Origin: Alphaproteobacteria bacterium | GTDB lineage: Bacteria; Pseudomonadota; Alphaproteobacteria; RF32; CAG-239 | NCBI GenBank assembly: GCA_015062345.1 | Contig: SUUV01000003.1 | Location: forward strand, 15,572-79,571 | Direction: 5' to 3' | Length of the DNA stretch: 64,000 bases | Shown here: positions 1 through 64,000 of the stretch, in pieces | Layout: each line of letters opens with the position of its first letter | Numbering within the stretch: the first letter of the stretch is position 1 | Translations under genes and position numbers: made by a program | The notes under the pieces: model-generated | Told to the model about the DNA's origin: nothing | The model's input: the letters and a program-made list of their open reading frames with translations, nothing else | Databases searched by the model: none

Positions 1-1391
1 CTTAGAAAATCTAAAAATTTAGTGTATTTGGTGGTTAAGTATCTTTGAGAAACAGCCTGCGCTCCCCAGTGAAAAAACAACACATCGTTATTATTTTGAT
101 ATTTTAAGAGCATAACATTATCAATTTTTTTCATTAATGATGCAATCTCTTTATTTTCGGGAAACATATCAGTATATATGGCAACAGCTAAATAGCTTTC
201 ACCATCATATAACGGATTTGTATTTTCACTTTCGGGATTCAATCGGAAACCTTTATTATCCATAAAATTGTGTTTAAGTGTGCTTACAAGTTTTTCTCTT
301 AATTCTTGATATTGTTTAACATCTGTTTGTTTTTCATAAAATAAAACAGTTAACAAGCCCAAACTTACCGCACCTATCTTTCTTTGAGATAATTCGTCTG
401 CAATGTAATATTGGTTATCACTACCTTTTAATAAGTTTTGTTCGGTCCTGTCTAATATTTTTTTTATTAATAAAAGAAGGTCTTTGTCTTTTGTTTTATA
501 TGCAATGTACGCAAGCGTATAAGCAGAACCCATTTCCCTTACATTGCGATTTTGAGCATTTTCCAGGCCCGGTGAGAGAAAGTCTATTTCATATTGTATG
601 CGCCCATCTTCATTGATTAAATTTTTAAATGCCTTAATACCATCGTCGATATGTTTGTAATGTTTTTGTTTTTTATTTTTATCTTCTTGTATGATTTGCA
701 TGTCAATAAATTCAACCATAAATTTGTTCGGTGTTATAGGTATATCAATTTTTCCTTTTCTTTTTAGTTGTTTTAAAAAACGCTTAGAAGTAGGATATTT
801 TGACCAAACACTGCTTAAAAAAAATGCTTGTTGTTTACCGTTTTTAGATTTTATTCTGACTGCATATTTAAACGGTTCCAGTTTTGCTGTAAGTTGTTCT
901 TCATTTTTAAAATTTATTTTTTGATAAGAACCTAAAAGAGAAATACTGATTTCAAAATCTTCTGAATTAAAATCTTCTTTTGTTATACCCGAAAATCTGT
1001 TATCAGAAAATCCGGCATCATAAGCAGCTTGTGAAAGAGTTTCAATAAACGGTTTATTCGTTCTGATATTTCCTTTACACCCGAGAAGTTTTCCTCCTTT
1101 TTCTAATGTTACAAACACACCTGTCGGACTGTATGACGAAATTTTATAATCTTCGGCCTTAGGAACAACATAGCCCTTACCCTCAAGAGCCAACCGTAAA
1201 GTATCTTTCACTAAACGAAACATCTCTTGTTTTTGAAGTTCTAAACCATTTGTTTCAGAAGTATTATTTTTCTCAAATTTTTGTGCATCAGGGACATTAT
1301 TACAAAAATAAACACCTCCGATAACAGTTAACAGCAACGAACAAAATAACATCAATGATTTTATTGAAAATATTTTACGATAATTTTTCAT
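1..1391 (-). CDS. AMMECR1-domain protein with a long C-terminal extension. Partial: the gene runs off the window start.
   Basis: Minus-strand ORF open to position 1, with ATG at 1391. My own translation gives MKNYRKIFSIKSLMLF... with the motif GVFVTLEKGGKLLGCKGNI typical of the AMMECR1 core. It is absent from the ORF track because there is no stop inside the window. Confidence 0.55.
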   Translation of the reverse strand, partial: MKNYRKIFSIKSLMLFCSLLLTVIGGVYFCNNVPDAQKFEKNNTSETNGLELQKQEMFRLVKDTLRLALEGKGYVVPKAEDYKISSYSPTGVFVTLEKGGKLLGCKGNIRTNKPFIETLSQAAYDAGFSDNRFSGITKEDFNSEDFEISISLLGSYQKINFKNEEQLTAKLEPFKYAVRIKSKNGKQQAFFLSSVWSKYPTSKRFLKQLKRKGKIDIPITPNKFMVEFIDMQIIQEDKNKKQKHYKHIDDGIKAFKNLINEDGRIQYEIDFLSPGLENAQNRNVREMGSAYTLAYIAYKTKDKDLLLLIKKILDRTEQNLLKGSDNQYYIADELSQRKIGAVSLGLLTVLFYEKQTDVKQYQELREKLVSTLKHNFMDNKGFRLNPESENTNPLYDGESYLAVAIYTDMFPENKEIASLMKKIDNVMLLKYQNNNDVLFFHWGAQAVSQRYLTTKYTKFLDFL

Positions 1392-1570
1392 TTGAAACCT
1401 CAAAATTATGCCGATTAAATAAGAAACTTTTTAATTTTTAACTAAAAACTTATTATCATATTGATATGGTATAATATATTTTTTAACAATTATCAACTTG
1501 TCTTTACAACATATTACGCATTTTATAAACTGGTCTTTTCAGCAACATATATTTTAAGCTCAAAATCACC

Positions 1571-2920
1571 TCAAAATCTTTTTTGTATACTAAACTCAAT
1601 TAACGATTTTTCATATTCTTTTTGCCATATATTTGAGCTCTTATCAGTGTAAGAATATGTTAAAGTCGGTGCAAAGCCCATAAACGAAATTTTGCGATTA
1701 GACAGTGATATAGAATATCTTTGAGTTGTATCGTGTTCTTTTACTTGTTCAAAATGATAGTCTTTAACCGTCCAGCGCTTGCCTTTATAATCGGTAAACA
1801 CAACCGATGGCTCGGCATATATATGAAAACCGTACGGCAATTCCGCACCAAAACCGAGAGCTAGATTTATTCTATTGTTTGTATATGTTTCATCTTTTGT
1901 TTTTTCATATTCATAACCCGTCTTAAATATGAAATATTTTGAAGAATCTAAAGCATAAAACAAACGCAATCTGGCGCTTTTTACATTGCCGTCCAAAATA
2001 TCCGAATAGTCATCATAATATGTCGGCGTATAGTTTAAGGTTAGGTTTGCGTTTAGCTTTTTTGTTACATCATAATTTGTTTCAAACATAAAACCGGTTG
2101 AATAGTTATAAGATTTATGGGCAAGGTATCTCTTAGATATTGTTGGTCCAAAGAAAAAATCTCCTTTGTTATGAATATATCTTGCGCCTATTGTATAGTA
2201 TAGGTATGTATCGTCATATTTTTTATCGTCATATTTTGAATTATAAACCATAAATTCGTTCTTTAAACGCCATTTATCGGTGAGCTTAAATTCATAATCC
2301 CCGCCGAAAGTGATGTTTAAGCCGACATCTTTTTTAGGTTCGTCTAAGGTATTGCAAACAATGCCAAATATTGTCATAACACATTGTTCGCCCGATGCCG
2401 TATTGTTTACATTGTTATCGGGAGCAATTCCCATATTAAACCACAAATTCCAATTTTTGTTTTTTCTGATATAATATAAAGCATATTTTATTCTGTGTTG
2501 CACCTCTTTTGGGGTGTCTTTGTGTGATAAGGCCAATCTGTAATGATATTCGGCTCGCATCCAGTCTTTTTGTTTTAGGTACAGTTCTGCCAATCTATAC
2601 CTGATATTTGCAATATCGGGTTGATAATCTAAGATAAAATGGTAAATATCTATCGCTTCTTGAGGTTTGTTTTCCAGTGTGGCAATTTGTGCTAAAAGAT
2701 ATAAACGCTCAATTTCAAGTTTTTTATCATTATACGGTTTAGCAAGCAAAGCCTTTCTTGCATCTTCAAATTTGCCCTGATTTATTAAATCGGTAGCAAA
2801 AGATAATAATTGTTTATGCGTCAAGGCAATTGCGGTTGGTTGTTCCTCAACCGCATTTAACGGCATAGCTTGGGCGGTTGTAACGCCCAAGCTAATTAAC
2901 ACAATCAGTCCATACAGCAT
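1571..2920 (-). CDS. Outer-membrane protein with N-terminal TPR repeats and a C-terminal beta-barrel, Slam/DUF560-like.
   Basis: Signal peptide MLYGLIVLISLGVTTAQA. TPR-like helices in residues ~30-170. C-terminal half is rich in alternating aromatic residues and ends in F, as beta-barrels do. It directly abuts the upstream lipoprotein gene. Confidence 0.5.
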   Translation of the reverse strand: MLYGLIVLISLGVTTAQAMPLNAVEEQPTAIALTHKQLLSFATDLINQGKFEDARKALLAKPYNDKKLEIERLYLLAQIATLENKPQEAIDIYHFILDYQPDIANIRYRLAELYLKQKDWMRAEYHYRLALSHKDTPKEVQHRIKYALYYIRKNKNWNLWFNMGIAPDNNVNNTASGEQCVMTIFGIVCNTLDEPKKDVGLNITFGGDYEFKLTDKWRLKNEFMVYNSKYDDKKYDDTYLYYTIGARYIHNKGDFFFGPTISKRYLAHKSYNYSTGFMFETNYDVTKKLNANLTLNYTPTYYDDYSDILDGNVKSARLRLFYALDSSKYFIFKTGYEYEKTKDETYTNNRINLALGFGAELPYGFHIYAEPSVVFTDYKGKRWTVKDYHFEQVKEHDTTQRYSISLSNRKISFMGFAPTLTYSYTDKSSNIWQKEYEKSLIEFSIQKRF

Positions 2921-4354
2921 TTATTTACGAACACCGCCAAATGCCATTTCTGCATCTATATAGGTGCTTGTTCCGTCGAGCTCTTCTCTGGTTTCTCCAA
3001 AACAAGCAGAACCTACAACTTCATCAGGTTTTTTCAAGTTTTCACCATAATATTTAATGTCAGCCGTTCCGTTTATTTCATCTGTAAACGCAAAATCAGC
3101 ATCTTTTGGTGTTCCTTCAAATGCAAAAGTATATTCGCCTACATTTGCAGTATCGCTGGCAATGGTAATTTTATGCCAATCCGTAAAGTCGGCCGTAAGA
3201 GTTTCTTTACCGTCTTTAAAGTTCAAATTCATAGAACCGTTAAAGATTTTTTCTTTATCTGGTTTACCAATATTTTCGACATAAACAATGGCTACTGATT
3301 TACCTTCAAAGTTCATTTCGGTATCAACTTGCGGTAAATCTTGTGCGGTAGCTTCCAACCCTTTATAACCGCCATAATATGCCATATATCCTTTTTCGTT
3401 ACCTAGGTTATAATCCACTTTTCCGAAATCGCTGTATTTTAATCCTACGGATTTTCCTAAGCTATCCATTTTAACCGATTGTGGAAGTGACTCTTTATAA
3501 AAACAATTGCCTTGTTCTTCACAAGTGTCTTCATCTAAAAACTCACCTAAATCAGCACTATCTAACCAAGCCAACACTTTTTCTTCTGTTTGAGTATCAT
3601 AACCGCCGTTTTTAACTTTGTTTTTGAATGCTTCTACAATATCTTCTTTGGTAGCATCTTTATCGACAATAATGCTATGACTTGAGTAAAAGTCTCCGTC
3701 TGCATCAGAAATTGCACAGACAAATCCATAGCTGGTATAACCTTTGGTATTTTTATAAACTCCGTTACCGGCATTGGTATATTCAATAACACCGGTCGGA
3801 GAATCGTCATGGTTAATTTTTAACCCTTTAACATTTTGATTTTCATCAACAATAAAAGCATATCCGTCATCTTCAAAAGGTCCGTAAAATTCAACATCAT
3901 TTAAAGACAAATTGCGCTCTGTTCCCAATTTTGCATATACATCTTCGGCTTTTTCTTTAATATCCAAATTTTGAATTTCCGATTTTAATTCATCTAAAGA
4001 CATATCTTTTAATTCTTCAATATCTTCCCCGACCAATGCCAACGACAACAAAATGTCTTCTTTGGTTGCTGTGGAAACATCTTCTTGTACCAAAATTTTT
4101 TCCATATTCTCATATGCTTTGTTAATGTCCTCAGCTGAAGTATCAGATGTAAGCCCAACCAAAGCGGCTGCATCTTCATATGCTGTTGTGCGTTCTTGAG
4201 TGTTATTAACCGCCTTAATGCTTGTACCGACATTCGGTAAGGTTGTATGCGGAATATGACCGTGTCCGCCGCCACCTCCGCCACCACAAGCAGTTAAAGC
4301 CGTTGTAAGCATCAATGTGGTTAAAATAGTTGAAAGTCTCATAGTTCTCTCCAT
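2921..4354 (-). CDS. Lipoprotein with a poly-Gly tether and a C-terminal beta-rich domain; candidate surface-exposed lipoprotein (TbpB/fHbp-like architecture).
   Basis: Lipobox LTAC followed by GGGGGGGHGH. C-terminus reads ...GEYTFAFEGT...AEMAFGGVRK. Adjacent to, and co-oriented with, the Slam-like gene. Confidence 0.5.
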   Translation of the reverse strand: MERTMRLSTILTTLMLTTALTACGGGGGGGHGHIPHTTLPNVGTSIKAVNNTQERTTAYEDAAALVGLTSDTSAEDINKAYENMEKILVQEDVSTATKEDILLSLALVGEDIEELKDMSLDELKSEIQNLDIKEKAEDVYAKLGTERNLSLNDVEFYGPFEDDGYAFIVDENQNVKGLKINHDDSPTGVIEYTNAGNGVYKNTKGYTSYGFVCAISDADGDFYSSHSIIVDKDATKEDIVEAFKNKVKNGGYDTQTEEKVLAWLDSADLGEFLDEDTCEEQGNCFYKESLPQSVKMDSLGKSVGLKYSDFGKVDYNLGNEKGYMAYYGGYKGLEATAQDLPQVDTEMNFEGKSVAIVYVENIGKPDKEKIFNGSMNLNFKDGKETLTADFTDWHKITIASDTANVGEYTFAFEGTPKDADFAFTDEINGTADIKYYGENLKKPDEVVGSACFGETREELDGTSTYIDAEMAFGGVRK

Positions 4355-4740
4355 TAGTTAAATATTACAAAAAATTAACCACCTTGCTAAAAGTGGTCGT
4401 AGAGTTCGTAAATCATATTGCATTAAATGACTCTTTTAGCCTTTAGGATATTAAAAAACAATACACCCTTGGACATACGCTAAAAGCTCCCCGACCGTTG
4501 AAGTCAGGGATATATTCATTGTTGGTTTTAATAAAAACCTAACAATATGACGATGCTTATTGACTAGCACCGAATGCAATAAAAAGCTTACGACAGCTCC
4601 GCACCTTTAGTAGGCGCTGAATATAAGTTTAGACTTATATCTGTTAGAGATGCTAAACACAAATAAAAAAAGTCAATAAAAAATTTACTAAAATGTAAAA
4701 AAATTATTACATTAAGGATAAAATGCGAAAAAAATGGTGC

Positions 4741-4785
4741 CGGTTAAGTGACTCGAACACTCGGGCCCTCTCATTACGAATGCGC
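4741..4785 (-). other. Partial duplicate of the 3' part of tRNA-Thr (T-arm + acceptor 3' strand + CCA) plus 15 nt of flank. Not a functional tRNA.
   Basis: A 44-nt exact direct repeat of 4978..5022 (aaatgcgaaaaaaatggtgccggttaagtgactcgaacactcg). The anticodon stem is broken and the 5' half is absent. Confidence 0.7.
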
Positions 4786-4993
4786 TTGAGGAAATAAAAA
4801 TCTTGATAAGATTTTTATGACGAAAGGTGAACTTTTGTTAGCTTTTGAGCTAGTGACAACGACGCGAAAAAAGCGTTACAAAAGGAATGACCGCAGCGAG
4901 TTAGCGAACATTTGTGAGCTTATCGAGCCAGAGCTAGCAACGCAAATTTTCAAAAAACTTTTTGAAAATTTATATTCGTAAATGCGAAAAAAA

Positions 4994-5069
<76 letters not shown>

Positions 5070-5160
5070 ACATCTATATAAGTGAGCTTACCATAATTTG
5101 AGTAAAAATAAAAATCAAGTGTTTTTTTAAAATACACAGTTCTTATTAGAAAAAATCTTA

Positions 5161-5298
5161 CCTCATTTTTGATTTAAATCCACAAATAGACTCTTTTTAC
5201 TTGCAAAAAAAAAAAACGGTTTATGATGCGTCTTGAAAGGGCATTTTTGCCTTTTGAATGAAAATTAAGTTAAACTATTTTTGTAAAGGATATAAATT
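5161..5298 (+). promoter_or_regulatory. Conserved promoter-leader module (copy B1): TTTGATTTAAAT box, TTGCAA, A12 tract 5215..5226, TATGAT, leader hairpin, RBS.
   Basis: Near-identical to seven other copies in the window. Confidence 0.7.
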
Positions 5299-5763
5299 AT
5301 GAGAAAATATTTTCTTTTATCTGCTGTTGCGCTTTTAACTGCAACCACAGCAAATGCAACCACCGACTATGCTGAAGTAACAGCTAAGGCTACAATTGAG
5401 GTGGCATCAGTATTTAGTTGCAGTGATTTAAATTTTGGTAAAATTGTTGTAAAAAACGGCCATGAAGATACTTATGTTGTTCTCGGTTATGAAGTAGAGT
5501 ATGACAAGGAAAACATCATATCATTTTCAGAATATGAAATGGCAGCTTGTAATAATCTGCTTGAGGTAACAGGCAATGATAGTATTATGCTTGATCATGC
5601 AACTTTACCTGAAACCATTACTTTATCAGGACCAAACGGAAGTAAATTAACAGTATCTGATTATCAAATATTTGATTGGGACTTTGGCGGTAAATTAAAT
5701 ATACCGGCAGGTATTCAAGCTGGCGAATATACAGGTTCATTTACCGTAACTGTAACATACTAA
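5299..5763 (+). CDS. Secreted small protein, MRKYF family paralog 1 (Csu/SCPU-pilin-like).
   Basis: Signal peptide MRKYFLLSAVALLTATTANA. CSDLNFG motif. C-terminal GEYTGSFTVTVTY. Followed by terminator 5774..5803. Confidence 0.8.
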   Translation: MRKYFLLSAVALLTATTANATTDYAEVTAKATIEVASVFSCSDLNFGKIVVKNGHEDTYVVLGYEVEYDKENIISFSEYEMAACNNLLEVTGNDSIMLDHATLPETITLSGPNGSKLTVSDYQIFDWDFGGKLNIPAGIQAGEYTGSFTVTVTY

Positions 5764-5773
5764 TCCAAATTTT

Positions 5774-5803
5774 AAGGGAGCTGATTGGCTCCCTTATTTT
5801 TAT
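5774..5803. terminator. Bidirectional intrinsic terminator.
   Basis: aagggagc-tgattg-gctccctt followed by a T-run. Lies between convergent genes. Confidence 0.6.
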
Positions 5804-5851
5804 AATTTCAATTGCGCATTTAATGAGGTTTAAGGCTTCATCTTTTTAAAT

Positions 5852-6238
5852 CTATTTTTTCACAGATTTGATTTTTTTTAAAGATTCAATTTCCCGTTCA
5901 AGATACATAACTCTTTGACGCAACTCATTTATGGTCATACCTTGCAATTTTTCATCAAATTCAAACTTAGGTCTGCCTCGCTTATTCAGCTTAGGATATT
6001 TTTTCTGAAATTTCCATCTGACCAAACATTTAGTTGCGTATTTACCACAATTAAACCAATCGGGTATACCTGCTTCGGAGAATATTTGCTTGGCTGTTTT
6101 ACCCGACTTTTCATGCTCACGCAAAACTTTTTGCTTAAATTCTTCTGTGTATTCCACATTGCTGTTAATAACTTTTGATATATTAGAATTGCGTTCTAAT
6201 TCTCTTTTTTCTTCTGAAGTAAATATATGATGTTTCAT
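5852..6238 (-). CDS. Solo HTH plus leucine-zipper protein resembling IS3-family OrfA; no OrfB partner is present.
   Basis: HTH (SGKTAKQIFSEAGIP), an RGRP motif, and a C-terminal coiled coil ELRQRVMYLEREIESLKK. Confidence 0.4.
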   Translation of the reverse strand: MKHHIFTSEEKRELERNSNISKVINSNVEYTEEFKQKVLREHEKSGKTAKQIFSEAGIPDWFNCGKYATKCLVRWKFQKKYPKLNKRGRPKFEFDEKLQGMTINELRQRVMYLEREIESLKKIKSVKK

Positions 6239-6277
6239 CCTCTATCCTTTCTTATTTGCGTACATTATAAACAATTT

Positions 6278-7705
6278 TTATAATTTGTCAATTGCTTGTT
6301 TAATGCGGTTTATAGTTTCGTCTTTTCCTAAAATTACCGCCAACTCGGTTGCTCCGCCGGGGGTAGTTTCTTTGCCTGAAAGAGCAATGCGTACCGGATA
6401 AAGAACTTGCCCGTTTTTAAGTCCGTTATTTTCTGCCAAAGCTTTTAGGACTTCAAATAAATTTTCATTGGTCCAAACATCAACTTTTTCTAGCACCGGT
6501 AAAGCCAAAACAAGCGAATTTTTCGCAATTTGCTCATCAGTTTTCATCTTTTTGTTTTGATACAACAAAACATCATATTCGGGCATAGTTTCAATAAAAT
6601 CTGTTTGCGGGCAAATTTCAGCCAATGTTTCAACTCGTTTTTGCAACACCGAGCTTAAAAACTCTAAATTTACCTTGCGAGTGATACATTTTTCATAATA
6701 TGGCATAGCCAAAGCATGAAAATCGGCAAGTGATAAATTGCGGATATAACAACCGTTCATCCATGTAAGTTTTGCAATATCAAAAATCGAGGGTGATTTA
6801 TTTAAGCGCTCGGCAGTGAATAATTGTTTTAATTCGGCAAGAGAAAAAATTTCCTGTTCGGTTCCGGGGTTCCAACCCAAAAGAGCAATGTAGTTCAAAA
6901 TTGCTTCCGGCAGATAGCCTTTTGCCACCAAATCTTGGAAAGAGGCATCGCCATTTCTTTTGCTGAGTTTATGTTGCGCATCTTTCATCACCGGCGGTAC
7001 ATGAACATAAACAGGTGCTTGCCAGCCGAAATCTTCATAAATCAGATTATATTTCGGAGTTGATGAAATATATTCGTTTCCACGCACAACATGAGTAATT
7101 TCCATTAGATGATCATCTACCACATTAGCAAAGTTATAAGTCGGAAAACCGTCAGATTTTAACAAAACACCCTCGTCTAACTCATCATAATCAATTTCAA
7201 TGTCGCCATAAACAACATCATGAAACACCGATGTTCCTTTTTTGTGAATGGTTTGACGAATTACATACGGCTCACCGTTTGCAATGCGCTTTCTGGCTTC
7301 TTCAAGGGTAAGATTTTTGCAAGGGTCAACAAACTTTGTATTTGTTTGTTCGTCCTTTTGCTCATCAGCTTCATCAGCTGAGCAAAAACAGTAGTGTGCA
7401 CCGCCAAGCTCAACCAATTTGTGAGCATATTTGGCATACAAAGGTTTGCGTTCCGATTGAACATAAGGGCCGAAATTGCCACCGATATCGGGACCTTCGT
7501 CCCAATCCATACCCACTCTTTTTAAGGTTGAATATATAATATCGGTAGCTCCTTCAACATATCGTTTTTGGTCTGTATCTTCAATGCGCAAAACAAAATC
7601 ACCGTTTTGAGCTTTGGCAATTAAATATTCATATAAAGCAGTTCTCAAATTACCGATATGCATATATCCGGTAGGACTTGGGGCGAATCTGGTTCTAATT
7701 TTCAT
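6278..7705 (-). CDS. gltX: Glutamyl-tRNA synthetase.
   Basis: HIGN and KLSKR motifs. ATG at 7705 (MKIRTRFAPSPTG); the ORF-track start at 7747 is a TTG extension. Confidence 0.9.
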   Translation of the reverse strand: MKIRTRFAPSPTGYMHIGNLRTALYEYLIAKAQNGDFVLRIEDTDQKRYVEGATDIIYSTLKRVGMDWDEGPDIGGNFGPYVQSERKPLYAKYAHKLVELGGAHYCFCSADEADEQKDEQTNTKFVDPCKNLTLEEARKRIANGEPYVIRQTIHKKGTSVFHDVVYGDIEIDYDELDEGVLLKSDGFPTYNFANVVDDHLMEITHVVRGNEYISSTPKYNLIYEDFGWQAPVYVHVPPVMKDAQHKLSKRNGDASFQDLVAKGYLPEAILNYIALLGWNPGTEQEIFSLAELKQLFTAERLNKSPSIFDIAKLTWMNGCYIRNLSLADFHALAMPYYEKCITRKVNLEFLSSVLQKRVETLAEICPQTDFIETMPEYDVLLYQNKKMKTDEQIAKNSLVLALPVLEKVDVWTNENLFEVLKALAENNGLKNGQVLYPVRIALSGKETTPGGATELAVILGKDETINRIKQAIDKL

Positions 7706-7918
7706 TTTTTCCTCACAACAAATTATTTTCTTACCAAGATAAAACAAAATATTTACAATGCAAGAACTTTTATAACAACCGCATAATATTTTGCAAAAAA
7801 ATATGATAATTTTGATGTGTAATACTTGACATTTTATTTAAGAATAATTAAAAGATATGGGTGCTAGCAATATATAAGAGTTTGAAAACAAACTCTATTA
7901 AAAATTTTAAGGAACGAC

Positions 7919-10000
7919 ATGTCTGAAAAACAAAATCATGACTTAAACGAGGGAACAAGTGTTGATTCCCCTTTGATTGACTCGCTTGGCAGCGCAGTCA
8001 AAAACCTTATTGAAAAAGGAAAAGAGCAAGGTTATATCACTGTTGAAGACCTAAACCGCGCCCTACCGCCGGAAAAAGAATCTTCGGAGCAAATTGAAGA
8101 TATAATGTCAAGTATATCTGATATGGGTATCAGTATCATTTCCGAATCGGAAGCCGACAGCCTCGATTCGGAGGATAATCATGAAGAAGGCGAATATGTT
8201 GATGAAAGCGGAAACTTTGATGAGAAAGATTTAGGCCGCTCTGATGATCCTGTCAGAATGTATTTAAAAGAAATGGGGCTTGTTGAGCTTTTGTCCCGAG
8301 AAGGCGAAATTGCCATCGCAAAGCGCATTGAGGCCGGTAAAACCGTTATGATAAGCGGTTTGTGTGAAAGTCCGATGACATTAAAAGCCATTGCGCAATG
8401 GCGAGATGAGTTGCTTGAAGGAACAATGCAACTTCGTGACATTATAGACCTTGAGATGATGTATGGTGATGATACCGAAGCCATGGTTTATGATGATGAA
8501 GAAACCCAAGTTGATGATTTGGATAAGGTTACCAAAGAGCTTGCGGAAAAAAATCTTGATGAAATAGATGATGATTTAGCCACTGATATTGAGCTTGGCG
8601 ACACTGTCGATGATGAAGAAGATATGGACGATTTAGATGAAAACGAATCGGAGGAAAATTCTGAAATTGATGGTGAAGGCAACATAAAAAGTGTCGATTC
8701 ATTAGATGATGAAGGTTCAATCGGTCACAGTGCAACCTCAATCTCTACAATGGAAACCGCATTGATTGAGCCGGTATTGGAAATTTTGACTAAAATATCA
8801 AGCTATTATGATGATTTGAAAAAAATTCAAACTCAACGCATGGCGGCAATTATGTCGGGAAGAAAAGTTACTGCCAATGTTGAGAAAAAATATATTAGGG
8901 TCAAAAAGGAATTAGTTGAGTTGATGAGCTCCATTCATCTTAATTCTTCAAGAGTTGAGCAATTGGTTGAACAACTCAACGAACTTAACAAGCGTTTAAT
9001 GGGTATGGAAGGTAAGTTGTTGCGTTATGCAATGTCTTGCAAAATTAAACGCGAAGACTTTTTGGAAAGTTATCAAAAATCGGAGCTTGACCCCAATTGG
9101 CTTGATGAAATTTCACAAATTAAGGATAAATATTGGCAGATTTTTGTTGAGCGCTACGGTAAAGAGATTGCAGAGCTCAGAGACGGTATTGCTCAGATGT
9201 CGCAAGAATGCGGTTTGCCGATAACGGAATATCGCAAGATGGTTGATACAATCAAACGCGGTGAGCGAGAAGCCGAAAGAGCCAAGAAAGAAATGATTGA
9301 GGCAAACCTGCGTTTGGTTATTTCGATTGCTAAAAAATACACAAATCGCGGTATGCAGTTTTTAGACTTAATCCAAGAAGGCAATATCGGTTTGATGAAA
9401 GCCGTTGATAAGTTTGAATATAGAAGGGGTTACAAGTTTTCAACATATGCAACATGGTGGATAAGACAAGCCATAACTCGTTCAATTGCCGACCAAGCAA
9501 GAACTATCAGAATTCCGGTACATATGATTGAAACCATCAACAAACTTGTCAGAACTTCTCGTCAGATGCTTGCCGAAATGGGTAGAGAGCCTGTGCCGGA
9601 AGAATTGGCAAAAAGGTTATCAATGCCTTTGGAAAAAATCCGTAAAGTGATGAAAATTGCCAAAGAACCGGTAAGCTTGGAAGCACCTGTCGGTGATGAA
9701 GAAGATTCTTCATTGGGTGATTTTATTGCTGATGAAAGCGCATTGCAACCTCTGGACAGTGCAATTCATTCTAACTTAAAAGAAACTTGCAGCAAAATTT
9801 TATCTTCCTTAACTCCGAGAGAAGAAAGAGTTTTGCGTATGCGTTTCGGAATTGATATGAGCACTGACCATACCTTAGAAGAAGTCGGACAGCAGTTTAA
9901 TGTAACCAGAGAGCGCATTCGTCAAATTGAGGCCAAGGCTTTAAGAAAATTAAAACACCCGAGCCGTTCAAGAAGACTTCGTTCATTTTTGGATCAATAA
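7919..10000 (+). CDS. rpoD: RNA polymerase sigma-70 factor.
   Basis: Regions 1.1-4.2 are present ([31 protein letters not shown] region 4). Long acidic non-conserved spacer. Confidence 0.95.
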
Positions 10001-10040
10001 TATAAAGCCCCGAAAGGGGCTTATTTTGTGCGGATAAAAT

Positions 10041-10481
10041 ATGACAGAATATAATGATACAGATAAGCAAATTATGATACACACTTTTAAGTCTCGTGAT
10101 AAATCTCGCTTGCAAGAGCTCATAAAATTTGCTAAAGAGAGTGGATTTTCCAAAATCGGGGTTGCCAATTGCAAAGCCGTACAACCTTATGCTGACAAGT
10201 TGATAACACATTTACAAAATGCCGGCTTTAGTGTTTTTTCCATAAACTGTAAAGACAGTTGCTTAAATGGTTGTTGTATATCAGATGAAATGAGGGGACC
10301 CTGTTGTGACCCGCTGTCACAAGCATTGTTTTTAAACAAATGTCAAACTGAGTTAAATATCAATGTGGGTTTGTGCTTAGGCCATGGCATTGTTTTTGCA
10401 AAACATAGCATAGCACCGGTTACAACCTTTTTGGTAAAAGATTTTGCTACCGAACATAAAACCATTGAATCTTTGAAATAA
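10041..10481 (+). CDS. Hypothetical cysteine-rich protein.
   Basis: 146 aa with a CC/CxxC-rich central region. Confidence 0.5.
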   Translation: MTEYNDTDKQIMIHTFKSRDKSRLQELIKFAKESGFSKIGVANCKAVQPYADKLITHLQNAGFSVFSINCKDSCLNGCCISDEMRGPCCDPLSQALFLNKCQTELNINVGLCLGHGIVFAKHSIAPVTTFLVKDFATEHKTIESLK

Positions 10482-10495
10482 GAAAAAAGCTGTAA

Positions 10496-11134
10496 CTAGT
10501 AATACCACATGATATAAACTCTGCAACTGGAACTAGTCTTTAAGCAACTATTACAAAGGGTGTCTATGTCACTAATTGTCATAGTTTTAAGACATTTTAC
10601 ATTATCCGTGCAGTAAGCATCTCCGTATAAATTACCATTAGATGTTGATATCTGTGTTTGCATATCTCGGCTATCGGTTGTTACATATCCTAGTTGAAAG
10701 GAGTTAGCTTTGGCAACATCAATAAGATTATAGCAAATATCCAGTTCATCGGAAGTAAAACTATAACCTATGCCTGACCTTTTCATTGATGTATTATAGA
10801 ATAACCAGATGTCATTATTAAACATATCTTTCAGAAATGTAGGGTCACGGGCAATTTCAAAACCATCCGGGACAAAGCCGGCTTTATAAAATGTTTCTGT
10901 ATACCAAGCTGTTCCGTTTTCATCAATAGAACCTGCAAAATTGGTTGTTTTTTCCGATTGTTGAATAGCAGTATTTAGGAGCATATTAAAGCTTTGAGCA
11001 TGCGTATTTAGTTTATATTTCATCATCGCTTTAGAATATCCGGCAATAGCACCGACCGATAAAACTCCGATTATGGCCAATACACCAAGCATTTCAACCA
11101 TACTTCTTCCAAGCTCACAAATTTTTCTCATCAA
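10496..11134 (-). CDS. Type IV pilin-like protein, paralog 1.
   Basis: Class III signal peptide MMRKICELG|RSMVEMLGVLAIIGVL with E at +5. C-terminal Cys pairs. Confidence 0.7.
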   Translation of the reverse strand: MMRKICELGRSMVEMLGVLAIIGVLSVGAIAGYSKAMMKYKLNTHAQSFNMLLNTAIQQSEKTTNFAGSIDENGTAWYTETFYKAGFVPDGFEIARDPTFLKDMFNNDIWLFYNTSMKRSGIGYSFTSDELDICYNLIDVAKANSFQLGYVTTDSRDMQTQISTSNGNLYGDAYCTDNVKCLKTMTISDIDTLCNSCLKTSSSCRVYIMWYY

Positions 11135-11215
11135 CTAACTCCATATATTATATTCTGTTCACATTCTAAACCGTTTTTTTTTTTTGCAATTTTAAAGAGT
11201 CTATTGTGGATATTT
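11135..11215 (-). promoter_or_regulatory. Promoter of pilin-like gene 1, with the same TTGCAA-A12-CGGTTTAGAAT core as the MRKYF promoters.
   Basis: Reverse complement reads agactcttt..ttgcaaaaaaaaaaaacggtttagaatg. Confidence 0.6.
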
Positions 11216-11290
11216 AATCATTTTTGAGGTGATAGTCAAATAAATTTATATTTATCATCGCTTAATAACTTTAGTAAGCAATTATTACCG

Positions 11291-11470
11291 AAGTCCGCCT
11301 CCTAACTGTCACTCCGGCACTTGATGCTGAAATCCGCCTCCTCACTGTCACTCCGGCACTTGATGCCGGAGTCCAGGTGGTAATATAGCTTTATTTATTC
11401 CTAGATACCGGTGTCTATTCCAAGCTAAAGCTTGGGCACCGATATGACCGTGATGAGAGAGACACCTCTA
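11291..11470. repeat. Conserved structured element A, copy 1. Its 5' ~40 bp are tandemly duplicated.
   Basis: Shared with 22619..22751 and 53737..53880. Contains nested inverted repeats. Confidence 0.7.
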
Positions 11471-11607
11471 CACCATTTTTGATTTAAATTCTTTATTAGA
11501 CTCTTTTTACTTGCAAAAAAAAAAAACGGTTTATGATGCAATGTGAAAGGTTAATTTTGCACCTTTCAAATGTACTTAAACTTAATTTTTGTAAAGGATT
11601 TAAAATT
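11471..11607 (+). promoter_or_regulatory. Promoter-leader module B2 (A12 tract).
   Basis: Same module as B1. Confidence 0.7.
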
Positions 11608-12075
11608 ATGAGAAAATATTTTCTTTTATCTGCGGTTGCAATGCTCGTTGCAACATCAGCAAACGCAACCACAGACTATGCCGAAGTAACCGCTAAAGCT
11701 ACAATTGAAGTGGCTAATACTTTTACTTGTTCTGATTTAAACTTCGGTACCATCGTCGTTAAACAGAATAATGGTGATTCAAAAGTTATTGCCAATTCTG
11801 TCGTAGGAGTAATTTTTGAAGGAGACATTTTATCTGTTAGCAGTGATGCATCATATTCACAATGTCATGGCTTTGGCGAAACAATGGATCCTGAAGGTAG
11901 CTTTAATACTTCCGTTCCTGATTCTGTACCACTTACAGATGGAACTAATGAATTGGAAGTTAAACCTTCTTTAGATAGTTCGTCCATGGATATTATTGGT
12001 GGTGAATTAGAAATCCCTGCCCATGTTAAAGCAGGTGAATATACAGGTTCATTTACCGTAACTTTCACCTACTAA
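11608..12075 (+). CDS. MRKYF family paralog 2.
   Basis: MRKYFLLSAVAMLVATSANATTDYAEVTAKATIEVANTFTCSDLNFG...GEYTGSFTVTFTY. Start chosen at the conserved MRKYF, not at the ORF-track extension. Confidence 0.8.
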   Translation: MRKYFLLSAVAMLVATSANATTDYAEVTAKATIEVANTFTCSDLNFGTIVVKQNNGDSKVIANSVVGVIFEGDILSVSSDASYSQCHGFGETMDPEGSFNTSVPDSVPLTDGTNELEVKPSLDSSSMDIIGGELEIPAHVKAGEYTGSFTVTFTY

Positions 12076-12090
12076 TTTTATTAAACTGAC

Positions 12091-12126
12091 ACTACCCTGA
12101 TTTTTTTAAGTCAGGGTAGTTTTTTA
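12091..12126 (+). terminator. Intrinsic terminator.
   Basis: ctaccctga-N8-tcagggtag followed by a T-run. Confidence 0.65.
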
Positions 12127-12188
12127 TTATTTATTTATAAATAAATTTATGCTATTAAGATAAAAAAATTTATGTGAAGGAAAAAAAT

Positions 12189-13193
12189 ATGACCAAAATT
12201 GCAATTGCCGGTGTTATGGAAAATATCGGTCGTGAAATTTTAAGTTTTTTTGAACAAGACGGTGTATCCGTTGACGACATTATTGCTCTTGAGCCTAAAG
12301 CCCCGATGGGTACAATGGTTTCTTATGGTGAAGATGATGATTTAGATGTGTTAAATCTTGATGATTTTGACTTTGCCAAAGCTGATGTTGTTGTTTTTGC
12401 CACATCGGAAGAAATCAGCAAACGCTACATTACCAAAGCTCAGGCCAAAGGTGTTAAAATTGTTGATTGTTCGGGTGCCACTTTTACCGACCAAGATGTG
12501 CCGATGATTGTGCATGGAGTTAATGATGCCAATATATCAAATGCCAAGAAAAATATTGTGTCTGTACCTTCGGCATTTGTAACCCAAATTTTGCAACCGC
12601 TTGCAAAAGTCAATCAAGATTTAAGCATAATCAGATTTAACATAAATGCTTACATTTCAACATCTGCTTACGGCAAAGAAGCAATGGACGAGCTTTTTAA
12701 TCAGACTCGTAAAATTTATATGAATTCAACCTTGGTTGATGATGAAACGGTGTTTAAAAAACAAATTGCTTTTAATGTGTTGCCGCAAGTGGGTGAATTT
12801 ATCGGTGAAGAAACCAAAACCGAATGGGAAATTAATGCTCAAATCAAAAAAGTGCTGGGCGGAAATATGAAAATCCACGCAAATTGCGCCTTTGTTCCGG
12901 CTTTTATCGGTGCAGGTATGTTTGTTAATGCCGAATGCTTGAACGAAGTTGATGCCGACAATGTCAGAGCATTGATGCAACAAACCGATGGTGTAGTTGT
13001 TTTTGATAAGCAAGTTGACGGCGGATATGTGAGCCTTACCGATGTTCAGGGCGAAGAAGAAATTTATGTCAGTCGTGTTCGTCAAGATTTGTCGGTTGAA
13101 AACGGATTTTCTTTTTGGGTTGTTGCCGACAATTTGCGTGCCGGAATGGCCAAAAATGCGTTTAATGTAACCAAAATGTTGCTTAATATTTAA
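12189..13193 (+). CDS. Aspartate-semialdehyde dehydrogenase homolog. It appears to lack the GxxGxxG motif and the catalytic Cys.
   Basis: The ASADH-like fold is recognisable along the whole length, but the sequence reads IAIAGVMENIGREIL and VSVPSAFVTQILQPL where ATGxVG and NCST are expected. ATG at 12189 has an AAGGA RBS. Confidence 0.55.
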   Translation: MTKIAIAGVMENIGREILSFFEQDGVSVDDIIALEPKAPMGTMVSYGEDDDLDVLNLDDFDFAKADVVVFATSEEISKRYITKAQAKGVKIVDCSGATFTDQDVPMIVHGVNDANISNAKKNIVSVPSAFVTQILQPLAKVNQDLSIIRFNINAYISTSAYGKEAMDELFNQTRKIYMNSTLVDDETVFKKQIAFNVLPQVGEFIGEETKTEWEINAQIKKVLGGNMKIHANCAFVPAFIGAGMFVNAECLNEVDADNVRALMQQTDGVVVFDKQVDGGYVSLTDVQGEEEIYVSRVRQDLSVENGFSFWVVADNLRAGMAKNAFNVTKMLLNI

Positions 13194-13204
13194 GAGAGGT
13201 AAAT

Positions 13205-15610
13205 ATGAACAAGCTTTTTAAGTTTTTTTTAGTTTGTGTTTTAGTTGTGTTGCAATTAGGTTTTGCGCAAGCTCAAGAGACACAAAAACCTTTTGATTTT
13301 ACGCAAACTTCAAATCAACTTTCCAAAATGGAACAAAACTTAAAAAGCGGTAATTATACACTTGAAAACATTGATGAAAATTCTGCTTTTTTAAACAATC
13401 TGACAACTATTTTACAATCGGTTAAAAAAGAAAACGAAAAAGAACTCAAAACTGCACAAAAACAGCTCGAGGCTTTAGGTGCAGAGCCTGAAGAAGGCGC
13501 TGTCGAACTTGATGAATTGGCAAAAAAAAGGCAAGAGTTTAAAAACAATTTGGCAGTGCTTAAAAATAAAATTGCCGAAACAGATTTATTGCAAGTTAAA
13601 ATTGATGAGTTAAATATTCTGATATTAAATTCTCGCAATCAAAAACTTATCGGCTCGCTGGTAAACAGACAATCTATGTTTATTGAACCGCAAACATTTA
13701 TTTTGGGTATCAAGTCTTTGATAAGCTTTTTCTGGGACATCGCAAAATCGCCGGTTGTTTGGTATAATACCGAATTAAACGAACAGGCAAAAACCTATGT
13801 TTTAAGCTATCTTATTCCGATTTTCTTTATTTTGATTATTGCTTTTTGGCTAGGACTTTTATTAAAGCGCTTAATTTTAACAAATTTAGGCTATCGCCAA
13901 GACATTGAAAACCCTCGTTACGGTCAAAAAATTATGGCATCGGTGTTTGTGGCTGTTGCATATGGTGTTATTCCGTCACTTATTATCGGAAGCTTTTTGT
14001 TGTGGCTGATAGGTACAAAAATATTTACTATCGGATTTTTCGGTCGTGTCTTAAACAGTGCACTTTTTTATCTGTTGTATGTCATATTAGCCAAAGCAAT
14101 TGCCAGAGTTACATTTGCTCCATATAACGAAAAATGGCGCTTGTTGAATGTTTCAACACCAAAAGCCGTAGCTATTGTAAAATCATTAAATTTGAGCATT
14201 GTGTTAATCGGAATTATATCGTTTTTAGAGCATATGGCCGTAAATTATGACTATTCGCAAGATTTGTTAAACGGTTTAACGATTATTGCTTGCGCCATAA
14301 AATCGTTTGTTATTGTTTTATTGACCGGAAAAATTTTCAATCAGGATGAAAACAAAAACACTGTCGAATGCAAAGCAGAAGATGAAAATGATGATGACAG
14401 CATTTCTGCCTCTGCAAAAATTTTATTTTCAACAGCTTTTATTTGTGTCGTAACTTTCGGAGTATCAATTTTCGGTTATCCCGAATTGTCGGAATATATC
14501 TTAAATCGCATAATTTTAAGTGCCATAATTTTAAGTGCGTTTTTGATTGTGCATCGCTTGCTTTCAGAGGTTTTGCGCAGAATCTTATTGTTAGGATTTT
14601 GGGGAAAAACATTTAAAATCAGACGAAAAGTTTTAACAAAAGTAAATTTTGGTTTAAGCCTTGTTCTAAATCCGTTACTGGCTTTGATGTTTATTTTTGT
14701 GGCCTTAAATTTATGGGGACTGTCCGGCGATTTTATTATTCATGTAGCAAAAAAAGTTTTGTTTGGTTTTAAGGTTGGCGGAGTAGAAATTTCTTTGGTG
14801 GCAATTGTATTATCAATTGTGGTATTTTTTGCTTCTCTTGCTCTTGTTAAATTGGCAAAAAATCATCTTACCAACAATGTGTTTACAAAACTCAATATGG
14901 ACGAAGGTATCAAACACTCTTTATCTTCGGGAATTGGGTTTATCGGGTTTATAATATCCATATTGCTTGCCATAATTGTTATGGGAGCCGACCTTACAAA
15001 CTTGGCTGTAATTGCCGGTGCATTATCGGTCGGTATCGGTTTTGGTTTGCAAAATGTAATCAACAACTTTGTATCAGGAATTATCATTCTTTTTGAACGG
15101 CCGTTTAAGGTTGGCGATTGGGTAATTTTAGATAACCAAGAAGGAACAATTAAGCAAATTAATATTCGCTCAACCGAACTTGAGACTTTTAACAAGACAA
15201 GTGTTATCATACCAAACGCAACACTCTTGTCTTCGTCAATTATCAATATGACACATGACAACAATTGGACCAGAAAAGCCGTTACGGTCAGTGTGGCATA
15301 TGGTACCGATGTTAATAAGGTGACGGATATATTGTTAGAATGCGCCAAGAACAATAAAAAAATCTTGAAAACTCCGGCTCCGTATGTTCTTTTCCAAGAC
15401 TTTGGTGCCAATTCTTTAGAATTTGAACTCAGATGCTATTCTAAAAACATTTGGGAAGGGTGGAGCATCCCCAGTGAGTTGCGTTACGAAATTAATAAAC
15501 GATTTATTGAAGAAAAAATTGAAATTCCGTTTCCACAACTTGTCATTCACCGAGGCGATAAAGTGGCTTCCGAAACGCAGTTTTATGCACATAAGGAAGA
15601 AGAAGAATAA
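13205..15610 (+). CDS. MscS-family mechanosensitive channel (MscK/KefA-like, large).
   Basis: Signal peptide, periplasmic coiled coil, multiple TMs, MscS core GIGFGLQNVINNFVSGIIILFERPFKVGDWV. Confidence 0.85.
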   Translation: MNKLFKFFLVCVLVVLQLGFAQAQETQKPFDFTQTSNQLSKMEQNLKSGNYTLENIDENSAFLNNLTTILQSVKKENEKELKTAQKQLEALGAEPEEGAVELDELAKKRQEFKNNLAVLKNKIAETDLLQVKIDELNILILNSRNQKLIGSLVNRQSMFIEPQTFILGIKSLISFFWDIAKSPVVWYNTELNEQAKTYVLSYLIPIFFILIIAFWLGLLLKRLILTNLGYRQDIENPRYGQKIMASVFVAVAYGVIPSLIIGSFLLWLIGTKIFTIGFFGRVLNSALFYLLYVILAKAIARVTFAPYNEKWRLLNVSTPKAVAIVKSLNLSIVLIGIISFLEHMAVNYDYSQDLLNGLTIIACAIKSFVIVLLTGKIFNQDENKNTVECKAEDENDDDSISASAKILFSTAFICVVTFGVSIFGYPELSEYILNRIILSAIILSAFLIVHRLLSEVLRRILLLGFWGKTFKIRRKVLTKVNFGLSLVLNPLLALMFIFVALNLWGLSGDFIIHVAKKVLFGFKVGGVEISLVAIVLSIVVFFASLALVKLAKNHLTNNVFTKLNMDEGIKHSLSSGIGFIGFIISILLAIIVMGADLTNLAVIAGALSVGIGFGLQNVINNFVSGIIILFERPFKVGDWVILDNQEGTIKQINIRSTELETFNKTSVIIPNATLLSSSIINMTHDNNWTRKAVTVSVAYGTDVNKVTDILLECAKNNKKILKTPAPYVLFQDFGANSLEFELRCYSKNIWEGWSIPSELRYEINKRFIEEKIEIPFPQLVIHRGDKVASETQFYAHKEEEE

Positions 15611-15623
15611 TTGTAAAAAAATT

Positions 15624-15653
15624 TCAACCGTCTTAGTTAAGGCGGTTTTTTTA
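15624..15653 (+). terminator. Weak intrinsic terminator.
   Basis: aaccg...cggtt followed by T7. Confidence 0.4.
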
Positions 15654-15693
15654 TGCTAAAGTTTACTTTTTAACAGATAAAAAGGAACTTTAA

Positions 15694-16296
15694 ATGATTT
15701 ACGGATATGTGCGTGTGAGCAGCGACAAACAAACAACTCAAAACCAAATTTTTGAAATAAATTCTTTTGCAAAAAGTAACAATCTTAAAATTGACAATTG
15801 GATAAACGAAACCATAAGCGGACTGTATGATGTAAAAAAAAGAAAACTCGGTAAGCTCTTAAAAAAAATGAAAAAAGGCGACATTATGATTAGCTCCGAG
15901 CTTTCAAGATTAGGCCGCAATTTATTGCAGGTTATGAGTATTTTATCATATTGTATGGAGCACGAAATTGCTGTTTGGACCATAAAAGATAATTATCGAT
16001 TAAGCATTGATATTCAGTCAAAAATTATGGCTTTTGCGTTCGGATTATCGGCAGAAATTGAACGCAATTTGATTTCTCAGCGAACAAAAGAAGCTTTGGC
16101 TCGCTTAAAAGCCGAAGGTAAAACTTTGGGAAGACCTAAAGGAACATTAAAAGCTCAATATGTTTTAGAGCAAAATAAAGAGCAAATTTTAAATGATATA
16201 AAATCTGATGTACCTTTTATTAAAATCGCCGACAAATTTAATGTTTGTGATAAAACCTTGCGAAGATTTTTAAAAAAAAATAATATTAGCTATTGA
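15694..16296 (+). CDS. Small serine recombinase (resolvase/invertase family).
   Basis: N-terminal YGYVRVSSDKQ catalytic motif. C-terminal HTH. 200 aa. Confidence 0.85.
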   Translation: MIYGYVRVSSDKQTTQNQIFEINSFAKSNNLKIDNWINETISGLYDVKKRKLGKLLKKMKKGDIMISSELSRLGRNLLQVMSILSYCMEHEIAVWTIKDNYRLSIDIQSKIMAFAFGLSAEIERNLISQRTKEALARLKAEGKTLGRPKGTLKAQYVLEQNKEQILNDIKSDVPFIKIADKFNVCDKTLRRFLKKNNISY

Positions 16297-16352
16297 AAAG
16301 CAAATTTTCAACCCTATCTAAAAGTTGTAATTTTTTAACTAAAGATAGGGAT

Positions 16353-17285
16353 ATGACGCAAAATATAAAAATAGCCGTACAATTTTTCGGGCACTTAAGG
16401 ACATTTGAAAAATGTGCCATAAGTATTAAAAAACACATTTTATCAAAATATGACTGTGATGTGTTTATGCATACTTGGTCAGATACTGAGCATTCAACAC
16501 AAACTTGGCACAATATGAAATCTAAGGTGCAAACCGTAAATCAAAAAATGCTTGAAAAAATTGAAAAACAATATCTGCCGAAGATGACCTTGGTTGAAAA
16601 GCAAATTTTGCCCGAAGATGATACCTTAATGGCTTGTATGCATAATAAAAAAGCAAAAATGATTTCGGCAAACGGTATGAAATTTATGCTAAAATCACAA
16701 ATTAAGGTTAATGAACTTCGAAAACAATATGCCAAAAAAAACGGTATAAACTATGACATTGTCTTAATGTTGCGTCCGGATATTTATTTATATTCCGATT
16801 TAGATATAAATAAAATTGTAAAAGAATGTAATGCGGTTATAGATTATCCGGCTCGATTTTGTGTCAGTAACGCCTTAAAAAAGGGAGGGACTTGCGCTTT
16901 TACGAGTGATATGTTAAGTGATGTATTTTATTTGGCAACACCTTCAAGTATGGATTTAATTGTTGATGCATTTAAAAACATAAAATTTGAAAAATTTACC
17001 GAAAAACTGTGGACTCCTGAAAATCTGATTACCAATATCTTATTTAAAAAAGGTATTGCCACATTTGCTTTGTTATATTTTTTTAATCGAGATTTCGAAA
17101 TTATCAGAGGTTCATATTGCGACAAAGAAAAACGAAAAAGATTTATAAGTTTTAAGCTCTCGCATAAAACTTTAAGATTAAACATATTTGGTTTTATGGC
17201 AAAAAGCTTTGTTTCGATGGACTTTCATATATTTAACTTGTTTAATATAGATTTTTCAATAGGAAAACCTCATGCAAAATGCTGA
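16353..17285 (+). CDS. Hypothetical protein, possibly polysaccharide-related.
   Basis: ORF. ATG at MTQNIK lies downstream of a hairpin at 16308..16350; the track start at 16293 is a TTG extension. Confidence 0.5.
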   Translation: MTQNIKIAVQFFGHLRTFEKCAISIKKHILSKYDCDVFMHTWSDTEHSTQTWHNMKSKVQTVNQKMLEKIEKQYLPKMTLVEKQILPEDDTLMACMHNKKAKMISANGMKFMLKSQIKVNELRKQYAKKNGINYDIVLMLRPDIYLYSDLDINKIVKECNAVIDYPARFCVSNALKKGGTCAFTSDMLSDVFYLATPSSMDLIVDAFKNIKFEKFTEKLWTPENLITNILFKKGIATFALLYFFNRDFEIIRGSYCDKEKRKRFISFKLSHKTLRLNIFGFMAKSFVSMDFHIFNLFNIDFSIGKPHAKC

Positions 17286-18129
17286 ATTTATAAAACCCTT
17301 AACCGGACATTCCGGTTGCGGTTTAAATTTATATAAAAAGGACGATAAACTTTTTTTAAGAAAAGATTCAGGCGATTGTTCATACAACCGGCGCTTAAAA
17401 AAACAATATATTAAGCAAAACAAATTTTTCCTAAACGGTATAAGAACTCCGAAAATTTATAATCACGGACATGAAAACGGCTTATTTTACTTTGATATGG
17501 AGTTTTTAAACGGTATAACCTTGGCAGAATATATGTCCAATATCAAAATTAAGGAAATAAACTCGCTTATAGGCTTATTGTTTAAATCTTTACCGGTTGA
17601 AAGTTCTAAAATTTTACCTGATACCGATGCTGTTTTTAAGAAAAAAATCAGGCAAATCAAAACCAAACTGCGCCCAAGTGACAGCCAAGCCTTAATTGCA
17701 GTTGATATGCTCGAAAATTTTGATTTTTCTATGGTTCCGTTTAGCTATTGTTGCGGTGATTTGACCTTAGAAAACATTATGCTTGATGATAACAAACAAA
17801 TTTATTTAATTGATTTTCTTGATTCTTTTTATAACTCTTGGATGATTGATGTGGCAAAACTTTTGCAAGACTTAGAGCTTCATTGGTCTTATAGAAATCA
17901 GGAAGTTGACTTTAATTTATCCATGCGTTTGGCAGTGGCAAAAGAAGCCTTGTTGGAAAATATTGCCGAATATGAAAATGCAAAAGAAAACATCTGCACC
18001 ATTTATCACATTTTACTGTTAAACATTTTGCGCATAATTCCTTATGCCAAAGACGATAAAACGCATTTATTTTTAAAAAATGCTTTAAATAAAATTATAC
18101 AAACCATCAAACAAACGGAGAAAAATTGA
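17272..18129 (+). CDS. Protein-kinase-like phosphotransferase (choline kinase / APH family).
   Basis: Brenner/catalytic-loop-like GDLTLENIML and IDFLDS motifs. Confidence 0.6.
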   Translation: MQNAEFIKPLTGHSGCGLNLYKKDDKLFLRKDSGDCSYNRRLKKQYIKQNKFFLNGIRTPKIYNHGHENGLFYFDMEFLNGITLAEYMSNIKIKEINSLIGLLFKSLPVESSKILPDTDAVFKKKIRQIKTKLRPSDSQALIAVDMLENFDFSMVPFSYCCGDLTLENIMLDDNKQIYLIDFLDSFYNSWMIDVAKLLQDLELHWSYRNQEVDFNLSMRLAVAKEALLENIAEYENAKENICTIYHILLLNILRIIPYAKDDKTHLFLKNALNKIIQTIKQTEKN

Positions 18130-18130
18130 T

Positions 18131-19186
18131 ATGTGTACTCTTATAATTCCCTGTGCCGGAAAATCGAGCCGTTTTCCGAATATGAAACCCAAATGGATGC
18201 TAACTCACCCTGACGGCAAACTTATGATTGAAAAATCTTTGGAAGGTATAAATTTTGATAATTTCAAACGCATCATTATCACCATTGTCAAACCGCATGA
18301 TGAAAAATATGATGCCAAACTTATTTTGGAACAAGTTTTTCGGCATAATAAAAAAATTGAAATTTGTGTTTTGGAAGATTTTACGCAAAGTGCAAGCCAG
18401 ACCATATATTTAACCATACAAAAAATGAACATTCAAGGCGCTTTTGTGATTAAAGATTCGGATAACAAGGTTTTGTTTGATATGCCTCAAAAAATAAAAA
18501 ATGCAATTGTCGGGTTTGATTTAGCCAAGCATCCGGACATTGCCAACATTCCGGCAAAAAGTTTTTTGATTGTAAATGAACAAAACATTATTCAGGACAT
18601 TATCGAAAAACAAGTTGTGTCAAAGTGCATTTGTCTTGGTGTTTATATGTTTGAAAGGGCGTTCGATTTTATACAAGCTTATGAAGAATTAAGCCAAAAA
18701 AATGTCAAAGGAGAAATGTTTGTCAGCCACATAATTTCTTATATGCTAACTTGTGGCAACACCATATTTACGGCCATTATGGCTAACTTTTTTGAAGATT
18801 GGGGCACATTATCCGAGTGGCACAAAGTTCAAAAAAAGCATCGCACATATTTTGTTGATGTTGATGGCGTCATACTTAAAAATTCGGGCAAATACGGCAT
18901 TGTAAATTGGAGCAACAATAAAACGGTTTTAGAAGAAAATATCAAAAGCTTACTTGAGTTGCAAGAAAACGGTGCTCAAATTGTGATTACCACATCAAGA
19001 ACGGAAGAATATAGGGAAGATTTGATAAATATATTGCATCAAAACAAAATTTTTCCGTATGCGATTTTAATGGGTCTAAATCATGCGGCAAGAGTTGTTA
19101 TAAACGATTTTGCTCCGACTAATCCGTATCCGTCGGGCATAGCTGTCAGTTTGCCGAGAAATACTAATATTAAAGATTATTTATAA
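18131..19186 (+). CDS. Fusion of a nucleotidyltransferase (MobA/LicC-like) and a HAD-like phosphatase domain.
   Basis: N-terminal LIIPCAGKSSRF. C-terminal FVDVDGVI (HAD motif I). Confidence 0.6.
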   Translation: MCTLIIPCAGKSSRFPNMKPKWMLTHPDGKLMIEKSLEGINFDNFKRIIITIVKPHDEKYDAKLILEQVFRHNKKIEICVLEDFTQSASQTIYLTIQKMNIQGAFVIKDSDNKVLFDMPQKIKNAIVGFDLAKHPDIANIPAKSFLIVNEQNIIQDIIEKQVVSKCICLGVYMFERAFDFIQAYEELSQKNVKGEMFVSHIISYMLTCGNTIFTAIMANFFEDWGTLSEWHKVQKKHRTYFVDVDGVILKNSGKYGIVNWSNNKTVLEENIKSLLELQENGAQIVITTSRTEEYREDLINILHQNKIFPYAILMGLNHAARVVINDFAPTNPYPSGIAVSLPRNTNIKDYL

Positions 19187-19197
19187 AGGAGAGAATT

Positions 19198-20205
19198 ATG
19201 AACATATTAATTACCGGAGGAGCCGGATTTATCGGTTCCGAGCTGGGAAAATTTTTAGTTGCGCAAGGCCACAATGTTAAAATTTTGGACAACTTGGAAT
19301 ATGGCTATAAAGACAATTTTGAAGATAACCAAACCTTAAAGAATAACTTCATATTTGCCGATATCAGAGATACCGATTTTGCAAAACACTTAAAAAACAT
19401 TGACATATTGTATCACTTTGCCGGTATATCGGCTTTGCCAGAGTGCGAATCAGAGCCTTACAAGGCCTTTGATGTTAATACCTCAGGTGTGGCAAATGTG
19501 TTAAATGCGTGCAGAAATTCTGATGTGAAAAAAATTATTTTTGCTTCAACATCTGCCGTGTATGAAAACAATTGTGCAACGGAACATCACAAAGAAACCG
19601 ACATTGTGTGTCCTAACCTTATTTATGCCACCTCAAAATATTGCGCCGAGCAAATTTGCAAATCGTATGCTCAAAATTATGATATGGACATCATCATTTG
19701 CCGATTTTTTAATGTATTCGGCCCACATCAAGACTTTAGGCGCAAATATCCGCCGTTTACAAGCTATATTATCAAAATGGCTTTAAGCAATGAAACACCT
19801 ACAATTTTTAATTGTGAAGATTGTAAACGAGATTATATCTACATTGATGATTTGTTGCAATATCTGTATCAAATGGCAACAAGCTCAAAAAAATATTCTG
19901 CCGAAATATTTAATTTGGCTACTTCAAATGCGTACAGCGCCATTGAAATTGCGCAAACGGTGTATGATATATTAAACAAAGAATTTGCCTTTAATGTTGG
20001 CGATGCCGAAAAGTTTTGGGATAAATATGACAATTTGTTTAACCAAAAATATAATTTAAGCCGGTTGAGGGTAAAACAAGAGGTTTTTAAGCATTGCTTG
20101 GGAAACGGGCAAAAAGTAGCAAAAGAATTTAATTATAGTCCTAAAACTAACTTAAAAGAAGGTTTGCGCAAAATTATTGAATATCAAAAAAATTATAAAG
20201 GGTAA
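19198..20205 (+). CDS. NAD-dependent sugar epimerase/dehydratase.
   Basis: ILITGGAGFIGSEL Rossmann motif and YxxxK. Confidence 0.8.
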   Translation: MNILITGGAGFIGSELGKFLVAQGHNVKILDNLEYGYKDNFEDNQTLKNNFIFADIRDTDFAKHLKNIDILYHFAGISALPECESEPYKAFDVNTSGVANVLNACRNSDVKKIIFASTSAVYENNCATEHHKETDIVCPNLIYATSKYCAEQICKSYAQNYDMDIIICRFFNVFGPHQDFRRKYPPFTSYIIKMALSNETPTIFNCEDCKRDYIYIDDLLQYLYQMATSSKKYSAEIFNLATSNAYSAIEIAQTVYDILNKEFAFNVGDAEKFWDKYDNLFNQKYNLSRLRVKQEVFKHCLGNGQKVAKEFNYSPKTNLKEGLRKIIEYQKNYKG

Positions 20206-20208
20206 GGC

Positions 20209-21304
20209 TATGTCAAAAATCAGTTCAAAAGATGTATCAGTTGTTGTTCAGGGTAAAAATGTGCATAAACATACAGCCAAATGCTTAAAAAGTTTGCGAG
20301 AACATTTTCCTTATGCCGAAATTATATTTTCAACTTATGATGATGAAGATGTGTTTGGCCTTGATTTTGATATCTTGGTACAATCTGCTGACCCGAATGC
20401 AACTTTATTAAGCGGTAAAATGTACAACAACATTAATCGCATATTGACCACTACCAGAGCCGGACTTGAAAAAGTCAGCCGAAAATATTGTTTGAAGATT
20501 CGCTCAGATTTGATGTTTGATAACGATAAAATTTTATCCGATATCGCTTCACAATTTCCGTTAAGAGATAAACAATACAGCATATTTAAGGAGCGAGTTT
20601 TATTTTATTGTTTATGGAGCCGAAAATTTGAATATATCGACCATAAATATTACATACAGACACCGTTTCACTTAAGCGATTGGCTTTGTTTCGGTTTAAG
20701 CGAAGATATAAAAAACTTTTTTAGCGATATTCCCTTAACCGATGAGCCTGAATATTCACACTATTTTAAAAACTCCGAAAACAGAGCACAATATATGTTT
20801 GAGCCTAATGTAACTTGGAAATTCCCGCCGGAACAATATTTTACAACCACCTTTTTCGGCCGTTTTTTTGAGCAAGCCAATATGAAATCGTTGCAAGATG
20901 TAACAGCAAAAAAAGTTGAGCTTTCAAGGAGAATTTTTGCTTCAAATGTGGTGGTTTGCGGATATAAAGAATGTGGAGCATATATTCAAAAAGATGATTA
21001 CAAATATGTATCAAAAAACATAAATTGGCTCAAAGGTGTTTGGCTTAGCGGTGTTTATCGTTATGCCGATTTTCTGTCCGATTATAAAAAATATTGCGAT
21101 GAAAATTTTGAAATTCCAAATATTTATTTATGGGCATTAAACCAGCAAATTGATAGTGATGCCGTTAAACTGAGTAAACATTATAAAACTTTTATGCAAC
21201 CGATAAGAGTGGTTCTAAAATGGTTAGAACAGTTTTTTGCTATTGTTTTTTATGCCGTAAAAATAGGTTTTGCTACAATAAAACTATATTTTGGCGGTAA
21301 ATAG
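20209..21304 (+). CDS. Hypothetical protein, WavE-like LPS biosynthesis family (tentative).
   Basis: ORF of 365 aa. Weak recollection of the WavE family only. Confidence 0.4.
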
Positions 21305-21312
21305 TGTTACAA

Positions 21313-21346
21313 AAAGAGCTTTCACAATAGTGGAAGCTCTTTTATA
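21313..21346. terminator. Bidirectional terminator.
   Basis: agagctt-N12-aagctct between convergent genes. Confidence 0.5.
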
Positions 21347-21362
21347 TAAATGTATATATTTA

Positions 21363-21860
21363 TTATTCACTTACCATGGTAAATGTAAAGGCACCTTTAT
21401 AAACACCGGTTATTAATTCAGAAGAACCGGATATATGAAGTTTGCCGGTAAGGACATTATCAAAAGCACCGCCTAATGCAATATCCGTTAAATATATACC
21501 ATAACCAGTATTATCTGTATGAGCCAGGTCAACAGAATCTGGTGCATACAATGTATAATTTTCAATATTCATATCGGCTCCGATTGAACATTCTGCAGAA
21601 GTATTTCCTATAGCAGATACAAAATATTCTGTTCCTTCAACAGCGGTAATGTTACCGAAACCGTCATCTTGTACGGTTACATCATGTGAGATGTCTGTTA
21701 GATAAATTTTACCCCAATTCCACACAGAACATGATGCTTTGGTTGCCAAAGCAAGCTCTGCCTGAACCTCAACATTGAAACCTTCTGTATAACCTGTTCC
21801 GGCATTCACATTTGTTGCAACCATCAAAGCCACCGCTGATATTAGAAAATATTTTCTCAT
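21363..21860 (-). CDS. MRKYF family paralog 3 (two-Cys subfamily).
   Basis: MRKYFLISAVALMVATNVNA...CSVWNWG...GVYKGAFTFTMVSE. Confidence 0.8.
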   Translation of the reverse strand: MRKYFLISAVALMVATNVNAGTGYTEGFNVEVQAELALATKASCSVWNWGKIYLTDISHDVTVQDDGFGNITAVEGTEYFVSAIGNTSAECSIGADMNIENYTLYAPDSVDLAHTDNTGYGIYLTDIALGGAFDNVLTGKLHISGSSELITGVYKGAFTFTMVSE

Positions 21861-22003
21861 TTTTAAAATTCCTTTACAAAAATTAAGTTTAAGTACATTT
21901 GAAAGGTCAAAAAATCACCTTTCACATCGCATCATAAACCGTTTTTTTTTTTTGCAAGTAAAAAGAGTCGTTTAAAAGATTTAAATCAAAAATGAGGTGT
22001 TTT
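21861..22003 (-). promoter_or_regulatory. Promoter-leader module B3 (T12 on the plus strand).
   Basis: Reverse complement matches the B consensus. Confidence 0.7.
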
Positions 22004-22228
22004 TATGCTTGCAAAATTTTAGAAAATATTTAATATAAACATTGTCGCCAAACGGCGATGGTGTTCCAAAAACATCTTTACAGTAAAACTCCTTGTCAGG
22101 GGGAGTGGGGGATATAAGGCTTTATGCTCGAATAACCCTGACTGGACTGTAACAGTTTTTGGGCTCCCCGCTTTGATTTTTTCTCAAGGCGGTTTTTTGT
22201 TAACTTAAAAAAAACAGGAGCTAAAAAT

Positions 22229-22522
22229 ATGGAAAAAACTAAACCAACCGAAAATTTTGAAAAAGAATATTCACAAAATTTAAGTATCAGAAGAAATTAT
22301 CGCAAAAAATTAATCCAAAGTGTGGCAAGACAAATCTGCCGTATCAGTATTGAAGAAAAAATAAGCTTGGAAAAGCTGGCCGAAATGTCAAATGTGTCCG
22401 AGCTGACACTCAAACGATGGCTTATCGGCAAAGGCGAAATGCATCTGGACAGTTTATGTAAAATCTGTTTGAGGTTTAATAAAAGGCTTATTATCAGTAT
22501 TAAAGATATTCAGGATTTGTAA
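22229..22522 (+). CDS. XRE-family HTH transcriptional regulator.
   Basis: ISLEKLAEMSNVSELTLKRWLIGKG HTH. Confidence 0.6.
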   Translation: MEKTKPTENFEKEYSQNLSIRRNYRKKLIQSVARQICRISIEEKISLEKLAEMSNVSELTLKRWLIGKGEMHLDSLCKICLRFNKRLIISIKDIQDL

Positions 22523-22618
22523 CCCCTTTTTTTAAGAGTATAACGAGCAAAATCAAAAGCTTTCAGATTAATAATAATCGGAAAATATTTATTTTTTATC
22601 CTCATACTTTGCAACATA

Positions 22619-22751
22619 CCTCCTAACTGTCACTCCGGCACTTGATGCCGGAGTCCAGGTGGTAATATAGCTAAATTATTCCCTGGATACCGGTGTCTAT
22701 TCCGAACTAAAGTTCGGGCACCGGTATGAAGGTGATGAGAGAGACACTTCT
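22619..22751. repeat. Structured element A, copy 2.
   Basis: Carries compensatory changes in stem H3 relative to A1/A3. Confidence 0.7.
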
Positions 22752-22888
22752 ACCTCATTTTTGATTTAAATTCACATTTAGACTCTTTTTACTTGCAAAA
22801 AAAAAAAACGGTTTATGATGCGATGTGAAAGGTAAATTTTTGCCTTTCAAGTACATTTAAACTTGAATTTTTGTAAAGGATACAAATT
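22752..22888 (+). promoter_or_regulatory. Promoter-leader module B4 (A12).
   Basis: Consensus module. Confidence 0.7.
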
Positions 22889-23377
22889 ATGAGAAAATAT
22901 TTTCTTTTAAGCGCAGTTGCACTTTTAGCAAACATAACTGCCACATCAGTAAGTGCCGGAACCAATACATCAGCTAATGTAAATGTTGTAGCTTCAATTA
23001 ATCATGTGAATGAAATTAATTGTTCTGTATGGAATTTTGGCAATATATTTGTTAAATCTAATCAAGAAGATGGAAGTACCATTTTTTCAGTTATAGCAGA
23101 TTATGAACTTAATGCATCTTCCGTTGATGCTATTGTAAGCTCTTATGGATACGAACCTGCAAGATGTAATTTTGGAAATTTTAATCAAGAAAATTATACT
23201 TTTTACTTTCCTGAAAAAGTTACACTTACAAGTACAGATGGTGGAGAAATATATTTAACCGATTTGAGTTTTGACTCATTTGACATTATTGCAGGAACAT
23301 TGTCTTATGATTCTACGAATGCTTCATATGACGGAAATTATACTGGCTCATTTATTTTTACTTTGCTATCTGAATAA
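22889..23377 (+). CDS. MRKYF family paralog 4 (two-Cys subfamily).
   Basis: MRKYFLLSAVALLANITA...CSVWNFG...GNYTGSFIFTLLSE. Confidence 0.8.
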   Translation: MRKYFLLSAVALLANITATSVSAGTNTSANVNVVASINHVNEINCSVWNFGNIFVKSNQEDGSTIFSVIADYELNASSVDAIVSSYGYEPARCNFGNFNQENYTFYFPEKVTLTSTDGGEIYLTDLSFDSFDIIAGTLSYDSTNASYDGNYTGSFIFTLLSE

Positions 23378-23527
23378 AAATAAAACTAAAAGTGAGATGT
23401 ATTTTTAAATCCTAGACATACAAAATCAATAGCATCAAATTTTTAATAATAAACTAGCTATGTTTTACTATCTTGTAAAGTAGATTATTTTACTCAACAA
23501 GTTCGTCGTAGCTAGTGAATTATTTTT

Positions 23528-24193
23528 TTAATTTAGCAATTCCAAAGTGTTTGTTTGCAAAGTTTTTATGCGTTCATAATCGGATTTAGCATTATTTTGT
23601 TCATAAATCGACAAGAGGATTTCGCAAATATTTAGGGTGTTTTTACATTTTTGCAAAAATGAAACATTTTCATATGTGATATAATTTAGCGCAGTTTCCA
23701 GATATTGAGCTTTAAGCTTGGCATCATCTGTGCTATTGCTCAGTTCGACAAAGGCTTGTCTTTTCATTTCATCATCTTCATTAAGCGCAATTTGTTCTAA
23801 GGTTTTGCGCCACATTTTTTCGTCTTGGAGCTCTAAATATATATGCGCCATTTTTTCCAAAATCGGCTTTCTATCAGAATCCGTGCTTAAAAACTCCATT
23901 GCATTTTTATAATATTGTAATGCATAAACATAATTTTCGTCTTTAAGTTCCGTCGTGTTTTTAAGTGTAAAAATATCTCCGATATTGTTATAAGTCCAAA
24001 ACAAAACCTGATTGCGTTTTTTTGTATCTTCCTCAACACAAATCTTTGACTTTGCGCAATAGTCTATCACTTCGTTAAATGCCAAAAGTTTTTCGTCATC
24101 ATCTTTTAAATATTTGGCTTTTTCGAATGCCGCACGATATATTTTTAACAAATCTTGTGCGTTTTCATATGGTTTGCGTTGAGTTTTAAGCAT
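23528..24193 (-). CDS. Hypothetical protein (helical, TPR-like).
   Basis: ORF of 221 aa. Confidence 0.5.
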   Translation of the reverse strand: MLKTQRKPYENAQDLLKIYRAAFEKAKYLKDDDEKLLAFNEVIDYCAKSKICVEEDTKKRNQVLFWTYNNIGDIFTLKNTTELKDENYVYALQYYKNAMEFLSTDSDRKPILEKMAHIYLELQDEKMWRKTLEQIALNEDDEMKRQAFVELSNSTDDAKLKAQYLETALNYITYENVSFLQKCKNTLNICEILLSIYEQNNAKSDYERIKTLQTNTLELLN

Positions 24194-24194
24194 T

Positions 24195-24470
24195 TTATAT
24201 GCCTCCGGTTTTTAAACAATATTCTCTATGCTTTAGACCATATTTTTTAAACACTTCACAATTTTGACAGATACAACCTCTGTCAAAATGTATGCAATTA
24301 CTTTTTTCAAAAGCGCAAAACATTTTTTCATAGTGAGTTTTATTTTGTAAATCTTTAGTTGAAATGTTTTTATTTTCGTCCTGATTTTTTAATTTACAAA
24401 TTTTTTCATATGACGGACACATCATACAAAGGCAGTTGCACATATTTTCTTTTGTTTTTTCAACCTGCAT
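24195..24470 (-). CDS. Hypothetical small cysteine-rich protein.
   Basis: 91 aa with multiple CxxC-type motifs. Confidence 0.45.
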   Translation of the reverse strand: MQVEKTKENMCNCLCMMCPSYEKICKLKNQDENKNISTKDLQNKTHYEKMFCAFEKSNCIHFDRGCICQNCEVFKKYGLKHREYCLKTGGI

Positions 24471-24548
24471 ATTTTTTCTCCTTGTTTATGAGATAAAAAT
24501 ATGTATTGCACATAGAAAAAACAAGCTTATCCGCCATAAGCAAAAAGT

Positions 24549-24833
24549 TTAGATTCTATCGAACACACCATCTGTAATTAATGGCAAAAAATGATTAGTA
24601 ACCGCAGGCAAAAATTTGACCTCATCAACACGAGAACACAACGGCCCTTTATGGCATTTTTGTATCATTTCTTCGACATTTTCTTTGCGTCCTCGCATCA
24701 AAATCTCGACACTGCGGTCGTCACAATTTCTGACCCAACCGGAAATATTGCCGATTTTTAAGGCTTCTTTTTGAGCCCATCTTCTAAAGCCCACTCCTTG
24801 CACTCGGCCGCTTATTTTTAGATAAACCTCTAT
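24549..24833 (-). CDS. acyP: Acylphosphatase.
   Basis: VSGRVQGVGFRRW motif. Start at MIEVYLK. Confidence 0.8.
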   Translation of the reverse strand: MEVYLKISGRVQGVGFRRWAQKEALKIGNISGWVRNCDDRSVEILMRGRKENVEEMIQKCHKGPLCSRVDEVKFLPAVTNHFLPLITDGVFDRI

Positions 24834-25333
24834 CATGTGCGCAAATATTGTTCGGTACAAATAAGCAAATCTTTAATGTTGTTTCGTCTGGTTTCGGCTA
24901 TCGGTTCAGAGCCCCAAATGCGTGCCTGATACAGTTCTTCGAGTTCCGAAAGTTCAAAAGCCTCCAACGCACTGATTTTGCCTTTGATTAATGCTAATGC
25001 CAACAAAACCGAACGCATATTCAAAGCCGCCACATAAAAACAACTCAGCTCTTTATCCGTCATCTTATTTAAATATTCTTTGAACTTTAACGACATATCT
25101 TCATTTTCTTTTAGCACTTCAAGGCCGGTTGTTTTTTTAAAACTTCCCTTAACGGTTTTATTTGCCCAAGCAATAATCGGTGTCCATTTTTTTTCTTGTT
25201 CATTGTGAACTTTTTTATCTGTGCTCCAAAATAATAACACATCATTAACGGCAAATCCGACAAGCCTTTCAATTAGGGCTTCTCTGTTTTTATGAACATC
25301 TTTTTCAATTGTTTTTAAGTCCGTTGATTTCAT
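24833..25333 (-). CDS. Hypothetical protein.
   Basis: ORF of 166 aa. Confidence 0.5.
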   Translation of the reverse strand: MKSTDLKTIEKDVHKNREALIERLVGFAVNDVLLFWSTDKKVHNEQEKKWTPIIAWANKTVKGSFKKTTGLEVLKENEDMSLKFKEYLNKMTDKELSCFYVAALNMRSVLLALALIKGKISALEAFELSELEELYQARIWGSEPIAETRRNNIKDLLICTEQYLRT

Positions 25334-25335
25334 AT

Positions 25336-27435
25336 TTATTTTTTACCTCTTAACAAATTTAACACACCTTTGGCTGCATCATTAACCAGATTTATGCCAC
25401 CCGTTACCACATCGCTTGCGCCCTGATACACACTTTGTCCGGCAGCTTTTACACCGCTTGGAGCCTCAAACATATTTTCATAAGTTGTGCCTTTTAAGGC
25501 GGTATAACACGGATAATCATCTACATCTAAGAGCATTTGCGAGCCCAAAAATGCCGGTCCGGTGGCAGCAATTCCGACCACATTTTTAATGACCGACGAA
25601 TTATCTATTGCCAAACGAGGTTTTTCAACCGTTCCCGACACTTTCAGCATTGAAGAAATTGCTTGTGCCACATTGGTATCGGCCAACTTGCCGTTAAACG
25701 GCTTAATTGAAAAATCTATCTTATCATTTTTCAAATTTATAACACCATCGCTGACAACCGTTATCCGATTGCTCTTAAAAGCAATGCCTTTAGGGAAAAC
25801 AGCTTTACCGTTTGCTATGTCTGTTCTTAAAACCGCACAAGAGACATCTAAACTTTTATCCAACTTTTGAAGCTGTAAAGCACCCAAAATTTGCGAAACA
25901 AAATTACCGCTTAAATATTTGAAATCACCGGTCTGAATTTTTGATTCGCCGACAACCGTAATCAGCTGTCCGTTTAAGTTTTCAACCGCTTTTCGCACCG
26001 TGTTTCCGGTTGTGTTCAAATTGATTGACAAGTCGGTCTTTCCGCCACTTAAAATACCGAAATAATTTTTACCGTTTACCGCCAAACCTTTAATCAAATT
26101 TTGCAATATGATACCGTTTCCTTTAAGATTAATCTTAAAATTGTTGCTTGTATTGGCACTTACGGTTCCGGTAACATTTCCTCCGCCGGCATTTAGGCTT
26201 TTTATATTGACATTTGCATTTGCGCCGTTTATGACAACATCTGTTTTAATGTTATCAAAGCTGATATCCTGATTTAGCACCAACTTTTTTACATCAAGTG
26301 TCAAATTTGCATTTAACAAATTTAAAAAGCTTAAATCTATCGGGGTATCGGGTACAAAATTTGCCGCATATACCGTTGAAACAAAGTTAAAAGAACTTTG
26401 GGCAGTTTTTGTTTGGCTAAATTTTTGCAAATCTATCAACTCACTGTTTAAATTTGCTTTTATAACCGGTTTTGAAGCACCGATATCGGCATTGATTGTA
26501 CCCTTAATTTCATTTGTTGCCACATCTAACGAAGCCACATTTAAAGCCACATTTTTTAAGTTTCCTTTAGCGGTTGTATTAAGTTTAACCGCAGGTGCAC
26601 CAAAATTGCCGTTCGGATTTTGGGCCTTAATTTTTAAATCATATTTTACATCAGATAACAAATCTGACAGTACACCCTCAATTTCAGCTGTTGCTCCAAA
26701 GGCCTTGACATTGGCTTTAAGCGGATAGTTTTTAGCATTTTGCAAAACCGAATTTATTGAGCCGGCAACAATATTTGCCTTAATTTGCTCATTGTTGTAA
26801 ACAACATCAATATCAGCCGTAATATCCGAATCGACATTTTCTGATTTTAAGCTGATATTTTTAATTTTTAATTCGTGTTTGGTGTTGGTTTTTAAATCTT
26901 GATATACAACTTCCCCTTTATCGATTTTTAAGCTTTTTGCCAATACCGAAACTATCGCGGCGCCTTGAGCGGTATCTTTTGCCAAACTTTGCACCTGATT
27001 GTCAGGTTCTGTTTGAGGTTGTTTGGTATTTTCTTTTTTAGAAAAATCCCAGTTGGCAACACCTTTTTCGTTTAGTTCAAGATAAACTTTCGGCTCAATT
27101 AAATGCACCTTATCAATTACAATTTCTTTTTTCAAAAGCGGTAAAACAGAAAATGCAACATCTATGGCTTTTGCACTTATCATATTCGGCTCTTTTGCCC
27201 AAGAAGCATTTGAAAATGTGACATCATTGAGCTCTATGGTCGGAATTAAAGAAATTTTCAAGCCGGCATTTCCGTTCAGAGACAATTTTCGACCTGTCTG
27301 TTCATACACAATTTGTGCAATTTGCGTTTTATATCGGTTTAAATCAAATGTTTTAACAAATACAAAAGCACCGATTGCGCCAACAACCACAATCAGCAAT
27401 ACAGCCCATAAAACAAACTTGAAAATTTTTTTCAT
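25336..27435 (-). CDS. AsmA-family protein.
   Basis: N-terminal TM, then a long beta-rich repetitive region typical of AsmA. Confidence 0.7.
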   Translation of the reverse strand: MKKIFKFVLWAVLLIVVVGAIGAFVFVKTFDLNRYKTQIAQIVYEQTGRKLSLNGNAGLKISLIPTIELNDVTFSNASWAKEPNMISAKAIDVAFSVLPLLKKEIVIDKVHLIEPKVYLELNEKGVANWDFSKKENTKQPQTEPDNQVQSLAKDTAQGAAIVSVLAKSLKIDKGEVVYQDLKTNTKHELKIKNISLKSENVDSDITADIDVVYNNEQIKANIVAGSINSVLQNAKNYPLKANVKAFGATAEIEGVLSDLLSDVKYDLKIKAQNPNGNFGAPAVKLNTTAKGNLKNVALNVASLDVATNEIKGTINADIGASKPVIKANLNSELIDLQKFSQTKTAQSSFNFVSTVYAANFVPDTPIDLSFLNLLNANLTLDVKKLVLNQDISFDNIKTDVVINGANANVNIKSLNAGGGNVTGTVSANTSNNFKINLKGNGIILQNLIKGLAVNGKNYFGILSGGKTDLSINLNTTGNTVRKAVENLNGQLITVVGESKIQTGDFKYLSGNFVSQILGALQLQKLDKSLDVSCAVLRTDIANGKAVFPKGIAFKSNRITVVSDGVINLKNDKIDFSIKPFNGKLADTNVAQAISSMLKVSGTVEKPRLAIDNSSVIKNVVGIAATGPAFLGSQMLLDVDDYPCYTALKGTTYENMFEAPSGVKAAGQSVYQGASDVVTGGINLVNDAAKGVLNLLRGKK

Positions 27436-27439
27436 TTTT

Positions 27440-28372
27440 TTATTTCTCCCTTAATTGTAAACCCAAAAACGACATATCCTTAACAAAATAATCCGGCAAC
27501 GGAGCTTTTACAACAAGCCTTTTGCTATAAATTGCCGATAAATCTATTTTGTATGCGTGTAAATGAAGTTTTGTACTTAAATTTACGGGTTTTATTCTCT
27601 CTGCACCATAATATTTATTATCACCGACTATGGGCGTGCCTAAATATTCCATATGCGCTCTGATTTGATGCGTTCTGCCCGTTAAAGGCTCAGCTTTTAT
27701 AAGGCAAAATTTTTCACCAACATTGTCAAGCACCTCATAAACCGTCACTGCTTTTTTGCCATCTTCAACCACTTCCATTTTTTCACCGATTTTTTCAAGC
27801 GGTGCCTTAATTTCGCCATTTTGCATTTTCGGATTGTTAAAAGCAAGCACCAAATAGCTCTTTTTTAGCTGATGCTCTCGAAAGGCTTTAGTTAATATTT
27901 CGGCATATTTGCGGTTTCGTGCCAACACCAAAACTCCGCTTGTGTCTTTATCAATTCGATGCACAAGTTTGGGTTTTTCATCATATTCGAACTTTAGAGC
28001 TTCAAGCATACCGTCAATATGCCTTTCGGTATTTGTTCCGCCTTGTACGGCAAGTCCCGACGGCTTGTTTAATACAATGATGTTATCATCTTTAAATATG
28101 ACTTTTGATTTTATAAATTCGGCATCAGATTTGGAAACAAACCCCACATTATTTTGTGCTTTTTCATTATCAAGCGGAGGCACTCTGATTTCTTGTCCCA
28201 TGGCAAGTTTTAAATTGCTTTCGGCCTTTTTACCGTCAACCTTAATTTGTTTGGTGCGCAACAGTTTTTGCAACCTGCCCATGGTTAAAAGCGGGTAATA
28301 TTTTAAAAACCATCTGTTTAAGCGCATTCCGTCATCGATTTGTTTAACTTTAACGACCTCAACTCCGGCCAT
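27440..28372 (-). CDS. 23S rRNA pseudouridine synthase, RluC/RluD type.
   Basis: S4 domain plus HRIDKDTSGVLVLARN catalytic motif. Confidence 0.85.
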   Translation of the reverse strand: MAGVEVVKVKQIDDGMRLNRWFLKYYPLLTMGRLQKLLRTKQIKVDGKKAESNLKLAMGQEIRVPPLDNEKAQNNVGFVSKSDAEFIKSKVIFKDDNIIVLNKPSGLAVQGGTNTERHIDGMLEALKFEYDEKPKLVHRIDKDTSGVLVLARNRKYAEILTKAFREHQLKKSYLVLAFNNPKMQNGEIKAPLEKIGEKMEVVEDGKKAVTVYEVLDNVGEKFCLIKAEPLTGRTHQIRAHMEYLGTPIVGDNKYYGAERIKPVNLSTKLHLHAYKIDLSAIYSKRLVVKAPLPDYFVKDMSFLGLQLREK

Positions 28373-28692
28373 TAGCGTCCTCCTTTTTTCTTGTTTATGG
28401 GTTTGCCGATGGTTTTAGGCACATACATCTTTTGCTTTTTTACAGGAAAATAAGTATCCGCACATCTGCATTCGGGCGGCATTTTAAATTCTAATACCAT
28501 ATTTTCGACTTCTTCATCTTTGAATACAAAATCATTTTCTTTGGCTTTTCTTATTCTTTCCTTAAATTTATCATTGGGGACAACCTCAATTTCAAAACCC
28601 TGAACAGATAAAGCATCTTTTAAGGCATCAGATATTTTTTCATAAGTTTTTTCCGAAACTATAATTTTTCTTTTTTGATTATTTTCGCTCAT
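28372..28692 (-). CDS. Hypothetical small basic protein.
   Basis: ORF. Overlaps the rarA end by a few nt. Confidence 0.4.
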   Translation of the reverse strand: MSENNQKRKIIVSEKTYEKISDALKDALSVQGFEIEVVPNDKFKERIRKAKENDFVFKDEEVENMVLEFKMPPECRCADTYFPVKKQKMYVPKTIGKPINKKKGGR

Positions 28693-29992
28693 TTTTTGCC
28701 TGCTTTTCTTTCCGTAAATTGTCAAAATATTCTATTCGTTTTTTAATTTCTCGTTCAAAACCTCGTTCCACCGGATAATATAACTTAACTCGACTTATAC
28801 CGTCCGGAAAATAATTTTGCCCCGAAAAACCATCTTCCAAATCTTGGTCATAAATGTAACCTTCTTTATAACCAAGCTGTTTCATCAACTTTGTCGGTGC
28901 GTTTAAGATATGTTTTGGAGGCATTAAAGAACCGGTTTGCTTTGCCAAATCAAAAGCTTTGTACATTGCCTTATAAACACCGGCTGATTTAGGCGCAGTG
29001 GCTAAATATGCCGTCAGTTGCATTATGGCAAGTTCACCTTCGGGCGAGCCCAACCGTTCATAAACTTCGGCACAAGACAAAGCTTGTGTAACCGCATTGG
29101 GGTCGGCAAGTGACACATCTTCAACCGAAAATCGGATTAAACGGCGCAAGATATATCTGGGGTCTTCGCCTGAGGCAAGCATTCTGGCAACCCAGTATAA
29201 AGAAGCATCAACATCAGAGCCTCTTAACGATTTATGCACCGCTGATATCAAATTGTAATGTCCGTCACGACCTTTATCATAAACCGGAGCTCTTGAACGA
29301 ATTATATTTACAATGCTTTCTTTATTAAAAATTTCGCCATCTTTGGCATATGCCCACACACTTTCGGCTAAGTTTAAGATATATCTTCCGTCACCATCGG
29401 CGGTATCTTTCATAAATTCTCGAGCCTCATCATCAACCGGAAGTTTTTTACCCAAAGTTTTTTCGGCTCTTGCAAGCAAAACCTCAAAATCATCAGATGT
29501 TAAACGATTTAGGACAAACACCTGACACCGTGACAACAAAGCGGCATTAAGCTCAAAAGACGGATTTTCGGTTGTAGCACCGACCAAAACCACTGTTCCG
29601 TCTTCAACATACGGCAAAAAACCGTCTTGTTGCGATTTGTTAAACCTGTGAATTTCATCTACAAACAAAAGTGTTCCTTTGCCTTGTGTTGCTCGTCTGT
29701 CTTTGGCATATTGAAACACCCTTTTTAAATCTGCCACACCGGAAAAAACCGCCGAAATCTGCTCAAAATACAAATTTGTATGTTCAGCAATCAGCCTTGC
29801 AATGGTGGTTTTTCCGCATCCCGGAGGTCCCCACAAAATAAAAGATGTAATTTTTTTGGACGCAAGCATTCTGCCGATTGGGGCATTTTCGCCCACGATG
29901 TGGTTTTGCCCGACAACTTCACTTAAGGTCTGCGGGCGCAAACGGTCGGCAAGAGGTCTTTTAACCTGATTTGAGAACAATGTTTCTTCCAT
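28679..29992 (-). CDS. rarA: Replication-associated recombination protein A (AAA+ ATPase).
   Basis: Walker A GPPGCGKTT and LLFVDEIHRFNKSQQD. Confidence 0.9.
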   Translation of the reverse strand: MEETLFSNQVKRPLADRLRPQTLSEVVGQNHIVGENAPIGRMLASKKITSFILWGPPGCGKTTIARLIAEHTNLYFEQISAVFSGVADLKRVFQYAKDRRATQGKGTLLFVDEIHRFNKSQQDGFLPYVEDGTVVLVGATTENPSFELNAALLSRCQVFVLNRLTSDDFEVLLARAEKTLGKKLPVDDEAREFMKDTADGDGRYILNLAESVWAYAKDGEIFNKESIVNIIRSRAPVYDKGRDGHYNLISAVHKSLRGSDVDASLYWVARMLASGEDPRYILRRLIRFSVEDVSLADPNAVTQALSCAEVYERLGSPEGELAIMQLTAYLATAPKSAGVYKAMYKAFDLAKQTGSLMPPKHILNAPTKLMKQLGYKEGYIYDQDLEDGFSGQNYFPDGISRVKLYYPVERGFEREIKKRIEYFDNLRKEKQAKNERK

Positions 29993-30068
29993 AATATCAC
30001 CTATGACATATGTGAATATATCACATTTTTTTTATACAACAACTTTTATTTTTATTTTGCTAAAAAGA

Positions 30069-31295
30069 TTATCCTCGTTCTCGTTGCCCTCTGGTATAGG
30101 CAAGTTCGGCCATATCCACAGATTTGCTTTTGGCAATTTGTTCTTTTTTGCGTCTGATATATTCTTCTTTTTCGCGTCTGATTTGCTGTTCAAGTGCCTT
30201 GTTTTCAGAAAAATCAGCATCTCTTGAAACCTTATTTTCCAAAACCTCTCGCTTGCGCTGTTCAATAATTTTTCTAACCTCGGCATTGTGTTCTTTAGCA
30301 ATTTCTTCTTGCTTTTCATCGTTGTCTTTATGGAATTTTTCCAAAATTTCTTCATCTTTTAACTCTGGCTTTTGGATAACGGCTCGATATATTTGTTTAC
30401 CCATCGTCAAAAGATCTTTAATTGTAATTCCGGGGTGTTTAGTTAAATCAAGTACGCCGAAATTTCCACCGCTTCTGAAAAATGCGGAAAAATCAATCAT
30501 AAACCGACGAACGGCTTTTCTGTTTTTAGGTGCCAATATCTTTTTTAATTCCAGAGGTGTGGGCATTCTTCCCAAGGCTTGGGCTATTTGTTCGGGTGTG
30601 ATGATACATTCGCTTAAATCCCACTCAAAAATATTAACTCCGGTAAAATCAACTCCGGTAAAATCAACTCCTCGCAAATTTACCTGACTTAAATCAAGTC
30701 TGGTAAAATCAAGCATAGTTAAATTCATACGAGCCAGATTTAACTTATGCGGATAGTAAATTGCCAAATATTCCACCAAGGCTTGCAATTCTTCAATGGC
30801 AAGTTCGTCCATTTTTACATCAAGCAAAATTGCATCTTGAATGTCGGCATTAACAAGTGTTACACCGCACAAATTAGCTCCGGTAAAATTGGTACCGATT
30901 AATTTTGCATTTGTAAACACTGCTCCGTCAAGATTTGCACCCGATAAATCGGCTCCAGACAAATCAGCCGCCGTAAAATCTGCTCCACGCAAATCAGCAT
31001 TTTTAAAATCAACTTCTTTTAAATCAGCAGATGAAAAATTGGCATCTTTAAATTGCTCACCGGCATATTTTCCGCCACGAAGAACTTTACCGCTAAAATT
31101 AAAACCGGAATCAAATGTATCTAACGGATGATAAGAGGTGCGCTTGTCGGTGACACTCGAAACAGATTGCCAAGAAAAATTGTTGCGAAAAAGTTTTTCG
31201 ACACTTTGGTCTTGCTCACCTTTTCTGGCATCTTTTACCTTATCACGCATACTGCCGATATTAAAACTCTTTTTATTATTGTCCAACATCGTCAA
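30069..31295 (-). CDS. Pentapeptide-repeat protein with a charged coiled-coil tail.
   Basis: Tandem A(D/N)LxG repeats (ADLRGADFTAADLSGADLSGANL...). Confidence 0.8.
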   Translation of the reverse strand: MTMLDNNKKSFNIGSMRDKVKDARKGEQDQSVEKLFRNNFSWQSVSSVTDKRTSYHPLDTFDSGFNFSGKVLRGGKYAGEQFKDANFSSADLKEVDFKNADLRGADFTAADLSGADLSGANLDGAVFTNAKLIGTNFTGANLCGVTLVNADIQDAILLDVKMDELAIEELQALVEYLAIYYPHKLNLARMNLTMLDFTRLDLSQVNLRGVDFTGVDFTGVNIFEWDLSECIITPEQIAQALGRMPTPLELKKILAPKNRKAVRRFMIDFSAFFRSGGNFGVLDLTKHPGITIKDLLTMGKQIYRAVIQKPELKDEEILEKFHKDNDEKQEEIAKEHNAEVRKIIEQRKREVLENKVSRDADFSENKALEQQIRREKEEYIRRKKEQIAKSKSVDMAELAYTRGQRERG

Positions 31296-31360
31296 ACCCC
31301 TCTTTCTACCACATTAAGTTTACTTTATTTTTTTTAGTTTTACAAATAAAATAATATGTT

Positions 31361-32653
31361 TTATGTTTTTTTATCTTTGCTTATAAACCAAATTCCCAAG
31401 ATACCGGGCAAACAAAACAATGACGATATGGCAAAAAACATTGCCCATGACACATTTTGCGCCAAAAATCCGCTGGTTGCGGCAAACAAATCTCGCGCCA
31501 AACTCATAACCGATGATAAAAGAGCATATTGCGTGGCTGTGTATAACACATTACAAAGTGAAGAAATGTAAGCAACCAATGCGGCCGTTGCCATACCGGA
31601 AGTAAAGTTTTCCAAAGCAATAATCACCGTTAGCAATGTTGTATTATATCCTACTAAGGCTTGAATGCTAAAAAACAATGTAGTAATTCCTTGCAAAAAA
31701 CCGCATATATAAAGCCCTTTTAATATACCGGTTTTACTTAGCATCAGGCCACCTGCAAGACCTCCTAAAATTGCCGCAATCATACCGTAAATTTTGGTAA
31801 TGTAGGCAATTTCGATTTTTGAAAAACCCATATCCGAATAAAACGGCAAATACATCGGAGCAACATAAGCATCGCCCATACGGTAAAAAAAGATTAAAAA
31901 CAATATCCAATACCAGTTTTTGTTTTGCAAAAAATCTTTAAATGGTGCTACAACCGAAGATTTGAAAAAATCTGTAAATGTTTGCTTAGCAGTATCGTCT
32001 TGCGTGTTATATTTAAAGTCCGCATTCGGCTCTTTAACTGTTAACACGGTAACAAAACCGACAACAGAGCCCAAAGACATTAAAAAATAAACATTGTTCC
32101 AACTTGTATATTCGGCAAGCCATAATGCGCCTGCTCCGGAAAAAATCAGTCCCAATCTGTAACCCAAAACAAAAATTGCCGAGCCGGCCGCTTGTTTTTC
32201 GGGTGTTTTACCAAAACACTCCACCCTATAAGCATCTAAAACAATATCTAATGTTGCCGAAGAAAAACTCACCGCAACGGCATAAAGCAACAGTAAGGTT
32301 TTGTTTTCAAGCGGATTGATTCTTGCCATCAACGCAATTGATATAAAAACCAAAATTTGCATCAAAAAAATCCAACTTTTGCGCCTGCCAATTTTCCATA
32401 ACAGCGGAATCTTTACCTTATCGACTATGGGAGACCACAGCCACTTAAACGAATACGGAATTTTTACCAGTGAAAAAGCGCCGATTGCCACCAAGGTAAA
32501 ACCTGCTTCTTTTAACCATAAACTAAGTGTTGAAAAAACAAGCAAAAACGGAAAGCCGCTGGCAAAACCGAACGCACACATTATAAGCATTGTGCGATTT
32601 AAATATATGTCGGCTATGTCTTTTAATTTTCTTAACATACCTGTATTAAACAT
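31361..32653 (-). CDS. ampG: AmpG-family MFS permease (muropeptide transporter).
   Basis: 12-TM MFS with an AmpG-like N-terminus GFASGFPFLLVFSTLSLWLKEAGF. Confidence 0.8.
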   Translation of the reverse strand: MFNTGMLRKLKDIADIYLNRTMLIMCAFGFASGFPFLLVFSTLSLWLKEAGFTLVAIGAFSLVKIPYSFKWLWSPIVDKVKIPLLWKIGRRKSWIFLMQILVFISIALMARINPLENKTLLLLYAVAVSFSSATLDIVLDAYRVECFGKTPEKQAAGSAIFVLGYRLGLIFSGAGALWLAEYTSWNNVYFLMSLGSVVGFVTVLTVKEPNADFKYNTQDDTAKQTFTDFFKSSVVAPFKDFLQNKNWYWILFLIFFYRMGDAYVAPMYLPFYSDMGFSKIEIAYITKIYGMIAAILGGLAGGLMLSKTGILKGLYICGFLQGITTLFFSIQALVGYNTTLLTVIIALENFTSGMATAALVAYISSLCNVLYTATQYALLSSVMSLARDLFAATSGFLAQNVSWAMFFAISSLFCLPGILGIWFISKDKKT

Positions 32654-32690
32654 CTGACAGACTTAATATTAAGTTAAAAGATATGTTCAG

Positions 32691-32807
32691 CCACCTCATT
32701 TTTGATTTAAATATCTTTCATAACTCTTTTTACTTGCAAAAAAAACTGTTTACGATGCGTATTGAAAGGTAAATTTTTGCACCTTTTAAAATTAAGTTTA
32801 ACTATTT
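32691..32807 (+). promoter_or_regulatory. Degenerate promoter-leader module B5: A8 tract, -10 mutated to TACGAT, RBS lost.
   Basis: Aligns to the B consensus with decay. Confidence 0.6.
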
Positions 32808-33105
32808 ATGAGAAAATATTTTCTTTTATCAGCCATAGCCCTCTTGGCTGCAACAAATGTTAATGCAACCACAGACTATGCCGAAGTGACTGCTAGGGCT
32901 AAAATTGAAGTAGCAAATACTTTTGAATGTGATGATGTTGATTGGGGAACAATTGTTGTTAAAGCCGAAAATTAAGAACAGTGATAATGTATTATATGCT
33001 ACATTCAATGCCGACAGTGATAATTTGTGGCCTGTATTAAATATCCCTGCCAATGTTGAACCTGGTGAATACGAGGGCGTGACTACAGTAGTAGTAACTT
33101 ACTAA
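32808..33105 (+). pseudogene. MRKYF family pseudogene: internal deletion plus frameshift.
   Basis: MRKYFLLSAIALLAATNVNATTDYAEVTARAKIEVANTFEC... then a stop at ~32974. The conserved C-terminal ...GEYEGVTTVVVTY continues in another frame (32923..33105). Total length is ~100 codons against ~160 in intact copies. Confidence 0.75.
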
Positions 33106-33166
33106 ATCCATAAAACTCAACACCCCTTAGCCATACGGTTAAGGGGTGTATTTTTAGGTTGAGCAA

Positions 33167-34834
<1,668 letters not shown>

Positions 34835-35122
34835 TTATTGAATTATACCAAGTAAATCTTCTTCACGAATCATTAAAAAGCTTTCGCCGTCTAACTTAAT
34901 TTCGGTGCCGGCATATTTTGCAAACAACACCTTATCTCCTTCTTTAACGGTTAAAGCTATAACTTTTCCGTCAGGAGCAATTTTGCCTGTTCCAACCGCT
35001 TCAACAATGCCTTCTAACGGTTTTTCTTTTGCTGTATCAGGGATAATGATTCCGCCTGAGGTTTTTGTGATTTCTTCAACACGGCGAACCAAAACTCTAT
35101 CGTGTAAAGGTTTAATTTTCAT
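34835..35122 (-). CDS. groES: Co-chaperonin GroES.
   Basis: [14 protein letters not shown]... Confidence 0.95.
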
Positions 35123-35208
35123 TTTTGTTTTCTCCATATAATTTTTTACTAATACTTTAGTTAGTGTTTCAAAAAGCTCTTGTCAAGAAGCAAAGCAAAA
35201 TTTTATCA

Positions 35209-36969
35209 TTACTTTATTTGTGTTTTATATAACGAAGCATAAATTGAATTTTCTTTGTTTAATAATTCTTCATGAGTTCCGCTTTCTGCAATTTCTCCAT
35301 AATTTACAACGACAATTTTATCGGCATTACGAACTGTTGAGAGCCTGTGAGCAATTATAAATACCGTTCTGTCTTTCATTAAATTGTATATCGCCTGCTG
35401 AACAACTGCTTCTGATTTATTGTCAAGAGCAGAAGTTGCTTCATCTAAAATAACAATCGGAGCATCTTTAATAAAAGCTCTGGCAATTGCAATTCGTTGT
35501 TTTTGGCCGCCTGAAAGCAGCACTCCTCGTTCACCGATTTGGGTATCAAGGCCTTTTTCCAAACCATTAATAAATTCTTCCAGACAGGCACATTTTATAG
35601 CATCATTTATTTTGTATTCTTCAATATCTGTTCTGCCCAACACAATATTTTCTCTAATTGTGCCCGCAAACAAAAAATTATCTTGAAAGACAATGGCAAT
35701 TTTATCTCTTAACGAGTTTAATTCTATATCTCTGATATCTTGACCATCAATCAATATGTTACCGGATTTCACATCATAAAATCTGGGCAATAAATTAACT
35801 AATGTTGTTTTTCCTCCTCCGGAATTTCCGACAAATGCAATTGTTTCACCACATTTTATTTTAAGATTCACATTTTTTAAAATCGGTTTACCTTTTATAT
35901 ATTCAAAACAAACATCTTGATATTCTATAAAATTTTTAACTTGTTCCAGAGGTTTTGCATTATCACTATTACGAATAACGGGAAGTTCTTCTAACAAGCC
36001 AAAAACACGTTCCATAGCCATTAAAGCCATCTGAACAGAATTAAAATGATTGCCGATAGACTTAACGGGATTATAAAGCATAATAAGAGCCGTAATAAAT
36101 GATACAAAATTTCCGGGAGTTATTTGCTTTGTAACAATTAAATAACTTCCGAGCCAGATAACTGCAGCAATACCTAAAGAAACAATAAAGTGCATTAACG
36201 GTGACATCATACCGGTGCGTTGAACCATTTTCATACCCAACTTAAACACTGAGCGTAATGTTTCTTTAAAACGATTATTTTGGTAATCGTACAAATTATA
36301 CGAGGTTACAATACGGTTTCCGTTAAAGGTCTCATTATAATGGGTCATTACACGAGCCCCTGAAAATATGGTTTTATCCATTACCGATTTAATTTTTCTT
36401 CTAACAGTTGTAAGCGGATACAAAGCTCCTAAAAGGACAATAACTGCCACAATGGCTAATTGCCAAGAATTATAAAAAAGCACCGCAATTAATGAAATTG
36501 AAGAAAACAGTCTGGTGGTAAAAAGTTTTAAGTTCGCTAAAAGTCCGCTACAAGCTAAATCTACATCGTGATTAAACCGAAACAAAATATCACCGGAGTT
36601 CATTTTATCAAAATATGCGGCATTATAATGCATCAGTTTATCAAATAAATCTATTTTAACATCTTGAGCAATTTTTTGCCCCACCCAAGTATTCATATAT
36701 GTTGCAGTATAGTTTAAAAGACTTTGCAAAGAACTAAAAACGATAATCAATATAGGGATTAGCATAGTCTGGCGAGCTGTGGCTTGTTGTTCAAGCATCA
36801 CTACATCCATATAGGGTTTTAATGACCATGCAATAACAGCATCCATTGAACCAATCGGAATAGTAATTAAAACCGCAAGCAAAGCCCTTACCAAATATGG
36901 CCTCACATACGGATATATTTTAGAATAGTTTTTTATAAGATTAGTCTGTTTTATCTTGTCTAATATCAT
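35209..36969 (-). CDS. ABC exporter, fused permease-ATPase (MsbA-like).
   Basis: 6 TM segments plus Walker A GNSGGGKTT, LSGGQKQR, ILDEATSALD. Confidence 0.9.
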   Translation of the reverse strand: MILDKIKQTNLIKNYSKIYPYVRPYLVRALLAVLITIPIGSMDAVIAWSLKPYMDVVMLEQQATARQTMLIPILIIVFSSLQSLLNYTATYMNTWVGQKIAQDVKIDLFDKLMHYNAAYFDKMNSGDILFRFNHDVDLACSGLLANLKLFTTRLFSSISLIAVLFYNSWQLAIVAVIVLLGALYPLTTVRRKIKSVMDKTIFSGARVMTHYNETFNGNRIVTSYNLYDYQNNRFKETLRSVFKLGMKMVQRTGMMSPLMHFIVSLGIAAVIWLGSYLIVTKQITPGNFVSFITALIMLYNPVKSIGNHFNSVQMALMAMERVFGLLEELPVIRNSDNAKPLEQVKNFIEYQDVCFEYIKGKPILKNVNLKIKCGETIAFVGNSGGGKTTLVNLLPRFYDVKSGNILIDGQDIRDIELNSLRDKIAIVFQDNFLFAGTIRENIVLGRTDIEEYKINDAIKCACLEEFINGLEKGLDTQIGERGVLLSGGQKQRIAIARAFIKDAPIVILDEATSALDNKSEAVVQQAIYNLMKDRTVFIIAHRLSTVRNADKIVVVNYGEIAESGTHEELLNKENSIYASLYKTQIK

Positions 36970-36998
36970 TTTATTTTAGTTTTCCTTGTAATAAATAT

Positions 36999-38924
36999 TT
37001 ATATCCATGTAATATATTGATAATCGGGGCTGGCAATAATCAATTGTGTCTTCAATCCTCTTTGATAAGATTTTATATATTTTATATTATTTTTATCTAA
37101 TTTATCAAATATCAATTTAGCGGTATTTTCTTCACCCTCACGCTCTGCATCGTCAAGAATAATTACAAAATTGTCTGATAAATTATTATCAATCAAATCA
37201 AGAATATTTGTTCTGGGATAAAGTCTGTCATATCCGAATGGACCATCAATAATTATCAGATTATATTTCTTATTTTTAGTTATATCATCTAAAGGAGCAT
37301 ATTTATCTGATACGGTATTATTAATTTCAACAGTAATTAAATCTTTTTGATAAATATTAATATTTTTATTTTTCATAATTTTTTGCGAAAAAGCGTCTAT
37401 CCAATTTTGAGAATGCTCAACAATATCAAGTGTGGCTTCTGAATTTTTATAATTAATATATTGAGTTGTTAATTTAGAAGTTTGCCCCAAGCCTAATTCT
37501 AAAATATATTTAGGAGCAAAATCTTCTAATATCTTATATAAAATATAGATAAGTGTATAATTTGCAGCACCTTTTGTAAGCGTAAAATCTTTATGTTTAA
37601 CCCAACATGACTCAAGCCAAGTTTGATTTAAGATATTAGCATACAAATTTTCTCTAGAAATATCTTTTAATTGTGATATTTGTTGATTTAATCTAACAGA
37701 TTCGTTACATTGTTTGATAAATTTATTATTTAAATCTTGAGTTACGATTTTCTGTTCATCAAGTTTTTTTTGAAGATTTCGGATTTGTTGTAATAAATCA
37801 GAAACATTATTTTCAAGTTCTTTTTGACGATTTTTAGCAATTAATTTTTTAGATTTAAATTTAAGTTTTAATCCTAAAATTGTAATGATTTTATGTTTTT
37901 TATTTTTAGGACTATTTTTAACCGAAAATATGTTTTCTGCTAAACTAGAGCCACCAAAATCATTTTTATAATATTTTTTATAATCCTTAGCTATTAAACA
38001 TAACTTGTCAAATTCTTGTTTTGGGAACAAATTTTCTTTAATTTCGTTATTTTTATAAGCTTGTTTATACTCATTTGCTACAATTTTTAACCAATATTTT
38101 TTGTATGTTACATCAATACGGTTATAGTTAAATAAATAATTTCTAAATTTCATATATTGGCAAATATAGATAAATCTATCATACAAAACTGGATCTCTCT
38201 TTAATAAGTTTAAAATATAATCATATTCCACCTTAAAAGCCATAACCTTATCTTTATTCTTAACTGAAGAATTGGGATTATCACGGCGATTCATATAATA
38301 AGGTTTATCTATAAAATACGCTCTTGTTGAATGCCAAAAAGTTTGTAACCAAAAACCATTATCTTGAAAACTTGCACCTGGTGTTTCATTGTGTCGAATA
38401 TTATATTTGTTTAAATATTCTCTTTTATAAATGCCACTCCAAGTATTCATTATAAAATAAAAAGGTTTCTGATCTTCTTGAAGATTGATAACTTTATTAT
38501 AATATTTATTTGACGGATCTAATTTATTATAAAATAATTGTAAAGTATTATCTTTGCCAACAAATCTATTAAAATCAGATTTTACAAAATCTAAATCATT
38601 TTCTTTTGCAACATTATAAAGATCTTCATACATATCCAAAGCGACATAATCATCTGGTTCAACAATGCCAATATATTCCCCTGTTGCATTATCCAAGCCA
38701 ACATTCATAGCTTTACCATAGCCACCATTTTCTTTATGTATTACTTTTACACGGCTATCTTTTGTAGCATATTCATCAAGGATTTTGCCTGAATTATCTG
38801 TTGAACCATCATCAACACATATAATTTCAATATCTTTTAGCGTTTGGTTGACAATAGATTCCATACATTCAACTAAATATTGTTCGACATTATATGTTGG
38901 AACAATTATACTAACTTTTGGCAT
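36999..38924 (-). CDS. GT2-family glycosyltransferase with a C-terminal extra domain.
   Basis: VSIIVPTYNVEQYL...DDGSTD...EPDD. A KKHKIITILGLKLKF motif lies mid-protein. Confidence 0.8.
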   Translation of the reverse strand: MPKVSIIVPTYNVEQYLVECMESIVNQTLKDIEIICVDDGSTDNSGKILDEYATKDSRVKVIHKENGGYGKAMNVGLDNATGEYIGIVEPDDYVALDMYEDLYNVAKENDLDFVKSDFNRFVGKDNTLQLFYNKLDPSNKYYNKVINLQEDQKPFYFIMNTWSGIYKREYLNKYNIRHNETPGASFQDNGFWLQTFWHSTRAYFIDKPYYMNRRDNPNSSVKNKDKVMAFKVEYDYILNLLKRDPVLYDRFIYICQYMKFRNYLFNYNRIDVTYKKYWLKIVANEYKQAYKNNEIKENLFPKQEFDKLCLIAKDYKKYYKNDFGGSSLAENIFSVKNSPKNKKHKIITILGLKLKFKSKKLIAKNRQKELENNVSDLLQQIRNLQKKLDEQKIVTQDLNNKFIKQCNESVRLNQQISQLKDISRENLYANILNQTWLESCWVKHKDFTLTKGAANYTLIYILYKILEDFAPKYILELGLGQTSKLTTQYINYKNSEATLDIVEHSQNWIDAFSQKIMKNKNINIYQKDLITVEINNTVSDKYAPLDDITKNKKYNLIIIDGPFGYDRLYPRTNILDLIDNNLSDNFVIILDDAEREGEENTAKLIFDKLDKNNIKYIKSYQRGLKTQLIIASPDYQYITWI

Positions 38925-38933
38925 TGCTTACTC

Positions 38934-41900
38934 CTATATATTTTCTTTAATTAACTTTATTATATTTTTTTCATAAATATTCATATTTGAAGTTTTTAAA
39001 TATTCTTCACGAGCACTTAATCCCATTTTAGGAATTATTTTTTTATTTTCTACAATATATTTCATTATAGATGCAAGCTCTTGTGTATTACCTGTTTCAA
39101 AAACCCAGCCGGTATTTTTATTTACTACATATTTGGCACCAACATTTTTTGTAACAATTATTGGACAGCTCATCATAATGCCTTCTAATGCAACAAGAGA
39201 ACAGCTTTCATCTGTTGAAGGTACGATAACAACATCTGAGGTTTTGTAAATATTAATTTTTTCGTCGATATTTTTAATTTCACCGATATATTTTATGTTG
39301 TCTTCATTTTCAATTGAGCTAAGTATTTGATTATAATATTTGGTAAAAAATGTACTGTTTATCGTTCTTCCTGCAAATGTTAAAGTTACTTTTTCTTTTA
39401 TTTCCGATGGCAAATTTTTTATGGCTGAAATTGCAACATCCATACCTTTTCTTGGTTCAATAGTTCCTAAGATTAAAAAGTTAATTTTACCATTTTTAAA
39501 ATATTCTTTTTTAGATCCATCTGCAAAATCTTCAACACAGTTATGAACTACTTTAGCTTTTGTTTTATAGTATTTCTTTATAAATTTCTGTGCATACTCA
39601 CTTACACAATAGATGCCCTTAGCTTTTCGCAACAATCTTTCACATCTACCATTATGAAATTTTGGCAAGTTTTGAGCTTCCCTAATGTACCAAACTGTAG
39701 TAACCAAATCTTTAACAATACTGTATGGATAATCAGTTAAAACAGTGTTACATATTGCTAAATCAAATTCTCTAACTTTATCTCTAATTCCTTTTTTTGA
39801 ATAATCTTCTTTGGTAACTATCTTTGTTACAATATTAAATTTTTCGAATTCTCTTTTAAAGTCACCATCTTGCAAAGACCATACTTCAATATCATAATTA
39901 TATTTTTTTAAGACTTTACAAATTCTTAGTAATGAGTGTGGTGAACCAGAATAGCTAAGTTCTTGAGAAATTAAAAGAATTTTGTTAGGAACAAATTTTC
40001 TTAGTTTAATGTGAAATCCCAATATTGTAAGTACTTTATATTTTTTATTGTTAGATCTTTTTATAGAAAAAACATTTTCTATAAAACTATATTTCCCTTT
40101 TTGTTTTCTTGGAAATTTCATCTTGATTCCAAAGACACACAGAACTTTATGGGTTTTTCTTTTATCATTTTTGATTGAAAATATTTTTTCTAAAAAATTA
40201 TATTTTTTATTTTTTACAATTGCGTATTTAATTTTTATCCCCATAAAACATATAATCTTATGCGTTTTTCTAGTGTTTTTTTCTATTGAAAACATTTTCT
40301 TTAACGGTGATAAAATGAATCTTTTAATACTGTGGTGTTTTTTATTAAAATCAAATAATTTTTGAAATTTCCTATCAGAACGTTTAAGCGAAATAAATTC
40401 TAGAGTATTCATAAAATTTTTATTACCATTTAATAACATTTTTTTATAATCATTTTTAGTATATTCTCTTGCGCACTCTGAAATATCTGTTTCATAACCA
40501 ACTGCCGCATACGGAATTGAACCTAAAATATCAGCCGTTTCTTTGTTCATTTCATTCAAATAATATTTAATATATTTTTTTTGAACATTGTATGAATTGA
40601 TAGAAGTTTTATTAATGTTTTCAACATGAGCCATATTTTTAGCATAATCTTTTAAACCTTGAATATAGTTCAGATATCCCCAATCCAAAAGTTTTTGACT
40701 GTTTATTTCATCAAATACCGGTATAACTCTACCATTTTCTTTTTTATAGCCTAGTGTCTGTCCGTCAACATTTCTACACAATAGTTCAATCGTAAAGTGT
40801 TTAAATTGATTAGTTGAGAAATAATTAACTTTTTGCGATTTATCTTTCTGTTTTACTTCAAATGCAGAATGAAAATACAAACTCAATACATCTTTATTAT
40901 ATTTTAAATTAATAATTTCTGATAACAAGTCTTGAGTTCTACCTGTTCCATACAAATCAACAAATGCTATTGTATCCTCACTAAAATCAATTTCTTGCTC
41001 TAAATATTCTAATAATAGCTCTTGTTTTGTTTTATTAATTTCTAAAAGACGATTAATAAAATTTGGATTATTAATTAAATTTTTATACAATTCATTAATA
41101 GCATCATTTTTCAAAATTAAAGAAGTGTCCTCAGTTTCAGCAAAAGTTTTCAACTCACTTACATCTATAAACAAACGGGAAGAAAGAAAATTTAAACTAA
41201 AAATATGTCTATACTCATCAAAAATTCCACTTAAAAATTGTTTAACTGTTTTTTCATTAGGAATTCGCCAAGCTGCACGAGAACCATAAATATATTTTGT
41301 ATTTATAGCTAAGTTTTTAACTTTTATTATTTCATCTGCAATAAGTTTTAAAACATACCCGTCACGAGCTACAAAATACAAGTTTTTTACATTTCTTGTT
41401 TCTGCTTGCTGTAAGATCCAACTGACATAATTATATAAAATAGGACCTGCAAATGAACAGCCAAATTGATAGACAGGTGATTTGTCTTCACTCAACAACC
41501 TTGTTAATCTGGCACACCCAATTAGCAATTGAGAATAAAAATCTTCTTCACATAAATAAGACCTAAACAAGTGCTTATTCTCATAGTCTTTAAATGGCGG
41601 AAATGGAACATGTACAGTCCCCATACCTAATGATTTTGCTTGATTTATATCAGCATGCATATTATCACCACAATGACACCATTTTCCAAAAGGAACATTT
41701 TCAATAGATTGAATGTGTCTATAAAGTGCAGTAGAAGATTTTGTTTTATTAAACTCAGATGAAACATAAATTTTTATGTCATTAAAAATCGAGTCAATGT
41801 GAGTTAAAAACCTTCTGATAGTACTTTCTTCATGATACATATCAGAAATTAAAATAACTCTTTTTCCATTCAAAATTAACTCTTTTATTCTGTTTATATT

Positions 41901-42272
41901 TTGAGAAATCGGAATTAGATTATTCAATTCTGTCTCAATTTCTAATTGTTTCAGAACTTCTATTTGAGTATTAGTCAAAGAATAGTTTTGTTTTATGTTA
42001 TCATAAATATCAAAAAATTTTATATCCTGATTTTTGTATAAAATTCTCTGATTTTCTCTTACAAAACACTCACTTTCTCTTCTAATAGTAAAAAAATTAT
42101 TTCTTACTATTTCAGGTAATTCTCTATACTTCAAATCTTCTTGTAATATTTTTTGAACAATAGTAAAAATTCCAACAGGATTAGCTGTTGTCCTTGCTAC
42201 AAGCGTGTCAAAAATATCAAATGAATATAAATCATAGGGCATCGTGCTTTTATCTATTATCTGCAAACTCAT
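38934..42272 (-). CDS. 1112-aa multidomain protein: HAD-like N-terminus, three tandem KTHK(I/V)..LG(L/I)K modules, and a C-terminal GT4 glycosyltransferase.
   Basis: FDIFDTLV (HAD motif I). Triple repeat FS(I/V)(K/E)(N/R)..K(T/K)HK(I/V)(I/L)...(F/L)G(I/F)K(I/M)K. GT4 region EGIMMSCPIIVT. Confidence 0.75.
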   Translation of the reverse strand: MSLQIIDKSTMPYDLYSFDIFDTLVARTTANPVGIFTIVQKILQEDLKYRELPEIVRNNFFTIRRESECFVRENQRILYKNQDIKFFDIYDNIKQNYSLTNTQIEVLKQLEIETELNNLIPISQNINRIKELILNGKRVILISDMYHEESTIRRFLTHIDSIFNDIKIYVSSEFNKTKSSTALYRHIQSIENVPFGKWCHCGDNMHADINQAKSLGMGTVHVPFPPFKDYENKHLFRSYLCEEDFYSQLLIGCARLTRLLSEDKSPVYQFGCSFAGPILYNYVSWILQQAETRNVKNLYFVARDGYVLKLIADEIIKVKNLAINTKYIYGSRAAWRIPNEKTVKQFLSGIFDEYRHIFSLNFLSSRLFIDVSELKTFAETEDTSLILKNDAINELYKNLINNPNFINRLLEINKTKQELLLEYLEQEIDFSEDTIAFVDLYGTGRTQDLLSEIINLKYNKDVLSLYFHSAFEVKQKDKSQKVNYFSTNQFKHFTIELLCRNVDGQTLGYKKENGRVIPVFDEINSQKLLDWGYLNYIQGLKDYAKNMAHVENINKTSINSYNVQKKYIKYYLNEMNKETADILGSIPYAAVGYETDISECAREYTKNDYKKMLLNGNKNFMNTLEFISLKRSDRKFQKLFDFNKKHHSIKRFILSPLKKMFSIEKNTRKTHKIICFMGIKIKYAIVKNKKYNFLEKIFSIKNDKRKTHKVLCVFGIKMKFPRKQKGKYSFIENVFSIKRSNNKKYKVLTILGFHIKLRKFVPNKILLISQELSYSGSPHSLLRICKVLKKYNYDIEVWSLQDGDFKREFEKFNIVTKIVTKEDYSKKGIRDKVREFDLAICNTVLTDYPYSIVKDLVTTVWYIREAQNLPKFHNGRCERLLRKAKGIYCVSEYAQKFIKKYYKTKAKVVHNCVEDFADGSKKEYFKNGKINFLILGTIEPRKGMDVAISAIKNLPSEIKEKVTLTFAGRTINSTFFTKYYNQILSSIENEDNIKYIGEIKNIDEKINIYKTSDVVIVPSTDESCSLVALEGIMMSCPIIVTKNVGAKYVVNKNTGWVFETGNTQELASIMKYIVENKKIIPKMGLSAREEYLKTSNMNIYEKNIIKLIKENI

Positions 42273-42325
42273 TTTTCTTTCTTCCTTTTTATTTTCTTAA
42301 TTAACGACAAACTGGAACTATAACG

Positions 42326-43315
42326 CTAACTTTTGGTGTTGTTTTTTCCCCTTTTAATTTTTATCTTCAAGCCTAAAATTGTTATTATCTTATGTGTTTT
42401 AGTAGTATTATTTTTTACGGAAAAAATATTTTGAATATACTTTTTAATAAATTGTTTGTATACAAAACTTTTAACCTTTGGATTATATTTGCTCATTTTC
42501 TTAATTATTTTATACGAACGAAAATTCAGATAACTTCTTACATATGACAAATGTTGCTCGAGCCTAATATAAGAGTATTCATTTAACTTACTCAAATTAT
42601 ATTCATGAGCATATTTCATATTATCTAAAATTCCCATCAGCATATGATTTGTTTTTTCTGTATTCCATTTAACTGTATTATGCCCAATCCTATAAGCATA
42701 GGTAATTTTATCAAGAGCATAAAATCTTTTGGCTTTTATCATTGCATTAACAAAAAAAGGAGGATCTTGAAATCGTTTATATAACGGATAAAAAATTTCA
42801 TTTTCTAATAAAAACTCTCTATCATAAACAAAGCGATGATATCCATAATCAAACTGATAATCTTTATATTCTATTATTTCATTTTTTTCAAATAAATATC
42901 CTAAAAAAGAATCTTGATATTCTTTTTCAAGTACATCTGCATTATTTGTAAAATGAGAGAATTCTCCGCCACAAATTAATACATTATTTTTTATTGCCCC
43001 ATGATACAATACTGCCAAAACATCTTGCGTCGGATATTTATCATCAGGATCAATAAAACAAACAAACTCGCCTTTGGCAAGTTTTATACCATTATTTCTT
43101 GCGGTTGAAACCCCTTTATTTTCTTGATTAAAAACGATTATTCTATTATCTTTTTTCTCATACTCACATAAAATCTCAAGGCTATTATCAGTTGAACCAT
43201 CATTAATGCAGATAATTTCAATATCTTCTAATGTCTGATTTATTATACTATCCAAACATTCTCTCAAGTATCTTTCAACATTATATACCGGTATTATTAC
43301 ACTAACTTTTGGCAT
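42326..43315 (-). CDS. GT2-family glycosyltransferase.
   Basis: MPKVSVIIPVYNVERYL...DGSTDNS. C-terminal KTHKIITILGLKIKIK motif. Confidence 0.85.
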   Translation of the reverse strand: MPKVSVIIPVYNVERYLRECLDSIINQTLEDIEIICINDGSTDNSLEILCEYEKKDNRIIVFNQENKGVSTARNNGIKLAKGEFVCFIDPDDKYPTQDVLAVLYHGAIKNNVLICGGEFSHFTNNADVLEKEYQDSFLGYLFEKNEIIEYKDYQFDYGYHRFVYDREFLLENEIFYPLYKRFQDPPFFVNAMIKAKRFYALDKITYAYRIGHNTVKWNTEKTNHMLMGILDNMKYAHEYNLSKLNEYSYIRLEQHLSYVRSYLNFRSYKIIKKMSKYNPKVKSFVYKQFIKKYIQNIFSVKNNTTKTHKIITILGLKIKIKRGKNNTKS

Positions 43316-44379
43316 TAATTGAAACTCCATTTTTTTCCAAACAATGTTACAGATACTTCACGCTTATTTAACCTAAGGCTAAAAAACTTTTTCTTGTTTC
43401 GTTTTTTTAATATTTTTTCTCGAGCCAAATCAATATCTTTTTTTATTAATAAATATAACTCTTTTTCATCATCACGAACAATTTTACTTTCTGAAAACAA
43501 TTTTTCCGGCATATATGACATAAGTTTTTTTATTTTTTTCTTACAATCCTCAAAATCTGCTATATCTTTCATACCTAAAACAATGCGGATATAACCAAGT
43601 TCTCTCCTTGCCAATTGCAATAAAATATTTTTATCTTTTATCTTATTTTGCTTTAACCATTGATGTATTTCTTCACTTCGCTTAAATGGAATTGTATAGT
43701 CTTTTAATGCATCTGATTCATACTTATCCAATATTCGCCAGTAATAATATGCTTTAGAAGTATAATTTATTTTGTTTGCCAAACACATTGTTTGAACTTG
43801 AAACGGATTATCAGTCCAACCGGAGCCGGGAGCTTCTATAAACTTAATATTATGTTTTGTTAAAAATTCTCTATTATAAATACAACTCCATACACTTGGA
43901 TGATAATATAAAAAGTAAGGATATTCTTTTATCTTGAAACTCTTATTTTCAGGTATAAAATCTTCCCATTTTACTTTAGTTAATTTTGTTTTCTCTTTTG
44001 CTTGAAAATTATTATAAAATGCCGATTTAACAATATCAGAATTATACTTTTCAGCTATTGCATACAAATCAGCATACATATCAGAATCAATATAATCATC
44101 AGGTTCAACAATTGCTACATATTCACCGGTTGCCTGACTCAAACCAACATTACACGCTTGTCCATAACCACCGTTTTCTTTATGTATTACTTTTATGCGC
44201 CTGTCTTTTAGAGCATATTCATCTATAATTTGCGGACACGCATCTTTTGAACCGTCATCAATAAGTATAATCTCCATATCTTTTAATGTTTGCGCCAATA
44301 TGCTGTCTAAACATTCTCTTAAATATTTTTCAACTCCATAAATCGGAACAATAACAGAGATTTTTGGCTTTTTAACCAT
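43315..44379 (-). CDS. GT2-family glycosyltransferase.
   Basis: ISVIVPIYGVEKYL..DDGSKD..EPDD. Confidence 0.85.
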   Translation of the reverse strand: MVKKPKISVIVPIYGVEKYLRECLDSILAQTLKDMEIILIDDGSKDACPQIIDEYALKDRRIKVIHKENGGYGQACNVGLSQATGEYVAIVEPDDYIDSDMYADLYAIAEKYNSDIVKSAFYNNFQAKEKTKLTKVKWEDFIPENKSFKIKEYPYFLYYHPSVWSCIYNREFLTKHNIKFIEAPGSGWTDNPFQVQTMCLANKINYTSKAYYYWRILDKYESDALKDYTIPFKRSEEIHQWLKQNKIKDKNILLQLARRELGYIRIVLGMKDIADFEDCKKKIKKLMSYMPEKLFSESKIVRDDEKELYLLIKKDIDLAREKILKKRNKKKFFSLRLNKREVSVTLFGKKWSFN

Positions 44380-45496
44380 TTTTCTTTACCTCCTCAAATA
44401 AATCCAATGCTCTGGCAATGGCTTTATCCATATCGTAATACTTATAATCCCCTAACCGACCCAAGAAGTACACATTCTTTAAAGCTTTTGCTTTTTCTAA
44501 ATAGCGATTATACAAGTCTTGATTTTCTTGTTTTACAATCGGATAATATCTATCATTTTTACCCTGTTCAAAGTTGATTGGATATTCATAAGAAACTACC
44601 GTTTTTTCAGATTTGTTATCCAAAAAATATTTATATTCGCCAATTCTGGTCCAATTATAATTATTCGGATAGTTCACAACCGAATTTGTTTGAAAATATG
44701 GCTTATCATAAGTCAAAAAGTCAAATTTTAAGCTACGATATGGCAATTCACCTAATTCATACTCAAAAAATTCGTCAATCGGGCCGGTAAAAAACAATCT
44801 ATCATATTTTACTTTCCCTTTAATATCACTCCACTTTGTATTTAATTTAACTTTTATAAGCGGATTATCTAACATTTTTTCTATAACGGCCGTATATCCG
44901 TTTAACGGAATTCCCTGATATATATCTTGGAAATAACGATTATCTCTGCTGATATATACAGGAACTCTGCCCGTTACTGCCGGATCTAAGTCTTCGGGTT
45001 TCATACCCCATTGCTTTAATGTATAATGTAAAAATATTTTTTCATAAACATAATCGGCTAAAAACTCTAAATCTTTGTCACCGGCTTTTCTTAACTCCAA
45101 TATCGGAACTTTTACATTAAAACCAAATTTTGCAATCAGTTTTGTTTCCAACACATCTGCAATTGATTTTGGAAACACTTGATGTATAGAATTTAAGTTA
45201 AAAGGAATTGGAACTAATTGACCATCAATTTGCCCTTTCACTTCATGCATATAAGGATACCATTGTGTAAATGTTGATACATAATCCCATACATTTTTTA
45301 AGTTGGTATGAAATATATGCGTGCCATATTGATGAACACAAATACCGTTTTTATCCCAGTAGTCATAACAATTACCGCCTATATGATTTTTAGAATCAAT
45401 TATCACAACTTCTTGACCTAACTCTGTCGCAATTTTATTTGCCAAAGTAACGCCGGAAAAACCCATTCCTACTATTAAATTTTTTACATTTTCCAT
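44372..45496 (-). CDS. glf: UDP-galactopyranose mutase.
   Basis: FAD-binding motif GMGFSGVTLA...GGNCYDY and a Glf-like core. ATG at 45496 preferred over the longer ORF. Confidence 0.85.
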   Translation of the reverse strand: MENVKNLIVGMGFSGVTLANKIATELGQEVVIIDSKNHIGGNCYDYWDKNGICVHQYGTHIFHTNLKNVWDYVSTFTQWYPYMHEVKGQIDGQLVPIPFNLNSIHQVFPKSIADVLETKLIAKFGFNVKVPILELRKAGDKDLEFLADYVYEKIFLHYTLKQWGMKPEDLDPAVTGRVPVYISRDNRYFQDIYQGIPLNGYTAVIEKMLDNPLIKVKLNTKWSDIKGKVKYDRLFFTGPIDEFFEYELGELPYRSLKFDFLTYDKPYFQTNSVVNYPNNYNWTRIGEYKYFLDNKSEKTVVSYEYPINFEQGKNDRYYPIVKQENQDLYNRYLEKAKALKNVYFLGRLGDYKYYDMDKAIARALDLFEEVKKNG

Positions 45497-46314
45497 CTTT
45501 TCTTTCCCAATCCTATTGCGGTTAAAAATTTTCTCTTCATTTTTTTGAACTGATATTTTCTCCACTTTAGTTTATTTTCTTCAATAAACAACAAGGGAAG
45601 TTCTTTGATTTTTAATTCTTTATGAACAGATAAAAACGCACCCGTTAAGCGTTCTGCTAAAAATCCATAAACCCTTTGTTGGTATACATCTCTTTCCATT
45701 ACATCAGATTGAATTCTTTTTTCTACTTCAAATAAAATACTAAAAAGCCATTTGGCATATGCATCAAATACTTCTTTTTTGGCAACTATTATATTACACC
45801 TGTACATTTGTGAATTATTTTTTATAAAATCACATGCAATATCATATTGTTCCGGATATAATTTTTTTATGACATCTAAAGCAACTTCCAAATCTGAAAT
45901 GATATGCTCGTTCTTATAATGTTCATAAAGGCTGGTATTGATTTTTTTGGTCATTTTAGGAACAAGTATGTCATATTGTTGTAAAAGTGTTTGTATCTTA
46001 CTTTTAACAATGTGATAATTTGTTAAAATATCTTCGTGTTCTATAAATTCTACTTTTTCATTATCCTTAAAATTTAAATATCTGCGATAATGAAATAAGC
46101 CGACATAATCAGCTTTGATATTTTTCCATATCCAATATGTTGCCGTAAGCTCGCAAAAGTATGGATTTTTTGATGAGATATTATCTCCCGTATTATCCCC
46201 TATAAGACCGAGTTCTTGCTTGCTCAATTCTTTACCGACATGAATTGGAGTAATAATATCGTTTTTCAGCAACAAACAATTCTTGTGATAACAAGTGAAT
46301 ATTTTACATTCCAT
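45484..46314 (-). CDS. DUF4422-like putative glycosyltransferase (galactofuranosyltransferase-like).
   Basis: KIFTCYHK...PIHVGK...LGLIGDNTGDNISSKN..CELTATYWIWKN. Confidence 0.6.
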   Translation of the reverse strand: MECKIFTCYHKNCLLLKNDIITPIHVGKELSKQELGLIGDNTGDNISSKNPYFCELTATYWIWKNIKADYVGLFHYRRYLNFKDNEKVEFIEHEDILTNYHIVKSKIQTLLQQYDILVPKMTKKINTSLYEHYKNEHIISDLEVALDVIKKLYPEQYDIACDFIKNNSQMYRCNIIVAKKEVFDAYAKWLFSILFEVEKRIQSDVMERDVYQQRVYGFLAERLTGAFLSVHKELKIKELPLLFIEENKLKWRKYQFKKMKRKFLTAIGLGKKRWKM

Positions 46315-46423
46315 AACGATAATATACCTTTTATAAATTTCCTTATTTTCCCAATCAGATACAGTACATAAGTTTTATATATGATAAAAGGTCTAATATC
46401 AAGAACAATTTTTTATAATTATG

Positions 46424-48622
46424 TTATATACCCAATTCCGCTAAAACCTCTTTTTTAAGTGCCAAGTTATCAATTTTTCCGGTTGCCGTGGTCGGAATTT
46501 TATCTTTAATCAAAATGATTTTCGGTAAGTACAATTCCGGATATCCGTTATTTTTGATAAATTCTCTTAAGCATTCAAGTGTGAGGCTTTCATCGGTGGC
46601 AACCACAACAATTTGCTCTCCCTTATGTTCGTGCGGAACGGCCACCACACCGCATGCAAAATCTTCTTTATCATTAAATGCTTTACAAATCATATCTTCA
46701 ACTGCTTTTAGCGATACCATTTCACCACCGATTTTTGCAAACCGTTTAATGCGGTCTTTTATGGTAATAAAACCGATTTCATCAATTTCTACCACATCGC
46801 CGGTTTTATACCAACCGTCAACAGGAGGCACAAGAACACCGGGATTATCGGCTAAAATATATCCTTTCATCACATTAGGGCCTTTAACCACAAGCTCACC
46901 GCCTTTTTCAATGCCATCAATTTTTTCTAACTTACATTCCATTCCGGGGCAAAGTTTTCCGATGGTGCCAAACTTGTTAAACACCATATTATTGCCGGCA
47001 ACCGCAGGTGAGCATTCGGTTGTGCCGTATGCTTCCATCAAACGAACTCCCAACTTTTCATTTAAAATATTTCTGGTTTCAAGTTTAACTCCTTCGGCTC
47101 CGGCATAAGCCAAACGAAGTGAGGCAAAATCAAGCGGGTGAGAAATTTTTGCATAACTTTTGAAAAATGTGTCTGTTCCAATCATAACCGTTGCACTTAA
47201 TTCATACAACAAATCGCTGATAACTCTAAAATGCAACGGTGATGGATATAAAAACACTTTAGCCCCCTGATAAAGCGCAAACAAAGTGCCCAACACAAGT
47301 CCGAAACTATGAAAAATCGGCATCGAGTTTAAGATAACATCACTTCGGTTTAAGGTTTCAAAAGTTGCAATTTGCCATACATTTGAAACAATATTTCTAT
47401 GCGAAAGCACCACCGCTTTTGGCGATCCTTCAGAGCCTGATGTAAACAAAATTGCCGCACTGTCATCAACCGAGGCCTTATAAGGAACATATTTTACTTT
47501 ATATTGCAAATAAGCCAAAACTTTTGCCCAAATTGAAACCTTTTTAACCGCTTCTTCCAAATAATAAACTTCAAAACCTTCGTTTTTAACAGCCTCAATA
47601 ACTGTTTCCAAGCCTGCTTTTTTTATAAACATTTTTGAAGTGACAACTTTTTTGCTTTTAACGGTTTTTAATCCGCTTACAATGTTTTTAACACCGGCAC
47701 TGAAATTAATCATCACCGGCACTTGTCCATACGCATTAAAGCCGAAAAATGCACAAATTGCCGCCACGGAGTTAGGCAACATTAAACCGATCGGTTCCTG
47801 ATGCTCGGAGCGTTTATAAAAGAATCGTCCCAAAACATATGATGCAAGCATAATATCTTTAAAACTTTTAGGCTTTCTTGAAATATCTTCCATCACTTTC
47901 GGCCTTACCAATCCGAAATATTTTTTGGCGTGCCTTTTGGCCGATTTAATAAGCTGGGTAAACACGGTTAAACTCGGATCATACATAGATTTGAATGCTT
48001 GCTGGCGCATAATCATATAAATCTCATTTGAAATGTGGTTGCGTTGATGTCTTAATTCATCTTTTAATTTAAGAGGCCGAGGAGCATCTACCACAATTTT
48101 GCATCTGGGAAAATAGTGATGAGGAAGTTTGCCGCCGGTTTTGGAAAAATATGACCAATATTGCAAACCGTTAATCCACACCGGAATCACCGGAGCATCG
48201 GTTTTGTCGGCCAAAAGTCCGGCAGATTCATAAATTTTCATAATATTGCCGTTGGTTGTCATTCGACCTTCGGGGAAAATTACGCATAAGCGTTCAGAAT
48301 TTACTTTTTCAATTAAGTGTTTTAAATCCGGAATATCCAAATTGCCATATTCCATAATGTCGGCCGTTTTCATAAACAAACGCACCCAATAGTTACGATA
48401 AAGTTGTCCGTGCAAAGCAAAAATGGGCTTACCCGGTAAAAAAGCAAACAAAACTATGGGGTCAACATATGAAACATGGTTTGAAATGTAGATACCTTTT
48501 TTAGGCAAATCTTTTAAGTCAAAATTTAATTCAAAGCGAACTTTAAACATTTTGAAAAAACATCTTAATAAGAAACGAACAACATTTTGTAACATGGCAA
48601 GCCTTTCTTTAAACACAACCAC
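46424..48622 (-). CDS. Bifunctional acyltransferase (PlsC-like) plus acyl-ACP/CoA synthetase, Aas-like.
   Basis: N-terminal HxxxxD acyltransferase region (SNHVSYVDP). C-terminal AMP-binding domain (TSGSEGSPKAV). Confidence 0.8.
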   Translation of the reverse strand: MVVFKERLAMLQNVVRFLLRCFFKMFKVRFELNFDLKDLPKKGIYISNHVSYVDPIVLFAFLPGKPIFALHGQLYRNYWVRLFMKTADIMEYGNLDIPDLKHLIEKVNSERLCVIFPEGRMTTNGNIMKIYESAGLLADKTDAPVIPVWINGLQYWSYFSKTGGKLPHHYFPRCKIVVDAPRPLKLKDELRHQRNHISNEIYMIMRQQAFKSMYDPSLTVFTQLIKSAKRHAKKYFGLVRPKVMEDISRKPKSFKDIMLASYVLGRFFYKRSEHQEPIGLMLPNSVAAICAFFGFNAYGQVPVMINFSAGVKNIVSGLKTVKSKKVVTSKMFIKKAGLETVIEAVKNEGFEVYYLEEAVKKVSIWAKVLAYLQYKVKYVPYKASVDDSAAILFTSGSEGSPKAVVLSHRNIVSNVWQIATFETLNRSDVILNSMPIFHSFGLVLGTLFALYQGAKVFLYPSPLHFRVISDLLYELSATVMIGTDTFFKSYAKISHPLDFASLRLAYAGAEGVKLETRNILNEKLGVRLMEAYGTTECSPAVAGNNMVFNKFGTIGKLCPGMECKLEKIDGIEKGGELVVKGPNVMKGYILADNPGVLVPPVDGWYKTGDVVEIDEIGFITIKDRIKRFAKIGGEMVSLKAVEDMICKAFNDKEDFACGVVAVPHEHKGEQIVVVATDESLTLECLREFIKNNGYPELYLPKIILIKDKIPTTATGKIDNLALKKEVLAELGI

Positions 48623-48762
48623 GCAAAGTGTATAACAGATTAAGCCTTATGTAAAGTAGGCACTTTTGAGATACTATTGAGAAAAAACTCTTTTTTTATA
48701 TCTCTTGACAAAGACATAAACATCGTTTATCATCATTTTGACAAATTAATTATCATCATATT

Positions 48763-49155
48763 ATGAGGACAGCAATAAAGCAAAAGGCGATTCATTGCCT
48801 TGAACACGGATTTTATCCGCAACATGTAGTAAAAAAGTTTTTAAGCAAGCAACAGAACAAAAATGCCGGCAGTTGGGTAAAAACTCTCGATGACCCGCAG
48901 ATTTTAGCTCGCTATGTTTACTGTAGAGATGTAAAGTTCTACGGATACACGGAGAAAACGGAGCGTTGCAAAAGAGCTTATTACAGGTCTTGCGGTGTTA
49001 CACCCAAAAAGATGGAGAACTTCTTACACCTAAACAACGAGTTGTTGCTTGATGTGTATGAAAACACCACTCACAAGGAACTCAAGAGCTATTATAAGGC
49101 TCTTGCTTGCTTAAACGGTATTGAGCCAAAAGCCACTTGTCACATTTGGGAGTGA
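48763..49155 (+). CDS. Hypothetical protein.
   Basis: ORF of 130 aa. Confidence 0.45.
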   Translation: MRTAIKQKAIHCLEHGFYPQHVVKKFLSKQQNKNAGSWVKTLDDPQILARYVYCRDVKFYGYTEKTERCKRAYYRSCGVTPKKMENFLHLNNELLLDVYENTTHKELKSYYKALACLNGIEPKATCHIWE

Positions 49156-49161
49156 CGAAAA

Positions 49162-49338
49162 ATGGAAGAGCTTGTACACAAAATTCAAGCAAGGCTCATC
49201 AACTCGTTTATAAACGAAGCTCCGTCAACCGAAGACTTGAGGAACTTTGTTATAATTTCGGTGTTGTTTTCCGAAGGCGACTTGTTGCACGATGAAGTTA
49301 CCAAAGACAGCTTTGTAAAGCTCTGTACTATGTGCTAA
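49162..49338 (+). CDS. Possible small ORF (58 codons) immediately downstream of 48763..49155. Below the ORF-track length cutoff.
   Basis: My own translation gives MEELVHKIQARLINSFINEAPSTEDLRNFVIISVLFSEGDLLHDEVTKDSFVKLCTMC. Confidence 0.2.
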   Translation: MEELVHKIQARLINSFINEAPSTEDLRNFVIISVLFSEGDLLHDEVTKDSFVKLCTMC

Positions 49339-49379
49339 ACAACTTCACCTGCCCCGTTACAACAACGGCGCAGGTTTTT

Positions 49380-49973
49380 TTATTTTATTTTTTGTGATAA
49401 TTCTTTATAAGCGGCAGATATTTTTTTAAATTTTTCTTCGCAAAACTTATCACCCGCATTGACATCGGGATGATATTTTTTTACCAATTTTTTATATTGT
49501 GTTTTTAAAACTTCCGGTGTTAAATCATCAAGTTCAACTTCTAAGACTTCGGCACACCTTTTATCATTGGCATTAAAATATATGTTGGTTTTTGATTTTG
49601 CCGATTCAAAAGAGCCCTCAATTCCGAGCTCATCAATAAAGTCATACCCGAATTGATATTTTATTTTTGAACGAAAACCGCCAAAATGCATTCTTTTTTT
49701 AATTGGCTCATCTTCATCAAACCCGTCTGTATAATAGTTCCACTTGGCATTATATTCTTGCACATGTTTTAGGCAAAACCAATAATACTCCTTTAAGCTT
49801 TTATCCTTAGGAGCTCTGTATTCGCCTTTTTCTTCACACCCTTGATGGTCGCATTTGTGTGCTTTTCCTTCGTTTTGCGGCGCAAAATATTTTCCGGTTC
49901 TGACTTTTTGATATTTCATAAAACCCTTATTACTCTCTTTTAAAAATTTAAGCAACAACAAAAATGTTGCCAA
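49380..49973 (-). CDS. J-domain protein with an N-terminal Cys/His-rich region.
   Basis: C-terminal J domain with HPD ([10 protein letters not shown]). Confidence 0.7.
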
Positions 49974-50028
49974 ATTAATTTTAACTATTATGATTAAATA
50001 AGTTATAACTTAAACGGATTTTTTAAAT

Positions 50029-50868
50029 ATGCCCGAATTACCCGAAGTCGAAACCATTAAAAGAGCACTTGATAAAGTCATTAAAGGTGCAAAAATTTCA
50101 GATACTAAAGTTTTTTGCCGCAAGTTCAGAGTGCCAATCCCCGATTGTTTTGAGCAAAAAACAATATGTGCAACCATAACCGACATAAAAAGAATCGCAA
50201 AATATATTGTACTCGAGCTAGACAATAAACATAGCATTATTTGGCATTTGGGTATGAGCGGAAAAATAAAAATTTGCGAATCCGTACCGCAAGATTTGCA
50301 AAAACACGACCATGCGGTTTTTTATACCGATAAGGGCGTTATAATTTTTAATGATGCTCGTCGTTTTGGTATGCTTGACATAGTCGAATCGGCAAAATTA
50401 AATGAGCATTTTGCATTTAAAAATTTGGGAATCGACCCTTTTGATGAAAAATTAACCGCCGACTATTTGAAACAAAAATTAAAAAACAAAAAAACACCTG
50501 TCAAAGTTGCACTTCTTGACCAGTCCGTCATAAACGGAATCGGCAATATATATGCCTCAGAAGCTTTATATTCGGCAAAAATTTCACCTTTAAGAGAATC
50601 GTATACTTTAAGTTTGGCCGAGTGCGAATCGCTAATTGAGGCCATAAAAGAAACCTTAACCAAAGCCATTAAGGCCGGCGGTTCCACATTGAGAGATTAT
50701 GCAAAACCTGACGGTTCAACCGGATATTTTCAAGACGAGCACTGCGTATATAACAAAACCGGACAAGCGTGCCCTAACTGCAGTTGCAACCTGAAAACAA
50801 CAAAAGGAATTAAAAAAATTGTGCAAGCCGGACGCTCAACTTTTTATTGTCAAACCTTGCAAAAATAA
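50029..50868 (+). CDS. mutM: Formamidopyrimidine-DNA glycosylase.
   Basis: N-terminal MPELPEVE and a C-terminal zinc finger CPNCSC. Confidence 0.92.
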   Translation: MPELPEVETIKRALDKVIKGAKISDTKVFCRKFRVPIPDCFEQKTICATITDIKRIAKYIVLELDNKHSIIWHLGMSGKIKICESVPQDLQKHDHAVFYTDKGVIIFNDARRFGMLDIVESAKLNEHFAFKNLGIDPFDEKLTADYLKQKLKNKKTPVKVALLDQSVINGIGNIYASEALYSAKISPLRESYTLSLAECESLIEAIKETLTKAIKAGGSTLRDYAKPDGSTGYFQDEHCVYNKTGQACPNCSCNLKTTKGIKKIVQAGRSTFYCQTLQK

Positions 50869-51006
50869 CTAAACAAAAATCCAAACAAGCAAAAAAACAA
50901 AATTTTTACTGTTTTTTAAAAATTGTTGTTGACTTTTCCTTGAACTAGCGGCTATAAAGCATACCAGAATATTTTTTGTAATTAACTATAAACAGGAAGA
51001 AAGAAT

Positions 51007-51267
51007 ATGGCCAATCATAAATCGGCAAAAACGAGAATTAGAAGAAACGATAAACGCAGCATGATTAACGGCATGAGAAGAAGCCGTGTAAGAACTTTTG
51101 TTAAAAAAGTTATTGCTTTGATTGCTGAGGGCAATAAAGAAGCTGCCATGGCTGCATTTAATGTTGCTCAAAGCGAAATGATGCGCGCTGCTCAAAAAGG
51201 TGTTTTCCATAAAAATATGGCATCTCGCACAATTTCTCGTTTGGCTCAAAAAATTAAAGCTTTATAA
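51007..51267 (+). CDS. rpsT: 30S ribosomal protein S20.
   Basis: [14 protein letters not shown]... Confidence 0.92.
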
Positions 51268-51296
51268 TTTTAATTTTTCAGCAGAACAAAAAAGAC

Positions 51297-51340
51297 ACAA
51301 AAAACCAGTCAGCAAGACTGGGGTTTTGTGTCTTTTATTT
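51297..51340 (+). terminator. Intrinsic terminator after rpsT.
   Basis: aaccagtc-agcaa-gactgg followed by a U-rich tail. Confidence 0.65.
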
Positions 51341-51522
51341 TGCAAAATAAAGCGAATCTGCCCGACTCTGCAGAATCCTTATGTCAAGTAAAATAATTGC
51401 AATGTTCTAAAAATGTTCTGTTGTTTTTTATTTTTTTATGTTTAGTATACGAATCACTTTAAGAGTTATTATCGACTTTTATAAAAAACAATTTGTATCA
51501 ATTTAATAAAAGGGAAGTAGAT

Positions 51523-52962
51523 ATGGCTGAAGAAGCAATAAAAAACAATGAATTTTCTGTTCAAGACCAATGGGGACAGATATGCAGCCAATTAAAGTTG
51601 GAGTTCGGTGAAACCGCTTTTGACAGTTGGTTAAAGCCTTTGAGTGTCGGTTCATTTACCGATGGTGTGATGAACATTTGTGTACCGACCGCTTTTATGA
51701 AAAACTGGGTAATTACTCACTATTCGGATCGAATCCACAAAATTTGGGAAAACAAGAATCCCGAAATTAAAAAAGTGAACTTTGTGGTACAAACCGTACA
51801 AACACAAATCCGCTCCAATCAAGACACTTCCTTATTAAAGAAAATTGACTCCACCCCTACTCCGCAAAACTTTTATACTTCGGCATATTCCAATGTTGTA
51901 AACTTCAATGAATATGTTCGTCCCGAGGGAAGTTCTCAACTTTCGGCTCCGTTAAATCCGGCTTATACTTTCGAGTCGTTTGTGGTTGGTAAAACCAATG
52001 AGTTTGCATATGCGGCAGCCAGAAAAGTTGCCGAATCGAAAACCGTATCATTTAATCCGTTGTTTTTATATTCGGGTGTAGGTCTTGGTAAAACTCACTT
52101 AATGCATGCCATAGCTTGGCATATCAGAAAACAAGACCCGAGTCGCAATGTGATATATTTATCGGCCGAACAGTTTTTATATAAGTTTGTAAAAGCTTTG
52201 CGCTATAAAGATACCACCGCATTTAAAGAACAGTTCAGAGCTGTTGATGTGTTGATGGTTGATGATGTTCAGTTTATGAGCAACAAAGGTTCAACTCAGG
52301 AAGAATTTTTCTACACTTTCAACTCATTGATAGAAGAAGGTCGTCAGATTATAATTTCAGCCGATAAATCTCCGTCTGATTTAGAGGGAATCGAGGCTCA
52401 TTTGAAATCCCGTTTAAACAGCGGATTGGTAGCTGACATTCACCCCACTGATTTTGATTTAAGAATGGGCATTTTAAATCATAAAGCTCAGCAAATGGGC
52501 ATCGCTTTACCTGAAAAAGTTGCTGAATTTTTAGCACAAAAAATTACGACCAACATCAGAGAACTTGAGGGTTCTTTGCGTCGAATCGCCGCTCATTCTC
52601 AGTTGTTGTCAAACAAAGAAATCACCTTGGATATGACACAAGATGTGCTAAAAGATATGCTTCGTTCTTTGGATAGAAAAACCACAATTGATGAAATTCA
52701 GAAAAAAGTTGCTGAGTACTTTAACATTTCGGTTAAAGAGTTGCAGTCATCAAGGAGAGCCAGAACAGTTGCCAGACCTCGTCAGATTGCAATGTATTTA
52801 GCAAAGCAACTTACATCTCGTTCACTTCCGGAAATTGGTCGCAAGTTTGACAGAGACCACACAACGGTTATGCACGCAGTCAGAAAAGTTGAAGAACTGA
52901 TTGTTGAAGATTCATCACTGGCTGAAAATGTTGATGATTTAAGACGCGCTTTAGAAAATTAA
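51523..52962 (+). CDS. dnaA: Chromosomal replication initiator DnaA.
   Basis: AAA+ motif GVGLGKTHL and a C-terminal DnaA-box-binding domain. ATG at 51523 with an AAGGGAAG RBS. Confidence 0.95.
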   Translation: MAEEAIKNNEFSVQDQWGQICSQLKLEFGETAFDSWLKPLSVGSFTDGVMNICVPTAFMKNWVITHYSDRIHKIWENKNPEIKKVNFVVQTVQTQIRSNQDTSLLKKIDSTPTPQNFYTSAYSNVVNFNEYVRPEGSSQLSAPLNPAYTFESFVVGKTNEFAYAAARKVAESKTVSFNPLFLYSGVGLGKTHLMHAIAWHIRKQDPSRNVIYLSAEQFLYKFVKALRYKDTTAFKEQFRAVDVLMVDDVQFMSNKGSTQEEFFYTFNSLIEEGRQIIISADKSPSDLEGIEAHLKSRLNSGLVADIHPTDFDLRMGILNHKAQQMGIALPEKVAEFLAQKITTNIRELEGSLRRIAAHSQLLSNKEITLDMTQDVLKDMLRSLDRKTTIDEIQKKVAEYFNISVKELQSSRRARTVARPRQIAMYLAKQLTSRSLPEIGRKFDRDHTTVMHAVRKVEELIVEDSSLAENVDDLRRALEN

Positions 52963-52984
52963 ACTTTGATATATACTCCTTAAG

Positions 52985-53009
52985 GCCTCGCATAAAGCGA
53001 GGCTTTTTT
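52985..53009. terminator. Bidirectional terminator.
   Basis: gcctcgc-ataaa-gcgaggc followed by T6. Confidence 0.7.
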
Positions 53010-53013
53010 CTTA

Positions 53014-53577
53014 CTACCAATACACATCTATCGTACACCAACCTTCGCCGCAAGCAGCTGTGCAAGCGTTACTTATTTGTGACATATTTATATTGGTCAT
53101 ATCTTCCGGAGAAAACAGCTCTATACTATACGGACTATCTATTCTAATGAGCCCATAAGAATGTAAGTGCTTATATATACCGCTTGTAAAAAAGGCATTA
53201 CACATATCAACAGCAAAGTCATTTGTAGGGTGTATAATAAAATATGTGGAACCATTTGTGCTACTCTCAAATTGATAACCACCAATAGGAAGTTTGCACT
53301 TATGACCATTATAATGCTCATCAAAATATAAATCACAGTCAAGACCTATTTTAGGTGCGTCTTCAACATCTATGTCACCCGTTAAGGAACCGGATACTTG
53401 TAATTCAGTCAATTTTGCAAAAGCACCTGATACAATATCTAATGTTGTGTTTATTTTATGTTTTAGCATGGCTTTTGAGTAACCGGCAATGCCACCAACA
53501 GATAACACACCGATAATAGCCAAAACACCGAGCATTTCTACCATACTTCTTCCAAGTTCACAAACTTTTCTCATCAA
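53014..53577 (-). CDS. Type IV pilin-like protein, paralog 2.
   Basis: The N-terminal 40 aa are nearly identical to paralog 1 (MMRKVCELGRSMVEMLGVLAIIGVLSVGGIAGYSKAM). The C-terminus is divergent and Cys-rich. Confidence 0.7.
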   Translation of the reverse strand: MMRKVCELGRSMVEMLGVLAIIGVLSVGGIAGYSKAMLKHKINTTLDIVSGAFAKLTELQVSGSLTGDIDVEDAPKIGLDCDLYFDEHYNGHKCKLPIGGYQFESSTNGSTYFIIHPTNDFAVDMCNAFFTSGIYKHLHSYGLIRIDSPYSIELFSPEDMTNINMSQISNACTAACGEGWCTIDVYW

Positions 53578-53660
53578 CTTACTCCTTTAAAACATATTTT
53601 GAGCTCAGCATAAACCGTTTTTTTTTTTTGCAATTTATACGAGTCTTCTTTGTGGATAAT
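53578..53660 (-). promoter_or_regulatory. Promoter of pilin-like gene 2 (TTGCAA-A12-CGGTTTATGCT).
   Basis: Reverse complement matches the shared core. Confidence 0.6.
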
Positions 53661-53736
53661 TAGTCATCTTTGAGGTAATAGCCAAACAAATTTATATTTA
53701 TCACCTCTTAATAACTTTAGTAAGCAATTATTACCG

Positions 53737-53880
53737 AAGTCCGCCTCCTAACTGTCACTCCGGCACTTGATGCCGGAGTCCAGGTTAAATTATATAGCTA
53801 AATTATTCCCTGGATACCGGTGTCTATTCCAAGCTAAAGCTTGGGCACCGGTATGACCGTGATGGGAGACAACACCGCTA
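53737..53880. repeat. Structured element A, copy 3.
   Basis: Hairpins H1/H2/H3 intact. Confidence 0.7.
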
Positions 53881-54016
53881 CCTCAAATTTGATTTAAATT
53901 CACAATTAGACTCTTTTTACTTGCAAAAAAAAAAACGGTTTATGATGTGATGTGAAAGGCGATTTTTAGCTTTTCAAGTACATTTAAACTTAATTTTTAT
54001 AGAAAGGATTAAAATT
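53881..54016 (+). promoter_or_regulatory. Promoter-leader module B6 (A11).
   Basis: Consensus module. The tract is one A shorter than in other copies. Confidence 0.7.
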
Positions 54017-54505
54017 ATGAGAAAATATTTTCTTTTATCTGCTGTGGCTTTAATGACTGCAAGTAATGTTATGGCTGCAACAACAGCATCAACTGATGTA
54101 GAAATTTCAGCAAGTATTGAACTTATGAGCAATATAAATTGCTATGAACCGGAGCCGCTGTCATTATCTGTACGAGCCGGCAATGATGATTTGTCCATAG
54201 ATTTAGCAAATCCTAGCACTTCAAGCACTGATTATATGTTAATTGCAGGTGGAAACCCTCTGGTTGAGTGTAGTATCACTCACAAACTTGAGGGTCGAGG
54301 GTCAATAGATTTACCGGAAACAGTAACCCTAACCGGAACATCATCGGAGAAGAAACTTACTCTTACAAATTTATCAGAAATGTTTATTGCAGAACCAATG
54401 TCCGGAGTATATGCATATGGTATTGATGCAACATTAAATATTCCGGCAAACATTGATCAAGATACCTACACAGGAACTTTTACAATTTCTGCTACTTACG
54501 AATAA
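54017..54505 (+). CDS. MRKYF family paralog 5.
   Basis: MRKYFLLSAVALMTASNVMA...DTYTGTFTISATYE. Confidence 0.8.
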   Translation: MRKYFLLSAVALMTASNVMAATTASTDVEISASIELMSNINCYEPEPLSLSVRAGNDDLSIDLANPSTSSTDYMLIAGGNPLVECSITHKLEGRGSIDLPETVTLTGTSSEKKLTLTNLSEMFIAEPMSGVYAYGIDATLNIPANIDQDTYTGTFTISATYE

Positions 54506-54514
54506 TCAAAATTC

Positions 54515-54542
54515 ACCGCCTCATTTAAGAGGCGGTTTTATA
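54515..54542. terminator. Intrinsic terminator.
   Basis: ccgcctc-atttaa-gaggcgg followed by a T-run. Confidence 0.65.
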
Positions 54543-54544
54543 TT

Positions 54545-54841
54545 TTAAAAAACCGAAACCAAATCTTGTTTTATTAAATTATAAAATTGCTCATTAATTT
54601 TATGATAATCGGAAAAATTTACCACATAAGGCAACGAGCTTTCATCAAGCTGTTGTTTAATTGTTTCCAACTCATTAAAAGGCATCTCATTTTTACCTTT
54701 AATCAAAATATCCAAATCGGACAATTTGGAAAAATTGCCTTTAACTCTTGAGCCGTAAAAATAAAAATCATATTTATCGGAAAACGGACATAAAATGTCC
54801 TTAACAATTTTTTCTTCTGCCAAAGACATTCCGCTAATCAT
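54545..54841 (-). CDS. Minimal nucleotidyltransferase (MNT / HI0073-like).
   Basis: GSRVKGNFSKLSDLDILI (GS...D.D motif). Confidence 0.75.
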   Translation of the reverse strand: MISGMSLAEEKIVKDILCPFSDKYDFYFYGSRVKGNFSKLSDLDILIKGKNEMPFNELETIKQQLDESSLPYVVNFSDYHKINEQFYNLIKQDLVSVF

Positions 54842-54842
54842 T

Positions 54843-55265
54843 TTATGCTCCGTTTAATGCTTTTTCAAATGCCAAAACCAAAAACTCTGTTTCTGCAATA
54901 AATTGAGGCATTATATTTAACAATTCTCGTGCTTTTACAATGTTATATTCATGAGAAGTATCGTTTCTTTTGGCATAATATTGTTTCCAATTTTCCCAGT
55001 TCATAATCATATCATATCCGGCCATAAAACGAAAAATATTATTAACGGTCAGTTCATTGTCGTTTTTTGCATAAAACAACTTTAAATATTTTCTCATCAG
55101 TTTAAGCGCTGTTTCCATTGTATATTCAAACCGTTTGACACACGAATCGGCCACGATGTCGGCAAATATGACATTATCTTGTTGCTGATTATAAACTTCC
55201 CAACAATTTTTTAAGGTTGCCAGAGCATTTTTCAAATTATCAATATTAAATTCTTTATTGTCCAT
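54843..55265 (-). CDS. HEPN-domain protein (HI0074 family), partner of the MNT.
   Basis: The HI0074-like sequence sits directly upstream of the MNT with a 1-nt gap. Confidence 0.7.
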   Translation of the reverse strand: MDNKEFNIDNLKNALATLKNCWEVYNQQQDNVIFADIVADSCVKRFEYTMETALKLMRKYLKLFYAKNDNELTVNNIFRFMAGYDMIMNWENWKQYYAKRNDTSHEYNIVKARELLNIMPQFIAETEFLVLAFEKALNGA

Positions 55266-55329
55266 TTTTGTTTCCTTAATTTGTATTTTACAGTATGATA
55301 GTTTTACTCTGATTTCAAGTTTATTTTAT

Positions 55330-55470
55330 TTTCTTACCTCATTTTTGATTTAAACACTTCAAAAGACTCTTTTTACTTGCAAAAAAAAAGATTTAAAATG
55401 CGACATGAGAGACTAATCTTTAGCCTTTCATATGCACTTAAACTTAATTTTTGTAAAGGTCCTATAGTAT
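55330..55470 (+). promoter_or_regulatory. Orphan, decayed promoter-leader module B7. No downstream MRKYF gene.
   Basis: cctcatttttgatttaaa...agactctttttacttgcaaaaaaaaa, then a degenerate -10/leader. It abuts the 3' end of rnhB. Confidence 0.6.
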
Positions 55471-55475
55471 AATTT

Positions 55476-56105
55476 CTACACCCGATTTAAAATCTCAGCT
55501 ATCGGTTTATATGATTTTCGGTGTTCATCGCATATACCATATTGTTTCAAGCCCTCAATATGCGCTTTGGTGCCATAACCGGCATTTTTTTCGAATCCGT
55601 AGTATGGATATTTTTTAGCCAATTCTTGCATCAAATTATCACGATAAACTTTTGCCACAATTGAGGCACCGGCAATTGAAAAAGACAAACTGTCACCTTT
55701 GATAACGGTTTGTACCTTGCACTTAAAAGGTCTTGGTGTTTGATTACCGTCAACTAAAGCAACATCAGGTTTAACCGATAAGTTATCAACCGCACGACGC
55801 ATGGCATTAAAAGTGGCTTGTAAGATATTAATTTCATCAATTTCTTGCGCTGTTGCCAAACCGATACCGTAGCTTAAATTTCCTTTTTTGTTTTCATCAA
55901 CAATCAACTCATAAAGCCATTCTCTTTTTTTGGCGCTCAGTTTTTTCGAATCGTTAAGCGATGATAACAAATGCGGATTTATATTATCCTTATTTAAAAA
56001 CACCACCGCACCTGCTACAACCGGCCCTGCCCAAGGGCCACGACCTGCTTCATCAACTCCGGCAACAATACCGCTATGTATATTTTCAAAGCTCCAATCT
56101 GGCAT
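55476..56105 (-). CDS. rnhB: Ribonuclease HII.
   Basis: VAGVDEAGRGPWAGPVVAGAVV. Confidence 0.9.
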   Translation of the reverse strand: MPDWSFENIHSGIVAGVDEAGRGPWAGPVVAGAVVFLNKDNINPHLLSSLNDSKKLSAKKREWLYELIVDENKKGNLSYGIGLATAQEIDEINILQATFNAMRRAVDNLSVKPDVALVDGNQTPRPFKCKVQTVIKGDSLSFSIAGASIVAKVYRDNLMQELAKKYPYYGFEKNAGYGTKAHIEGLKQYGICDEHRKSYKPIAEILNRV

Positions 56106-56166
56106 TTGTATTATCCTTTCTTTTAAAAAAGCTAACACAAATTAAATGTGTTTTCCAACATTGTTT

Positions 56167-56478
56167 TTAGTTTCTCACAATCGGAACTCCTTCATAGTCG
56201 GCTTCTATCATACCGCCGATTACAACCGCCACATTATCATAACCGCTTTTTTCAAACATTTGCGCCGCTTGTGACGACCGTCCTCCCGATGAACAAATTA
56301 TATTAATGGTTTGTTTGCCGTCAAGTTTATGCTCTTTTATAAAAATCTCCGGTTTTAAGGTGCGCAACGGCTCAAACTCGTGCTCAAAAGCCAAACTTTC
56401 TTCTTCGTGCTCTTCATAATCCCGAACATCTAAAATCAGCGAATCGGGTGTTAAGTCTTTGGGCTTGATAAATCGCAT
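56167..56478 (-). CDS. Single-domain rhodanese-like sulfurtransferase.
   Basis: Active-site loop CSSGGRS. Confidence 0.75.
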   Translation of the reverse strand: MRFIKPKDLTPDSLILDVRDYEEHEEESLAFEHEFEPLRTLKPEIFIKEHKLDGKQTINIICSSGGRSSQAAQMFEKSGYDNVAVVIGGMIEADYEGVPIVRN

Positions 56479-56540
56479 ATATACCTCCTTTTTTTAAAGA
56501 TATAATGCTTATTATGACAGTTTAAATTAGATAATTTTCA

Positions 56541-56679
56541 TACCTCAAATTTGATTTAAATTCACAATTAGACTCTTTTTACTTGCAAAAAAAAAAAACG
56601 GTTTATGATGTGATGTGAAAGGTGAGTTTTGCACCTTTCAAGTACATTTAGACTTAATTTTTATAAAGGAATTAAAAAA
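56541..56679 (+). promoter_or_regulatory. Promoter-leader module B8 (A12).
   Basis: Consensus module. Confidence 0.7.
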
Positions 56680-57150
56680 ATGAGAAAATATTTTCTTTTT
56701 ACAGCTGTAGCCCTCTTGGCTGCAACAAATGTTAATGCCGATGAATTTGGTACGGTTAATGTAAATGCAACGGTTGAACAAGTTACACGCATTACTTGTT
56801 CTGCACTTGAATTAGGTACTATTTATATTGATTCTTCAAAAGGTTCATCCGGTAGTTATACTATTAATCTTGGCAATGCGGAAAACATTGAAGGAGCTAT
56901 CGTAAGGGTTGATGATACAAGTCAGCCAAGGTGTACTTTTGGCGGAGCGATAGATATATCAAAAGTGGAAATTCCTTCAACATTACAAATTGAAGATGTT
57001 CCGGCAGGAAATGTGATGAACATTACATTACTTCCCAAAGATTATGAAGCCAGTAATGGAATATTGGATATTGAAGCAGAGATAGAAATAGATGCTGATT
57101 TTGACGCCGGAGATTATACAACATCGTTTAATGTTTTTTACATCGATTAG
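56680..57150 (+). CDS. MRKYF family paralog 6.
   Basis: MRKYFLFTAVALLAATNVNA...GDYTTSFNVFYID. Confidence 0.75.
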   Translation: MRKYFLFTAVALLAATNVNADEFGTVNVNATVEQVTRITCSALELGTIYIDSSKGSSGSYTINLGNAENIEGAIVRVDDTSQPRCTFGGAIDISKVEIPSTLQIEDVPAGNVMNITLLPKDYEASNGILDIEAEIEIDADFDAGDYTTSFNVFYID

Positions 57151-57160
57151 TATAGTTTCA

Positions 57161-57192
57161 ATCCGCCGACATAGTCGGCGGATTGTTTTTTT
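57161..57192. terminator. Bidirectional terminator.
   Basis: atccgccgac-atag-tcggcggat followed by T7. Confidence 0.7.
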
Positions 57193-58546
57193 ACCCTTGT
57201 TCTAAGTCTTTTACAATATTTTCGGTAACTTTTTTAGCATCGCCGAATATCATCATTGTGTTATCGGCAAAAAACAGCGGGTTATCGGTTTTGGAATATC
57301 CTGAGCCCAAAGTTCTTTTTACAAAAAACACTGTCTTTGCTTTATAAACATCTAACACCGGCATACCATACAAAGGTGAAGTTTGCAGAGTTTTTGCTGC
57401 CGGATTGGTGATATCATTGGCGCCTATCACATAAGCCACATCAGCCGTTGCAAACTCGGGGTTTATGTCGTCCATTTCAAAAACATCTTCATAATCAATT
57501 CCGGCTTCAGCCAATAGCACATTCATATGTCCGGGCATTCTGCCGGCGACGGGATGAATGGCAAACTTGACACTTGCTCCATATTTGTTTTTTAAAACCA
57601 GAGCCATATTTTTTAGAGCAAACTGCGCTTCTGATGCGGCCATACCAAAACCTGGAACAATGATAATTTTGGAAGAATTTTCCAATATAAAAGCCGCATC
57701 TTCGGGGCTGGCCGAACGCACTGTTTTATCTTGTGTATCTTTTAAGTCGTCATCTTTGGTCTGATTATAAAATAATACTTGCCATATTGAACGATTTATG
57801 GCTTTGGTCATAATAAAGGTTAAGATAGTTCCGCTTGCACCGACAATGGCACCGGTAATTATGAGTGCAACATTGCTTACCGAAAACCCGACCGCAGTGG
57901 CGGCGAATCCGGAACAGGCATTTAAAACCGAAACCACAATCGGCATATCGGCTCCTCCGACAGGCATAGTTACCGCAACACTCCATAACAGAGCAAAACA
58001 CATCAGATAAAAAAGCGAATCCATGGTGGGAGAAACCAAAAAATTTCCCCAAGCAAAAATCATAATGATAAATAAGGCCAAATTAAACACATTATGAAAC
58101 GGCAATTTTCTTAAAATTTTTGTAAAACTTCCTTGCAATTTTAAATATGCAATCATTGAGCCCATAAAGGCAATTGTACCGATAGCAACCGACAAAGACA
58201 TATCTAAATATTGCGTTTGCATATTTTTCATTTGTGCAAAAGCCACCAATGTTGAAGACAAGCCGCCCAAGCCGTTAAAAACGGCAACCATTTGCGGCAG
58301 AGCCGTAATTTTGACTTTGGTAGCAGACAAAACACCTACCACAGCTCCGGCAAAAATGGCAATTAGTATCCAAATATGATTTTGTTCGGGCAAAACAAAC
58401 ATTGTGGCAACAATTGCCAACAACATACCGGCCATACCGAGCCTGTTGGAGAAAAGCGCCGTATTGGGTTTGGAAAGACCTCTGATTGCCACGATAAACA
58501 ATATGCTCACCAGTAAATATATCAAAAACAACTCTTTATTTATCAT
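57191..58546 (-). CDS. pntB: NAD(P) transhydrogenase subunit beta.
   Basis: Multi-TM N-terminus plus a C-terminal dIII NADP-binding domain ([17 protein letters not shown]). Confidence 0.9.
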
Positions 58547-58832
58547 TTTTAGTATCCTTTTTCTTAAACATTGCAAGCATTCTTTCAGAGACGGCAAAAC
58601 CGCCGAATATGTTTATTGAGGCCAAAAACACTGCCGAAATGCTTAATATTTCGCTTGCTGTTAAATTGTCGGAATATGCGGCAACATATAATGCGCCGAC
58701 AATGACAATTCCGGAAATTGCGTTCGATACACTCATCAAAGGAGAATGCAAAGCCGGAGTGACGCCCCAAACTACAAAATAGCCGATAAAACAAGCTAAA
58801 ACAAATATGGTAAACAAAAATAATATGGTCAT
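58536..58832 (-). CDS. pntAB: NAD(P) transhydrogenase subunit alpha part 2 (membrane).
   Basis: ~98 aa with 3 TMs, located between pntAA and pntB. Confidence 0.85.
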
Positions 58833-59830
58833 TGTTGTTCCTTTCTTGGTTTAAAGTTTTCGCACAAATATATTGATTTTATAATTTGGTCATCAAGTTT
58901 TAGCTTAAAATCAGCCCCGCCGTTTTCTTTTATAAAATTAAACACATTTTGAGCAAAAAGCGAGCTTGCCGAATTTGCAACTTCTGAAGCAAAAAACATA
59001 TTTTGCACAAGTTTTATGTCTGTTCGCAAACCCTTTTGCTCAACATTTGCACATGATAAATCTACAATTACCGAATTTGAGGGCATTTGCTCCAAATCTT
59101 TTTTGGTAAACAACAAAGGAGCAGGTTTTCCCTGCGGTGCAACCGAAGTAATAAGGATATCGACATTTCTTAAAGTTTCAATTTGTTTATCCGTTTCAAC
59201 GAATCGCCCGCCTAAAGAAACGGTTTCTTCTTTGGTTTCGGCTCTGGTATCAGAAGCATAAACAATGGCTCCCATTCTTTTTAAGGTAGCCATAGCTTGA
59301 AGCCCTGCCACACCAAGTCCTACCACAAAGGCTTTTACCGGTTTAATGGTACCGGCCGAAGTTATCATCATCGGGACTGCTCTGTTTAACATATTCATAG
59401 CCGTTAATGCCGCTTTATATCCGGCTAAGTTACTTTGAGATGATAAAATATCCACATTTTGAGCTCTTGAAATTCTGGGCATTTTTTCAAGCGCAAAGGC
59501 TGTTACTCCGGTTTGAGCCAAAGCTTCGCAATTTGCCTTGTTTTCAAAATTTGCAATTATATATTGACCGGCTTTGAACTTTTTATAATCCGATTCACAA
59601 GGAGCCCAAACAGTAGCAATGATATCGGCTTGCTTATAAATATCGTTTTTGTTTTTTAAAACCAAAGCTCCGTTTTTGATATAGTCATCATCATTAAAGC
59701 CCGACTCTATGCCTGCTGATGTTTCAACCATAATTTCAAACCCCAATGATTTATATTTTTTAACCGTATCAGGGGTAATTGCTACTCTTTTATCTTGATA
59801 TTTTGTTTCTTTTAATGTGCCGATAATCAT
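58829..59830 (-). CDS. pntAA: NAD(P) transhydrogenase subunit alpha part 1.
   Basis: AlaDH/PNT N-terminal domain and a Rossmann motif [11 protein letters not shown]. Confidence 0.9.
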
Positions 59831-59902
59831 TTTTTCCTCTTTTAATTTAACCGGATTTAATATAATATCATAAAAGCATAAACCAAATAGAAAATAAAGA
59901 CT

Positions 59903-60457
59903 ATGAAAACACTTATAAAACTGTTTTTTTCGTTTTTTAAAATCGGCATATTCACTTTTGGCGGCGGATATGCCATGTTGCCGCTATTGAAAGCCGAAGT
60001 GGTGGAAAAACAAAAATGGCTCTCAGAGGAGGAACTTTTGGATTATTTTTCCATCGGACAATGCACCCCCGGAATTATTGCCGTTAATGTAGCCACCTTT
60101 TCAGGCTATAAATTAAAAGGCACAATCGGAGCAATTTTTGCCACTTTGGGTATAATCTGCCCCTCAATTATCATAATTTGCCTGATTGCATCGGTGCTAA
60201 ACTTTTATGTCGGCAATCAAACGGTTGAACATGCTCTTGCCGGTATCAGAATTGGGGTATGTGCACTTATAAGTGCTTTGGTGCTTGATATGGCAAAAAA
60301 GATTTATAAGCAAAGCCAATATAAAAAACTGCATTTTGCAATTTTTTGTTTTTCAATCTGTATGCTGTTGTTTACTGATATCAGTGCGGTATTAACCGTA
60401 GTTGCGGCAAGTGTTGCCGGTTTTATACCAAAGCTTATCAAAAGGAGCACAAAATGA
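59903..60457 (+). CDS. chrA: Chromate transporter ChrA, half 1 (short-chain CHR).
   Basis: FKIGIFTFGGGYAMLPL motif. Confidence 0.8.
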   Translation: MKTLIKLFFSFFKIGIFTFGGGYAMLPLLKAEVVEKQKWLSEEELLDYFSIGQCTPGIIAVNVATFSGYKLKGTIGAIFATLGIICPSIIIICLIASVLNFYVGNQTVEHALAGIRIGVCALISALVLDMAKKIYKQSQYKKLHFAIFCFSICMLLFTDISAVLTVVAASVAGFIPKLIKRSTK

Positions 60458-60972
60458 TTTATTTGTTGCTTTTTTTTGAATTTTTTAAAATCGGACTTTT
60501 TGCCGTAGGCGGAGGTGCTGCCACCATTCCTTTTTTGTTTGATTTAAGCGAAAAATATCATTGGTTTAGTTTTGAAGAACTTACAAATATGATTGCCGTT
60601 GCCGAATCTACCCCCGGACCGATTGGGGTTAATATGGCAACTTTTGCCGGATTTCAAACTGCCGGAATTTTTGGCGCCATAATTGCTACACTTGGTCTTG
60701 TAACTCCTTCTTTAATAATTATTATAATGGTGGCCAAGCTCTTAAAATGTTATGCTCAAAACCCAAATGTACAAATTGTGTTAGGCGCCATTCGTCCGGC
60801 AGTTTTGGCTCTGATTTTGTTTGCCTTAATGCAAATTGCAAAAATCAGCTTAAATACAAGTTTGAGCATCGGCGTTTTCTTTATGTTAACGATTTTGATG
60901 CTAAAATATAAAAAACACCCGATATTGTATATTGTGTTATCGGCTCTAATCGGTGTTATATTAAAACTTTAA
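60454..60972 (+). CDS. chrA: Chromate transporter ChrA, half 2.
   Basis: FKIGLFAVGGGAATIPF. A 4-nt overlap indicates translational coupling. Confidence 0.8.
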   Translation: MIYLLLFFEFFKIGLFAVGGGAATIPFLFDLSEKYHWFSFEELTNMIAVAESTPGPIGVNMATFAGFQTAGIFGAIIATLGLVTPSLIIIIMVAKLLKCYAQNPNVQIVLGAIRPAVLALILFALMQIAKISLNTSLSIGVFFMLTILMLKYKKHPILYIVLSALIGVILKL

Positions 60973-60982
60973 GGAGGTTAAA

Positions 60983-61999
60983 ATGAACGAAATTGATACC
61001 ATTTATGATGTTGTCGGCATCGGAAATGCCATGGTTGATGTGCTGGCAAAAGTAGGTGACGGATTTTTGACTCAAAGAAATTTGATAAAAGGTTGTATGA
61101 CACTGGTTGATGCTTCCACCGCCGGCGGAATTTATACCGACATTATTCCCGAACGCGAAGTTTCGGGAGGCTCTGCTGCCAATACGGTAGCCGGACTTGC
61201 CTCACTCGGAGCTGATTGTGCCTTTATCGGCAAAGTCCACGATGATGAATTGGGGCAAAATTTTAAGCGAGATATCGGTGCAGCCGGAATTGATTTTTTC
61301 ACACCTCCGCTTTTGGAAGGGCCGGCAACGGGCCGAAGCATTGTTTTGGTAACTCCTGATGCCGAACGCTCAATGTTTACATATCTTGGCGCAGCAACTC
61401 GTTTAAGCAAAGAAGATATTGATGAAAACACCATAAAAGCAGCCAAATATACCTTTGTAGAGGGCTATTTGTGGGACGAAGAAGATTCTCGCAATGCCGT
61501 AATTAGAGCTTGTGAATTTGCGCATTTGCACAAACGCAAAGTTGCGTTTACATTGTCGGATAAAAATTGCACCATCAGACATCGTCCGCAATTGTTGGAA
61601 TTTATTGACAAATATGTTGATGTTTTGTTCTGTAACGAACACGAAATAAAGGCTCTTTTTGATACTGATGATTTTTATAAGGCACTCGATTTGATTAAAC
61701 CGATGGTAGAAATTGCCGCCATTACACGCAATGCAAAAGGCTCGGTGGTAGTAAACGGCCGAGTAAAAATTTTTGTTGAAGCCGAAAAGGTTGATAATGT
61801 TGTTGATACCACAGGTGCCGGTGATTTGTATGCTGCCGGATTTTTGTATGGTATGACAAGAGAAAGAAGTTTGGGTACTTGTGCCATGATAGGCTCTATG
61901 GCCGCATCTGAAATAATTACACATTATGGAGCAAGACCTGAAGTGTCGTTAAGAGGGTTTGTCAGAAACAGACTCTTACAATATGGCAAAAAAGCTTAA
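60983..61999 (+). CDS. PfkB-family carbohydrate/nucleoside kinase.
   Basis: DTTGAGDLYAAGFLYG motif. Confidence 0.8.
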   Translation: MNEIDTIYDVVGIGNAMVDVLAKVGDGFLTQRNLIKGCMTLVDASTAGGIYTDIIPEREVSGGSAANTVAGLASLGADCAFIGKVHDDELGQNFKRDIGAAGIDFFTPPLLEGPATGRSIVLVTPDAERSMFTYLGAATRLSKEDIDENTIKAAKYTFVEGYLWDEEDSRNAVIRACEFAHLHKRKVAFTLSDKNCTIRHRPQLLEFIDKYVDVLFCNEHEIKALFDTDDFYKALDLIKPMVEIAAITRNAKGSVVVNGRVKIFVEAEKVDNVVDTTGAGDLYAAGFLYGMTRERSLGTCAMIGSMAASEIITHYGARPEVSLRGFVRNRLLQYGKKA

Positions 62000-62011
62000 G
62001 ACAACTTTAAA

Positions 62012-62039
62012 CCCCGTACTGTTAAAAGTACGGGGTTTT
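62012..62039. terminator. Bidirectional terminator.
   Basis: ccccgtact-gttaaa-agtacgggg followed by T4. Confidence 0.75.
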
Positions 62040-62040
62040 G

Positions 62041-62412
62041 CTAAATTTTAAGTTTGGGTTTGGTGATGCTGTCTTCAATTTTGGGTTGGAATATCTTTAT
62101 AATAAAGAACAAACCGACACCGATTGCCATGCTTAAAACCATAGCGCCTAAAAACAGCCCTACCGTAATTTTGTTAAATAAAAACACCAAGGCTATAAGC
62201 ACCAAATAAAGCAACAAGGTTACCACGGAGCAAAGAAGACCGGTTACGGATATGAACATATCACTTTCCATAACATTCTTTCTTGGCTGATAAGCCTGTC
62301 GTCTGCATTTAACTGATTGCTTAAAAACAGACCATGCATTGCAAAGAACGACAATAGTCATTATCAATGCTACCCCCATAATCGAGGCTAAAAAAACAGA
62401 TGCTTGAGTCAT
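62041..62412 (-). CDS. Hypothetical membrane protein.
   Basis: 4 predicted TM helices. Confidence 0.5.
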   Translation of the reverse strand: MTQASVFLASIMGVALIMTIVVLCNAWSVFKQSVKCRRQAYQPRKNVMESDMFISVTGLLCSVVTLLLYLVLIALVFLFNKITVGLFLGAMVLSMAIGVGLFFIIKIFQPKIEDSITKPKLKI

Positions 62413-62555
62413 AATTATGAAATTTTAAGAATTAATAATTTGATATTGCCAAAAATATATGACATTTTTTCAAAAATAGCAAGTTTTTTTCTTGAAATTT
62501 TAAAAAAAAGCGCTAATGTGCAAAAAAATTTAATTTCATAAATGAATTGGCACAT

Positions 62556-62747
62556 CCTTTTTCTCATAAAGGACTGTGCCGGAAGTAGTTTCAAAAATTG
62601 AAGTGTAAATGCATAACTGTTTTTCTCATAAATGGTTATGCTTGATGACGAAGTAACAACTCAGCACACCCTTTTTCTCATAAAGGACTGTGCTGGAAGC
62701 AGTTTCAAAATTGAAGTGTACAAAGAGGGTACACGAAATTTTGAAAC
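62556..62747 (+). repeat. Two ~52-bp direct repeats (62556..62607 and 62669..62719), a partial third, and an imperfect palindrome with 20-bp arms (62702..62747), all in the typA leader.
   Basis: Direct comparison of the two repeat sequences. agtttcaaaattgaagtgtac-aaagagg-gtacacgaaattttgaaact. Confidence 0.7.
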
Positions 62748-62780
62748 TACGACATGACAGTTCTTTAGGAGAAAAAGAAA

Positions 62781-64000
62781 ATGAGAAATATTGCGATAAT
62801 CGCCCATGTCGACCACGGCAAGACTACATTGGTTGACGGTTTGTTAAGACAAAGCGGAACTTTTCGAGATAATCAGAAAGTGACCGATTGTGTTATGGAC
62901 AGTAATGACTTGGAAAGAGAAAGAGGAATTACCATTCTTTCAAAATGCACATCGGTAAATTGGAACGGAACACATATCAACATTGTTGATACCCCCGGAC
63001 ACGCCGATTTTGGTGGCGAGGTTGAGCGCATTTTATCTATGGTTGATGGTGTTGTGTTGCTTGTCGATTCTTCCGAAGGCCCGATGCCGCAAACAAAATT
63101 TGTGTTGGGAAAAGCCTTAAAAATCGGCTTAAAACCGATTGTGGTTATCAACAAAGCCGACAAAGCCGATGCTCGCCCCGATGAAGTGTTAAACGAAATT
63201 TTTGATTTATTCGTAAGTTTAGATGCAAATGATGAACAACTTGATTTTCCTGTTTTGTACGCATCAGGCCGAAACGGTTGGGCGGTTAAAGACCTAAATG
63301 ATGAAAGAAAAGATTTAAGCCCGTTGTTTGAGCTTATTTTATCATATGTCAGCAAACCCAAATGCGAGCCGGAAAAACCGTTTTCAATGCTTGTTACCAC
63401 TTTGGAAGCCGATAAGTTTTTAGGCAGAATTTTAAGCGGAAAAATTTGGTCAGGAAACTTAAAACTTAATGATGCCGTAAAGGTTATAAACGATAAAGGC
63501 GAAGTTGAAAAAACTCGTATTACCAAAATTTTGGCCTATCGTGGTTTGGAAAGAGTGGCTTTAACCGAGGCTCATGCGGGAGATATTGTGGCTGTTGCCG
63601 GTGTGGTTAAAGGAACTGTGGCTGATACAATTTGCGCGTATGAAGTAAATGAGGCCATTAAGGCGCAACCGATTGACCCGCCGACCCTTGCCATGACTTT
63701 TTCGGTTAACGACTCGCCGCTTGCCGGTCGTGAGGGTGATAAGGTAACCTCTCGTATGATTTGGGACAGACTCGAAAAAGAAGCGGAAGGAAACATTGCC
63801 TTAAAAATCAGTCGTACCGATACAACCGATTCGTTTGAGGTGGCAGGTCGCGGGGAACTTCAACTTGGTGTCTTAATTGAAACAATGCGCAGAGAGGGTT
63901 TTGAAATGTCAATTTCTCGCCCCAGAGTATTGATGCAAAAAGATGAAAACGGCAATTTGTTGGAACCTGTGGAAGAAGTTGTGGTTGATGTTGATGAAGA
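62781..64000 (+). CDS. typA: Translational GTPase TypA/BipA. Partial: continues beyond the window.
   Basis: MRNIAIIAHVDHGKTTLVD...DTPGHADFGGEVER. AGGAG RBS. Missing from the ORF track because there is no stop in the window. Confidence 0.92.
   Translation, partial: MRNIAIIAHVDHGKTTLVDGLLRQSGTFRDNQKVTDCVMDSNDLERERGITILSKCTSVNWNGTHINIVDTPGHADFGGEVERILSMVDGVVLLVDSSEGPMPQTKFVLGKALKIGLKPIVVINKADKADARPDEVLNEIFDLFVSLDANDEQLDFPVLYASGRNGWAVKDLNDERKDLSPLFELILSYVSKPKCEPEKPFSMLVTTLEADKFLGRILSGKIWSGNLKLNDAVKVINDKGEVEKTRITKILAYRGLERVALTEAHAGDIVAVAGVVKGTVADTICAYEVNEAIKAQPIDPPTLAMTFSVNDSPLAGREGDKVTSRMIWDRLEKEAEGNIALKISRTDTTDSFEVAGRGELQLGVLIETMRREGFEMSISRPRVLMQKDENGNLLEPVEEVVVDVDE

Follow-up and report, generated by a model that had tools for sequence, protein, structure and literature searches.

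Slam outer-membrane proteins are present across all proteobacterial clades, and the published signature of the type 11 secretion system (T11SS) that they define is a Slam gene adjoining a gene for a lipobox protein with an eight-strand barrel (PMC5449769; PMC12282271). PMC12282271 lists TbpB and HphA among the cargo of T11SS/Slam, and PmSLP of Pasteurella multocida, a protein of ~210 residues that binds complement factor I (PMC10075479, PMC12080921), is called Slam-dependent in its PDB entry. The NilB/NilC pair of Xenorhabdus nematophila serves host colonisation, and T11SS cluster 1 has been reported with mobile islands (PMC8406197, PMC9100927, PMC12282271).

The locus described here lies in a 64,000-nucleotide stretch of DNA, hereafter the window, and we are highly confident that its two genes form an operon encoding a type 11 secretion (Slam) system together with the surface lipoprotein that belongs to it. 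The DNA comes from a low-GC, uncultured alphaproteobacterium of the gut. Both open reading frames are real and lie on the minus strand, at 1571..2920 (449 aa) and 2921..4354 (477 aa); therefore, the lipoprotein gene is upstream and the Slam gene downstream. The TAA stop codon of the former is followed immediately by the ATG of the latter, with zero gap. An earlier reading made from the letters alone (the sequence-only reading) had claimed both the abutting stop and start and the position of the Slam gene directly downstream, and was correct on each. It had also given the lipoprotein frame as 2921..4354. This frame exists, but its start at 4354 is probably wrong, and the true start is probably the second ATG at 4342 (MRLST...), which is located 6-7 nt past GGAGAG and agrees with the 473-aa database protein and its homologues. 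The neighbours of the pair are a tRNA-Thr, a DUF4402 protein, an IS3 orfA and an AMMECR1 protein. The features of the locus are as follows.

4994..5069, minus strand: tRNA-Thr (anticodon CGU), the upstream boundary of the locus (ARAGORN; Rfam tRNA, 69.6 bits)
4721..4784, minus strand: att-like direct repeat, a partial copy made up of the 3′ half of tRNA-Thr and the 14 nt that follow it (repeat comparison)
4371..4642, minus strand: structured 5′ leader RNA with a 5′ hairpin, long closing stem, multi-helix junction and terminator (covariation, MFE fold)
4377..4398, minus strand: intrinsic-terminator-like hairpin GACCACUUUUAGCAAGGUGGUU plus U-run, the expression platform of the leader (terminator scan)
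2921..4342, minus strand: gene for a putative surface lipoprotein (T11SS cargo), 473 aa when read from the second ATG (the ORF opens at 4354)
4256..4342, minus strand: signal peptide, lipobox LTAC (Cys codon 4286-4288) and Gly7-His-Gly-His tether (sequence inspection)
3506..4213, minus strand: variable N-terminal effector region of the cargo (AF2 secondary structure)
2924..3505, minus strand: C-terminal handle and barrel of the cargo, a putative Slam-recognition domain (AF2 strands, Foldseek)
1571..2920, minus strand: gene for the Slam / type 11 secretion outer-membrane protein, 449 aa (PF04575 SlipAM)
2459..2818, minus strand: periplasmic TPR-like helical domain of Slam, residues 35-154 (TPR_19, AF2)
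1574..2452, minus strand: DUF560 beta-barrel of Slam, residues 157-449 (AF2 model, PF04575)

The Slam protein (MBE6450552.1, annotated at NCBI as ‘DUF560 domain-containing protein’) begins with MLYGLIVLISLGVTTAQA and ends ...QKRF, the last residue being Phe. Its signal peptide has no basic n-region, and gene callers place its start differently, yielding 443 or 449 aa. The SlipAM profile (PF04575) matches at 139.4 bits (cut-off 22, E=2.3e-40), and its full length (1-288/288) covers residues 157-449 end to end. TPR_19 scores 30.3 bits (cut-off 25), TPR matches fall at residues 70-135, and the TPR_Slam model reaches only 21.7 bits, under its cut-off of 35.2. An AF2 model with a pLDDT of 89.9 carries seven helices at residues 35-154, followed within residues 157-447 by a barrel of 14 long strands and a small Cys-containing hairpin (178-191). 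The nearest folds belong to BcsC and PelBC, secretins that combine TPR with a barrel, and to three outer-membrane barrels, FadL, OmpG and CymA, each of which is 14-stranded. No solved Slam is present in the PDB as searched, and the 14-strand barrel is a prediction. The architecture first read from the letters, namely a signal peptide, TPR repeats and a C-terminal barrel ending in Phe, is confirmed, the TPR region and the barrel by SlipAM, TPR_19 and AF2, and a porin or autotransporter is ruled out by the full-length PF04575 match together with the N-terminal TPR region. These data support the assignment of the downstream gene product as a DUF560/SlipAM outer-membrane protein, for which cargo translocation is predicted by analogy.

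The lipoprotein (MBE6450553.1) is listed at NCBI as a ‘hypothetical protein’. Its signal peptide and lipobox were judged from the sequence by inspection: LTAC occupies residues 20-23, GGGGGGGHGH follows, and the C-terminus is AEMAFGGVRK, as direct reading of the lipobox, G7-His linker and terminal residues had earlier indicated. Of 35 relatives, 30 retain a lipobox with a Gly/Ser-rich tether after it, and two others (P0026 and P0029) have another N-terminal extension in place of the lipobox. Searches of Pfam, NCBIfam and PDB sequences with the cargo, whether one sequence or a profile was used, returned no meaningful match, and the N-terminal region likewise matches nothing in these three collections. 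Specifically, no TbpB_B_D (PF01298), Lipoprot_C or GNA1870-related domain is found at E<=10 in 35 family members (Pfam), nor is there such a Pfam match at E<=0.1 in ten proteins that have the C-terminal domain alone in common. The TbpB_B_D / Lipoprotein_5 models therefore find nothing in the cargo, its 34 relatives or the ten C-domain-only proteins. A profile search of the PDB with the cargo family did not find surface-lipoprotein chains. Alignment of the family by hhalign to a manually entered fHbp sequence gave a probability of 3%, and therefore no sequence link can be claimed.

The AF2 model of the cargo (pLDDT 84.7, pTM 0.81) is disordered over residues 1-38, then forms a five-helix bundle (48-145) and a beta sheet with a helical insert (154-283) in the N-terminal effector region, where pLDDT is mostly 80-97. 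The C-terminal domain is a confidently predicted four-strand handle (284-330) followed by an eight-strand beta-barrel (346-476). When the model is compared to the PDB with Foldseek, 8/8 matches at E<=1e-3 are chains of TbpB, NHBA, PmSLP or HphA. The best is the TbpB C-lobe (5kkx, E=2.8e-6), and the others include NHBA (6cuj), PmSLP (9b3e) and HphA (8glo). Since the alignment is confined to the C-terminal part of the cargo, TM-scores are modest (0.2-0.56). The model therefore supports a fold shared between the C-terminal barrel and TbpB, NHBA and PmSLP. Of the TbpB/fHbp-like C-lobe proposed in the sequence-only reading, the TbpB-type fold is supported, but the TbpB_B_D / Lipoprotein_5 search that it suggested as a check came out negative.

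Comparison with related loci reveals a consistent arrangement. The cargo-then-Slam order occurs in 11/11 of the distinct related loci compared, which have unrelated flanks, and in all 11 a lipobox protein is encoded directly upstream of the SlipAM gene; the adjacency is not due to chance, and the sequence-only reading had taken it as the genomic signature of the system. For Slam, over 100 relatives have 70-90% identity, and the same protein sequences are found on several independent contigs. Across the related loci, identity is 70-90% for Slam and 24-91% for the cargo, which drops to 24-53% where Slam stays conserved, and the two values are uncoupled: one locus (L003) has 81% for Slam and 29% for the cargo, and another (L001) has 70% and 48%. 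Fast divergence of the N-terminal domain of the cargo against a conserved Slam suggests, from these sequence comparisons, that it is under selection at the cell surface. A profile of the cargo family finds 369 clusters (at 50% identity). Its best-conserved part is the C-terminal domain, and more than 100 clusters match only profile positions ~300-495, which correspond to this domain, and carry other N-termini. This pattern suits a module for targeting better than a fixed subunit. An invertible (phase-variable) promoter next to the resolvase of the sister loci was also sought, but there is a conserved palindrome alone, with no convincing flanking inverted repeats.

The DNA surrounding the pair carries signs of mobility. 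An exact 43-nt direct repeat (4721-4763 / 4980-5022), with a 19-nt repeat beside it, joins the partial tRNA-Thr copy to the tRNA, and the two are separated by an insert of ~210 nt. Two copies of this repeat are present in the window, where none are expected by chance. Here the repeat lies between tRNA-Thr and the module, and there is none 3′ of the Slam gene. In a 91%-identical relative (L016), the tRNA-Thr is located directly before the leader and gene pair, and a partial tRNA copy is found 3′ of the Slam gene (7992-8049) as a 52-nt repeat of the tRNA 3′ end. DNA identity between this relative and the window is 89.6% in the module and 79.7% in a flanking segment. An integrase was not found by the att-like repeats in either the window or L016. 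An IS3 fragment with orfA only is also nearby (5852-6238). Judged from these repeats, the two genes may travel together as a mobile module tied to tRNA-Thr.

What is established about the pathway (Hooda 2016/2017; Huynh 2022, PMC9090332) suggests a model for export. The lipoprotein precursor would be exported by Sec and acylated at Cys23, and would then travel in an unfolded state through the periplasm, bound by Lol or Skp. Slam would recognise the C-terminal barrel domain and thread the cargo through or alongside its own barrel. The cargo would end up anchored by its lipid to the outer leaflet, and its variable N-terminal domain would face the gut environment. We infer surface exposure by analogy to this pathway. 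No TonB-dependent receptor is present among the neighbouring ORFs, the ten scanned window ORFs or the related loci. Consequently, the N-terminal domain probably binds a host- or environment-derived ligand by itself. A bipartite nutrient receptor of the TbpA/TbpB type was dropped on the same grounds, as neither a TonB-dependent receptor nor an iron context was found nearby.

Other explanations for the pair must be weighed against this model. Adjacency by itself cannot separate a partner from a cargo, TPR domains often bind partner proteins, and the lipoprotein has no TbpB_B_D Pfam match, so it might instead be a periplasm-facing accessory subunit or plug of a DUF560 barrel that exports something else. 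We regard this as very unlikely, as the C-terminal 190 residues specifically match the folds of TbpB, NHBA, PmSLP and HphA chains, this domain recurs in over 100 clusters whose N-termini differ, and a long Gly tether with a fast-evolving N-terminal region is typical of exposed proteins. Moreover, at one related locus (L008) a single Slam gene follows two tandem cargo genes. A second alternative accepts export by Slam and proposes that the lipoprotein is subsequently shed or cleaved in the manner of soluble T11SS haemophores. Such systems also secrete unlipidated, soluble HphA, Hpl and HrpC (PMC12282271), HphA is among the fold matches, and P0026 and P0029 have no lipobox. The canonical lipobox with its Cys in 30/35 relatives speaks against release. 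Neither the surroundings of the pair nor the scanned ORFs showed a haem- or metal-binding signature, a TonB-dependent receptor or a TonB gene, which also speaks against it, and we judge this outcome improbable. Finally, the missing integrase, the orfA-only IS3 fragment and the partial duplication of the tRNA might be taken to indicate that the pair no longer functions and is a remnant of an old genomic island in decay. However, both ORFs are intact and full length, the cargo motifs and leader are conserved, and neither the similarity of Slam to its many relatives nor the recurrence of the same proteins on independent contigs is expected of a remnant; decay is accordingly a reading to which we give almost no weight. 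A Slam with its surface-displayed cargo thus remains the preferred description of the pair.

Directly upstream of the lipoprotein gene is a leader of about 230-250 nt that ends in an intrinsic terminator, the hairpin of which is located ~20-30 nt 5′ of the ribosome-binding site. Leader blocks are identical in the relatives L016 and L007 despite their different cargo. The MFE fold (z = -6.0) agrees with the consensus, and in 48 non-redundant copies 97.6% of cells pair. Cells changed on both sides number 333 versus 104 in shuffles, and 23 pairs are so changed. The covariation score is 0.372, compared to 0.164 in shuffles (0/500) and <=0.076 when slid. The terminator stem itself covaries, as evident by columns 270-287 (AU30 GC9 GU9) and 272-285 (CG39 UA7). 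Searches of Rfam (4227 families) gave no match to the leader at E<=1 with 8 kb, at E<=10 with the 361-nt leader, or with six other copies, and a known riboswitch was rejected on that basis. A GUCAU/AUGAU hairpin considered as a pseudoknot partner was rejected, since its pairs do not covary and it is incompatible with the closing stem, which does covary. An alternative pairing of GGUCGGGGAG with CUCUCCGACC is 97.7% pairable, a value partly fixed by how copies were collected, and has no compensatory changes; it overlaps P5, the closing stem and the terminator. Taken together, these results make it very probable that the leader is a genuine cis-acting RNA, conserved and structured, with no counterpart in Rfam 15.

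The window holds a single leader copy by nhmmer profile, and 95 exact-core copies were found in gut and other metagenomes, mostly before genes for exported proteins. An ATG-started ORF begins 118-286 nt past the core motif in 93/100 copies, which places the element on the sense strand within 5′ UTRs. The genes that follow are mixed, and encode autotransporters, pilins, lipoproteins, glycosyltransferases, a methyltransferase and nucleases. A tie between the leader and tRNAs or island edges was rejected, given that a tRNA is within 1.5 kb in only 9/99 copies. The conserved 17-18-mers of the leader have no match in the full-text literature searched or in the first 200 of the 408 supplementary files of Fremin & Bhatt 2021.

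Transcription would enter the gene pair through this structured leader. Because the leader ends in an intrinsic terminator, expression of the pair is most likely gated by attenuation. The leader may not be a small-molecule riboswitch, but rather a protein or RNA antiterminator site, a signal for processive antitermination, or a mobile cassette of promoter and leader spreading among accessory genes. We assign this reading slightly less than an even chance. The element is multi-copy and no ligand can be inferred, both of which are in keeping with it, and the mixed downstream genes are closer to specialised-antiterminator regulons than to a metabolic riboswitch regulon. However, the size of the leader, its multi-helix junction and its covarying 5′-3′ closing stem abutting a terminator correspond to the classic layout of an aptamer plus expression platform, the junction nucleotides are invariant, and the possible pairing between GGUCGGGGAG and CUCUCCGACC overlaps the terminator. 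Tentatively, therefore, the leader could be the founding example of an undescribed, ligand-sensing, terminator-coupled riboswitch-like class that would co-regulate much of the surface and accessory proteome of uncultured gut Alphaproteobacteria, although we would not place this idea much above a third of the probability. If the leader is a sensor, it would define a new regulatory RNA class and provide a ready regulon in which to seek the signal for surface remodelling. The regulon proposed for the leader would include Slam cargo, autotransporters, type IV pilins, lipoproteins and glycosyltransferases.

Terminator-type riboswitches and attenuators resemble the leader in their 5′ UTR location, covarying multi-helix fold, 5′-3′ closing stem, terminator and downstream surface-protein genes. 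They differ in that the leader has no Rfam match and a mixed regulon. Riboswitches of the c-di-GMP-I/GEMM class precede pilin and adhesin genes.

The locus extends surface-lipoprotein display by Slam/T11SS to uncultured, low-GC gut and rumen Alphaproteobacteria. A conserved translocon combined with fast-diverging, swappable cargo on a probably mobile module makes it likely that these lipoproteins are host- or phage-facing surface determinants of a little-studied gut lineage. Published T11SS cargo sets were gathered via the TbpBBD or lipoprotein C Pfam domains, whereas the cargo family described here has neither. The targeting barrel of this entire family of 369 clusters is invisible to the Pfam domains so far used to enumerate T11SS cargo, and therefore published cargo censuses are probably incomplete.

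Among the known systems, Slam1/TbpB and Slam2/HpuA of Neisseria meningitidis have the same DUF560 barrel with N-terminal TPR (Hooda 2016; PMC5449769; PMC9090332), and their cargo has the same lipobox, Gly-rich tether, and C-terminal handle and eight-strand barrel. As in the present pair, the genes for Slam2 and HpuA are adjacent. In contrast to Slam1/TbpB, the pair has no TonB-dependent receptor partner or iron-uptake context, and whereas TbpB has two lobes, the cargo here has a single lobe joined to an unrelated helical N-terminal region, with a barrel that escapes Pfam TbpB_B_D. PmSLP of P. multocida, with its adjacent Slam, is also stand-alone, without a receptor partner, and has one handle-barrel unit (PMC10075479, PMC12080921; 9b3e, 9b3h), but the cargo here is 473 aa long, has an extra N-terminal region of ~240 residues and shows no detectable sequence similarity to PmSLP. 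NilB/NilC of X. nematophila similarly combines a T11SS outer-membrane protein with a two-domain surface lipoprotein (PMC8406197, PMC9100927, PMC12282271). The division of the cargo into a variable N-terminal effector and a conserved C-terminal barrel is that of T11SS cargo architectures, and the gene pair is an ordinary new example of the known Slam/T11SS system.

Both open reading frames of the pair are located where the sequence-only reading had placed them, and both are on the minus strand:

4354..2921, minus strand: lipoprotein ORF, 477 aa
2920..1571, minus strand: Slam ORF, 449 aa, directly after the lipoprotein ORF

The TAA of the lipoprotein ORF abuts the Slam ATG with no gap in the window sequence. 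Read from its first ATG, the lipoprotein (MBE6450553.1, 'hypothetical protein' at NCBI) begins M-E-R-T-M-R-L-S-T-I-L-T-T-L-M-L-T-T-A-L-T-A-C-G7-H-G-H and ends in AEMAFGGVRK. The second ATG (4342) is likely the true start, yielding 473 aa; GGAGAG lies 6-7 nt upstream of it, and the 473-aa database protein and homologues share this start. The Slam protein (MBE6450552.1, 'DUF560 domain-containing protein') carries an N-terminal hydrophobic signal-like segment ending AQA and terminates in QKRF. Gene callers are split over its start (window 2903-2920), giving either 443 aa (GTG, codon 7) or 449 aa (ATG abutting the cargo stop); homologue alignment favours the 449-aa form, whose signal peptide contains no basic residue.

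Pfam PF04575 (SlipAM) matches the Slam protein over residues 157-449 (profile 1-288/288, E=2.3e-40), with 139 bits against a Pfam cut-off of 22 bits. Generic TPR models cover residues 70-135, and the specific TPR_Slam model is sub-threshold. An AF2 model computed from 38 homologues (pLDDT 89.9, pTM 0.80) predicts seven helices at 35-154 followed by 14 long strands at 157-447, with a small Cys-containing hairpin at residues 178-191. No Slam structure was found in the PDB copy searched, where the nearest folds are the TPR-plus-barrel secretins BcsC and PelBC and the outer-membrane barrels FadL, OmpG and CymA, the last three being 14-stranded. The full-length SlipAM match, the TPR matches and the 14-strand model bear out the architecture of TPR repeats plus a C-terminal DUF560/Slam barrel that had been noted in the sequence, and they rule out that the protein belongs to a family of porins or autotransporters.

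The lipoprotein has no sequence match in Pfam, NCBIfam or PDB (phmmer and profile searches). Its family comprises 35 members, all from metagenomes or MAGs, in which the lipobox and a tether rich in Gly/Ser are kept and the C-terminal third is highly conserved (DLPQVDTEMNFEGK..., FKDGKETL.ADFTDWHK, DIKYYGENPKNPDE, AEMVFGG.RK). An AF2 model based on the family alignment is confident (pLDDT 84.7, pTM 0.81) and predicts the following regions:

Residues 1-38: disordered
Residues 48-145: five-helix bundle
Residues 154-231: beta sheet
Residues 236-281: helical insert
Residues 284-330: four handle strands
Residues 346-476: exactly eight strands

According to PMC5449769, all predicted Slam-dependent lipoproteins share an eight-stranded barrel. 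At E<=1e-3, the eight PDB matches that Foldseek returns for the model are without exception TbpB (C-lobe or full-length), NHBA (C-domain), PmSLP or HphA. PmSLP is called Slam-dependent in its PDB entry, and TbpB and HphA are named T11SS cargo (PMC12282271), so that the predicted fold of the lipoprotein agrees with that of Slam cargo. The proposed likeness to TbpB/fHbp-type C-lobes therefore holds for the AF2 fold and its Foldseek matches but not for the sequence. Neither TbpB_B_D nor Lipoprot_C was detected by Pfam in any of the 35 family members, even at E<=10, nor in any of 10 more distant proteins that have the C-terminal domain as their sole common part, and hhalign of the family against fHbp gave a probability of 3%. 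Two family members (P0026 and P0029; alignment A1, columns 1-200) are without a lipobox and have a ~150-residue N-terminal extension before the Gly-rich tether, consisting of a signal peptide and a region judged by eye to be ankyrin-like in composition. They may represent an unlipidated or differently anchored cargo variant.

The adjacency of Slam and lipoprotein genes recognized in the window recurs among relatives, as evident by the fact that a lipobox protein gene directly precedes the SlipAM gene in 11/11 distinct related loci compared, amid unrelated flanking genes that differ from locus to locus. Identity to the window proteins ranges over 70-90% for Slam and 24-91% for cargo, and the two rankings are not monotonic (Slam 81% and cargo 29% in locus L003; 70% and 48% in L001). 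From these sequences, such a pattern is as would be expected for a conserved translocon whose surface-exposed cargo diversifies or is exchanged. A profile search with the cargo family found 369 clusters among 1.84 billion representatives, with ~50 full-length matches and >100 on the C-terminal ~190 residues only. The latter would fit a common targeting domain fused to different effectors, an architecture reported for T11SS cargo (PMC12282271).

Several relatives show further arrangements. At L008 71-4775, a single Slam gene follows two divergent cargo lipoprotein genes in tandem (571 and 522 aa), which suggests that several cargos are served by one translocon. Large autotransporter genes adjoin the pair in three relatives (L009 1196-4246, L010 947-4270, L017 3174-5537), a hint that surface-protein genes cluster together. 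In a sister clade, whose cargo is ~44-48% identical, the pair has a neighbouring gene for a serine recombinase of 200 aa (Resolvase plus HTH_7), divergent upstream in 3 loci and convergent downstream in 1:

L001 7135-7737: serine recombinase
L005 7128-7730: serine recombinase
L015 3650-4318: serine recombinase
L011 7533-8025: serine recombinase

A palindrome, AAAAAGTGG...CCACTTTTT, is conserved between recombinase and cargo gene in this clade, and no clear invertible repeats were seen around them. Recombinase and palindrome may be signs of a mobile cassette or of a DNA switch.

The window is chromosomal (~33% GC; dnaA, groEL, rpoD and gltX present). Since it contains dnaA (51493-52962), the chromosome's probable replication origin is no more than ~50 kb from the locus. 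Every relative that could be identified is from an animal-gut MAG (deer caecum, deer rectum, human gut). Next to the pair are two tRNA features:

4994-5069: tRNA-Thr(CGU), upstream of the pair
4721-4784: partial copy of the tRNA-Thr 3′ half plus 14 nt, after a ~210-nt insert

The repeat spacing is 259 bp. In the related locus L016, which has a 91% identical cargo, tRNA-Thr is followed by leader RNA, cargo, Slam and a 52-nt repeat of the tRNA 3′ half, a layout that reads as the classical footprint of tRNA-site integration. The window partial copy is closer to this post-Slam copy than to the functional tRNA. The cargo-Slam module is 89.6% identical in DNA between L016 and the window, versus only 79.7% for the left flank, the counterpart of window 17486-21313; the module therefore occupies a different chromosomal place there. 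In L016 (1-4604, compared with window 17486-21367), tRNA-Thr and module adjoin LPS/epimerase/WavE genes that are 13 kb away in the window, and the difference in DNA identity (~90% for the module vs ~80% for these genes) suggests that the module was relocated or transferred. No integrase accompanies the module in L016 or the window, and its mobility is therefore inferred as a historical event. Nearby, a 128-aa IS3-family orfA-like HTH protein (5852-6238, minus strand), without a transposase orfB, is probably an insertion sequence remnant. The tRNA has a divergent neighbour (5299-5763, plus strand) that codes for a small secreted protein of the DUF4402 type, bearing a signal peptide; this gene is not kept beside the pair in relatives.

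The ~300 nt from the att-like repeat to the start codon share blocks at 100% identity with both L016 and L007, despite an L007 cargo only 28% identical to that of the window. This region contains a structured RNA:

4371-4642, minus strand: leader RNA, ~230-250 nt, covarying fold, 3′ intrinsic terminator

The RNAalifold consensus of 48-50 non-redundant copies has a 5′ hairpin, a long 5′-3′ closing stem, a second stem in which all four Watson-Crick types occur among the six central pairs, hairpins P3, P5 and P6, variable P4 and P6a, and a terminator-like hairpin with U-run that closes the leader ~20-30 nt before the ribosome-binding site. Pairing is found in 97.6% of leader cells, versus 86.8% in shuffles and 36-48% with the partner slid; 333 cells are changed on both sides, versus 104 in shuffles (0/500 reach 333), and the covariation score is 0.372, versus 0.164 in shuffles and <=0.076 slid. 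Folded alone, the window leader also adopts the consensus structure, at -80.5 kcal/mol (z = -6.0). A possible antiterminator pairing of GGUCGGGGAG with CUCUCCGACC shares positions with P5, the closing stem and the terminator, and is without compensatory support. We read the leader as a terminator-coupled cis-regulatory RNA, which may sense a small molecule or else be read by a protein. It matches no family in Rfam 15, and its conserved words do not occur in the searchable literature.

Copies were gathered via an exact 20-mer, and the invariance of that block is therefore by construction. Exact matches to the 20-mer number 95 in the metagenome collection, many of them on contigs named human gut metagenome, and 1 in viral contigs; several contigs have two copies, and the window holds a single copy. 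The viral match (L113 1953-1972) is on a 43.7-kb IMG/VR contig classified viral, perhaps a prophage from this same lineage. An ORF starts 118-286 nt past the motif in 93/100 copies. The genes that follow encode autotransporters, bundlin-like type IV pilins, small lipoproteins, MORN and ankyrin proteins, glycosyltransferases, a secreted nuclease, a DNA methyltransferase and Slam cargo. By a crude heuristic, 43/64 distinct leader-linked proteins carry an export signal, versus 202/673 background ORFs.

Domain identities, predicted folds, operon geometry, conserved synteny and a structured leader with terminator are direct results of the analysis, and the established Slam pathway (PMC5449769, PMC9090332, PMC8406197) supplies a model for export, display, effector role and attenuation. 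The lipoprotein would be exported by Sec, acylated at Cys23 and carried with Lol or Skp; Slam would recognize its C-terminal barrel, and the protein would be displayed on the outer leaflet via the Gly tether. Its N-terminal helical and beta region may be a ligand-binding effector under diversifying pressure, and attenuation in the leader would gate expression of the pair.

Thus, both the observation of an abutting pair and its interpretation as a surface-lipoprotein export system stand. The pair itself is a further example of the already known Slam/surface-lipoprotein system; what it adds is a cargo family missed by the Pfam signatures behind cargo censuses and an uncatalogued structured RNA that fronts the operon and is common to many exported-protein genes. 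Neither next to the pair nor among the ten window ORFs scanned is there a TonB-dependent receptor, and a TbpA/TbpB-type bipartite receptor is therefore rejected. The pair is closer to the stand-alone lipoproteins PmSLP, fHbp and NilC than to TbpA/TbpB.

Follow-up and report, generated by a model that had tools for sequence, protein, structure and literature searches.

Multigene surface families of the contingency type have been found mainly in pathogens, for example Bordetella, Neisseria, Mycoplasma and Anaplasma. The M. hyorhinis vlp and M. gallisepticum vlhA families of Mycoplasma comprise large sets of complete variable surface protein genes, and a poly-A tract between the -35 and -10 elements controls on/off expression of M. 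hyorhinis vlp. The archaic (sigma) pili of Acinetobacter (csu) and Pseudomonas (cupE) are encoded by operons that include their own chaperone and usher. In Bordetella, a conserved promoter recurs at fim2, fim3, fimX and fimN; it contains a 'fim box' and a 'C-stretch', and the length of this stretch, which differs from gene to gene and from strain to strain, influences transcription (PMC1891110).

We analysed a 64,000-nucleotide stretch of DNA (hereafter the window) from E7016, a metagenome-assembled genome (MAG) of an uncultured Alphaproteobacteria bacterium whose relatives live in ruminant guts. A sequence-only reading had described there a dispersed family of small secreted proteins with conserved ends and a strongly divergent core, comprising six intact loci, one pseudogene and one promoter-only relic, and all eight were found where it had placed them (Table 1). 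Each locus forms a self-contained cassette that expresses one gene and is made up of a promoter, an mRNA 5'-end hairpin and an ORF, and a strong intrinsic terminator follows in five of the six intact copies. Every window locus is preceded by a ~140-bp module with the order TTGC-A12-CGGTT-TAnnAT, so that the A-tract occupies the promoter spacer. The assignment as a promoter is by consensus only; A12 leaves a spacer of only 15 bp from the best -35 match, and a generic sigma-70 scan did not call it.

Table 1. Cassettes and related features of the window (slash, cleavage point)
Feature	Position	Strand	Details
c5299 promoter/5'UTR module	5160..5298	+	A12; -10 hexamer TATGAT; identical in 6 independent assemblies, A11 in one; parts: ACCTCA...TGATTTAAAT box, GACTCTTTTTACTTGC, A12, CGGTT, TATGAT, ~+1 hairpin, AAAGGA Shine-Dalgarno
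DUF4402 gene c5299	5299..5763	+	154 aa; Pfam DUF4402 39.2 bits; signal peptide end ...TANA/TTDY; two Cys; C-terminus GEYTGSFTVTVTY
c5299 terminator	5773-5806		
Type IV pilin-like gene E7016_01185	10496..11131	-	start MRKICELG/RSMVEMLGVLAIIGVLS; variable Cys-rich C-terminus
E7016_01185 promoter module	11132..11230	-	ACCTCAAAAATGATTAAAT...GACTCTTTAAAATTGC-A12-CGGTTTAGAATG; short UTR, no hairpin
c11608 promoter/5'UTR module	11470..11607	+	A12
DUF4402 gene c11608	11608..12075	+	155 aa; Pfam DUF4402 E = 4.5e-10, 40.7 bits
Divergent member c21860	21363..21860	-	165 aa; identical to E7016_01235
c21860 promoter/5'UTR module	21861..21998	-	A12
c22889 promoter/5'UTR module	22752..22888	+	A12 in window and 5 independent assemblies
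Divergent member c22889	22889..23377	+	162 aa; core vs family profile E = 6e-11
Pseudogene module	32693..32807	+	tract shortened to A8; -10 = TACGAT
Decayed family gene	32808..33105	+	premature in-frame stop near 32974, internal deletion; C-terminal remnant ...EYEGVTTVVVTY ends ~33105, then terminator
Second type IV pilin-like gene	53014..53574	-	start MRKVCELG/RSMVEMLG...
Type-2 promoter module of second pilin-like gene	53575..53672	-	GACTCGTATAAATTGC-A12-CGGTTTATGCT
c54017 promoter/5'UTR module	53880..54016	+	A11
Member c54017	54017..54505	+	162 aa; Pfam DUF4402 E = 2e-4, 22.5 bits, under curated cut-off
Promoter-only relic	55336..55459	+	A9
c56680 promoter/5'UTR module	56542..56679	+	A12
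Most divergent member c56680	56680..57150	+	156 aa; core vs family profile E = 2.6e-4

Region-wise identities among the six intact copies supported the pattern of conserved ends around a divergent core. Mean pairwise nucleotide identity was 81% in the upstream 150 nt, 72% in the signal-peptide codons and 56% in the remaining CDS (shuffled baseline, 53%); at the amino acid level, it was 68% in the signal peptide, 26% in the core (range 19–40%; baseline, 17%) and 43% in the last 15 residues. The C-terminal motif, which the earlier reading had attributed to all members, proved strong in the c5299/c11608 subfamily and only there. The 15-mer ACTCTTTTTACTTGC occurs exactly eight times in the window (0.3 expected by chance) and ATGAGAAAATATTTTCT seven times, and the promoter-only relic is 93% identical to modules that precede intact genes in RGIG4267, a sister MAG from a second species, with synteny stopping just past the Shine-Dalgarno site. 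Concerted evolution, previously invoked for the control region, explains at most half of the pattern: since the module is equally conserved in RGIG4267, homogenisation within one genome is insufficient and functional constraint is required in addition.

The hairpin begins at about +1 of the mRNA and is formed by all 43 unique UTRs when each is folded separately; its inner pairs covary, and the 3' arm, CCUUUC, complements the Shine-Dalgarno sequence. From this position it probably stabilises the mRNA. The hairpin loop varies by indels in a MAFFT alignment. An Rfam search of the window matched a tRNA only.

Concerning the proteins, c5299 and c11608 passed the curated cut-off of Pfam DUF4402 (PF14352; 25.2 bits), and many relatives are labelled DUF4402 by NCBI. 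No Pfam match was obtained for c21860, c22889 and c56680, the cores of which match the clade profile (E from 6e-11 to 2.6e-4), as do all six cores of the family. No paper mentioning DUF4402 was found in the literature library searched. All six proteins start with MRK and a hydrophobic core, followed by (A/V)-x-A and the cleavage point of a signal peptidase I site as read by rule, and two conserved cysteines in the DUF4402 product probably form a disulfide. The suggested likeness to SCPU/Csu-type pilins found no support, as none of the six proteins matched the SCPU HMM (PF05229) even at E <= 1, and a sequence-profile search of the PDB, CsuA/B and CupE1 included, gave no match at E <= 10. Structure prediction, recommended by the same reading, yielded two AlphaFold monomer models (pLDDT 83 and 82) in which the signal peptide and the N-terminal extension are disordered, and the predicted fold appears to resemble the Ig fold of chaperone-usher pilins; a Foldseek search against the PDB returned noise only (TM about 0.15).

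A genome-wide census, likewise recommended, counted at least 30 family paralogues in E7016 (the family matches carry 30 different E7016_ locus tags), or ~2% of the genes in a genome of ~1,570 genes and roughly 1.6 Mb, and 29 family loci in RGIG4267. Within the species, the c5299 protein is identical on 13 contigs and the c22889 protein on 10; one strain carries an extra tandem family copy. Between E7016 and RGIG4267, housekeeping orthologues share 85–100% amino acid identity and the backbone 89–97% DNA identity, and the best cross-genome family match reaches only 31–53%. Syntenic sites in RGIG4267 hold unrelated family members, the c54017 site being occupied by a different one. At the dnaA locus, identity falls from 92% and 97% in the two flanks to 77% in the module and 57% in the CDS, and the right breakpoint coincides with the stop codon. 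One allele common to both genomes (88–92% nucleotide identity) lies in non-syntenic flanks. Whole cassettes, module and CDS together, are replaced and relocated between sites, and this swapping has the look of a cell-surface variation system. Diversifying selection on the exposed part, as previously proposed, is not supported by these data, which reveal old, deep paralogy together with replacement and relocation of complete units, alleles being stable within the species. Widespread mosaicism of the cores was considered and rejected, with one clear mosaic pair only (L021/L027). The idea of promoter inversion by the serine recombinase encoded at 15694-16296 was abandoned because no inverted module appeared in any independent assembly, and the HTH gene at 22229-22522 was dismissed as a family regulator, being unique and absent from the other divergent pairs.

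The promoter design of the DUF4402 cassettes is shared by two divergently transcribed type IV pilin-like genes of the window. Like the poly-A tract and the hairpin, these genes had escaped the earlier reading. Pilin-like ORFs span 187–212 aa, and their ELG/RSMVEMLGVLAIIGVLSVG start matches the G-1 and E+5 of type IV pilins but has R at +1; Pfam N_methyl matched the pilin-like protein only weakly (E = 0.079), and one pilin-like homologue carries the JGI name PilE.

The earlier statement that the window lacks a chaperone and an usher was confirmed by searching every large ORF against Pfam: the neighbours of the family genes are all housekeeping or unrelated, with no Csu-type chaperone/usher operon. 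Next to c11608, two candidates were discarded, the 339-aa product being an aspartate-semialdehyde dehydrogenase and the 801-aa product an MscS channel. A canonical DUF4402 protein (Pfam E = 1.8e-30) is encoded on plasmid p2 of Novosphingobium sp. ES2-1 (NZ_CP063447); it ends in GAYTGNFTVTVTYQ, and c11608 aligns to it over its full length (tblastn E = 5e-9). The two share the Pfam family and the C-terminal motif, but the Novosphingobium gene is single-copy, has no A-tract module or multi-copy expansion, and sits in a cluster alongside genes for a PapD_N chaperone and for a 920-aa protein. The 920-aa protein was rejected as an usher, since Pfam and PDB sequence searches did not identify it as such. 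A hunt covering signal-peptide-bearing ORFs, together with tblastn searches using the Novosphingobium chaperone and 920-aa protein, found no chaperone, usher or Novosphingobium-partner homologue in the window, in ~450 kb of RGIG4267 or in ~40 kb further of E7016.

We favour, at a probability of roughly 0.55, a reading in which interchangeable DUF4402 fibre or coat subunits stand under one A-tract promoter and are turned over as cassettes. Each cassette product would be a Sec-exported DUF4402 protein with a predicted chaperone-usher pilin-like Ig fold, in which the conserved N-terminal extension with its alternating hydrophobics may serve as donor strand and the conserved C-terminal strand (GxYTGxFxVTxxY) may provide the acceptor groove and the chaperone-docking edge. 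The conserved ends would constitute a common assembly interface, such that any member could use the same machinery, and the divergent middle would be the exposed surface; given such an interface and such a middle, the genome would amount to a library of at least 30 interchangeable surface fibre or coat subunits. One strongly constrained promoter design would drive all copies as well as the type IV pilin-like family, the A-tract (modal length 12) filling the spacer between a TTGC(AA) -35-like element and a TAnnAT -10 element. As the putative sole mutable position in the module, the tract could change length by slipped-strand events that would retune or switch single genes, like the Bordetella fim C-stretch, and recombination replacing or relocating whole units of module and CDS would produce the turnover of the repertoire.

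The DUF4402 products could, instead of polymerising, act as stand-alone secreted or periplasmic Ig-fold proteins (soluble adhesins, lectins or binding proteins), in which case the conserved ends would simply be a signal peptide and fold-closing edge strands. We consider this unlikely, because the first 14–18 residues of the mature N-terminus are conserved, with alternating hydrophobics (A-E-V-T-A-K-A-T-I-E-V and similar), and not packed against the domain in either model, and because a PapD_N chaperone is encoded in the same cluster as a canonical DUF4402 gene. An ordinary, recently duplicated family or a repeat assembly artefact is by far the least credible account and is already refuted: the module is indeed a frequent contig break point, as a repeat hard for assemblers would be, but the paralogue cores are 19–40% identical, the loci recur across independent samples and assemblers, and the second species has 29 family loci of its own.

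A more serious challenge concerns the tract, since A12 might be a fixed structural part (spacer, bend or activator-to--10 distance) of a co-regulated promoter whose copies are expressed together under one regulator, with length variants that reflect assembly errors or copies that are silenced or in decay, not a reversible switch, a possibility to which we give somewhat less than even odds. Among the 59 non-redundant modules found, the -10 hexamer never varies at T1, A2 or T6, and the upstream boxes are conserved, as expected of activator sites. A12 is present in all pilin-type modules of both species and in 77% of the modules upstream of DUF4402 genes (36 of 47); the other 11, ranging from A8 to A14, nevertheless precede intact ORFs, which is unexpected after irreversible silencing, although the two decayed copies of the window do carry A8 (pseudogene) and A9 (relic). 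A 12-nt homopolymer is moreover intrinsically slippage-prone, and this tract mutates far more often than its flanks: its length departs from A12 in 8 of 40 type-1 modules (20%), against one substitution in 920 flanking sites (1/640 on the 5' side, 0/280 on the 3' side). As in phase variation of the vlp/fim type, the -10 is separated from the -35 or activator site by a long homopolymer, and tract-length polymorphism with constant flanks, another hallmark of phase variation, is present among the modules. Comparable tracts in Bordetella fim promoters modulate transcription (PMC1891110). At fixed loci, A12 was read in 15 of 17 sequences (window and independent assemblies), in favour of a fixed length, and since both exceptions (A11 in L004, A13 in L170) lie at contig ends, frequent switching is invisible at the consensus level. 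A metagenome scan with the loose pattern TTGCAAAAAAAAN{0,8}CGGTTTA gave, among at least 120 matches listed, chance matches only and no real module.

Extending the reading of interchangeable, cassette-borne subunits, we tentatively envisage, as a rather improbable possibility, an undescribed surface-variation system of commensal gut Alphaproteobacteria, in which any of more than 30 interchangeable DUF4402 subunits could be polymerised through a single assembly route, possibly a non-canonical one, A12 slippage would switch each gene, the promoter would also vary a type IV pilin-like library, and cassettes would be exchanged between loci and lineages. If so, one regulatory design would underlie the variation of two different fibres, and ~2% of ~1,570 genes would represent a large investment in a subunit library, to which a second, pilin-like library is added. 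The uncharacterised DUF4402 family would gain a testable role as a chaperone-usher-like fibre subunit, and the extremely conserved promoter of ~100 bp is suited to studies of spacer-tract control. In metagenomics, the modules interrupt assemblies, and the cassettes, which are not the same in closely related genomes, may serve as strain markers. A system comparable to those of pathogens in an uncultured herbivore-gut commensal would suggest similar shaping by host immunity, phages or adhesion niches.

Compared with Csu and CupE, the family described here has no SCPU match and no PDB sequence match, Csu and CupE are not its top structural matches, and its genes stand alone. The Mycoplasma vlp and vlhA families resemble it in that every gene comes with a strongly conserved 5' region (promoter, UTR, signal peptide) of its own, joined to a divergent exposed part; they differ in encoding lipoproteins with internal repeats from clustered genes of wall-less bacteria, whereas here the products are predicted Ig-fold pilin-like proteins of a Gram-negative organism, with genes scattered among housekeeping genes. 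Like these cassettes, the Bordetella fim genes, which code for chaperone-usher-type major subunits, are scattered and monocistronic and lie away from any chaperone or usher, and in both cases a long homopolymer precedes the -10 within a conserved promoter element (PMC1891110). Unlike the three to four fim genes, which encode classical Fimbrial-family pilins behind a poly-C tract, at least 30 genes are present here, their products are DUF4402 proteins, their putatively switching tract is poly-A and tightly centred on 12, and their promoter also drives a type IV pilin-like family.

All eight loci that the sequence-only reading had assigned to a dispersed family of secreted proteins were found in the window, as six intact ORFs, one decayed copy and one control module (a promoter/5'UTR unit of ~140 bp) without a gene behind it, and the feature is real and well defined. 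The 15-mer ACTCTTTTTACTTGC had 8 exact occurrences against 0.3 expected, so that the module is repeated far beyond chance. Among the six intact copies, mean pairwise nucleotide identity was 81% over the 150 nt upstream and 72% over the signal-peptide codons, and 56% over the remaining CDS, equal to the shuffled baseline (53%); at the amino acid level it was 68% in the signal peptide, 26% in the core (baseline 17%) and 43% in the C-terminal 15 residues. ORF callers can place the starts of c11608 and c56680 too far upstream, across the UTR (11533-11607 and 56629-56679), giving products of 180 and 173 aa; such calls inflate annotated protein lengths and probably explain why exact-match look-ups failed for some copies.

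Table. Window coordinates of the family loci (intact ORFs, numbered by start: 154-165 aa, beginning MRKYFL) and of other features.
Feature	Position	Strand	Description
c5299	5299	plus	intact
c11608	11608	plus	intact
c21860	21363-21860	minus	intact
c22889	22889	plus	intact
c54017	54017	plus	intact
c56680	56680	plus	intact
Decayed copy	32808		premature stop; C-terminal remnant ...EYEGVTTVVVTY, then terminator
Relic	55336-55459		module without gene behind
Pilin-like ORF	10496-11131	minus	type IV; divergent from c11608
Pilin-like ORF	53014-53574	minus	type IV; divergent from c54017
Further pilin-like members	L011, L014, L015, L017, L018, L022, L033		comparison contigs
REP-like element	11410-11440, 53819-53849, also ~22690		first two exact copies
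GC-rich hairpin repeats	11290-11385, 53745-53790		tandem
Slam and 477-aa ORF	1571-2920, 2921-4354	minus	adjoining
Nucleotidyltransferase pair	54545-55265	minus	between two family loci
Surface-polysaccharide cluster	15694-21304	plus	WavE, epimerase, choline-kinase-like protein, nucleotidyltransferase; serine recombinase precedes
Surface-polysaccharide cluster	35209-46314	minus	GC 26-30% (low); glycosyltransferases, UDP-galactopyranose mutase, ABC exporter

Pfam placed c5299 and c11608 above the curated cut-off of DUF4402, a family with no mention in the literature searched, and c54017 just below it; the SCPU relationship suggested earlier was not supported, the same search giving no SCPU match. 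Each of the six proteins carried a signal peptide of the form MRK / hydrophobic / (A/V)-x-A along with a pair of conserved cysteines, and AlphaFold modelled both c5299 and the divergent c21860 as a beta-sandwich (pLDDT 83 and 82), in which the signal peptide and a conserved N-terminal extension with alternating hydrophobic residues were unstructured. The sole match in a plasmid collection was a canonical DUF4402 protein from Novosphingobium sp. ES2-1 (Pfam 1.8e-30), which aligned full-length with c11608 (E = 5e-9) and ended in GAYTGNFTVTVTYQ. Directly downstream of its gene come a 144-aa ORF, a PapD_N chaperone (E = 2.7e-8) and then a 920-aa protein, a context that lends independent support to what the window proteins appear to be.

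c21860 was identical to E7016_01235 and a pilin-like ORF to E7016_01185, and the spacing of these locus tags agrees with the order of genes in the window, which therefore belongs to the Alphaproteobacteria MAG with tag prefix E7016. Family matches included 30 distinct E7016_ locus tags. NCBI locus tags usually step by 5; on that assumption, tags reaching ~07865 correspond to ~1,570 genes, and the family thus makes up ~2% of genes. RGIG4267, a sister MAG from roe-deer colon, had 29 family loci and was the only GTDB species representative matching the family's signature peptides, and an exhaustive profile search returned 513 clusters (50% identity) at E <= 1e-3 and 174 at E <= 1e-10.

Housekeeping proteins of the window were 85-100% identical to those of RGIG4267 (DnaA 98.8%) and syntenic DNA 89-97%, and no window family member had a match there above 53%. 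At the dnaA locus identity was 92% and 97% in the flanks, 77% in the module and 57% (baseline level) in the CDS, with breakpoints at the ACCTCA box on the left and exactly at the stop codon on the right, and with the terminator conserved together with the locus. The relic was 93% identical to RGIG4267 modules preceding intact genes, synteny ending directly after the Shine-Dalgarno site. Furthermore, one allele was common to both species (88-92% nucleotide identity) in unrelated flanks, one strain carried a further copy in tandem, upstream of c5299, and one paralogue pair was mosaic. Within the species alleles are stable, with identical c5299 and c22889 proteins on 13 and 10 contigs, respectively. 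Divergence thus reflects old paralogy plus replacement and relocation of module and CDS as a unit, and not hypermutation. In RGIG4267, contigs L031 (1-657) and L038 (1-644) shared upstream DNA and module (94% identity; tracts A14 and A12) and then carried different family genes, which suggests either that the sampled population had two alleles or that a unit of toxin-antitoxin plus module was duplicated. The window's nucleotidyltransferase pair (NTP_transf_2 + NTase_sub_bind), MNT/HepT-type toxin-antitoxin-like, was conserved at 97-98% in RGIG4267.

A second multigene family shares the promoter. Both pilin-like ORFs begin MRK(I/V)CELG|RSMVEMLGVLAIIGVLSVG, a prepilin-like signal (G at -1, E at +5) that was sub-threshold for Pfam N_methyl; this N-terminus is conserved, and the C-termini vary and are rich in Cys. 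Homologues in the database number at least 7,900, almost all of them unnamed. Their own promoter copy reads ACCTCA...GACTC(G/T)T(A/T)TAAA(T/A)TTGC-A12-CGGTTTA..., followed by a short UTR without hairpin. Since each upstream promoter sub-type was found before both gene families in RGIG4267, promoter parts have been recombined at a junction formed by the TTGC-A12-CGGTTTA core that they share. The DNA separating the pilin-like genes from their divergently transcribed DUF4402 neighbours contains tandem hairpin repeats and a REP-like element, a GC-rich palindrome (GGTGTCTATTCCAAGCTAAAGCTTGGGCACC) that the sister species has conserved (L015 4500-4540) and that might be an insulator, terminator or recombination site.

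Other surface-related genes were also present. A gene for a surface lipoprotein assembly modifier (Slam; PF04575, E = 2.3e-40) adjoins a Pfam-less ORF whose N-terminus is lipoprotein-signal-like and then runs into glycines (MRLSTILTTLMLTTALTAC-GGGGGGG), probably the Slam's surface-lipoprotein substrate. Neither polysaccharide cluster had a counterpart in the RGIG4267 DNA examined, and both may therefore be strain-variable islands.

The module is built as ACCTCAwwTTTGATTTAAAT - N10 - GACTCTTTTTACTTGC - A(n) - CGGTT - TAnnAT - 7 nt - hairpin - ~25 nt - AAAGGA - ATG. The -10 hexamer was TATGAT in 45 modules, TAAGAT in 6, TAGAAT in 3 and TATGCT in 1, with T1, A2 and T6 invariant as in sigma-70 -10 elements. 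Concerted evolution had been proposed for this region: its conservation was confirmed, but homogenisation alone fails, since conservation of the module in RGIG4267 equals that within the window's genome, which requires functional constraint and not merely within-genome gene conversion. The hairpin, starting ~7 nt after the -10 (~+1), folded in 43/43 unique UTRs (z-scores -2.1 to -4.6 for window copies); its core stem GAAAGG/CCUUUC showed G-U variants and a few double changes (e.g. AAGAGG/CCUCUU), and inner pairs covaried freely (GGU/ACC, GGGCA/UGCCU, GGCUAA/UUAGCU). Most likely this 5'-end stem-loop stabilises the mRNA; complementarity between its 3' arm and the Shine-Dalgarno site makes a translational role possible too. 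Strong terminators end five of the six genes, making each locus monocistronic. The segment from hairpin to Shine-Dalgarno was ACTTAAACTTAAT in 26 unique UTRs and the reverse complement ATTAAGTTTAACT in 15 (e.g. 11573-11590 vs 5266-5283), as expected of a small element that has inverted or of a TTAA-NN-TTAA site that functions in either orientation.

We infer that the proteins assemble into fibres and are exposed at the surface and that tract length switches expression, the main rivals being a fixed-spacer, co-regulated promoter and stand-alone secreted Ig-fold proteins. Across 40 type-1 modules, the flanks (16 nt before the tract, 7 nt after) had 1 substitution in 920 sites and tract length differed in 8, which makes the tract by far the most mutable position of a strongly constrained module. 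Among the 47 non-redundant modules that drive DUF4402 genes, 36 had A12, the others having A8 (2), A9, A10, A11 (4), A13 (2) or A14, all before intact ORFs; the two decayed window copies had A8 and A9. A fixed spacer would fit the consensus length, which is stable at fixed loci (A12 in 15/17 sequences from the window and independent assemblies, both exceptions at contig ends). The tract fills the spacer, leaving at A12 15 bp between TTGCAA, the best -35 match, and the -10, or 16-17 bp from poorer hexamers, which is why a generic promoter scan did not call the module promoter.

Conserved ends around a variable middle are the pattern that interchangeable fibre subunits would show: each would have to retain the same donor strand, acceptor groove and edge for chaperone docking, and the middles would present different surfaces. 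The family's neighbours in the window are gltX, rpoD, asd, an MscS channel, groES/EL, dnaA, fpg, rnhB, pntAB and similar genes, and a scan of all sizeable ORFs bore out that chaperone and usher are absent there. No usher-like ORF, PapD match or homologue of the Novosphingobium partners was found in ~450 kb of RGIG4267 and ~40 kb further E7016 DNA, roughly a quarter of a genome and not decisive.

The family probably belongs with contingency-style multigene surface-protein families. The bacterium is an uncultured gut alphaproteobacterium and the Pfam family involved is uncharacterised, and the system offers several directly testable predictions. The Mycoplasma vlp and vlhA families have an analogous layout. 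The closest documented regulatory analogue of the cassettes is the Bordetella fim2, fim3, fimX and fimN set. These dispersed genes share a conserved 'fim box', and their transcription changes with the length of a 'C-stretch' (PMC1891110).

Follow-up and report, generated by a model that had tools for sequence, protein, structure and literature searches.

A candidate length-constrained poly-A tract in the promoter spacer of pilin-like and DUF4402 genes of herbivore-gut Alphaproteobacteria

In the stretch of DNA analysed here (64,000 nt, called the window below), pilin-like and DUF4402 genes are preceded by a promoter module with a full length of 39 bp, GACTC-N7-TTGC-A12-CGGTT-TAnnnT, which, as predicted from sequence, directs transcription of a large surface-fibre-like regulon; its carriers are uncultured Alphaproteobacteria of one clade from herbivore guts. 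The explanation that we favour, and hold to be somewhat on the probable side, is that the A-run is a length-constrained promoter element, in which occasional slippage gives shortened, probably silenced copies. A phase-variation switch that is on at twelve adenines ranks second and is a tentative possibility; the proposal of an earlier note on this DNA, that gained adenines turn the promoter on, is very unlikely.

The window is chromosomal DNA with 34.5% G+C, which carries rpoD, gltX, dnaA, groEL, pntB and the gene of RNase HII, and the Rfam search of it returned tRNA-Thr only. Using a regular expression for GACTC-N7-TTGC-A(n)-CGGTT-TAnnnT on both strands, we found eight intact copies, seven with A12 and one with A11, and two decayed copies with tracts of A8 and A9, which bears out the motif and the counts that the earlier note had given. 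These motif matches are as follows.

5189..5227 (+), promoter module of the DUF4402 gene 5299-5763; GACTC 5189-5193, TTGC 5201-5204, A12 5205-5216, CGGTT 5217-5221, -10 TATGAT 5222-5227
11163..11201 (-), promoter module of the type IV pilin-like gene 10496-11131; T12 on the + strand 11174-11185, -10 TAGAAT 11163-11168
11499..11537 (+), promoter module of the DUF4402 gene 11608-12075; A12 11515-11526, -10 TATGAT 11532-11537
21931..21969 (-), promoter module of the DUF4402 gene 21363-21860 (-); T12 on the + strand 21942-21953
22781..22819 (+), promoter module of the DUF4402 gene 22889-23377; A12 22797-22808
32722..32756 (+), decayed module; A8 32738-32745, AACTC in place of GACTC, flanks CTGTT and TACGAT
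53607..53645 (-), promoter module of the type IV pilin-like gene 53014-53574 (-); T12 on the + strand 53618-53629, -10 TATGCT
53909..53946 (+), promoter module of the DUF4402 gene 54017-54505, the sole A11 among the intact window copies; A11 53925-53935
55365..55400 (+), promoter remnant; A9 55381-55389, CGGTT and -10 lost, no gene downstream
56571..56609 (+), promoter module of the DUF4402 gene 56680-57150; A12 56587-56598

All eight intact copies keep the flanks, TTGC before the tract and CGGTT with TATGAT, TAGAAT or TATGCT after it. Direct reading of 4900-5600 places cTTGC-A12-CGGTT-TATGAT at 5201-5227, and an ORF starting with MRKYF begins 71 nt downstream. The earlier coordinates were 6-10 nt off, with 5211-5232 given for a tract that lies at 5205-5216 in a module at 5189-5227, and with 53915..53925 given for the A11 tract at 53925-53935. 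The module 11163..11201 on the minus strand is divergent from the one at 11499 on the plus strand, and the decayed A8 module precedes a frameshifted DUF4402 pseudogene that starts at 32808.

With at most one mismatch, TTGCAAAAAAAAA occurs 14 times in the window against 5.5 ± 2.1 expected, and none of 100 shuffles reaches 14. The whole 64,000-nt window has no A/T run of 11 or more other than the module tracts, and in 593 kb of related genomes we found no A/T run longer than 10 outside the module. As the window copies are paralogous, their repetition is the outcome of shared ancestry, gene conversion and selection and is not a series of independent chance events.

We scanned one genome per species with the pattern GACTC-N7-TTGC-A6-N{0,14}-CGGTTTA, which matched at least 78 stretches; two matches, in one Pseudomonadales MAG and one Marinobacter genome, were set aside as chance. 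At least 86 genuine module copies were found in at least 8 MAGs of uncultured Alphaproteobacteria from herbivore guts, which among the matches listed are RGIG4267, RGIG3968, SIG51 and five BRZ bins. The eight module-bearing genomes are treated as separate species by GTDB, and their flanks differ. Virtually every pilin-like or DUF4402 gene in the at least 78 related loci is preceded by the module or by a one-base variant of it. Scanning of viral contigs for the module core gave no match, and there is no sign of phage origin. Scans of metagenome contigs with a family-specific pattern and with the general module also gave no match, although the motif does occur in JGI contigs of the protein-indexed collection. 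Our literature search found no published work on DUF4402, on this promoter or on these pilin expansions.

Two gene families are served by the module, the type IV pilin-like genes and the DUF4402 genes (fimbrial-subunit-like), the latter with more than 26 paralogs in one MAG, and homologues are annotated in Alphaproteobacteria MAGs only. The pilin-like N-termini read GRSMVEMLGVLAIIGVLS and give a weak N_methyl match, and the two minus-strand genes (10496-11131 and 53014-53574) start like prepilins, with MRK(I/V)CELG/RSMVEMLGVLAIIGVLSVG. A third N-terminal type (MNLF...) belongs to pilin-like genes with long leaders. Many pilin-like genes of the BRZ MAGs carry one to three in-frame units of about 108 nt directly after the GRS of the prepilin leader (L030, L052, L059, L062, L066, L068, L074, L075 and L079), in the layout MRENGRS/ERPKNGADAQPCLSDVYKNGTRAKRRQADVPLCGRS/MVEML...; every unit ends in ..CGRS and contains the palindrome GTGTACAAAAACGGTACAC. 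The unit looks like a small repeat element with a target duplication inside the leader peptide, and the two pilin-like genes of the window are without it. Elsewhere in the window, a Slam-type surface lipoprotein assembly modifier (1571-2920) adjoins a 477-aa protein without Pfam match (2921-4354), which may be its cargo.

The information profile of 62 A12 copies is near-invariant from GACTC to the final T of the -10 and falls to background on both sides. In both gene families conservation stops right after TAnnnT, and the families share the module only; an end at exactly this point is what a -35 and a -10 separated by 15 bp would lead one to expect. With the -10 hexamer placed at -12 to -7, the module extends from about -45 to -7. 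Its invariance is partly imposed by the search pattern, which required GACTC and TTGC and left six tract positions and A-8/T-7 of the hexamer free; these unconstrained positions are also invariant in the profile. No variation in TAnnnT or TTGC was seen among more than 100 copies, which for TTGC is partly ascertainment, as the pattern prescribed it.

We infer that TTGCAA is the -35 and TAnnnT the -10, with the tract inside a 15-bp spacer, to which it contributes 10 of the 15 bases besides two bases of the -35. The earlier note had placed the tract in such a spacer, and the conserved arrangement of TTGCAA, 15 bp and TAnnnT agrees with it. The -10 is found as TATGAT, TAGAAT, TATAAT, TAAAGT, TAAGAT, TAGTAT or TATGCT, always with T-12, A-11 and T-7 kept, and this retention around a variable middle is the signature of a sigma-70-family -10. 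TTGCAA is the sole TTG-type -35 in range. Generally, the canonical sigma-70 features are present (a -10 with T-12, A-11 and T-7, and a -35 starting with TTG) except for the spacer of 17 ± 1 bp, which is 15 bp here, and a consensus sigma-70 scanner, testing spacers of 16-18 bp only, did not call the module sites.

Several other readings of the module were considered and rejected. A sigma-54 promoter (GG-N10-GC) would have GG at -24, where the module reads CT within GACTC, and it would leave the conserved downstream TAnnnT unaccounted for; the hexamers do not fit a sigma-28 or ECF type either. A -10 in the N7 segment, with a start within the A-run and reiterative transcription, is unlikely because N7 is not conserved between promoter types. 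On the opposite strand, the poly-T is not preceded by the GC hairpin of a terminator. A look-alike, TTGC-A7-TATGAT (TTGCAAAAAAATATGATAAT), lies at 7791-7810 upstream of rpoD (7919-10000) and is conserved in L001-L004; its hexamers stand much too close together to act as a promoter pair.

The 105 distinct copies listed divide into A12 (82), A11 (11), A9 (5), A8 (4), A13 (2) and A10 (1). About 20% of the copies listed are not A12, and lengths do differ among paralogs, as the earlier note had said; the off-length copies are mostly shorter. For each of the five MAGs with five or more copies A12 is modal (74-100%), as it is across all eight genomes examined. No interrupted tract was found among about 100 copies, and all 86 genuine scan matches listed are pure A, although the scan pattern left the last six tract positions free of base constraint. 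The only base changes in the tract region are two TTG-A13 variants, in which C is changed to A and total length is unchanged.

Several short copies stand ahead of intact ORFs, five with A9 (L019, L031, L069, L072 and L086) and two with A8 (L058 and L087). In other cases a shortened tract goes together with decay, namely at 32722-32756 and 55365-55400 of the window and in L088, where the tract is A10 and the start codon is lost. A9 and A8 outnumber A10, which is unlike one-step toggling.

The length distribution bears directly on the direction of change proposed in the earlier note, in which A12 is suboptimal, a low or OFF state, and a gain of one to three adenines makes a 16-18 bp spacer that is ON. 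Its arithmetic on the 15-bp spacer is correct, a few A13 copies exist, and a canonical TTGACA-16-TATAAT promoter nearby at 6291-6264 suggests that the organism uses standard geometry. However, A13 is found in only 2 of the 105 copies listed, one of them at a contig tip, and A14 or longer in none; most A13 observations lie at contig tips, and A12 is sharply modal across species and diverged strains. If A13 or A14 were the ON state, scatter on either side and drifting OFF lengths would be predicted; since A12 is universal, it is A12 that appears to be the working state. With lengths above 12 rare and A12 modal in every species examined, the gain-of-adenine direction falls away as very improbable.

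To compare the same locus in independent assemblies, orthologous loci were retrieved by exact-protein look-ups, with the following tract lengths.

Locus 5299: A12 in 6 of 7 other assemblies, A11 in one (L002)
Locus 21363: A12 in 6 assemblies and one TTG-A13 (L097; C-to-A, total length kept)
Locus 22889: A12 in 6 of 6 assemblies
Locus 53014 (pilin-like): A12 in 3 of 3 assemblies
Locus 54017: A11 also in L089 (same strain, 100% identity)
P0054 locus: A12 in 4, A10 in 1, A13 in 2 (both at the very contig tip)
P0093 locus: A12 in 2 of 2
P0106 locus: A12 in 4 of 4
A8 copy of L087: A8 in 3 further assemblies (4 in total)
Neighbouring A12 copy of L087: A12 in 2 further assemblies

The modal length is kept in 38 of 42 assemblies, all of them consensus sequences, which hide minority length variants. 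Of the four exceptions, three are found 40 nt or less from the end of a contig, in a collapsed repeat where assembly is unreliable; for example, the A11 of L002 at locus 5299 is 39 nt from the contig end, in 3.6 kb otherwise identical to a same-strain assembly with A12. Samples with the window's strain include JGI 3300029705 and 3300032167 and ENA ERZ27248446 and ERZ28654276. The A8 of L087 recurs in three further assemblies and so is stable rather than flickering. Moreover, strains 2-4% diverged from the window have indels in nearby T4/T5, A6 and A8 runs and none in A12. The indel rate climbs steeply with homopolymer length, so that a neutral A12 would be expected to change before the shorter runs. 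Together, these data show apparent stabilising selection for exactly twelve uninterrupted adenines.

The second-ranked reading is slipped-strand phase variation, in which A12 is ON and A11, A13 or shorter tracts are silent, with reversible changes at high frequency and combinatorial expression as in Mycoplasma vlp. The tract is a pure, long homopolymer in a spacer, and surface-fibre-like multigene families, such as these DUF4402 paralogs, are classical phase-variation targets. The roughly 20% of off-length copies, many ahead of intact ORFs, would be its silent members, same-strain assemblies show A12 and A11, and one locus shows A12, A10 and A13; the absence of interrupted tracts is also predicted by second-order selection for mutability. 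Against this, 38 of the 42 independent assemblies agree on the length at the locus, four assemblies share the A8 of one copy, and three of the four deviants sit at contig tips in a collapsed repeat, whereas known promoter tracts vary between strains and clones (PMC11162790). At the level of the locus, the consensus sequences thus do not show the length polymorphism between strains or clones by which a switch is recognised, and A9 and A8 are commoner than A10. The spacer homopolymer, the fibre gene families and the differences between paralogs speak for a switch such as the earlier note had suggested, and the near-invariant length at each locus speaks against it; we regard a switch that is ON at A12 as possible, with less confidence than the length-constrained element.

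For the length-constrained element, the arguments are A12 as the mode everywhere, the unchanged length in 38 of 42 orthologous assemblies and the absence of indels from A12 in diverged strains, together with the constrained base identity of the tract (86 of 86 listed scan matches pure A), the lack of other A/T runs above 10 in 593 kb and the company of short tracts and decay in some cases. Some of the data pull the other way. About 20% of copies are off-length, several with intact ORFs, which is the expected look of a reversible OFF state; short copies of this kind fit occasional promoter-down mutations equally well. Sibling samples have A12 and A11 at the same place (locus 5201) in 3.6 kb otherwise the same, the P0054 locus shows A12, A10 and A13 among assemblies, and consensus assemblies are blind to minority lengths around a dominant A12. 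Dozens of near-identical promoters on paralogous fibre genes invite per-gene stochastic control, for which the tract is the only obvious per-gene variable, and gene conversion could hold A12 without selection on each copy.

As we picture the length-constrained element, uninterrupted A12 would be the selected, working configuration. The tract would slip now and then, mostly by contraction, to give the A11, A9 and A8 copies, which are probably weakened or silent; some of these would persist unchanged in a strain and others go on to pseudogene decay. A 15-bp spacer is short for sigma-70 alone, so the promoter is probably activator-dependent or otherwise specially recognised. An invariance over 39 bp goes far beyond the usual demands of RNA polymerase, and from this we infer a dedicated activator or sigma specificity for the module. 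Being rigid, the A-tract would fix the geometry between the upstream GACTC, or a TATCC(C/A)CA element, and the -10, and gene conversion probably helps to homogenise the copies.

Exchange between copies is suggested by chimeric promoters, in which a pilin-type upstream half is joined to a DUF4402 leader or the reverse (L012 vs L088; L027, L054 and L056; L050 5868-5902), a pattern that would point to gene conversion. Strain synteny breaks about 41 nt upstream of TTGC (window ~5160 and ~21998-22002), and many metagenome contigs start or stop in the promoter cassette or the A-run (L002, L008, L010, L108, L114, L117 and L126); by these breaks and contig ends the cassettes act as assembly-breaking repeats and are probably recombination points. 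Could A12 then be kept by concerted evolution for its spacing only, with an A-run that has no role of its own and length variants that are either neutral or errors of assembly? This would account for the crossovers that the chimeric promoters have inside the shared core, for the breaks of contigs and synteny at cassettes and for the enrichment of deviant lengths at contig tips. However, a mode driven by conversion should differ between species by drift, while A12 is modal in all eight genomes, and a roleless run sits badly with the absence of interrupted tracts in about 100 copies; we consider this account unlikely.

In L012 (7775-7981) and L088 (5054-5259), a homologous segment lies between divergent cores with the flanking genes swapped, as if it had been inverted by recombination between inverted TTGC-A12-CGGTTTATGAT cores. 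Programmed inversion between divergent cores was rejected, as swaps are seen only at paralogous loci and never as two orientations of one locus. Palindromes are conserved between divergent promoter pairs (window ~11404-11444 and ~53811-53853; also L050 and L105) and comprise ATACCGGTG...AAGCTTNAGCTT...CACCGGTAT as well as CTCCGGCACTTGATGCCGGAG, which contains GAGTC. These palindromes, found by eye, have 9-nt arms, and no inverted repeat of 10 nt or more was found between divergent promoters. Elsewhere in the window, a serine recombinase (resolvase) gene lies at 15694-16296, inside an LPS/sugar gene cluster.

Downstream of the module, about 7 nt past the -10, all DUF4402 leaders have a conserved stem-loop GAAAGG...CCTTTC, where the mRNA is predicted to begin; the predicted transcription start, 6-8 nt past TAnnnT, falls at the foot of this hairpin. 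In the window the stem-loop lies at these places.

5234-5255 (+), DUF4402 leader stem-loop
11544-11569 (+), DUF4402 leader stem-loop
21899-21924 (-), DUF4402 leader stem-loop
22826-22850 (+), DUF4402 leader stem-loop
53953-53977 (+), DUF4402 leader stem-loop
56616-56641 (+), DUF4402 leader stem-loop

Four of its eight predicted pairs have at least one sequence compensated on both sides, and the loop-closing pair shows covariation. The CCTTT of the 3' arm is complementary to the downstream Shine-Dalgarno AAAGGA, and the stem-loop could stabilise the 5' end or switch translation. GAAAGG/CCTTTC is absent from the leaders of the pilin-like genes.

At the upstream end of the module, the real switch might instead be epigenetic or regulatory, with GACTC at about -45 serving as a CcrM-type GANTC site or an activator site and the A-tract only setting the geometry to the -10. 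GACTC is invariant at this position in the intact window copies, and the one natural variant found, L060, has GAATC, which still fits GANTC. The window has fewer GANTC sites than expected (110 vs 155 ± 11), with clusters just upstream of dnaA (51354-51455) and at 50192-50630. On the other hand, the scan pattern required GACTC, so that its conservation there is partly ascertainment, and two copies are without it, L026 (GCCTC) and L063; such a switch is extremely unlikely in our estimate. Around dnaA (51493-52962) there are seven GAATC in 440 nt (50192-50630) and four GANTC in the roughly 100 nt right before the gene, and GANTC depletion with clustering at dnaA resembles CcrM-bearing Alphaproteobacteria and their CcrM-controlled origin and dnaA regions.

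If the length-constrained element is real, this is a natural promoter that needs an A-run of exact length, uninterrupted, in a 15-bp spacer, and it points to an activator or a sigma specificity over a very large pilus- or fimbria-like regulon in an uncultured gut lineage. If the tract instead switches length inside populations, a poly-A contingency system of the vlp kind, set in a promoter spacer and acting on dozens of commensal fibre genes, would be known for the first time from Alphaproteobacteria. More speculative still is contingency across the whole regulon, in which 50-100 pilin- or fimbrial-subunit-like genes per genome have identical promoters, each ON at A12 and OFF at other lengths, while recombination at the core swaps upstream halves and GANTC methylation may add a layer; we hold this to be rather doubtful. 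Were it true, combinatorial surface variation like that of vlp and vlhA would exist outside Mollicutes and the classical pathogens. Under either reading, the 39-bp motif gives a precise means of locating the regulon in metagenomes, of reading per-gene states from raw reads and of designing reporter tests.

Among known systems, the module works like a promoter with a homopolymer in its spacer and possibly slips like one, and we do not file it as a demonstrated contingency locus. In Mycoplasma hyorhinis, the vlp genes have a poly(A) between -35 and -10, where a length of 17 is ON and longer tracts are OFF, with clonal change at high frequency. This work is said to go back to Yogev and colleagues in 1991 and to Citti and Wise in 1995. 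The Vlp system is cited in a review (PMC11868660). The module resembles vlp in its poly-A within the spacer, in the own copy of each member of a multigene surface family and, presumably, in one exact expressed length. It differs in a length that is near-invariant across assemblies, strains and species, in its shorter tract and 15-bp spacer, and in a host that is alphaproteobacterial and not a mollicute.

Promoter tracts are also known from fim2 and fim3 of Bordetella pertussis (poly-C) and from porA (poly-G) and opc (poly-C) of Neisseria meningitidis, where changes of spacing alter transcription and lengths differ widely between isolates. As in these cases, a homopolymer lies in or beside the -35/-10 spacer of genes for fimbrial or outer-membrane proteins, but theirs are G/C tracts of single genes, whereas the A-run belongs to an invariant promoter of 39 bp used throughout a regulon, with one dominant length. 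In Helicobacter pylori, the sabA T-tract is T13, T15, T17 or T18 by strain and varies among clones from one host (PMC11162790). This rheostat likewise has an A/T homopolymer at the promoter of a surface-adhesion gene, and it is thought to act via DNA geometry and axial alignment, not via coding (PMC11162790). Unlike sabA, the module has its tract downstream of TTG, inside the spacer, and has no such length spread between strains.

In the vlhA (pMGA) family of Mycoplasma gallisepticum, (GAA)12 upstream of each gene is needed for expression. Here too a very large paralogous surface family has its own repeat per gene and, as we presume, one permissive repeat number; in contrast, the vlhA repeat is a trinucleotide upstream of the promoter and most copies per cell are off-length, while about 80% of the module copies are at the presumed permissive length. 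For hifA and hifB of Haemophilus influenzae, van Ham and colleagues reportedly found in 1993 (TA)n repeats in a combined divergent promoter (listed in PMC11868660). The module shares with hif the fimbrial genes, the divergent pairs and the repeat within the -35/-10 spacer, but where one repeat serves both hif promoters, the two members of a divergent promoter pair have a tract each here, 290-840 bp apart.

Follow-up and report, generated by a model that had tools for sequence, protein, structure and literature searches.

A conserved promoter-adjacent hairpin in the leaders of the MRKYF genes, a candidate 5′ stabilising stem-loop

In the leaders of the MRKYF (DUF4402-like) genes, a short RNA hairpin is conserved as a structure, is specific to the coding strand and stands at a fixed place directly after the promoter, as seen in every intact gene of the family in the window, by which the whole 64,000-nt stretch of DNA analysed here is meant (G+C content 34.5%). 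It may be read as a 5′-terminal stabilising stem-loop of the ompA/papA type on the MRKYF mRNAs, a reading to which a probability of about one half is given, with the effect on mRNA stability put forward by analogy with these two systems. The hairpin itself is a familiar kind of element and adds little new biology; more noteworthy is the architecture of the gene family, with an A12-tract promoter, cassette replacement between strains and a pilin-like family on the same promoter.

Occurrence of the hairpin

The window holds six intact MRKYF genes, with start codons at 5299, 11608, 22889, 54017 and 56680 on the forward strand and at 21860 on the reverse strand; two of the six reach the Pfam threshold for DUF4402, and the copy at 54017 matches below the cut-off. 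The leader flagged in the earlier note, 5227–5298, begins with the final base of the −10 box and ends just short of the ATG. Its hairpin, listed with the other features in Table 1, is closed by the pair U5234:A5257 and continues with eight pairs, one of them G·U, between A5236–A5243 and U5248–U5255, leaving a loop of four nucleotides (U5244–U5247); folded alone, it reaches −9.9 kcal/mol with a z-score of −2.7. The general form of the element, derived from the six intact genes, a pseudogene, an orphan relic and the relatives, is TGAAAGG-loop-CCTTTCA. It is present in both the MFE and the centroid structures of all six MRKYF leaders, and 23–25 nt separate it from the Shine–Dalgarno (SD) region.

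Table 1. Features of the flagged leader and its gene, and hairpins of the other copies in the window
Feature	Position	Strand	Details or evidence
Flagged promoter core	5201–5227	+	TTGCAA 5201–5206 (−35-like), A12 5205–5216, CGGTT, TATGAT 5222–5227 (−10)
Flagged 5′ hairpin	5234–5257	+	MFE and centroid fold; matched by covariance model R1
AU-rich linker, hairpin to SD	5258–5282	+	two versions among copies
Shine–Dalgarno region GTAAAGGAT	5283–5291	+	AAAGGA-type
MRKYF gene, 154 aa, signal peptide and DUF4402 domain	5299–5763	+	PF14352, E = 1.4e-9
Intrinsic terminator of the 5299 gene	5773–5796	+	makes the gene a monocistronic unit
Hairpin, copy with ATG 11608	11544–11568	+	exact pattern, fold, covariance model
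Hairpin, copy with ATG 21860	21900–21924	−	exact pattern (21901–21923), fold, covariance model
Hairpin, copy with ATG 22889	22826–22849	+	exact pattern, fold, covariance model
Hairpin of decayed copy	32763–32788	+	A8 tract, SD deleted, frameshifted ORF 32808–33105; covariance model
Hairpin, copy with ATG 54017	53953–53976	+	variant GAAAGGC/GCUUUUC; A11 tract; fold, covariance model
Hairpin in orphan promoter-plus-leader relic, no gene behind	55406–55430	+	one stem mismatch; covariance model
Hairpin, copy with ATG 56680	56616–56640	+	exact pattern, fold, covariance model

The exact pattern GAAAGG-N6-14-CCTTTC occurs four times in the window against 0.05 expected, each time in an MRKYF leader. 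The earlier note had assigned these arms to every MRKYF leader; a hairpin is indeed found at the same place in six of six, while the exact consensus is kept in four of six, and since the flagged copy (arms AAAGGGCA/UGCCUUUU) and the copy at 54017 are variants, the statement holds as an approximation. The same note had pointed to loop sequences that differ between copies, but the loops are not free to vary: a U4–5 core occurs in every copy of the window and in 30 of 31 unique variants, and the conservation of the U columns is at least 0.9. The loop-proximal positions flanking this core do vary, as does the position of the U run inside the loop, and the predicted terminal loops range from 3 to 12 nt. 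The remark that the pilin-like leaders lack the hairpin was found to be right for both pilin-like genes of the window, despite their having the same promoter.

Conservation is not limited to the arms of the hairpin: a block of about 170 nt, comprising the promoter, the leader and the signal-peptide codons, recurs in all copies. Its order is ACCTCAtttTTGATTTAAAT; then GACTCTTTTTACTTGC, the A12 tract and CGGTTTATGATG; five variable nucleotides; the hairpin; an AU-rich linker of about 25 nt; AAAGGA; and the ATG with the signal-peptide codons. The hairpin is the most sequence-variable part of this block. The decayed copy at 32738–33105, which has its −10 box altered to TACGAT, retains it, and so does the orphan relic, which spans approximately 55320–55470. 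With regard to the linker, two versions, caaatgtACTTAAACTTAATtttt and caaATTAAGTTTAACTAtttt, are seen (e.g., 11569–11590 versus 5258–5282); their cores match as reverse complements at 10 of 11 bases and have AAAT/ATTT on either side, and from these letters the pair looks like the outcome of a small hairpin-mediated inversion. In one copy on a related contig (L028/L029, about 750–936), promoter and hairpin are lost, and what is left of the leader begins immediately behind the terminator-like hairpin of the upstream gene.

The source organism is known from metagenome-assembled genomes (MAGs) only. The hairpin was also found in about 30 copies from MAGs of related gut Alphaproteobacteria. A protein-pattern scan of 185,579 species genomes gave 22 loci, all in a single MAG, Alphaproteobacteria bacterium RGIG4267 from roe deer colon, the flanks of which are 90–97% identical to the window at syntenic places, so that it is a close relative. 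Homologous proteins occur in several Alphaproteobacteria MAGs and on metagenome contigs, and the contigs that were fetched have the same leader. In total, 43 leaders were gathered; among the 39 copies analysed at that stage there were 35 distinct sequences and 31 distinct hairpins. The covariance model of the leader (R1) gave 41 matches in 234 kb, exclusively in MRKYF leaders. When metagenomes were scanned with a pattern for the promoter alone, five matches were returned, all of them unrelated chance matches, and no further copies were obtained. Protein-based look-ups aimed at more divergent relatives gave near-identical leaders, from which deeper covariation is unobtainable.

The comparison with RGIG4267 at a syntenic locus (window 53014–54520 versus 2860–3540 of locus L010) illustrates how the family changes. 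The flanks are 94–97% identical, the coding body of the MRKYF gene reaches only about 30–50% identity per 50-column block, and a pilin-like gene and a structured repeat are present in the window and absent from L010. Conserved flanks around a diverged body mean that the cassette has been replaced, and the family is thus hypervariable between close strains.

RNA structure of the leader and its relation to the SD

The RNAalifold consensus of the leader consists of the 5′ hairpin alone. In a MAFFT alignment, 94.4% of cells are paired versus 43–75% when the partner columns are slid; in a model-fitted alignment of 37 distinct leaders, the corresponding values are 95.8% and 44–73%, and none of 500 shuffles attains the observed pairing percentage or covariation score, a result that overstates the support because the copies are paralogues of one narrow clade with haplotypes in common (GAGAGG, for instance, occurs together with a CGACC/CGACA 5′ flank) and hence represent few independent events. 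The substitutions among the 37 leaders are mostly wobble-compatible, with A-U changed to G·U in 12 rows and G-C to G·U in 9 rows, and the innermost pair is swapped (U-A 15, C-G 8, U·G 4, G-C 1). Single-sequence folding z-scores of the six window leaders are modest (−0.8 to −3.4), and the evidence for structure comes from the comparison between copies.

In 26 of 31 variants the sense strand has the more stable fold of the two strands, with means of −9.9 kcal/mol for sense and −7.5 kcal/mol for antisense (Wilcoxon p = 1.4e-4), and G·U pairs, which are tolerated on the sense RNA only, occur in 16 of 31 variants, 19 pairs in total. Better folding of the sense strand together with the G·U pattern points to an RNA structure on the coding strand and argues against a DNA operator or recombinase site. 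From the pairing in the 37 leaders and the comparison of strands, it is the structure of the hairpin rather than its sequence that is conserved; the selection on structure proposed in the earlier note is thereby supported by the pairing of 94–96% of cells against slid controls, by the wobble and compensatory changes and by the greater stability of the sense strand.

It had further been noted that the 3′ arm is complementary to the AAAGG of the SD besides pairing with the 5′ arm, and this is correct. The proposal built on it, that the hairpin sequesters the ribosome-binding site (RBS) or competes with it, does not agree with the predicted ground state. Across 34 leader variants the median pair probability of the hairpin is 0.94, while the median number of expected pairs between the 3′ arm and the SD is 0.0008; more than one such pair is expected in only 4 of the 34, those with the weakest hairpins (−4.1 to −6.9 kcal/mol), and the RNAalifold structure contains no SD pairing. 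The author of that proposal had named folds without SD pairing in most copies as the outcome that would speak against it, and this is what was found, so sequestration in the ground state fails. With the 5′ arm barred from pairing, 24 of 32 leaders instead pair their 3′ arm with the SD. Such latent pairing is nearly automatic, because the two partners are the sole C-rich and G-rich segments of an AU-rich leader and the SD is the generic AAAGGA; in the upstream regions of the window AGGA is found in 14 of 41 and AAGGA in 10 of 41, and AAGGA/AAAGGA is an ordinary SD here. No consistent co-variation was seen when variants of the 3′ arm and of the SD were compared across copies.

A three-part translational switch can nevertheless be drawn from the same arms, with the 5′ arm GAAAGG as anti-anti-SD, the 3′ arm CCUUUC as anti-SD and AAAGGA as SD. 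Translation would be ON by default, with the hairpin closed; if the 5′ arm or the loop were captured, be it by an sRNA, by a protein or through trimming of the 5′ end, the 3′ arm would be free to mask the SD and turn translation OFF, which could co-regulate all paralogues. We consider this unlikely. The pairing that it needs does appear in most leaders once the 5′ arm is blocked, but only as the nearly automatic consequence of composition described above; the fold between 3′ arm and SD is already the MFE in the two variants with the weakest hairpins (L004 and L011_286), but the ground-state medians and the RNAalifold prediction leave the SD unpaired. The region of the 5′ arm, TGTGAAAGGT, resembles the SD region, TGTAAAGGAT, and the conserved U4–5 loop core hints at a recognised motif, yet 3′ arm and SD do not co-vary consistently, neither an aptamer nor a match to a known RNA family in Rfam was found in the leader and no trans-acting factor was identified. 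In an extended and more speculative form, the hairpin would be the ON state of a family-wide switch that one sRNA or protein opens through the 5′ arm or the U-rich loop, so that the 3′ arm masks the SD; combined with the slippage-prone A12 tract, this could cause about 30 hypervariable genes for surface proteins to be expressed combinatorially or in a mutually exclusive way, an idea that we regard as doubtful.

Other known types of leader element were also considered. In Rfam, the leader has no match at the gathering threshold or at E values up to 10. As for a terminator or attenuator, the stem is followed by AAAUG or AAGUA without a U run, and the terminator scan makes no call. An upstream ORF initiated from the SD-like 5′ arm at a UUG in the loop was rejected, as the UUG is missing in several variants and the frame is not conserved. 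A second, fourU-like hairpin between the U5 run and the SD, seen in some MFE folds, was likewise set aside, since it is absent from the RNAalifold consensus and its 3′ partner varies. Compared with fourU and ROSE thermometers and with riboswitch platforms, the MRKYF leader is alike in having a pyrimidine-rich, SD-complementary segment, but here a stronger local hairpin takes up this segment, which does not pair with the SD in the predicted ensemble, and the leader is without an aptamer or Rfam match.

Promoter position and the candidate role of the hairpin

The elements TTGC, A12, CGGTT and TATGAT form the most conserved part of the cassette (0.86–1.0 per column), and TTGCAA is kept even where the sequence 5′ of it differs. 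Because of its spacer of 15–16 nt, the MRKYF promoter was overlooked by a simple promoter scan. At sigma-70 promoters, the first transcribed nucleotide usually lies about 7 nt past the −10 box. In an alignment of 29 leader variants, pairing in the stem begins with nucleotide 7 after TATGAT, with a shift of 1 nt in copy L002, which places the hairpin at or adjoining the inferred 5′ end of the mRNA, with 0–3 unpaired nucleotides before it. The hairpin is therefore probably 5′-terminal, given a start site deduced from the position of the promoter. In the pilin-like genes there is an A at the 7th position after the −10 box, and in their leaders only some 30 nt separate the −10 box from the start codon, which would put the start site at this position. 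An internal promoter 3′ of the hairpin was looked for, and only weak, non-conserved hexamers were found; a sigma-54 or sigma-28 promoter was rejected by inspection, there being no GG 10 nt upstream of the GC in TTGC. The MRKYF genes are monocistronic, each with its own intrinsic terminator, and these terminators are not conserved.

In the explanation that we favour, the sigma-70-type promoter (TTGCAA, A12 spacer, TATGAT) would fire about 7 nt past the −10 box, where the stem begins, and the transcript would consist of 0–3 unpaired nucleotides, a hairpin of 7–10 bp with a U-rich loop, an AU-rich linker of about 25 nt, the AAAGGA SD and the AUG. A paired 5′ end would hinder decay that depends on this end, whether RppH strips off the pyrophosphate, RNase E senses the 5′ terminus or RNase J digests the RNA from it, and the SD would remain accessible beside the closed hairpin. 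The result would be a longer life for the monocistronic messages of abundant secreted, possibly pilin-like, proteins. It has been reported that 5′-terminal base pairing controls decay by RNase E (Bouvet and Belasco 1992, cited in PMC3997798), that RNase E is much slower on RNAs with a base-paired 5′ end (PMC3997798) and that RppH of B. subtilis requires at least two unpaired 5′ nucleotides (PMC3997798). None of RNase E/G, RppH and RNase J was seen among the window ORFs that were scanned. A purely protective hairpin leaves the conserved U4–5 loop core and the SD-like/anti-SD-like pairing of the arms unexplained.

The nearest precedent is the 5′-terminal stem-loop of E. coli ompA, hp1 (Emory, Bouvet and Belasco 1992; Arnold, Yu and Belasco 1998; cited in PMC3997798). 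Like it, the MRKYF element is a short hairpin that would open a monocistronic message for an exported protein made in abundance; both are followed by an AU-rich single strand and a strong RBS, and the proposed role is in each case a block on 5′-end-dependent decay. However, the ompA leader measures 133 nt and that of MRKYF about 65–70 nt with a single conserved hairpin, the two are without sequence similarity, and the MRKYF element, with its putative 5′ end and putative effect on half-life, is common to roughly 30 paralogous genes per genome. Similarly, the longevity of papA pilin mRNA needs a 5′ stem-loop (Bricker and Belasco 1999, cited in PMC3997798), again on the message of a secreted fibre-subunit-like protein, but the 5′ end of papA is made by RNase E processing of a polycistronic transcript, whereas the MRKYF hairpin follows a dedicated promoter, and the pilin identity of MRKYF is weakly suggested. 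Among Gram-positive systems, the STAB-SD element of cryIIIA, GAAAGGAGG (Agaisse and Lereclus 1996, cited in PMC3997798), has in common with the MRKYF leader an SD-like polypurine near the 5′ end, here GAAAGG, and the aprE leader (Hambraeus 2002, cited in PMC3997798) a 5′ stem-loop plus a strong RBS. The MRKYF host, in contrast, is an alphaproteobacterium, and its SD-like arm is buried in a stem with a pair probability of about 0.94, so that it could not recruit 30S subunits in the manner of STAB-SD.

If the stabilising reading is correct, a compact, portable module of promoter, 5′ stabilising hairpin and strong RBS would stand before some 30 hypervariable secreted-protein genes, which would account for a homogenised 5′ block next to diverging coding bodies, and it would be a candidate expression part for Alphaproteobacteria.

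Alternatively, the hairpin may have no dedicated function and be a quasi-palindrome inherited by duplication and gene conversion of the promoter-leader cassette, the arms being kept complementary by template-switch correction during replication. Across paralogues and strains alike, the whole block of about 170 nt has been homogenised, the cassette has been swapped at the syntenic locus, the adjoining linker has an inversion typical of hairpin-mediated mutation, and the hairpin is still present in decayed copies. Template switching would, however, produce arms with perfect Watson–Crick pairing, yet about half of the variants carry G·U pairs, and the hairpin is the most variable region of the block, yet 96% of its cells are paired; we hold this reading to be rather improbable.

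A binding site for an RNA-binding protein (e.g., Hfq, S1 or an RNase E-like enzyme) that reads the stem with its U-rich loop and thereby governs how the family is translated or degraded, without masking the SD, appears improbable to a similar or slightly greater degree. The U4–5 core is conserved where adjacent loop and inner-stem positions vary, and the element is confined to MRKYF leaders (all 41 matches of R1 in the 234 kb), but the length of the loop and the position of the U run vary, no candidate protein was found and Rfam families gave no match. Least probable by far, and already disfavoured by the comparison of strands, is an element acting as DNA, whether bound at +1 to +25 by a dimeric repressor as its operator or serving as the core site of a site-specific recombinase: an inverted repeat does lie directly 3′ of the −10 box in every copy, in a hypervariable family with neighbouring copies in divergent orientation, but the distance between half-sites is not fixed (4–12 nt), Watson–Crick symmetry is lost by G·U-type changes in about half of the variants, the antisense strand folds worse and the spacers differ in sequence among copies, which is incompatible with the crossover sites of tyrosine recombinases.

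The gene family and its surroundings

The predicted structure of the MRKYF protein is a beta-sandwich (mean pLDDT 84.6). Among PDB folds it comes closest to CsuA/B of the Csu pilus, a weak match (E = 0.06, probability 0.90, TM 0.35–0.41), followed by CfaB (CFA/I); a PDB sequence search with MRKYF and a literature search for DUF4402 both returned nothing. The model is compatible with an abundant secreted fibre subunit. In the genes, the codons for RKYFL (AGAAAATATTTTCT), at 5302–5315 and in every copy, form a perfect 14-nt palindrome right after the ATG, which RNAfold folds as a 6-bp hairpin in most copies.

An A tract sits between TTGC(AA) and TATGAT in every MRKYF promoter. In the window the tracts lie at 5205–5216, 11515–11526, 22797–22808, 53925–53935 (A11), 56587–56598, 21942–21953 (reverse strand) and 32738–32745 (A8), and they are also present in the related loci L001–L038. 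Among distinct copies, A12 is found in 24, A13 in 1, A11 in 2, A10 in 1, A9 in 1 and A8 in 3; the A8 copy of the window is the pseudogene. To judge by the sequence, this is the classic set-up for slipped-strand phase variation of promoter spacing, and one may argue that this shared A12-tract promoter deserves more interest than the hairpin. Further upstream, about 50–60 nt before the −10 box, the motif TTGATTTAAAT(C/T) is conserved at 5164–5173 and equivalent places; GATTTAAATC is a perfect 10-bp palindrome in some copies, and ACCTCA just before it is conserved as well. This motif may be a transcription-factor site or an UP element.

The window also contains two type IV pilin-like genes on the reverse strand, at 10496–11134 and 53014–53577, with the N-terminus MRK.CELGRSMVEMLGVLAIIGVL. 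Their promoters (11150–11190 and 53590–53640, reverse strand) are built from the same module, ATTGC, A12 and CGGTTTA...TG, which means that two unrelated surface-protein families share one promoter. In addition, a G+C-richer repeat of about 170 nt lies 5′ of some MRKYF promoters, at about 22600–22760, 53720–53890 and 11290–11470 in the window and at about 2700–2900 on L009 and 9700–9900 on L032. It folds into three consecutive strong hairpins with a consensus energy of −50 kcal/mol, one of which shows a compensatory change from CCAAGC/GCTTGG to CCGAAC/GTTCGG; a search of Rfam with the repeat gave no match, and it could be a REP/MITE-like element or a small RNA.

Several neighbouring genes were also recognised. 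A Slam (SlipAM plus TPR) outer-membrane protein is encoded beside a 477-aa lipoprotein with a Gly-rich lipobox tail at 1571–4354 on the reverse strand; dnaA lies at 51493–52962 on the forward strand; and a nucleotidyltransferase and substrate-binding-protein pair resembling a toxin–antitoxin system lies at 54545–55265 on the reverse strand.
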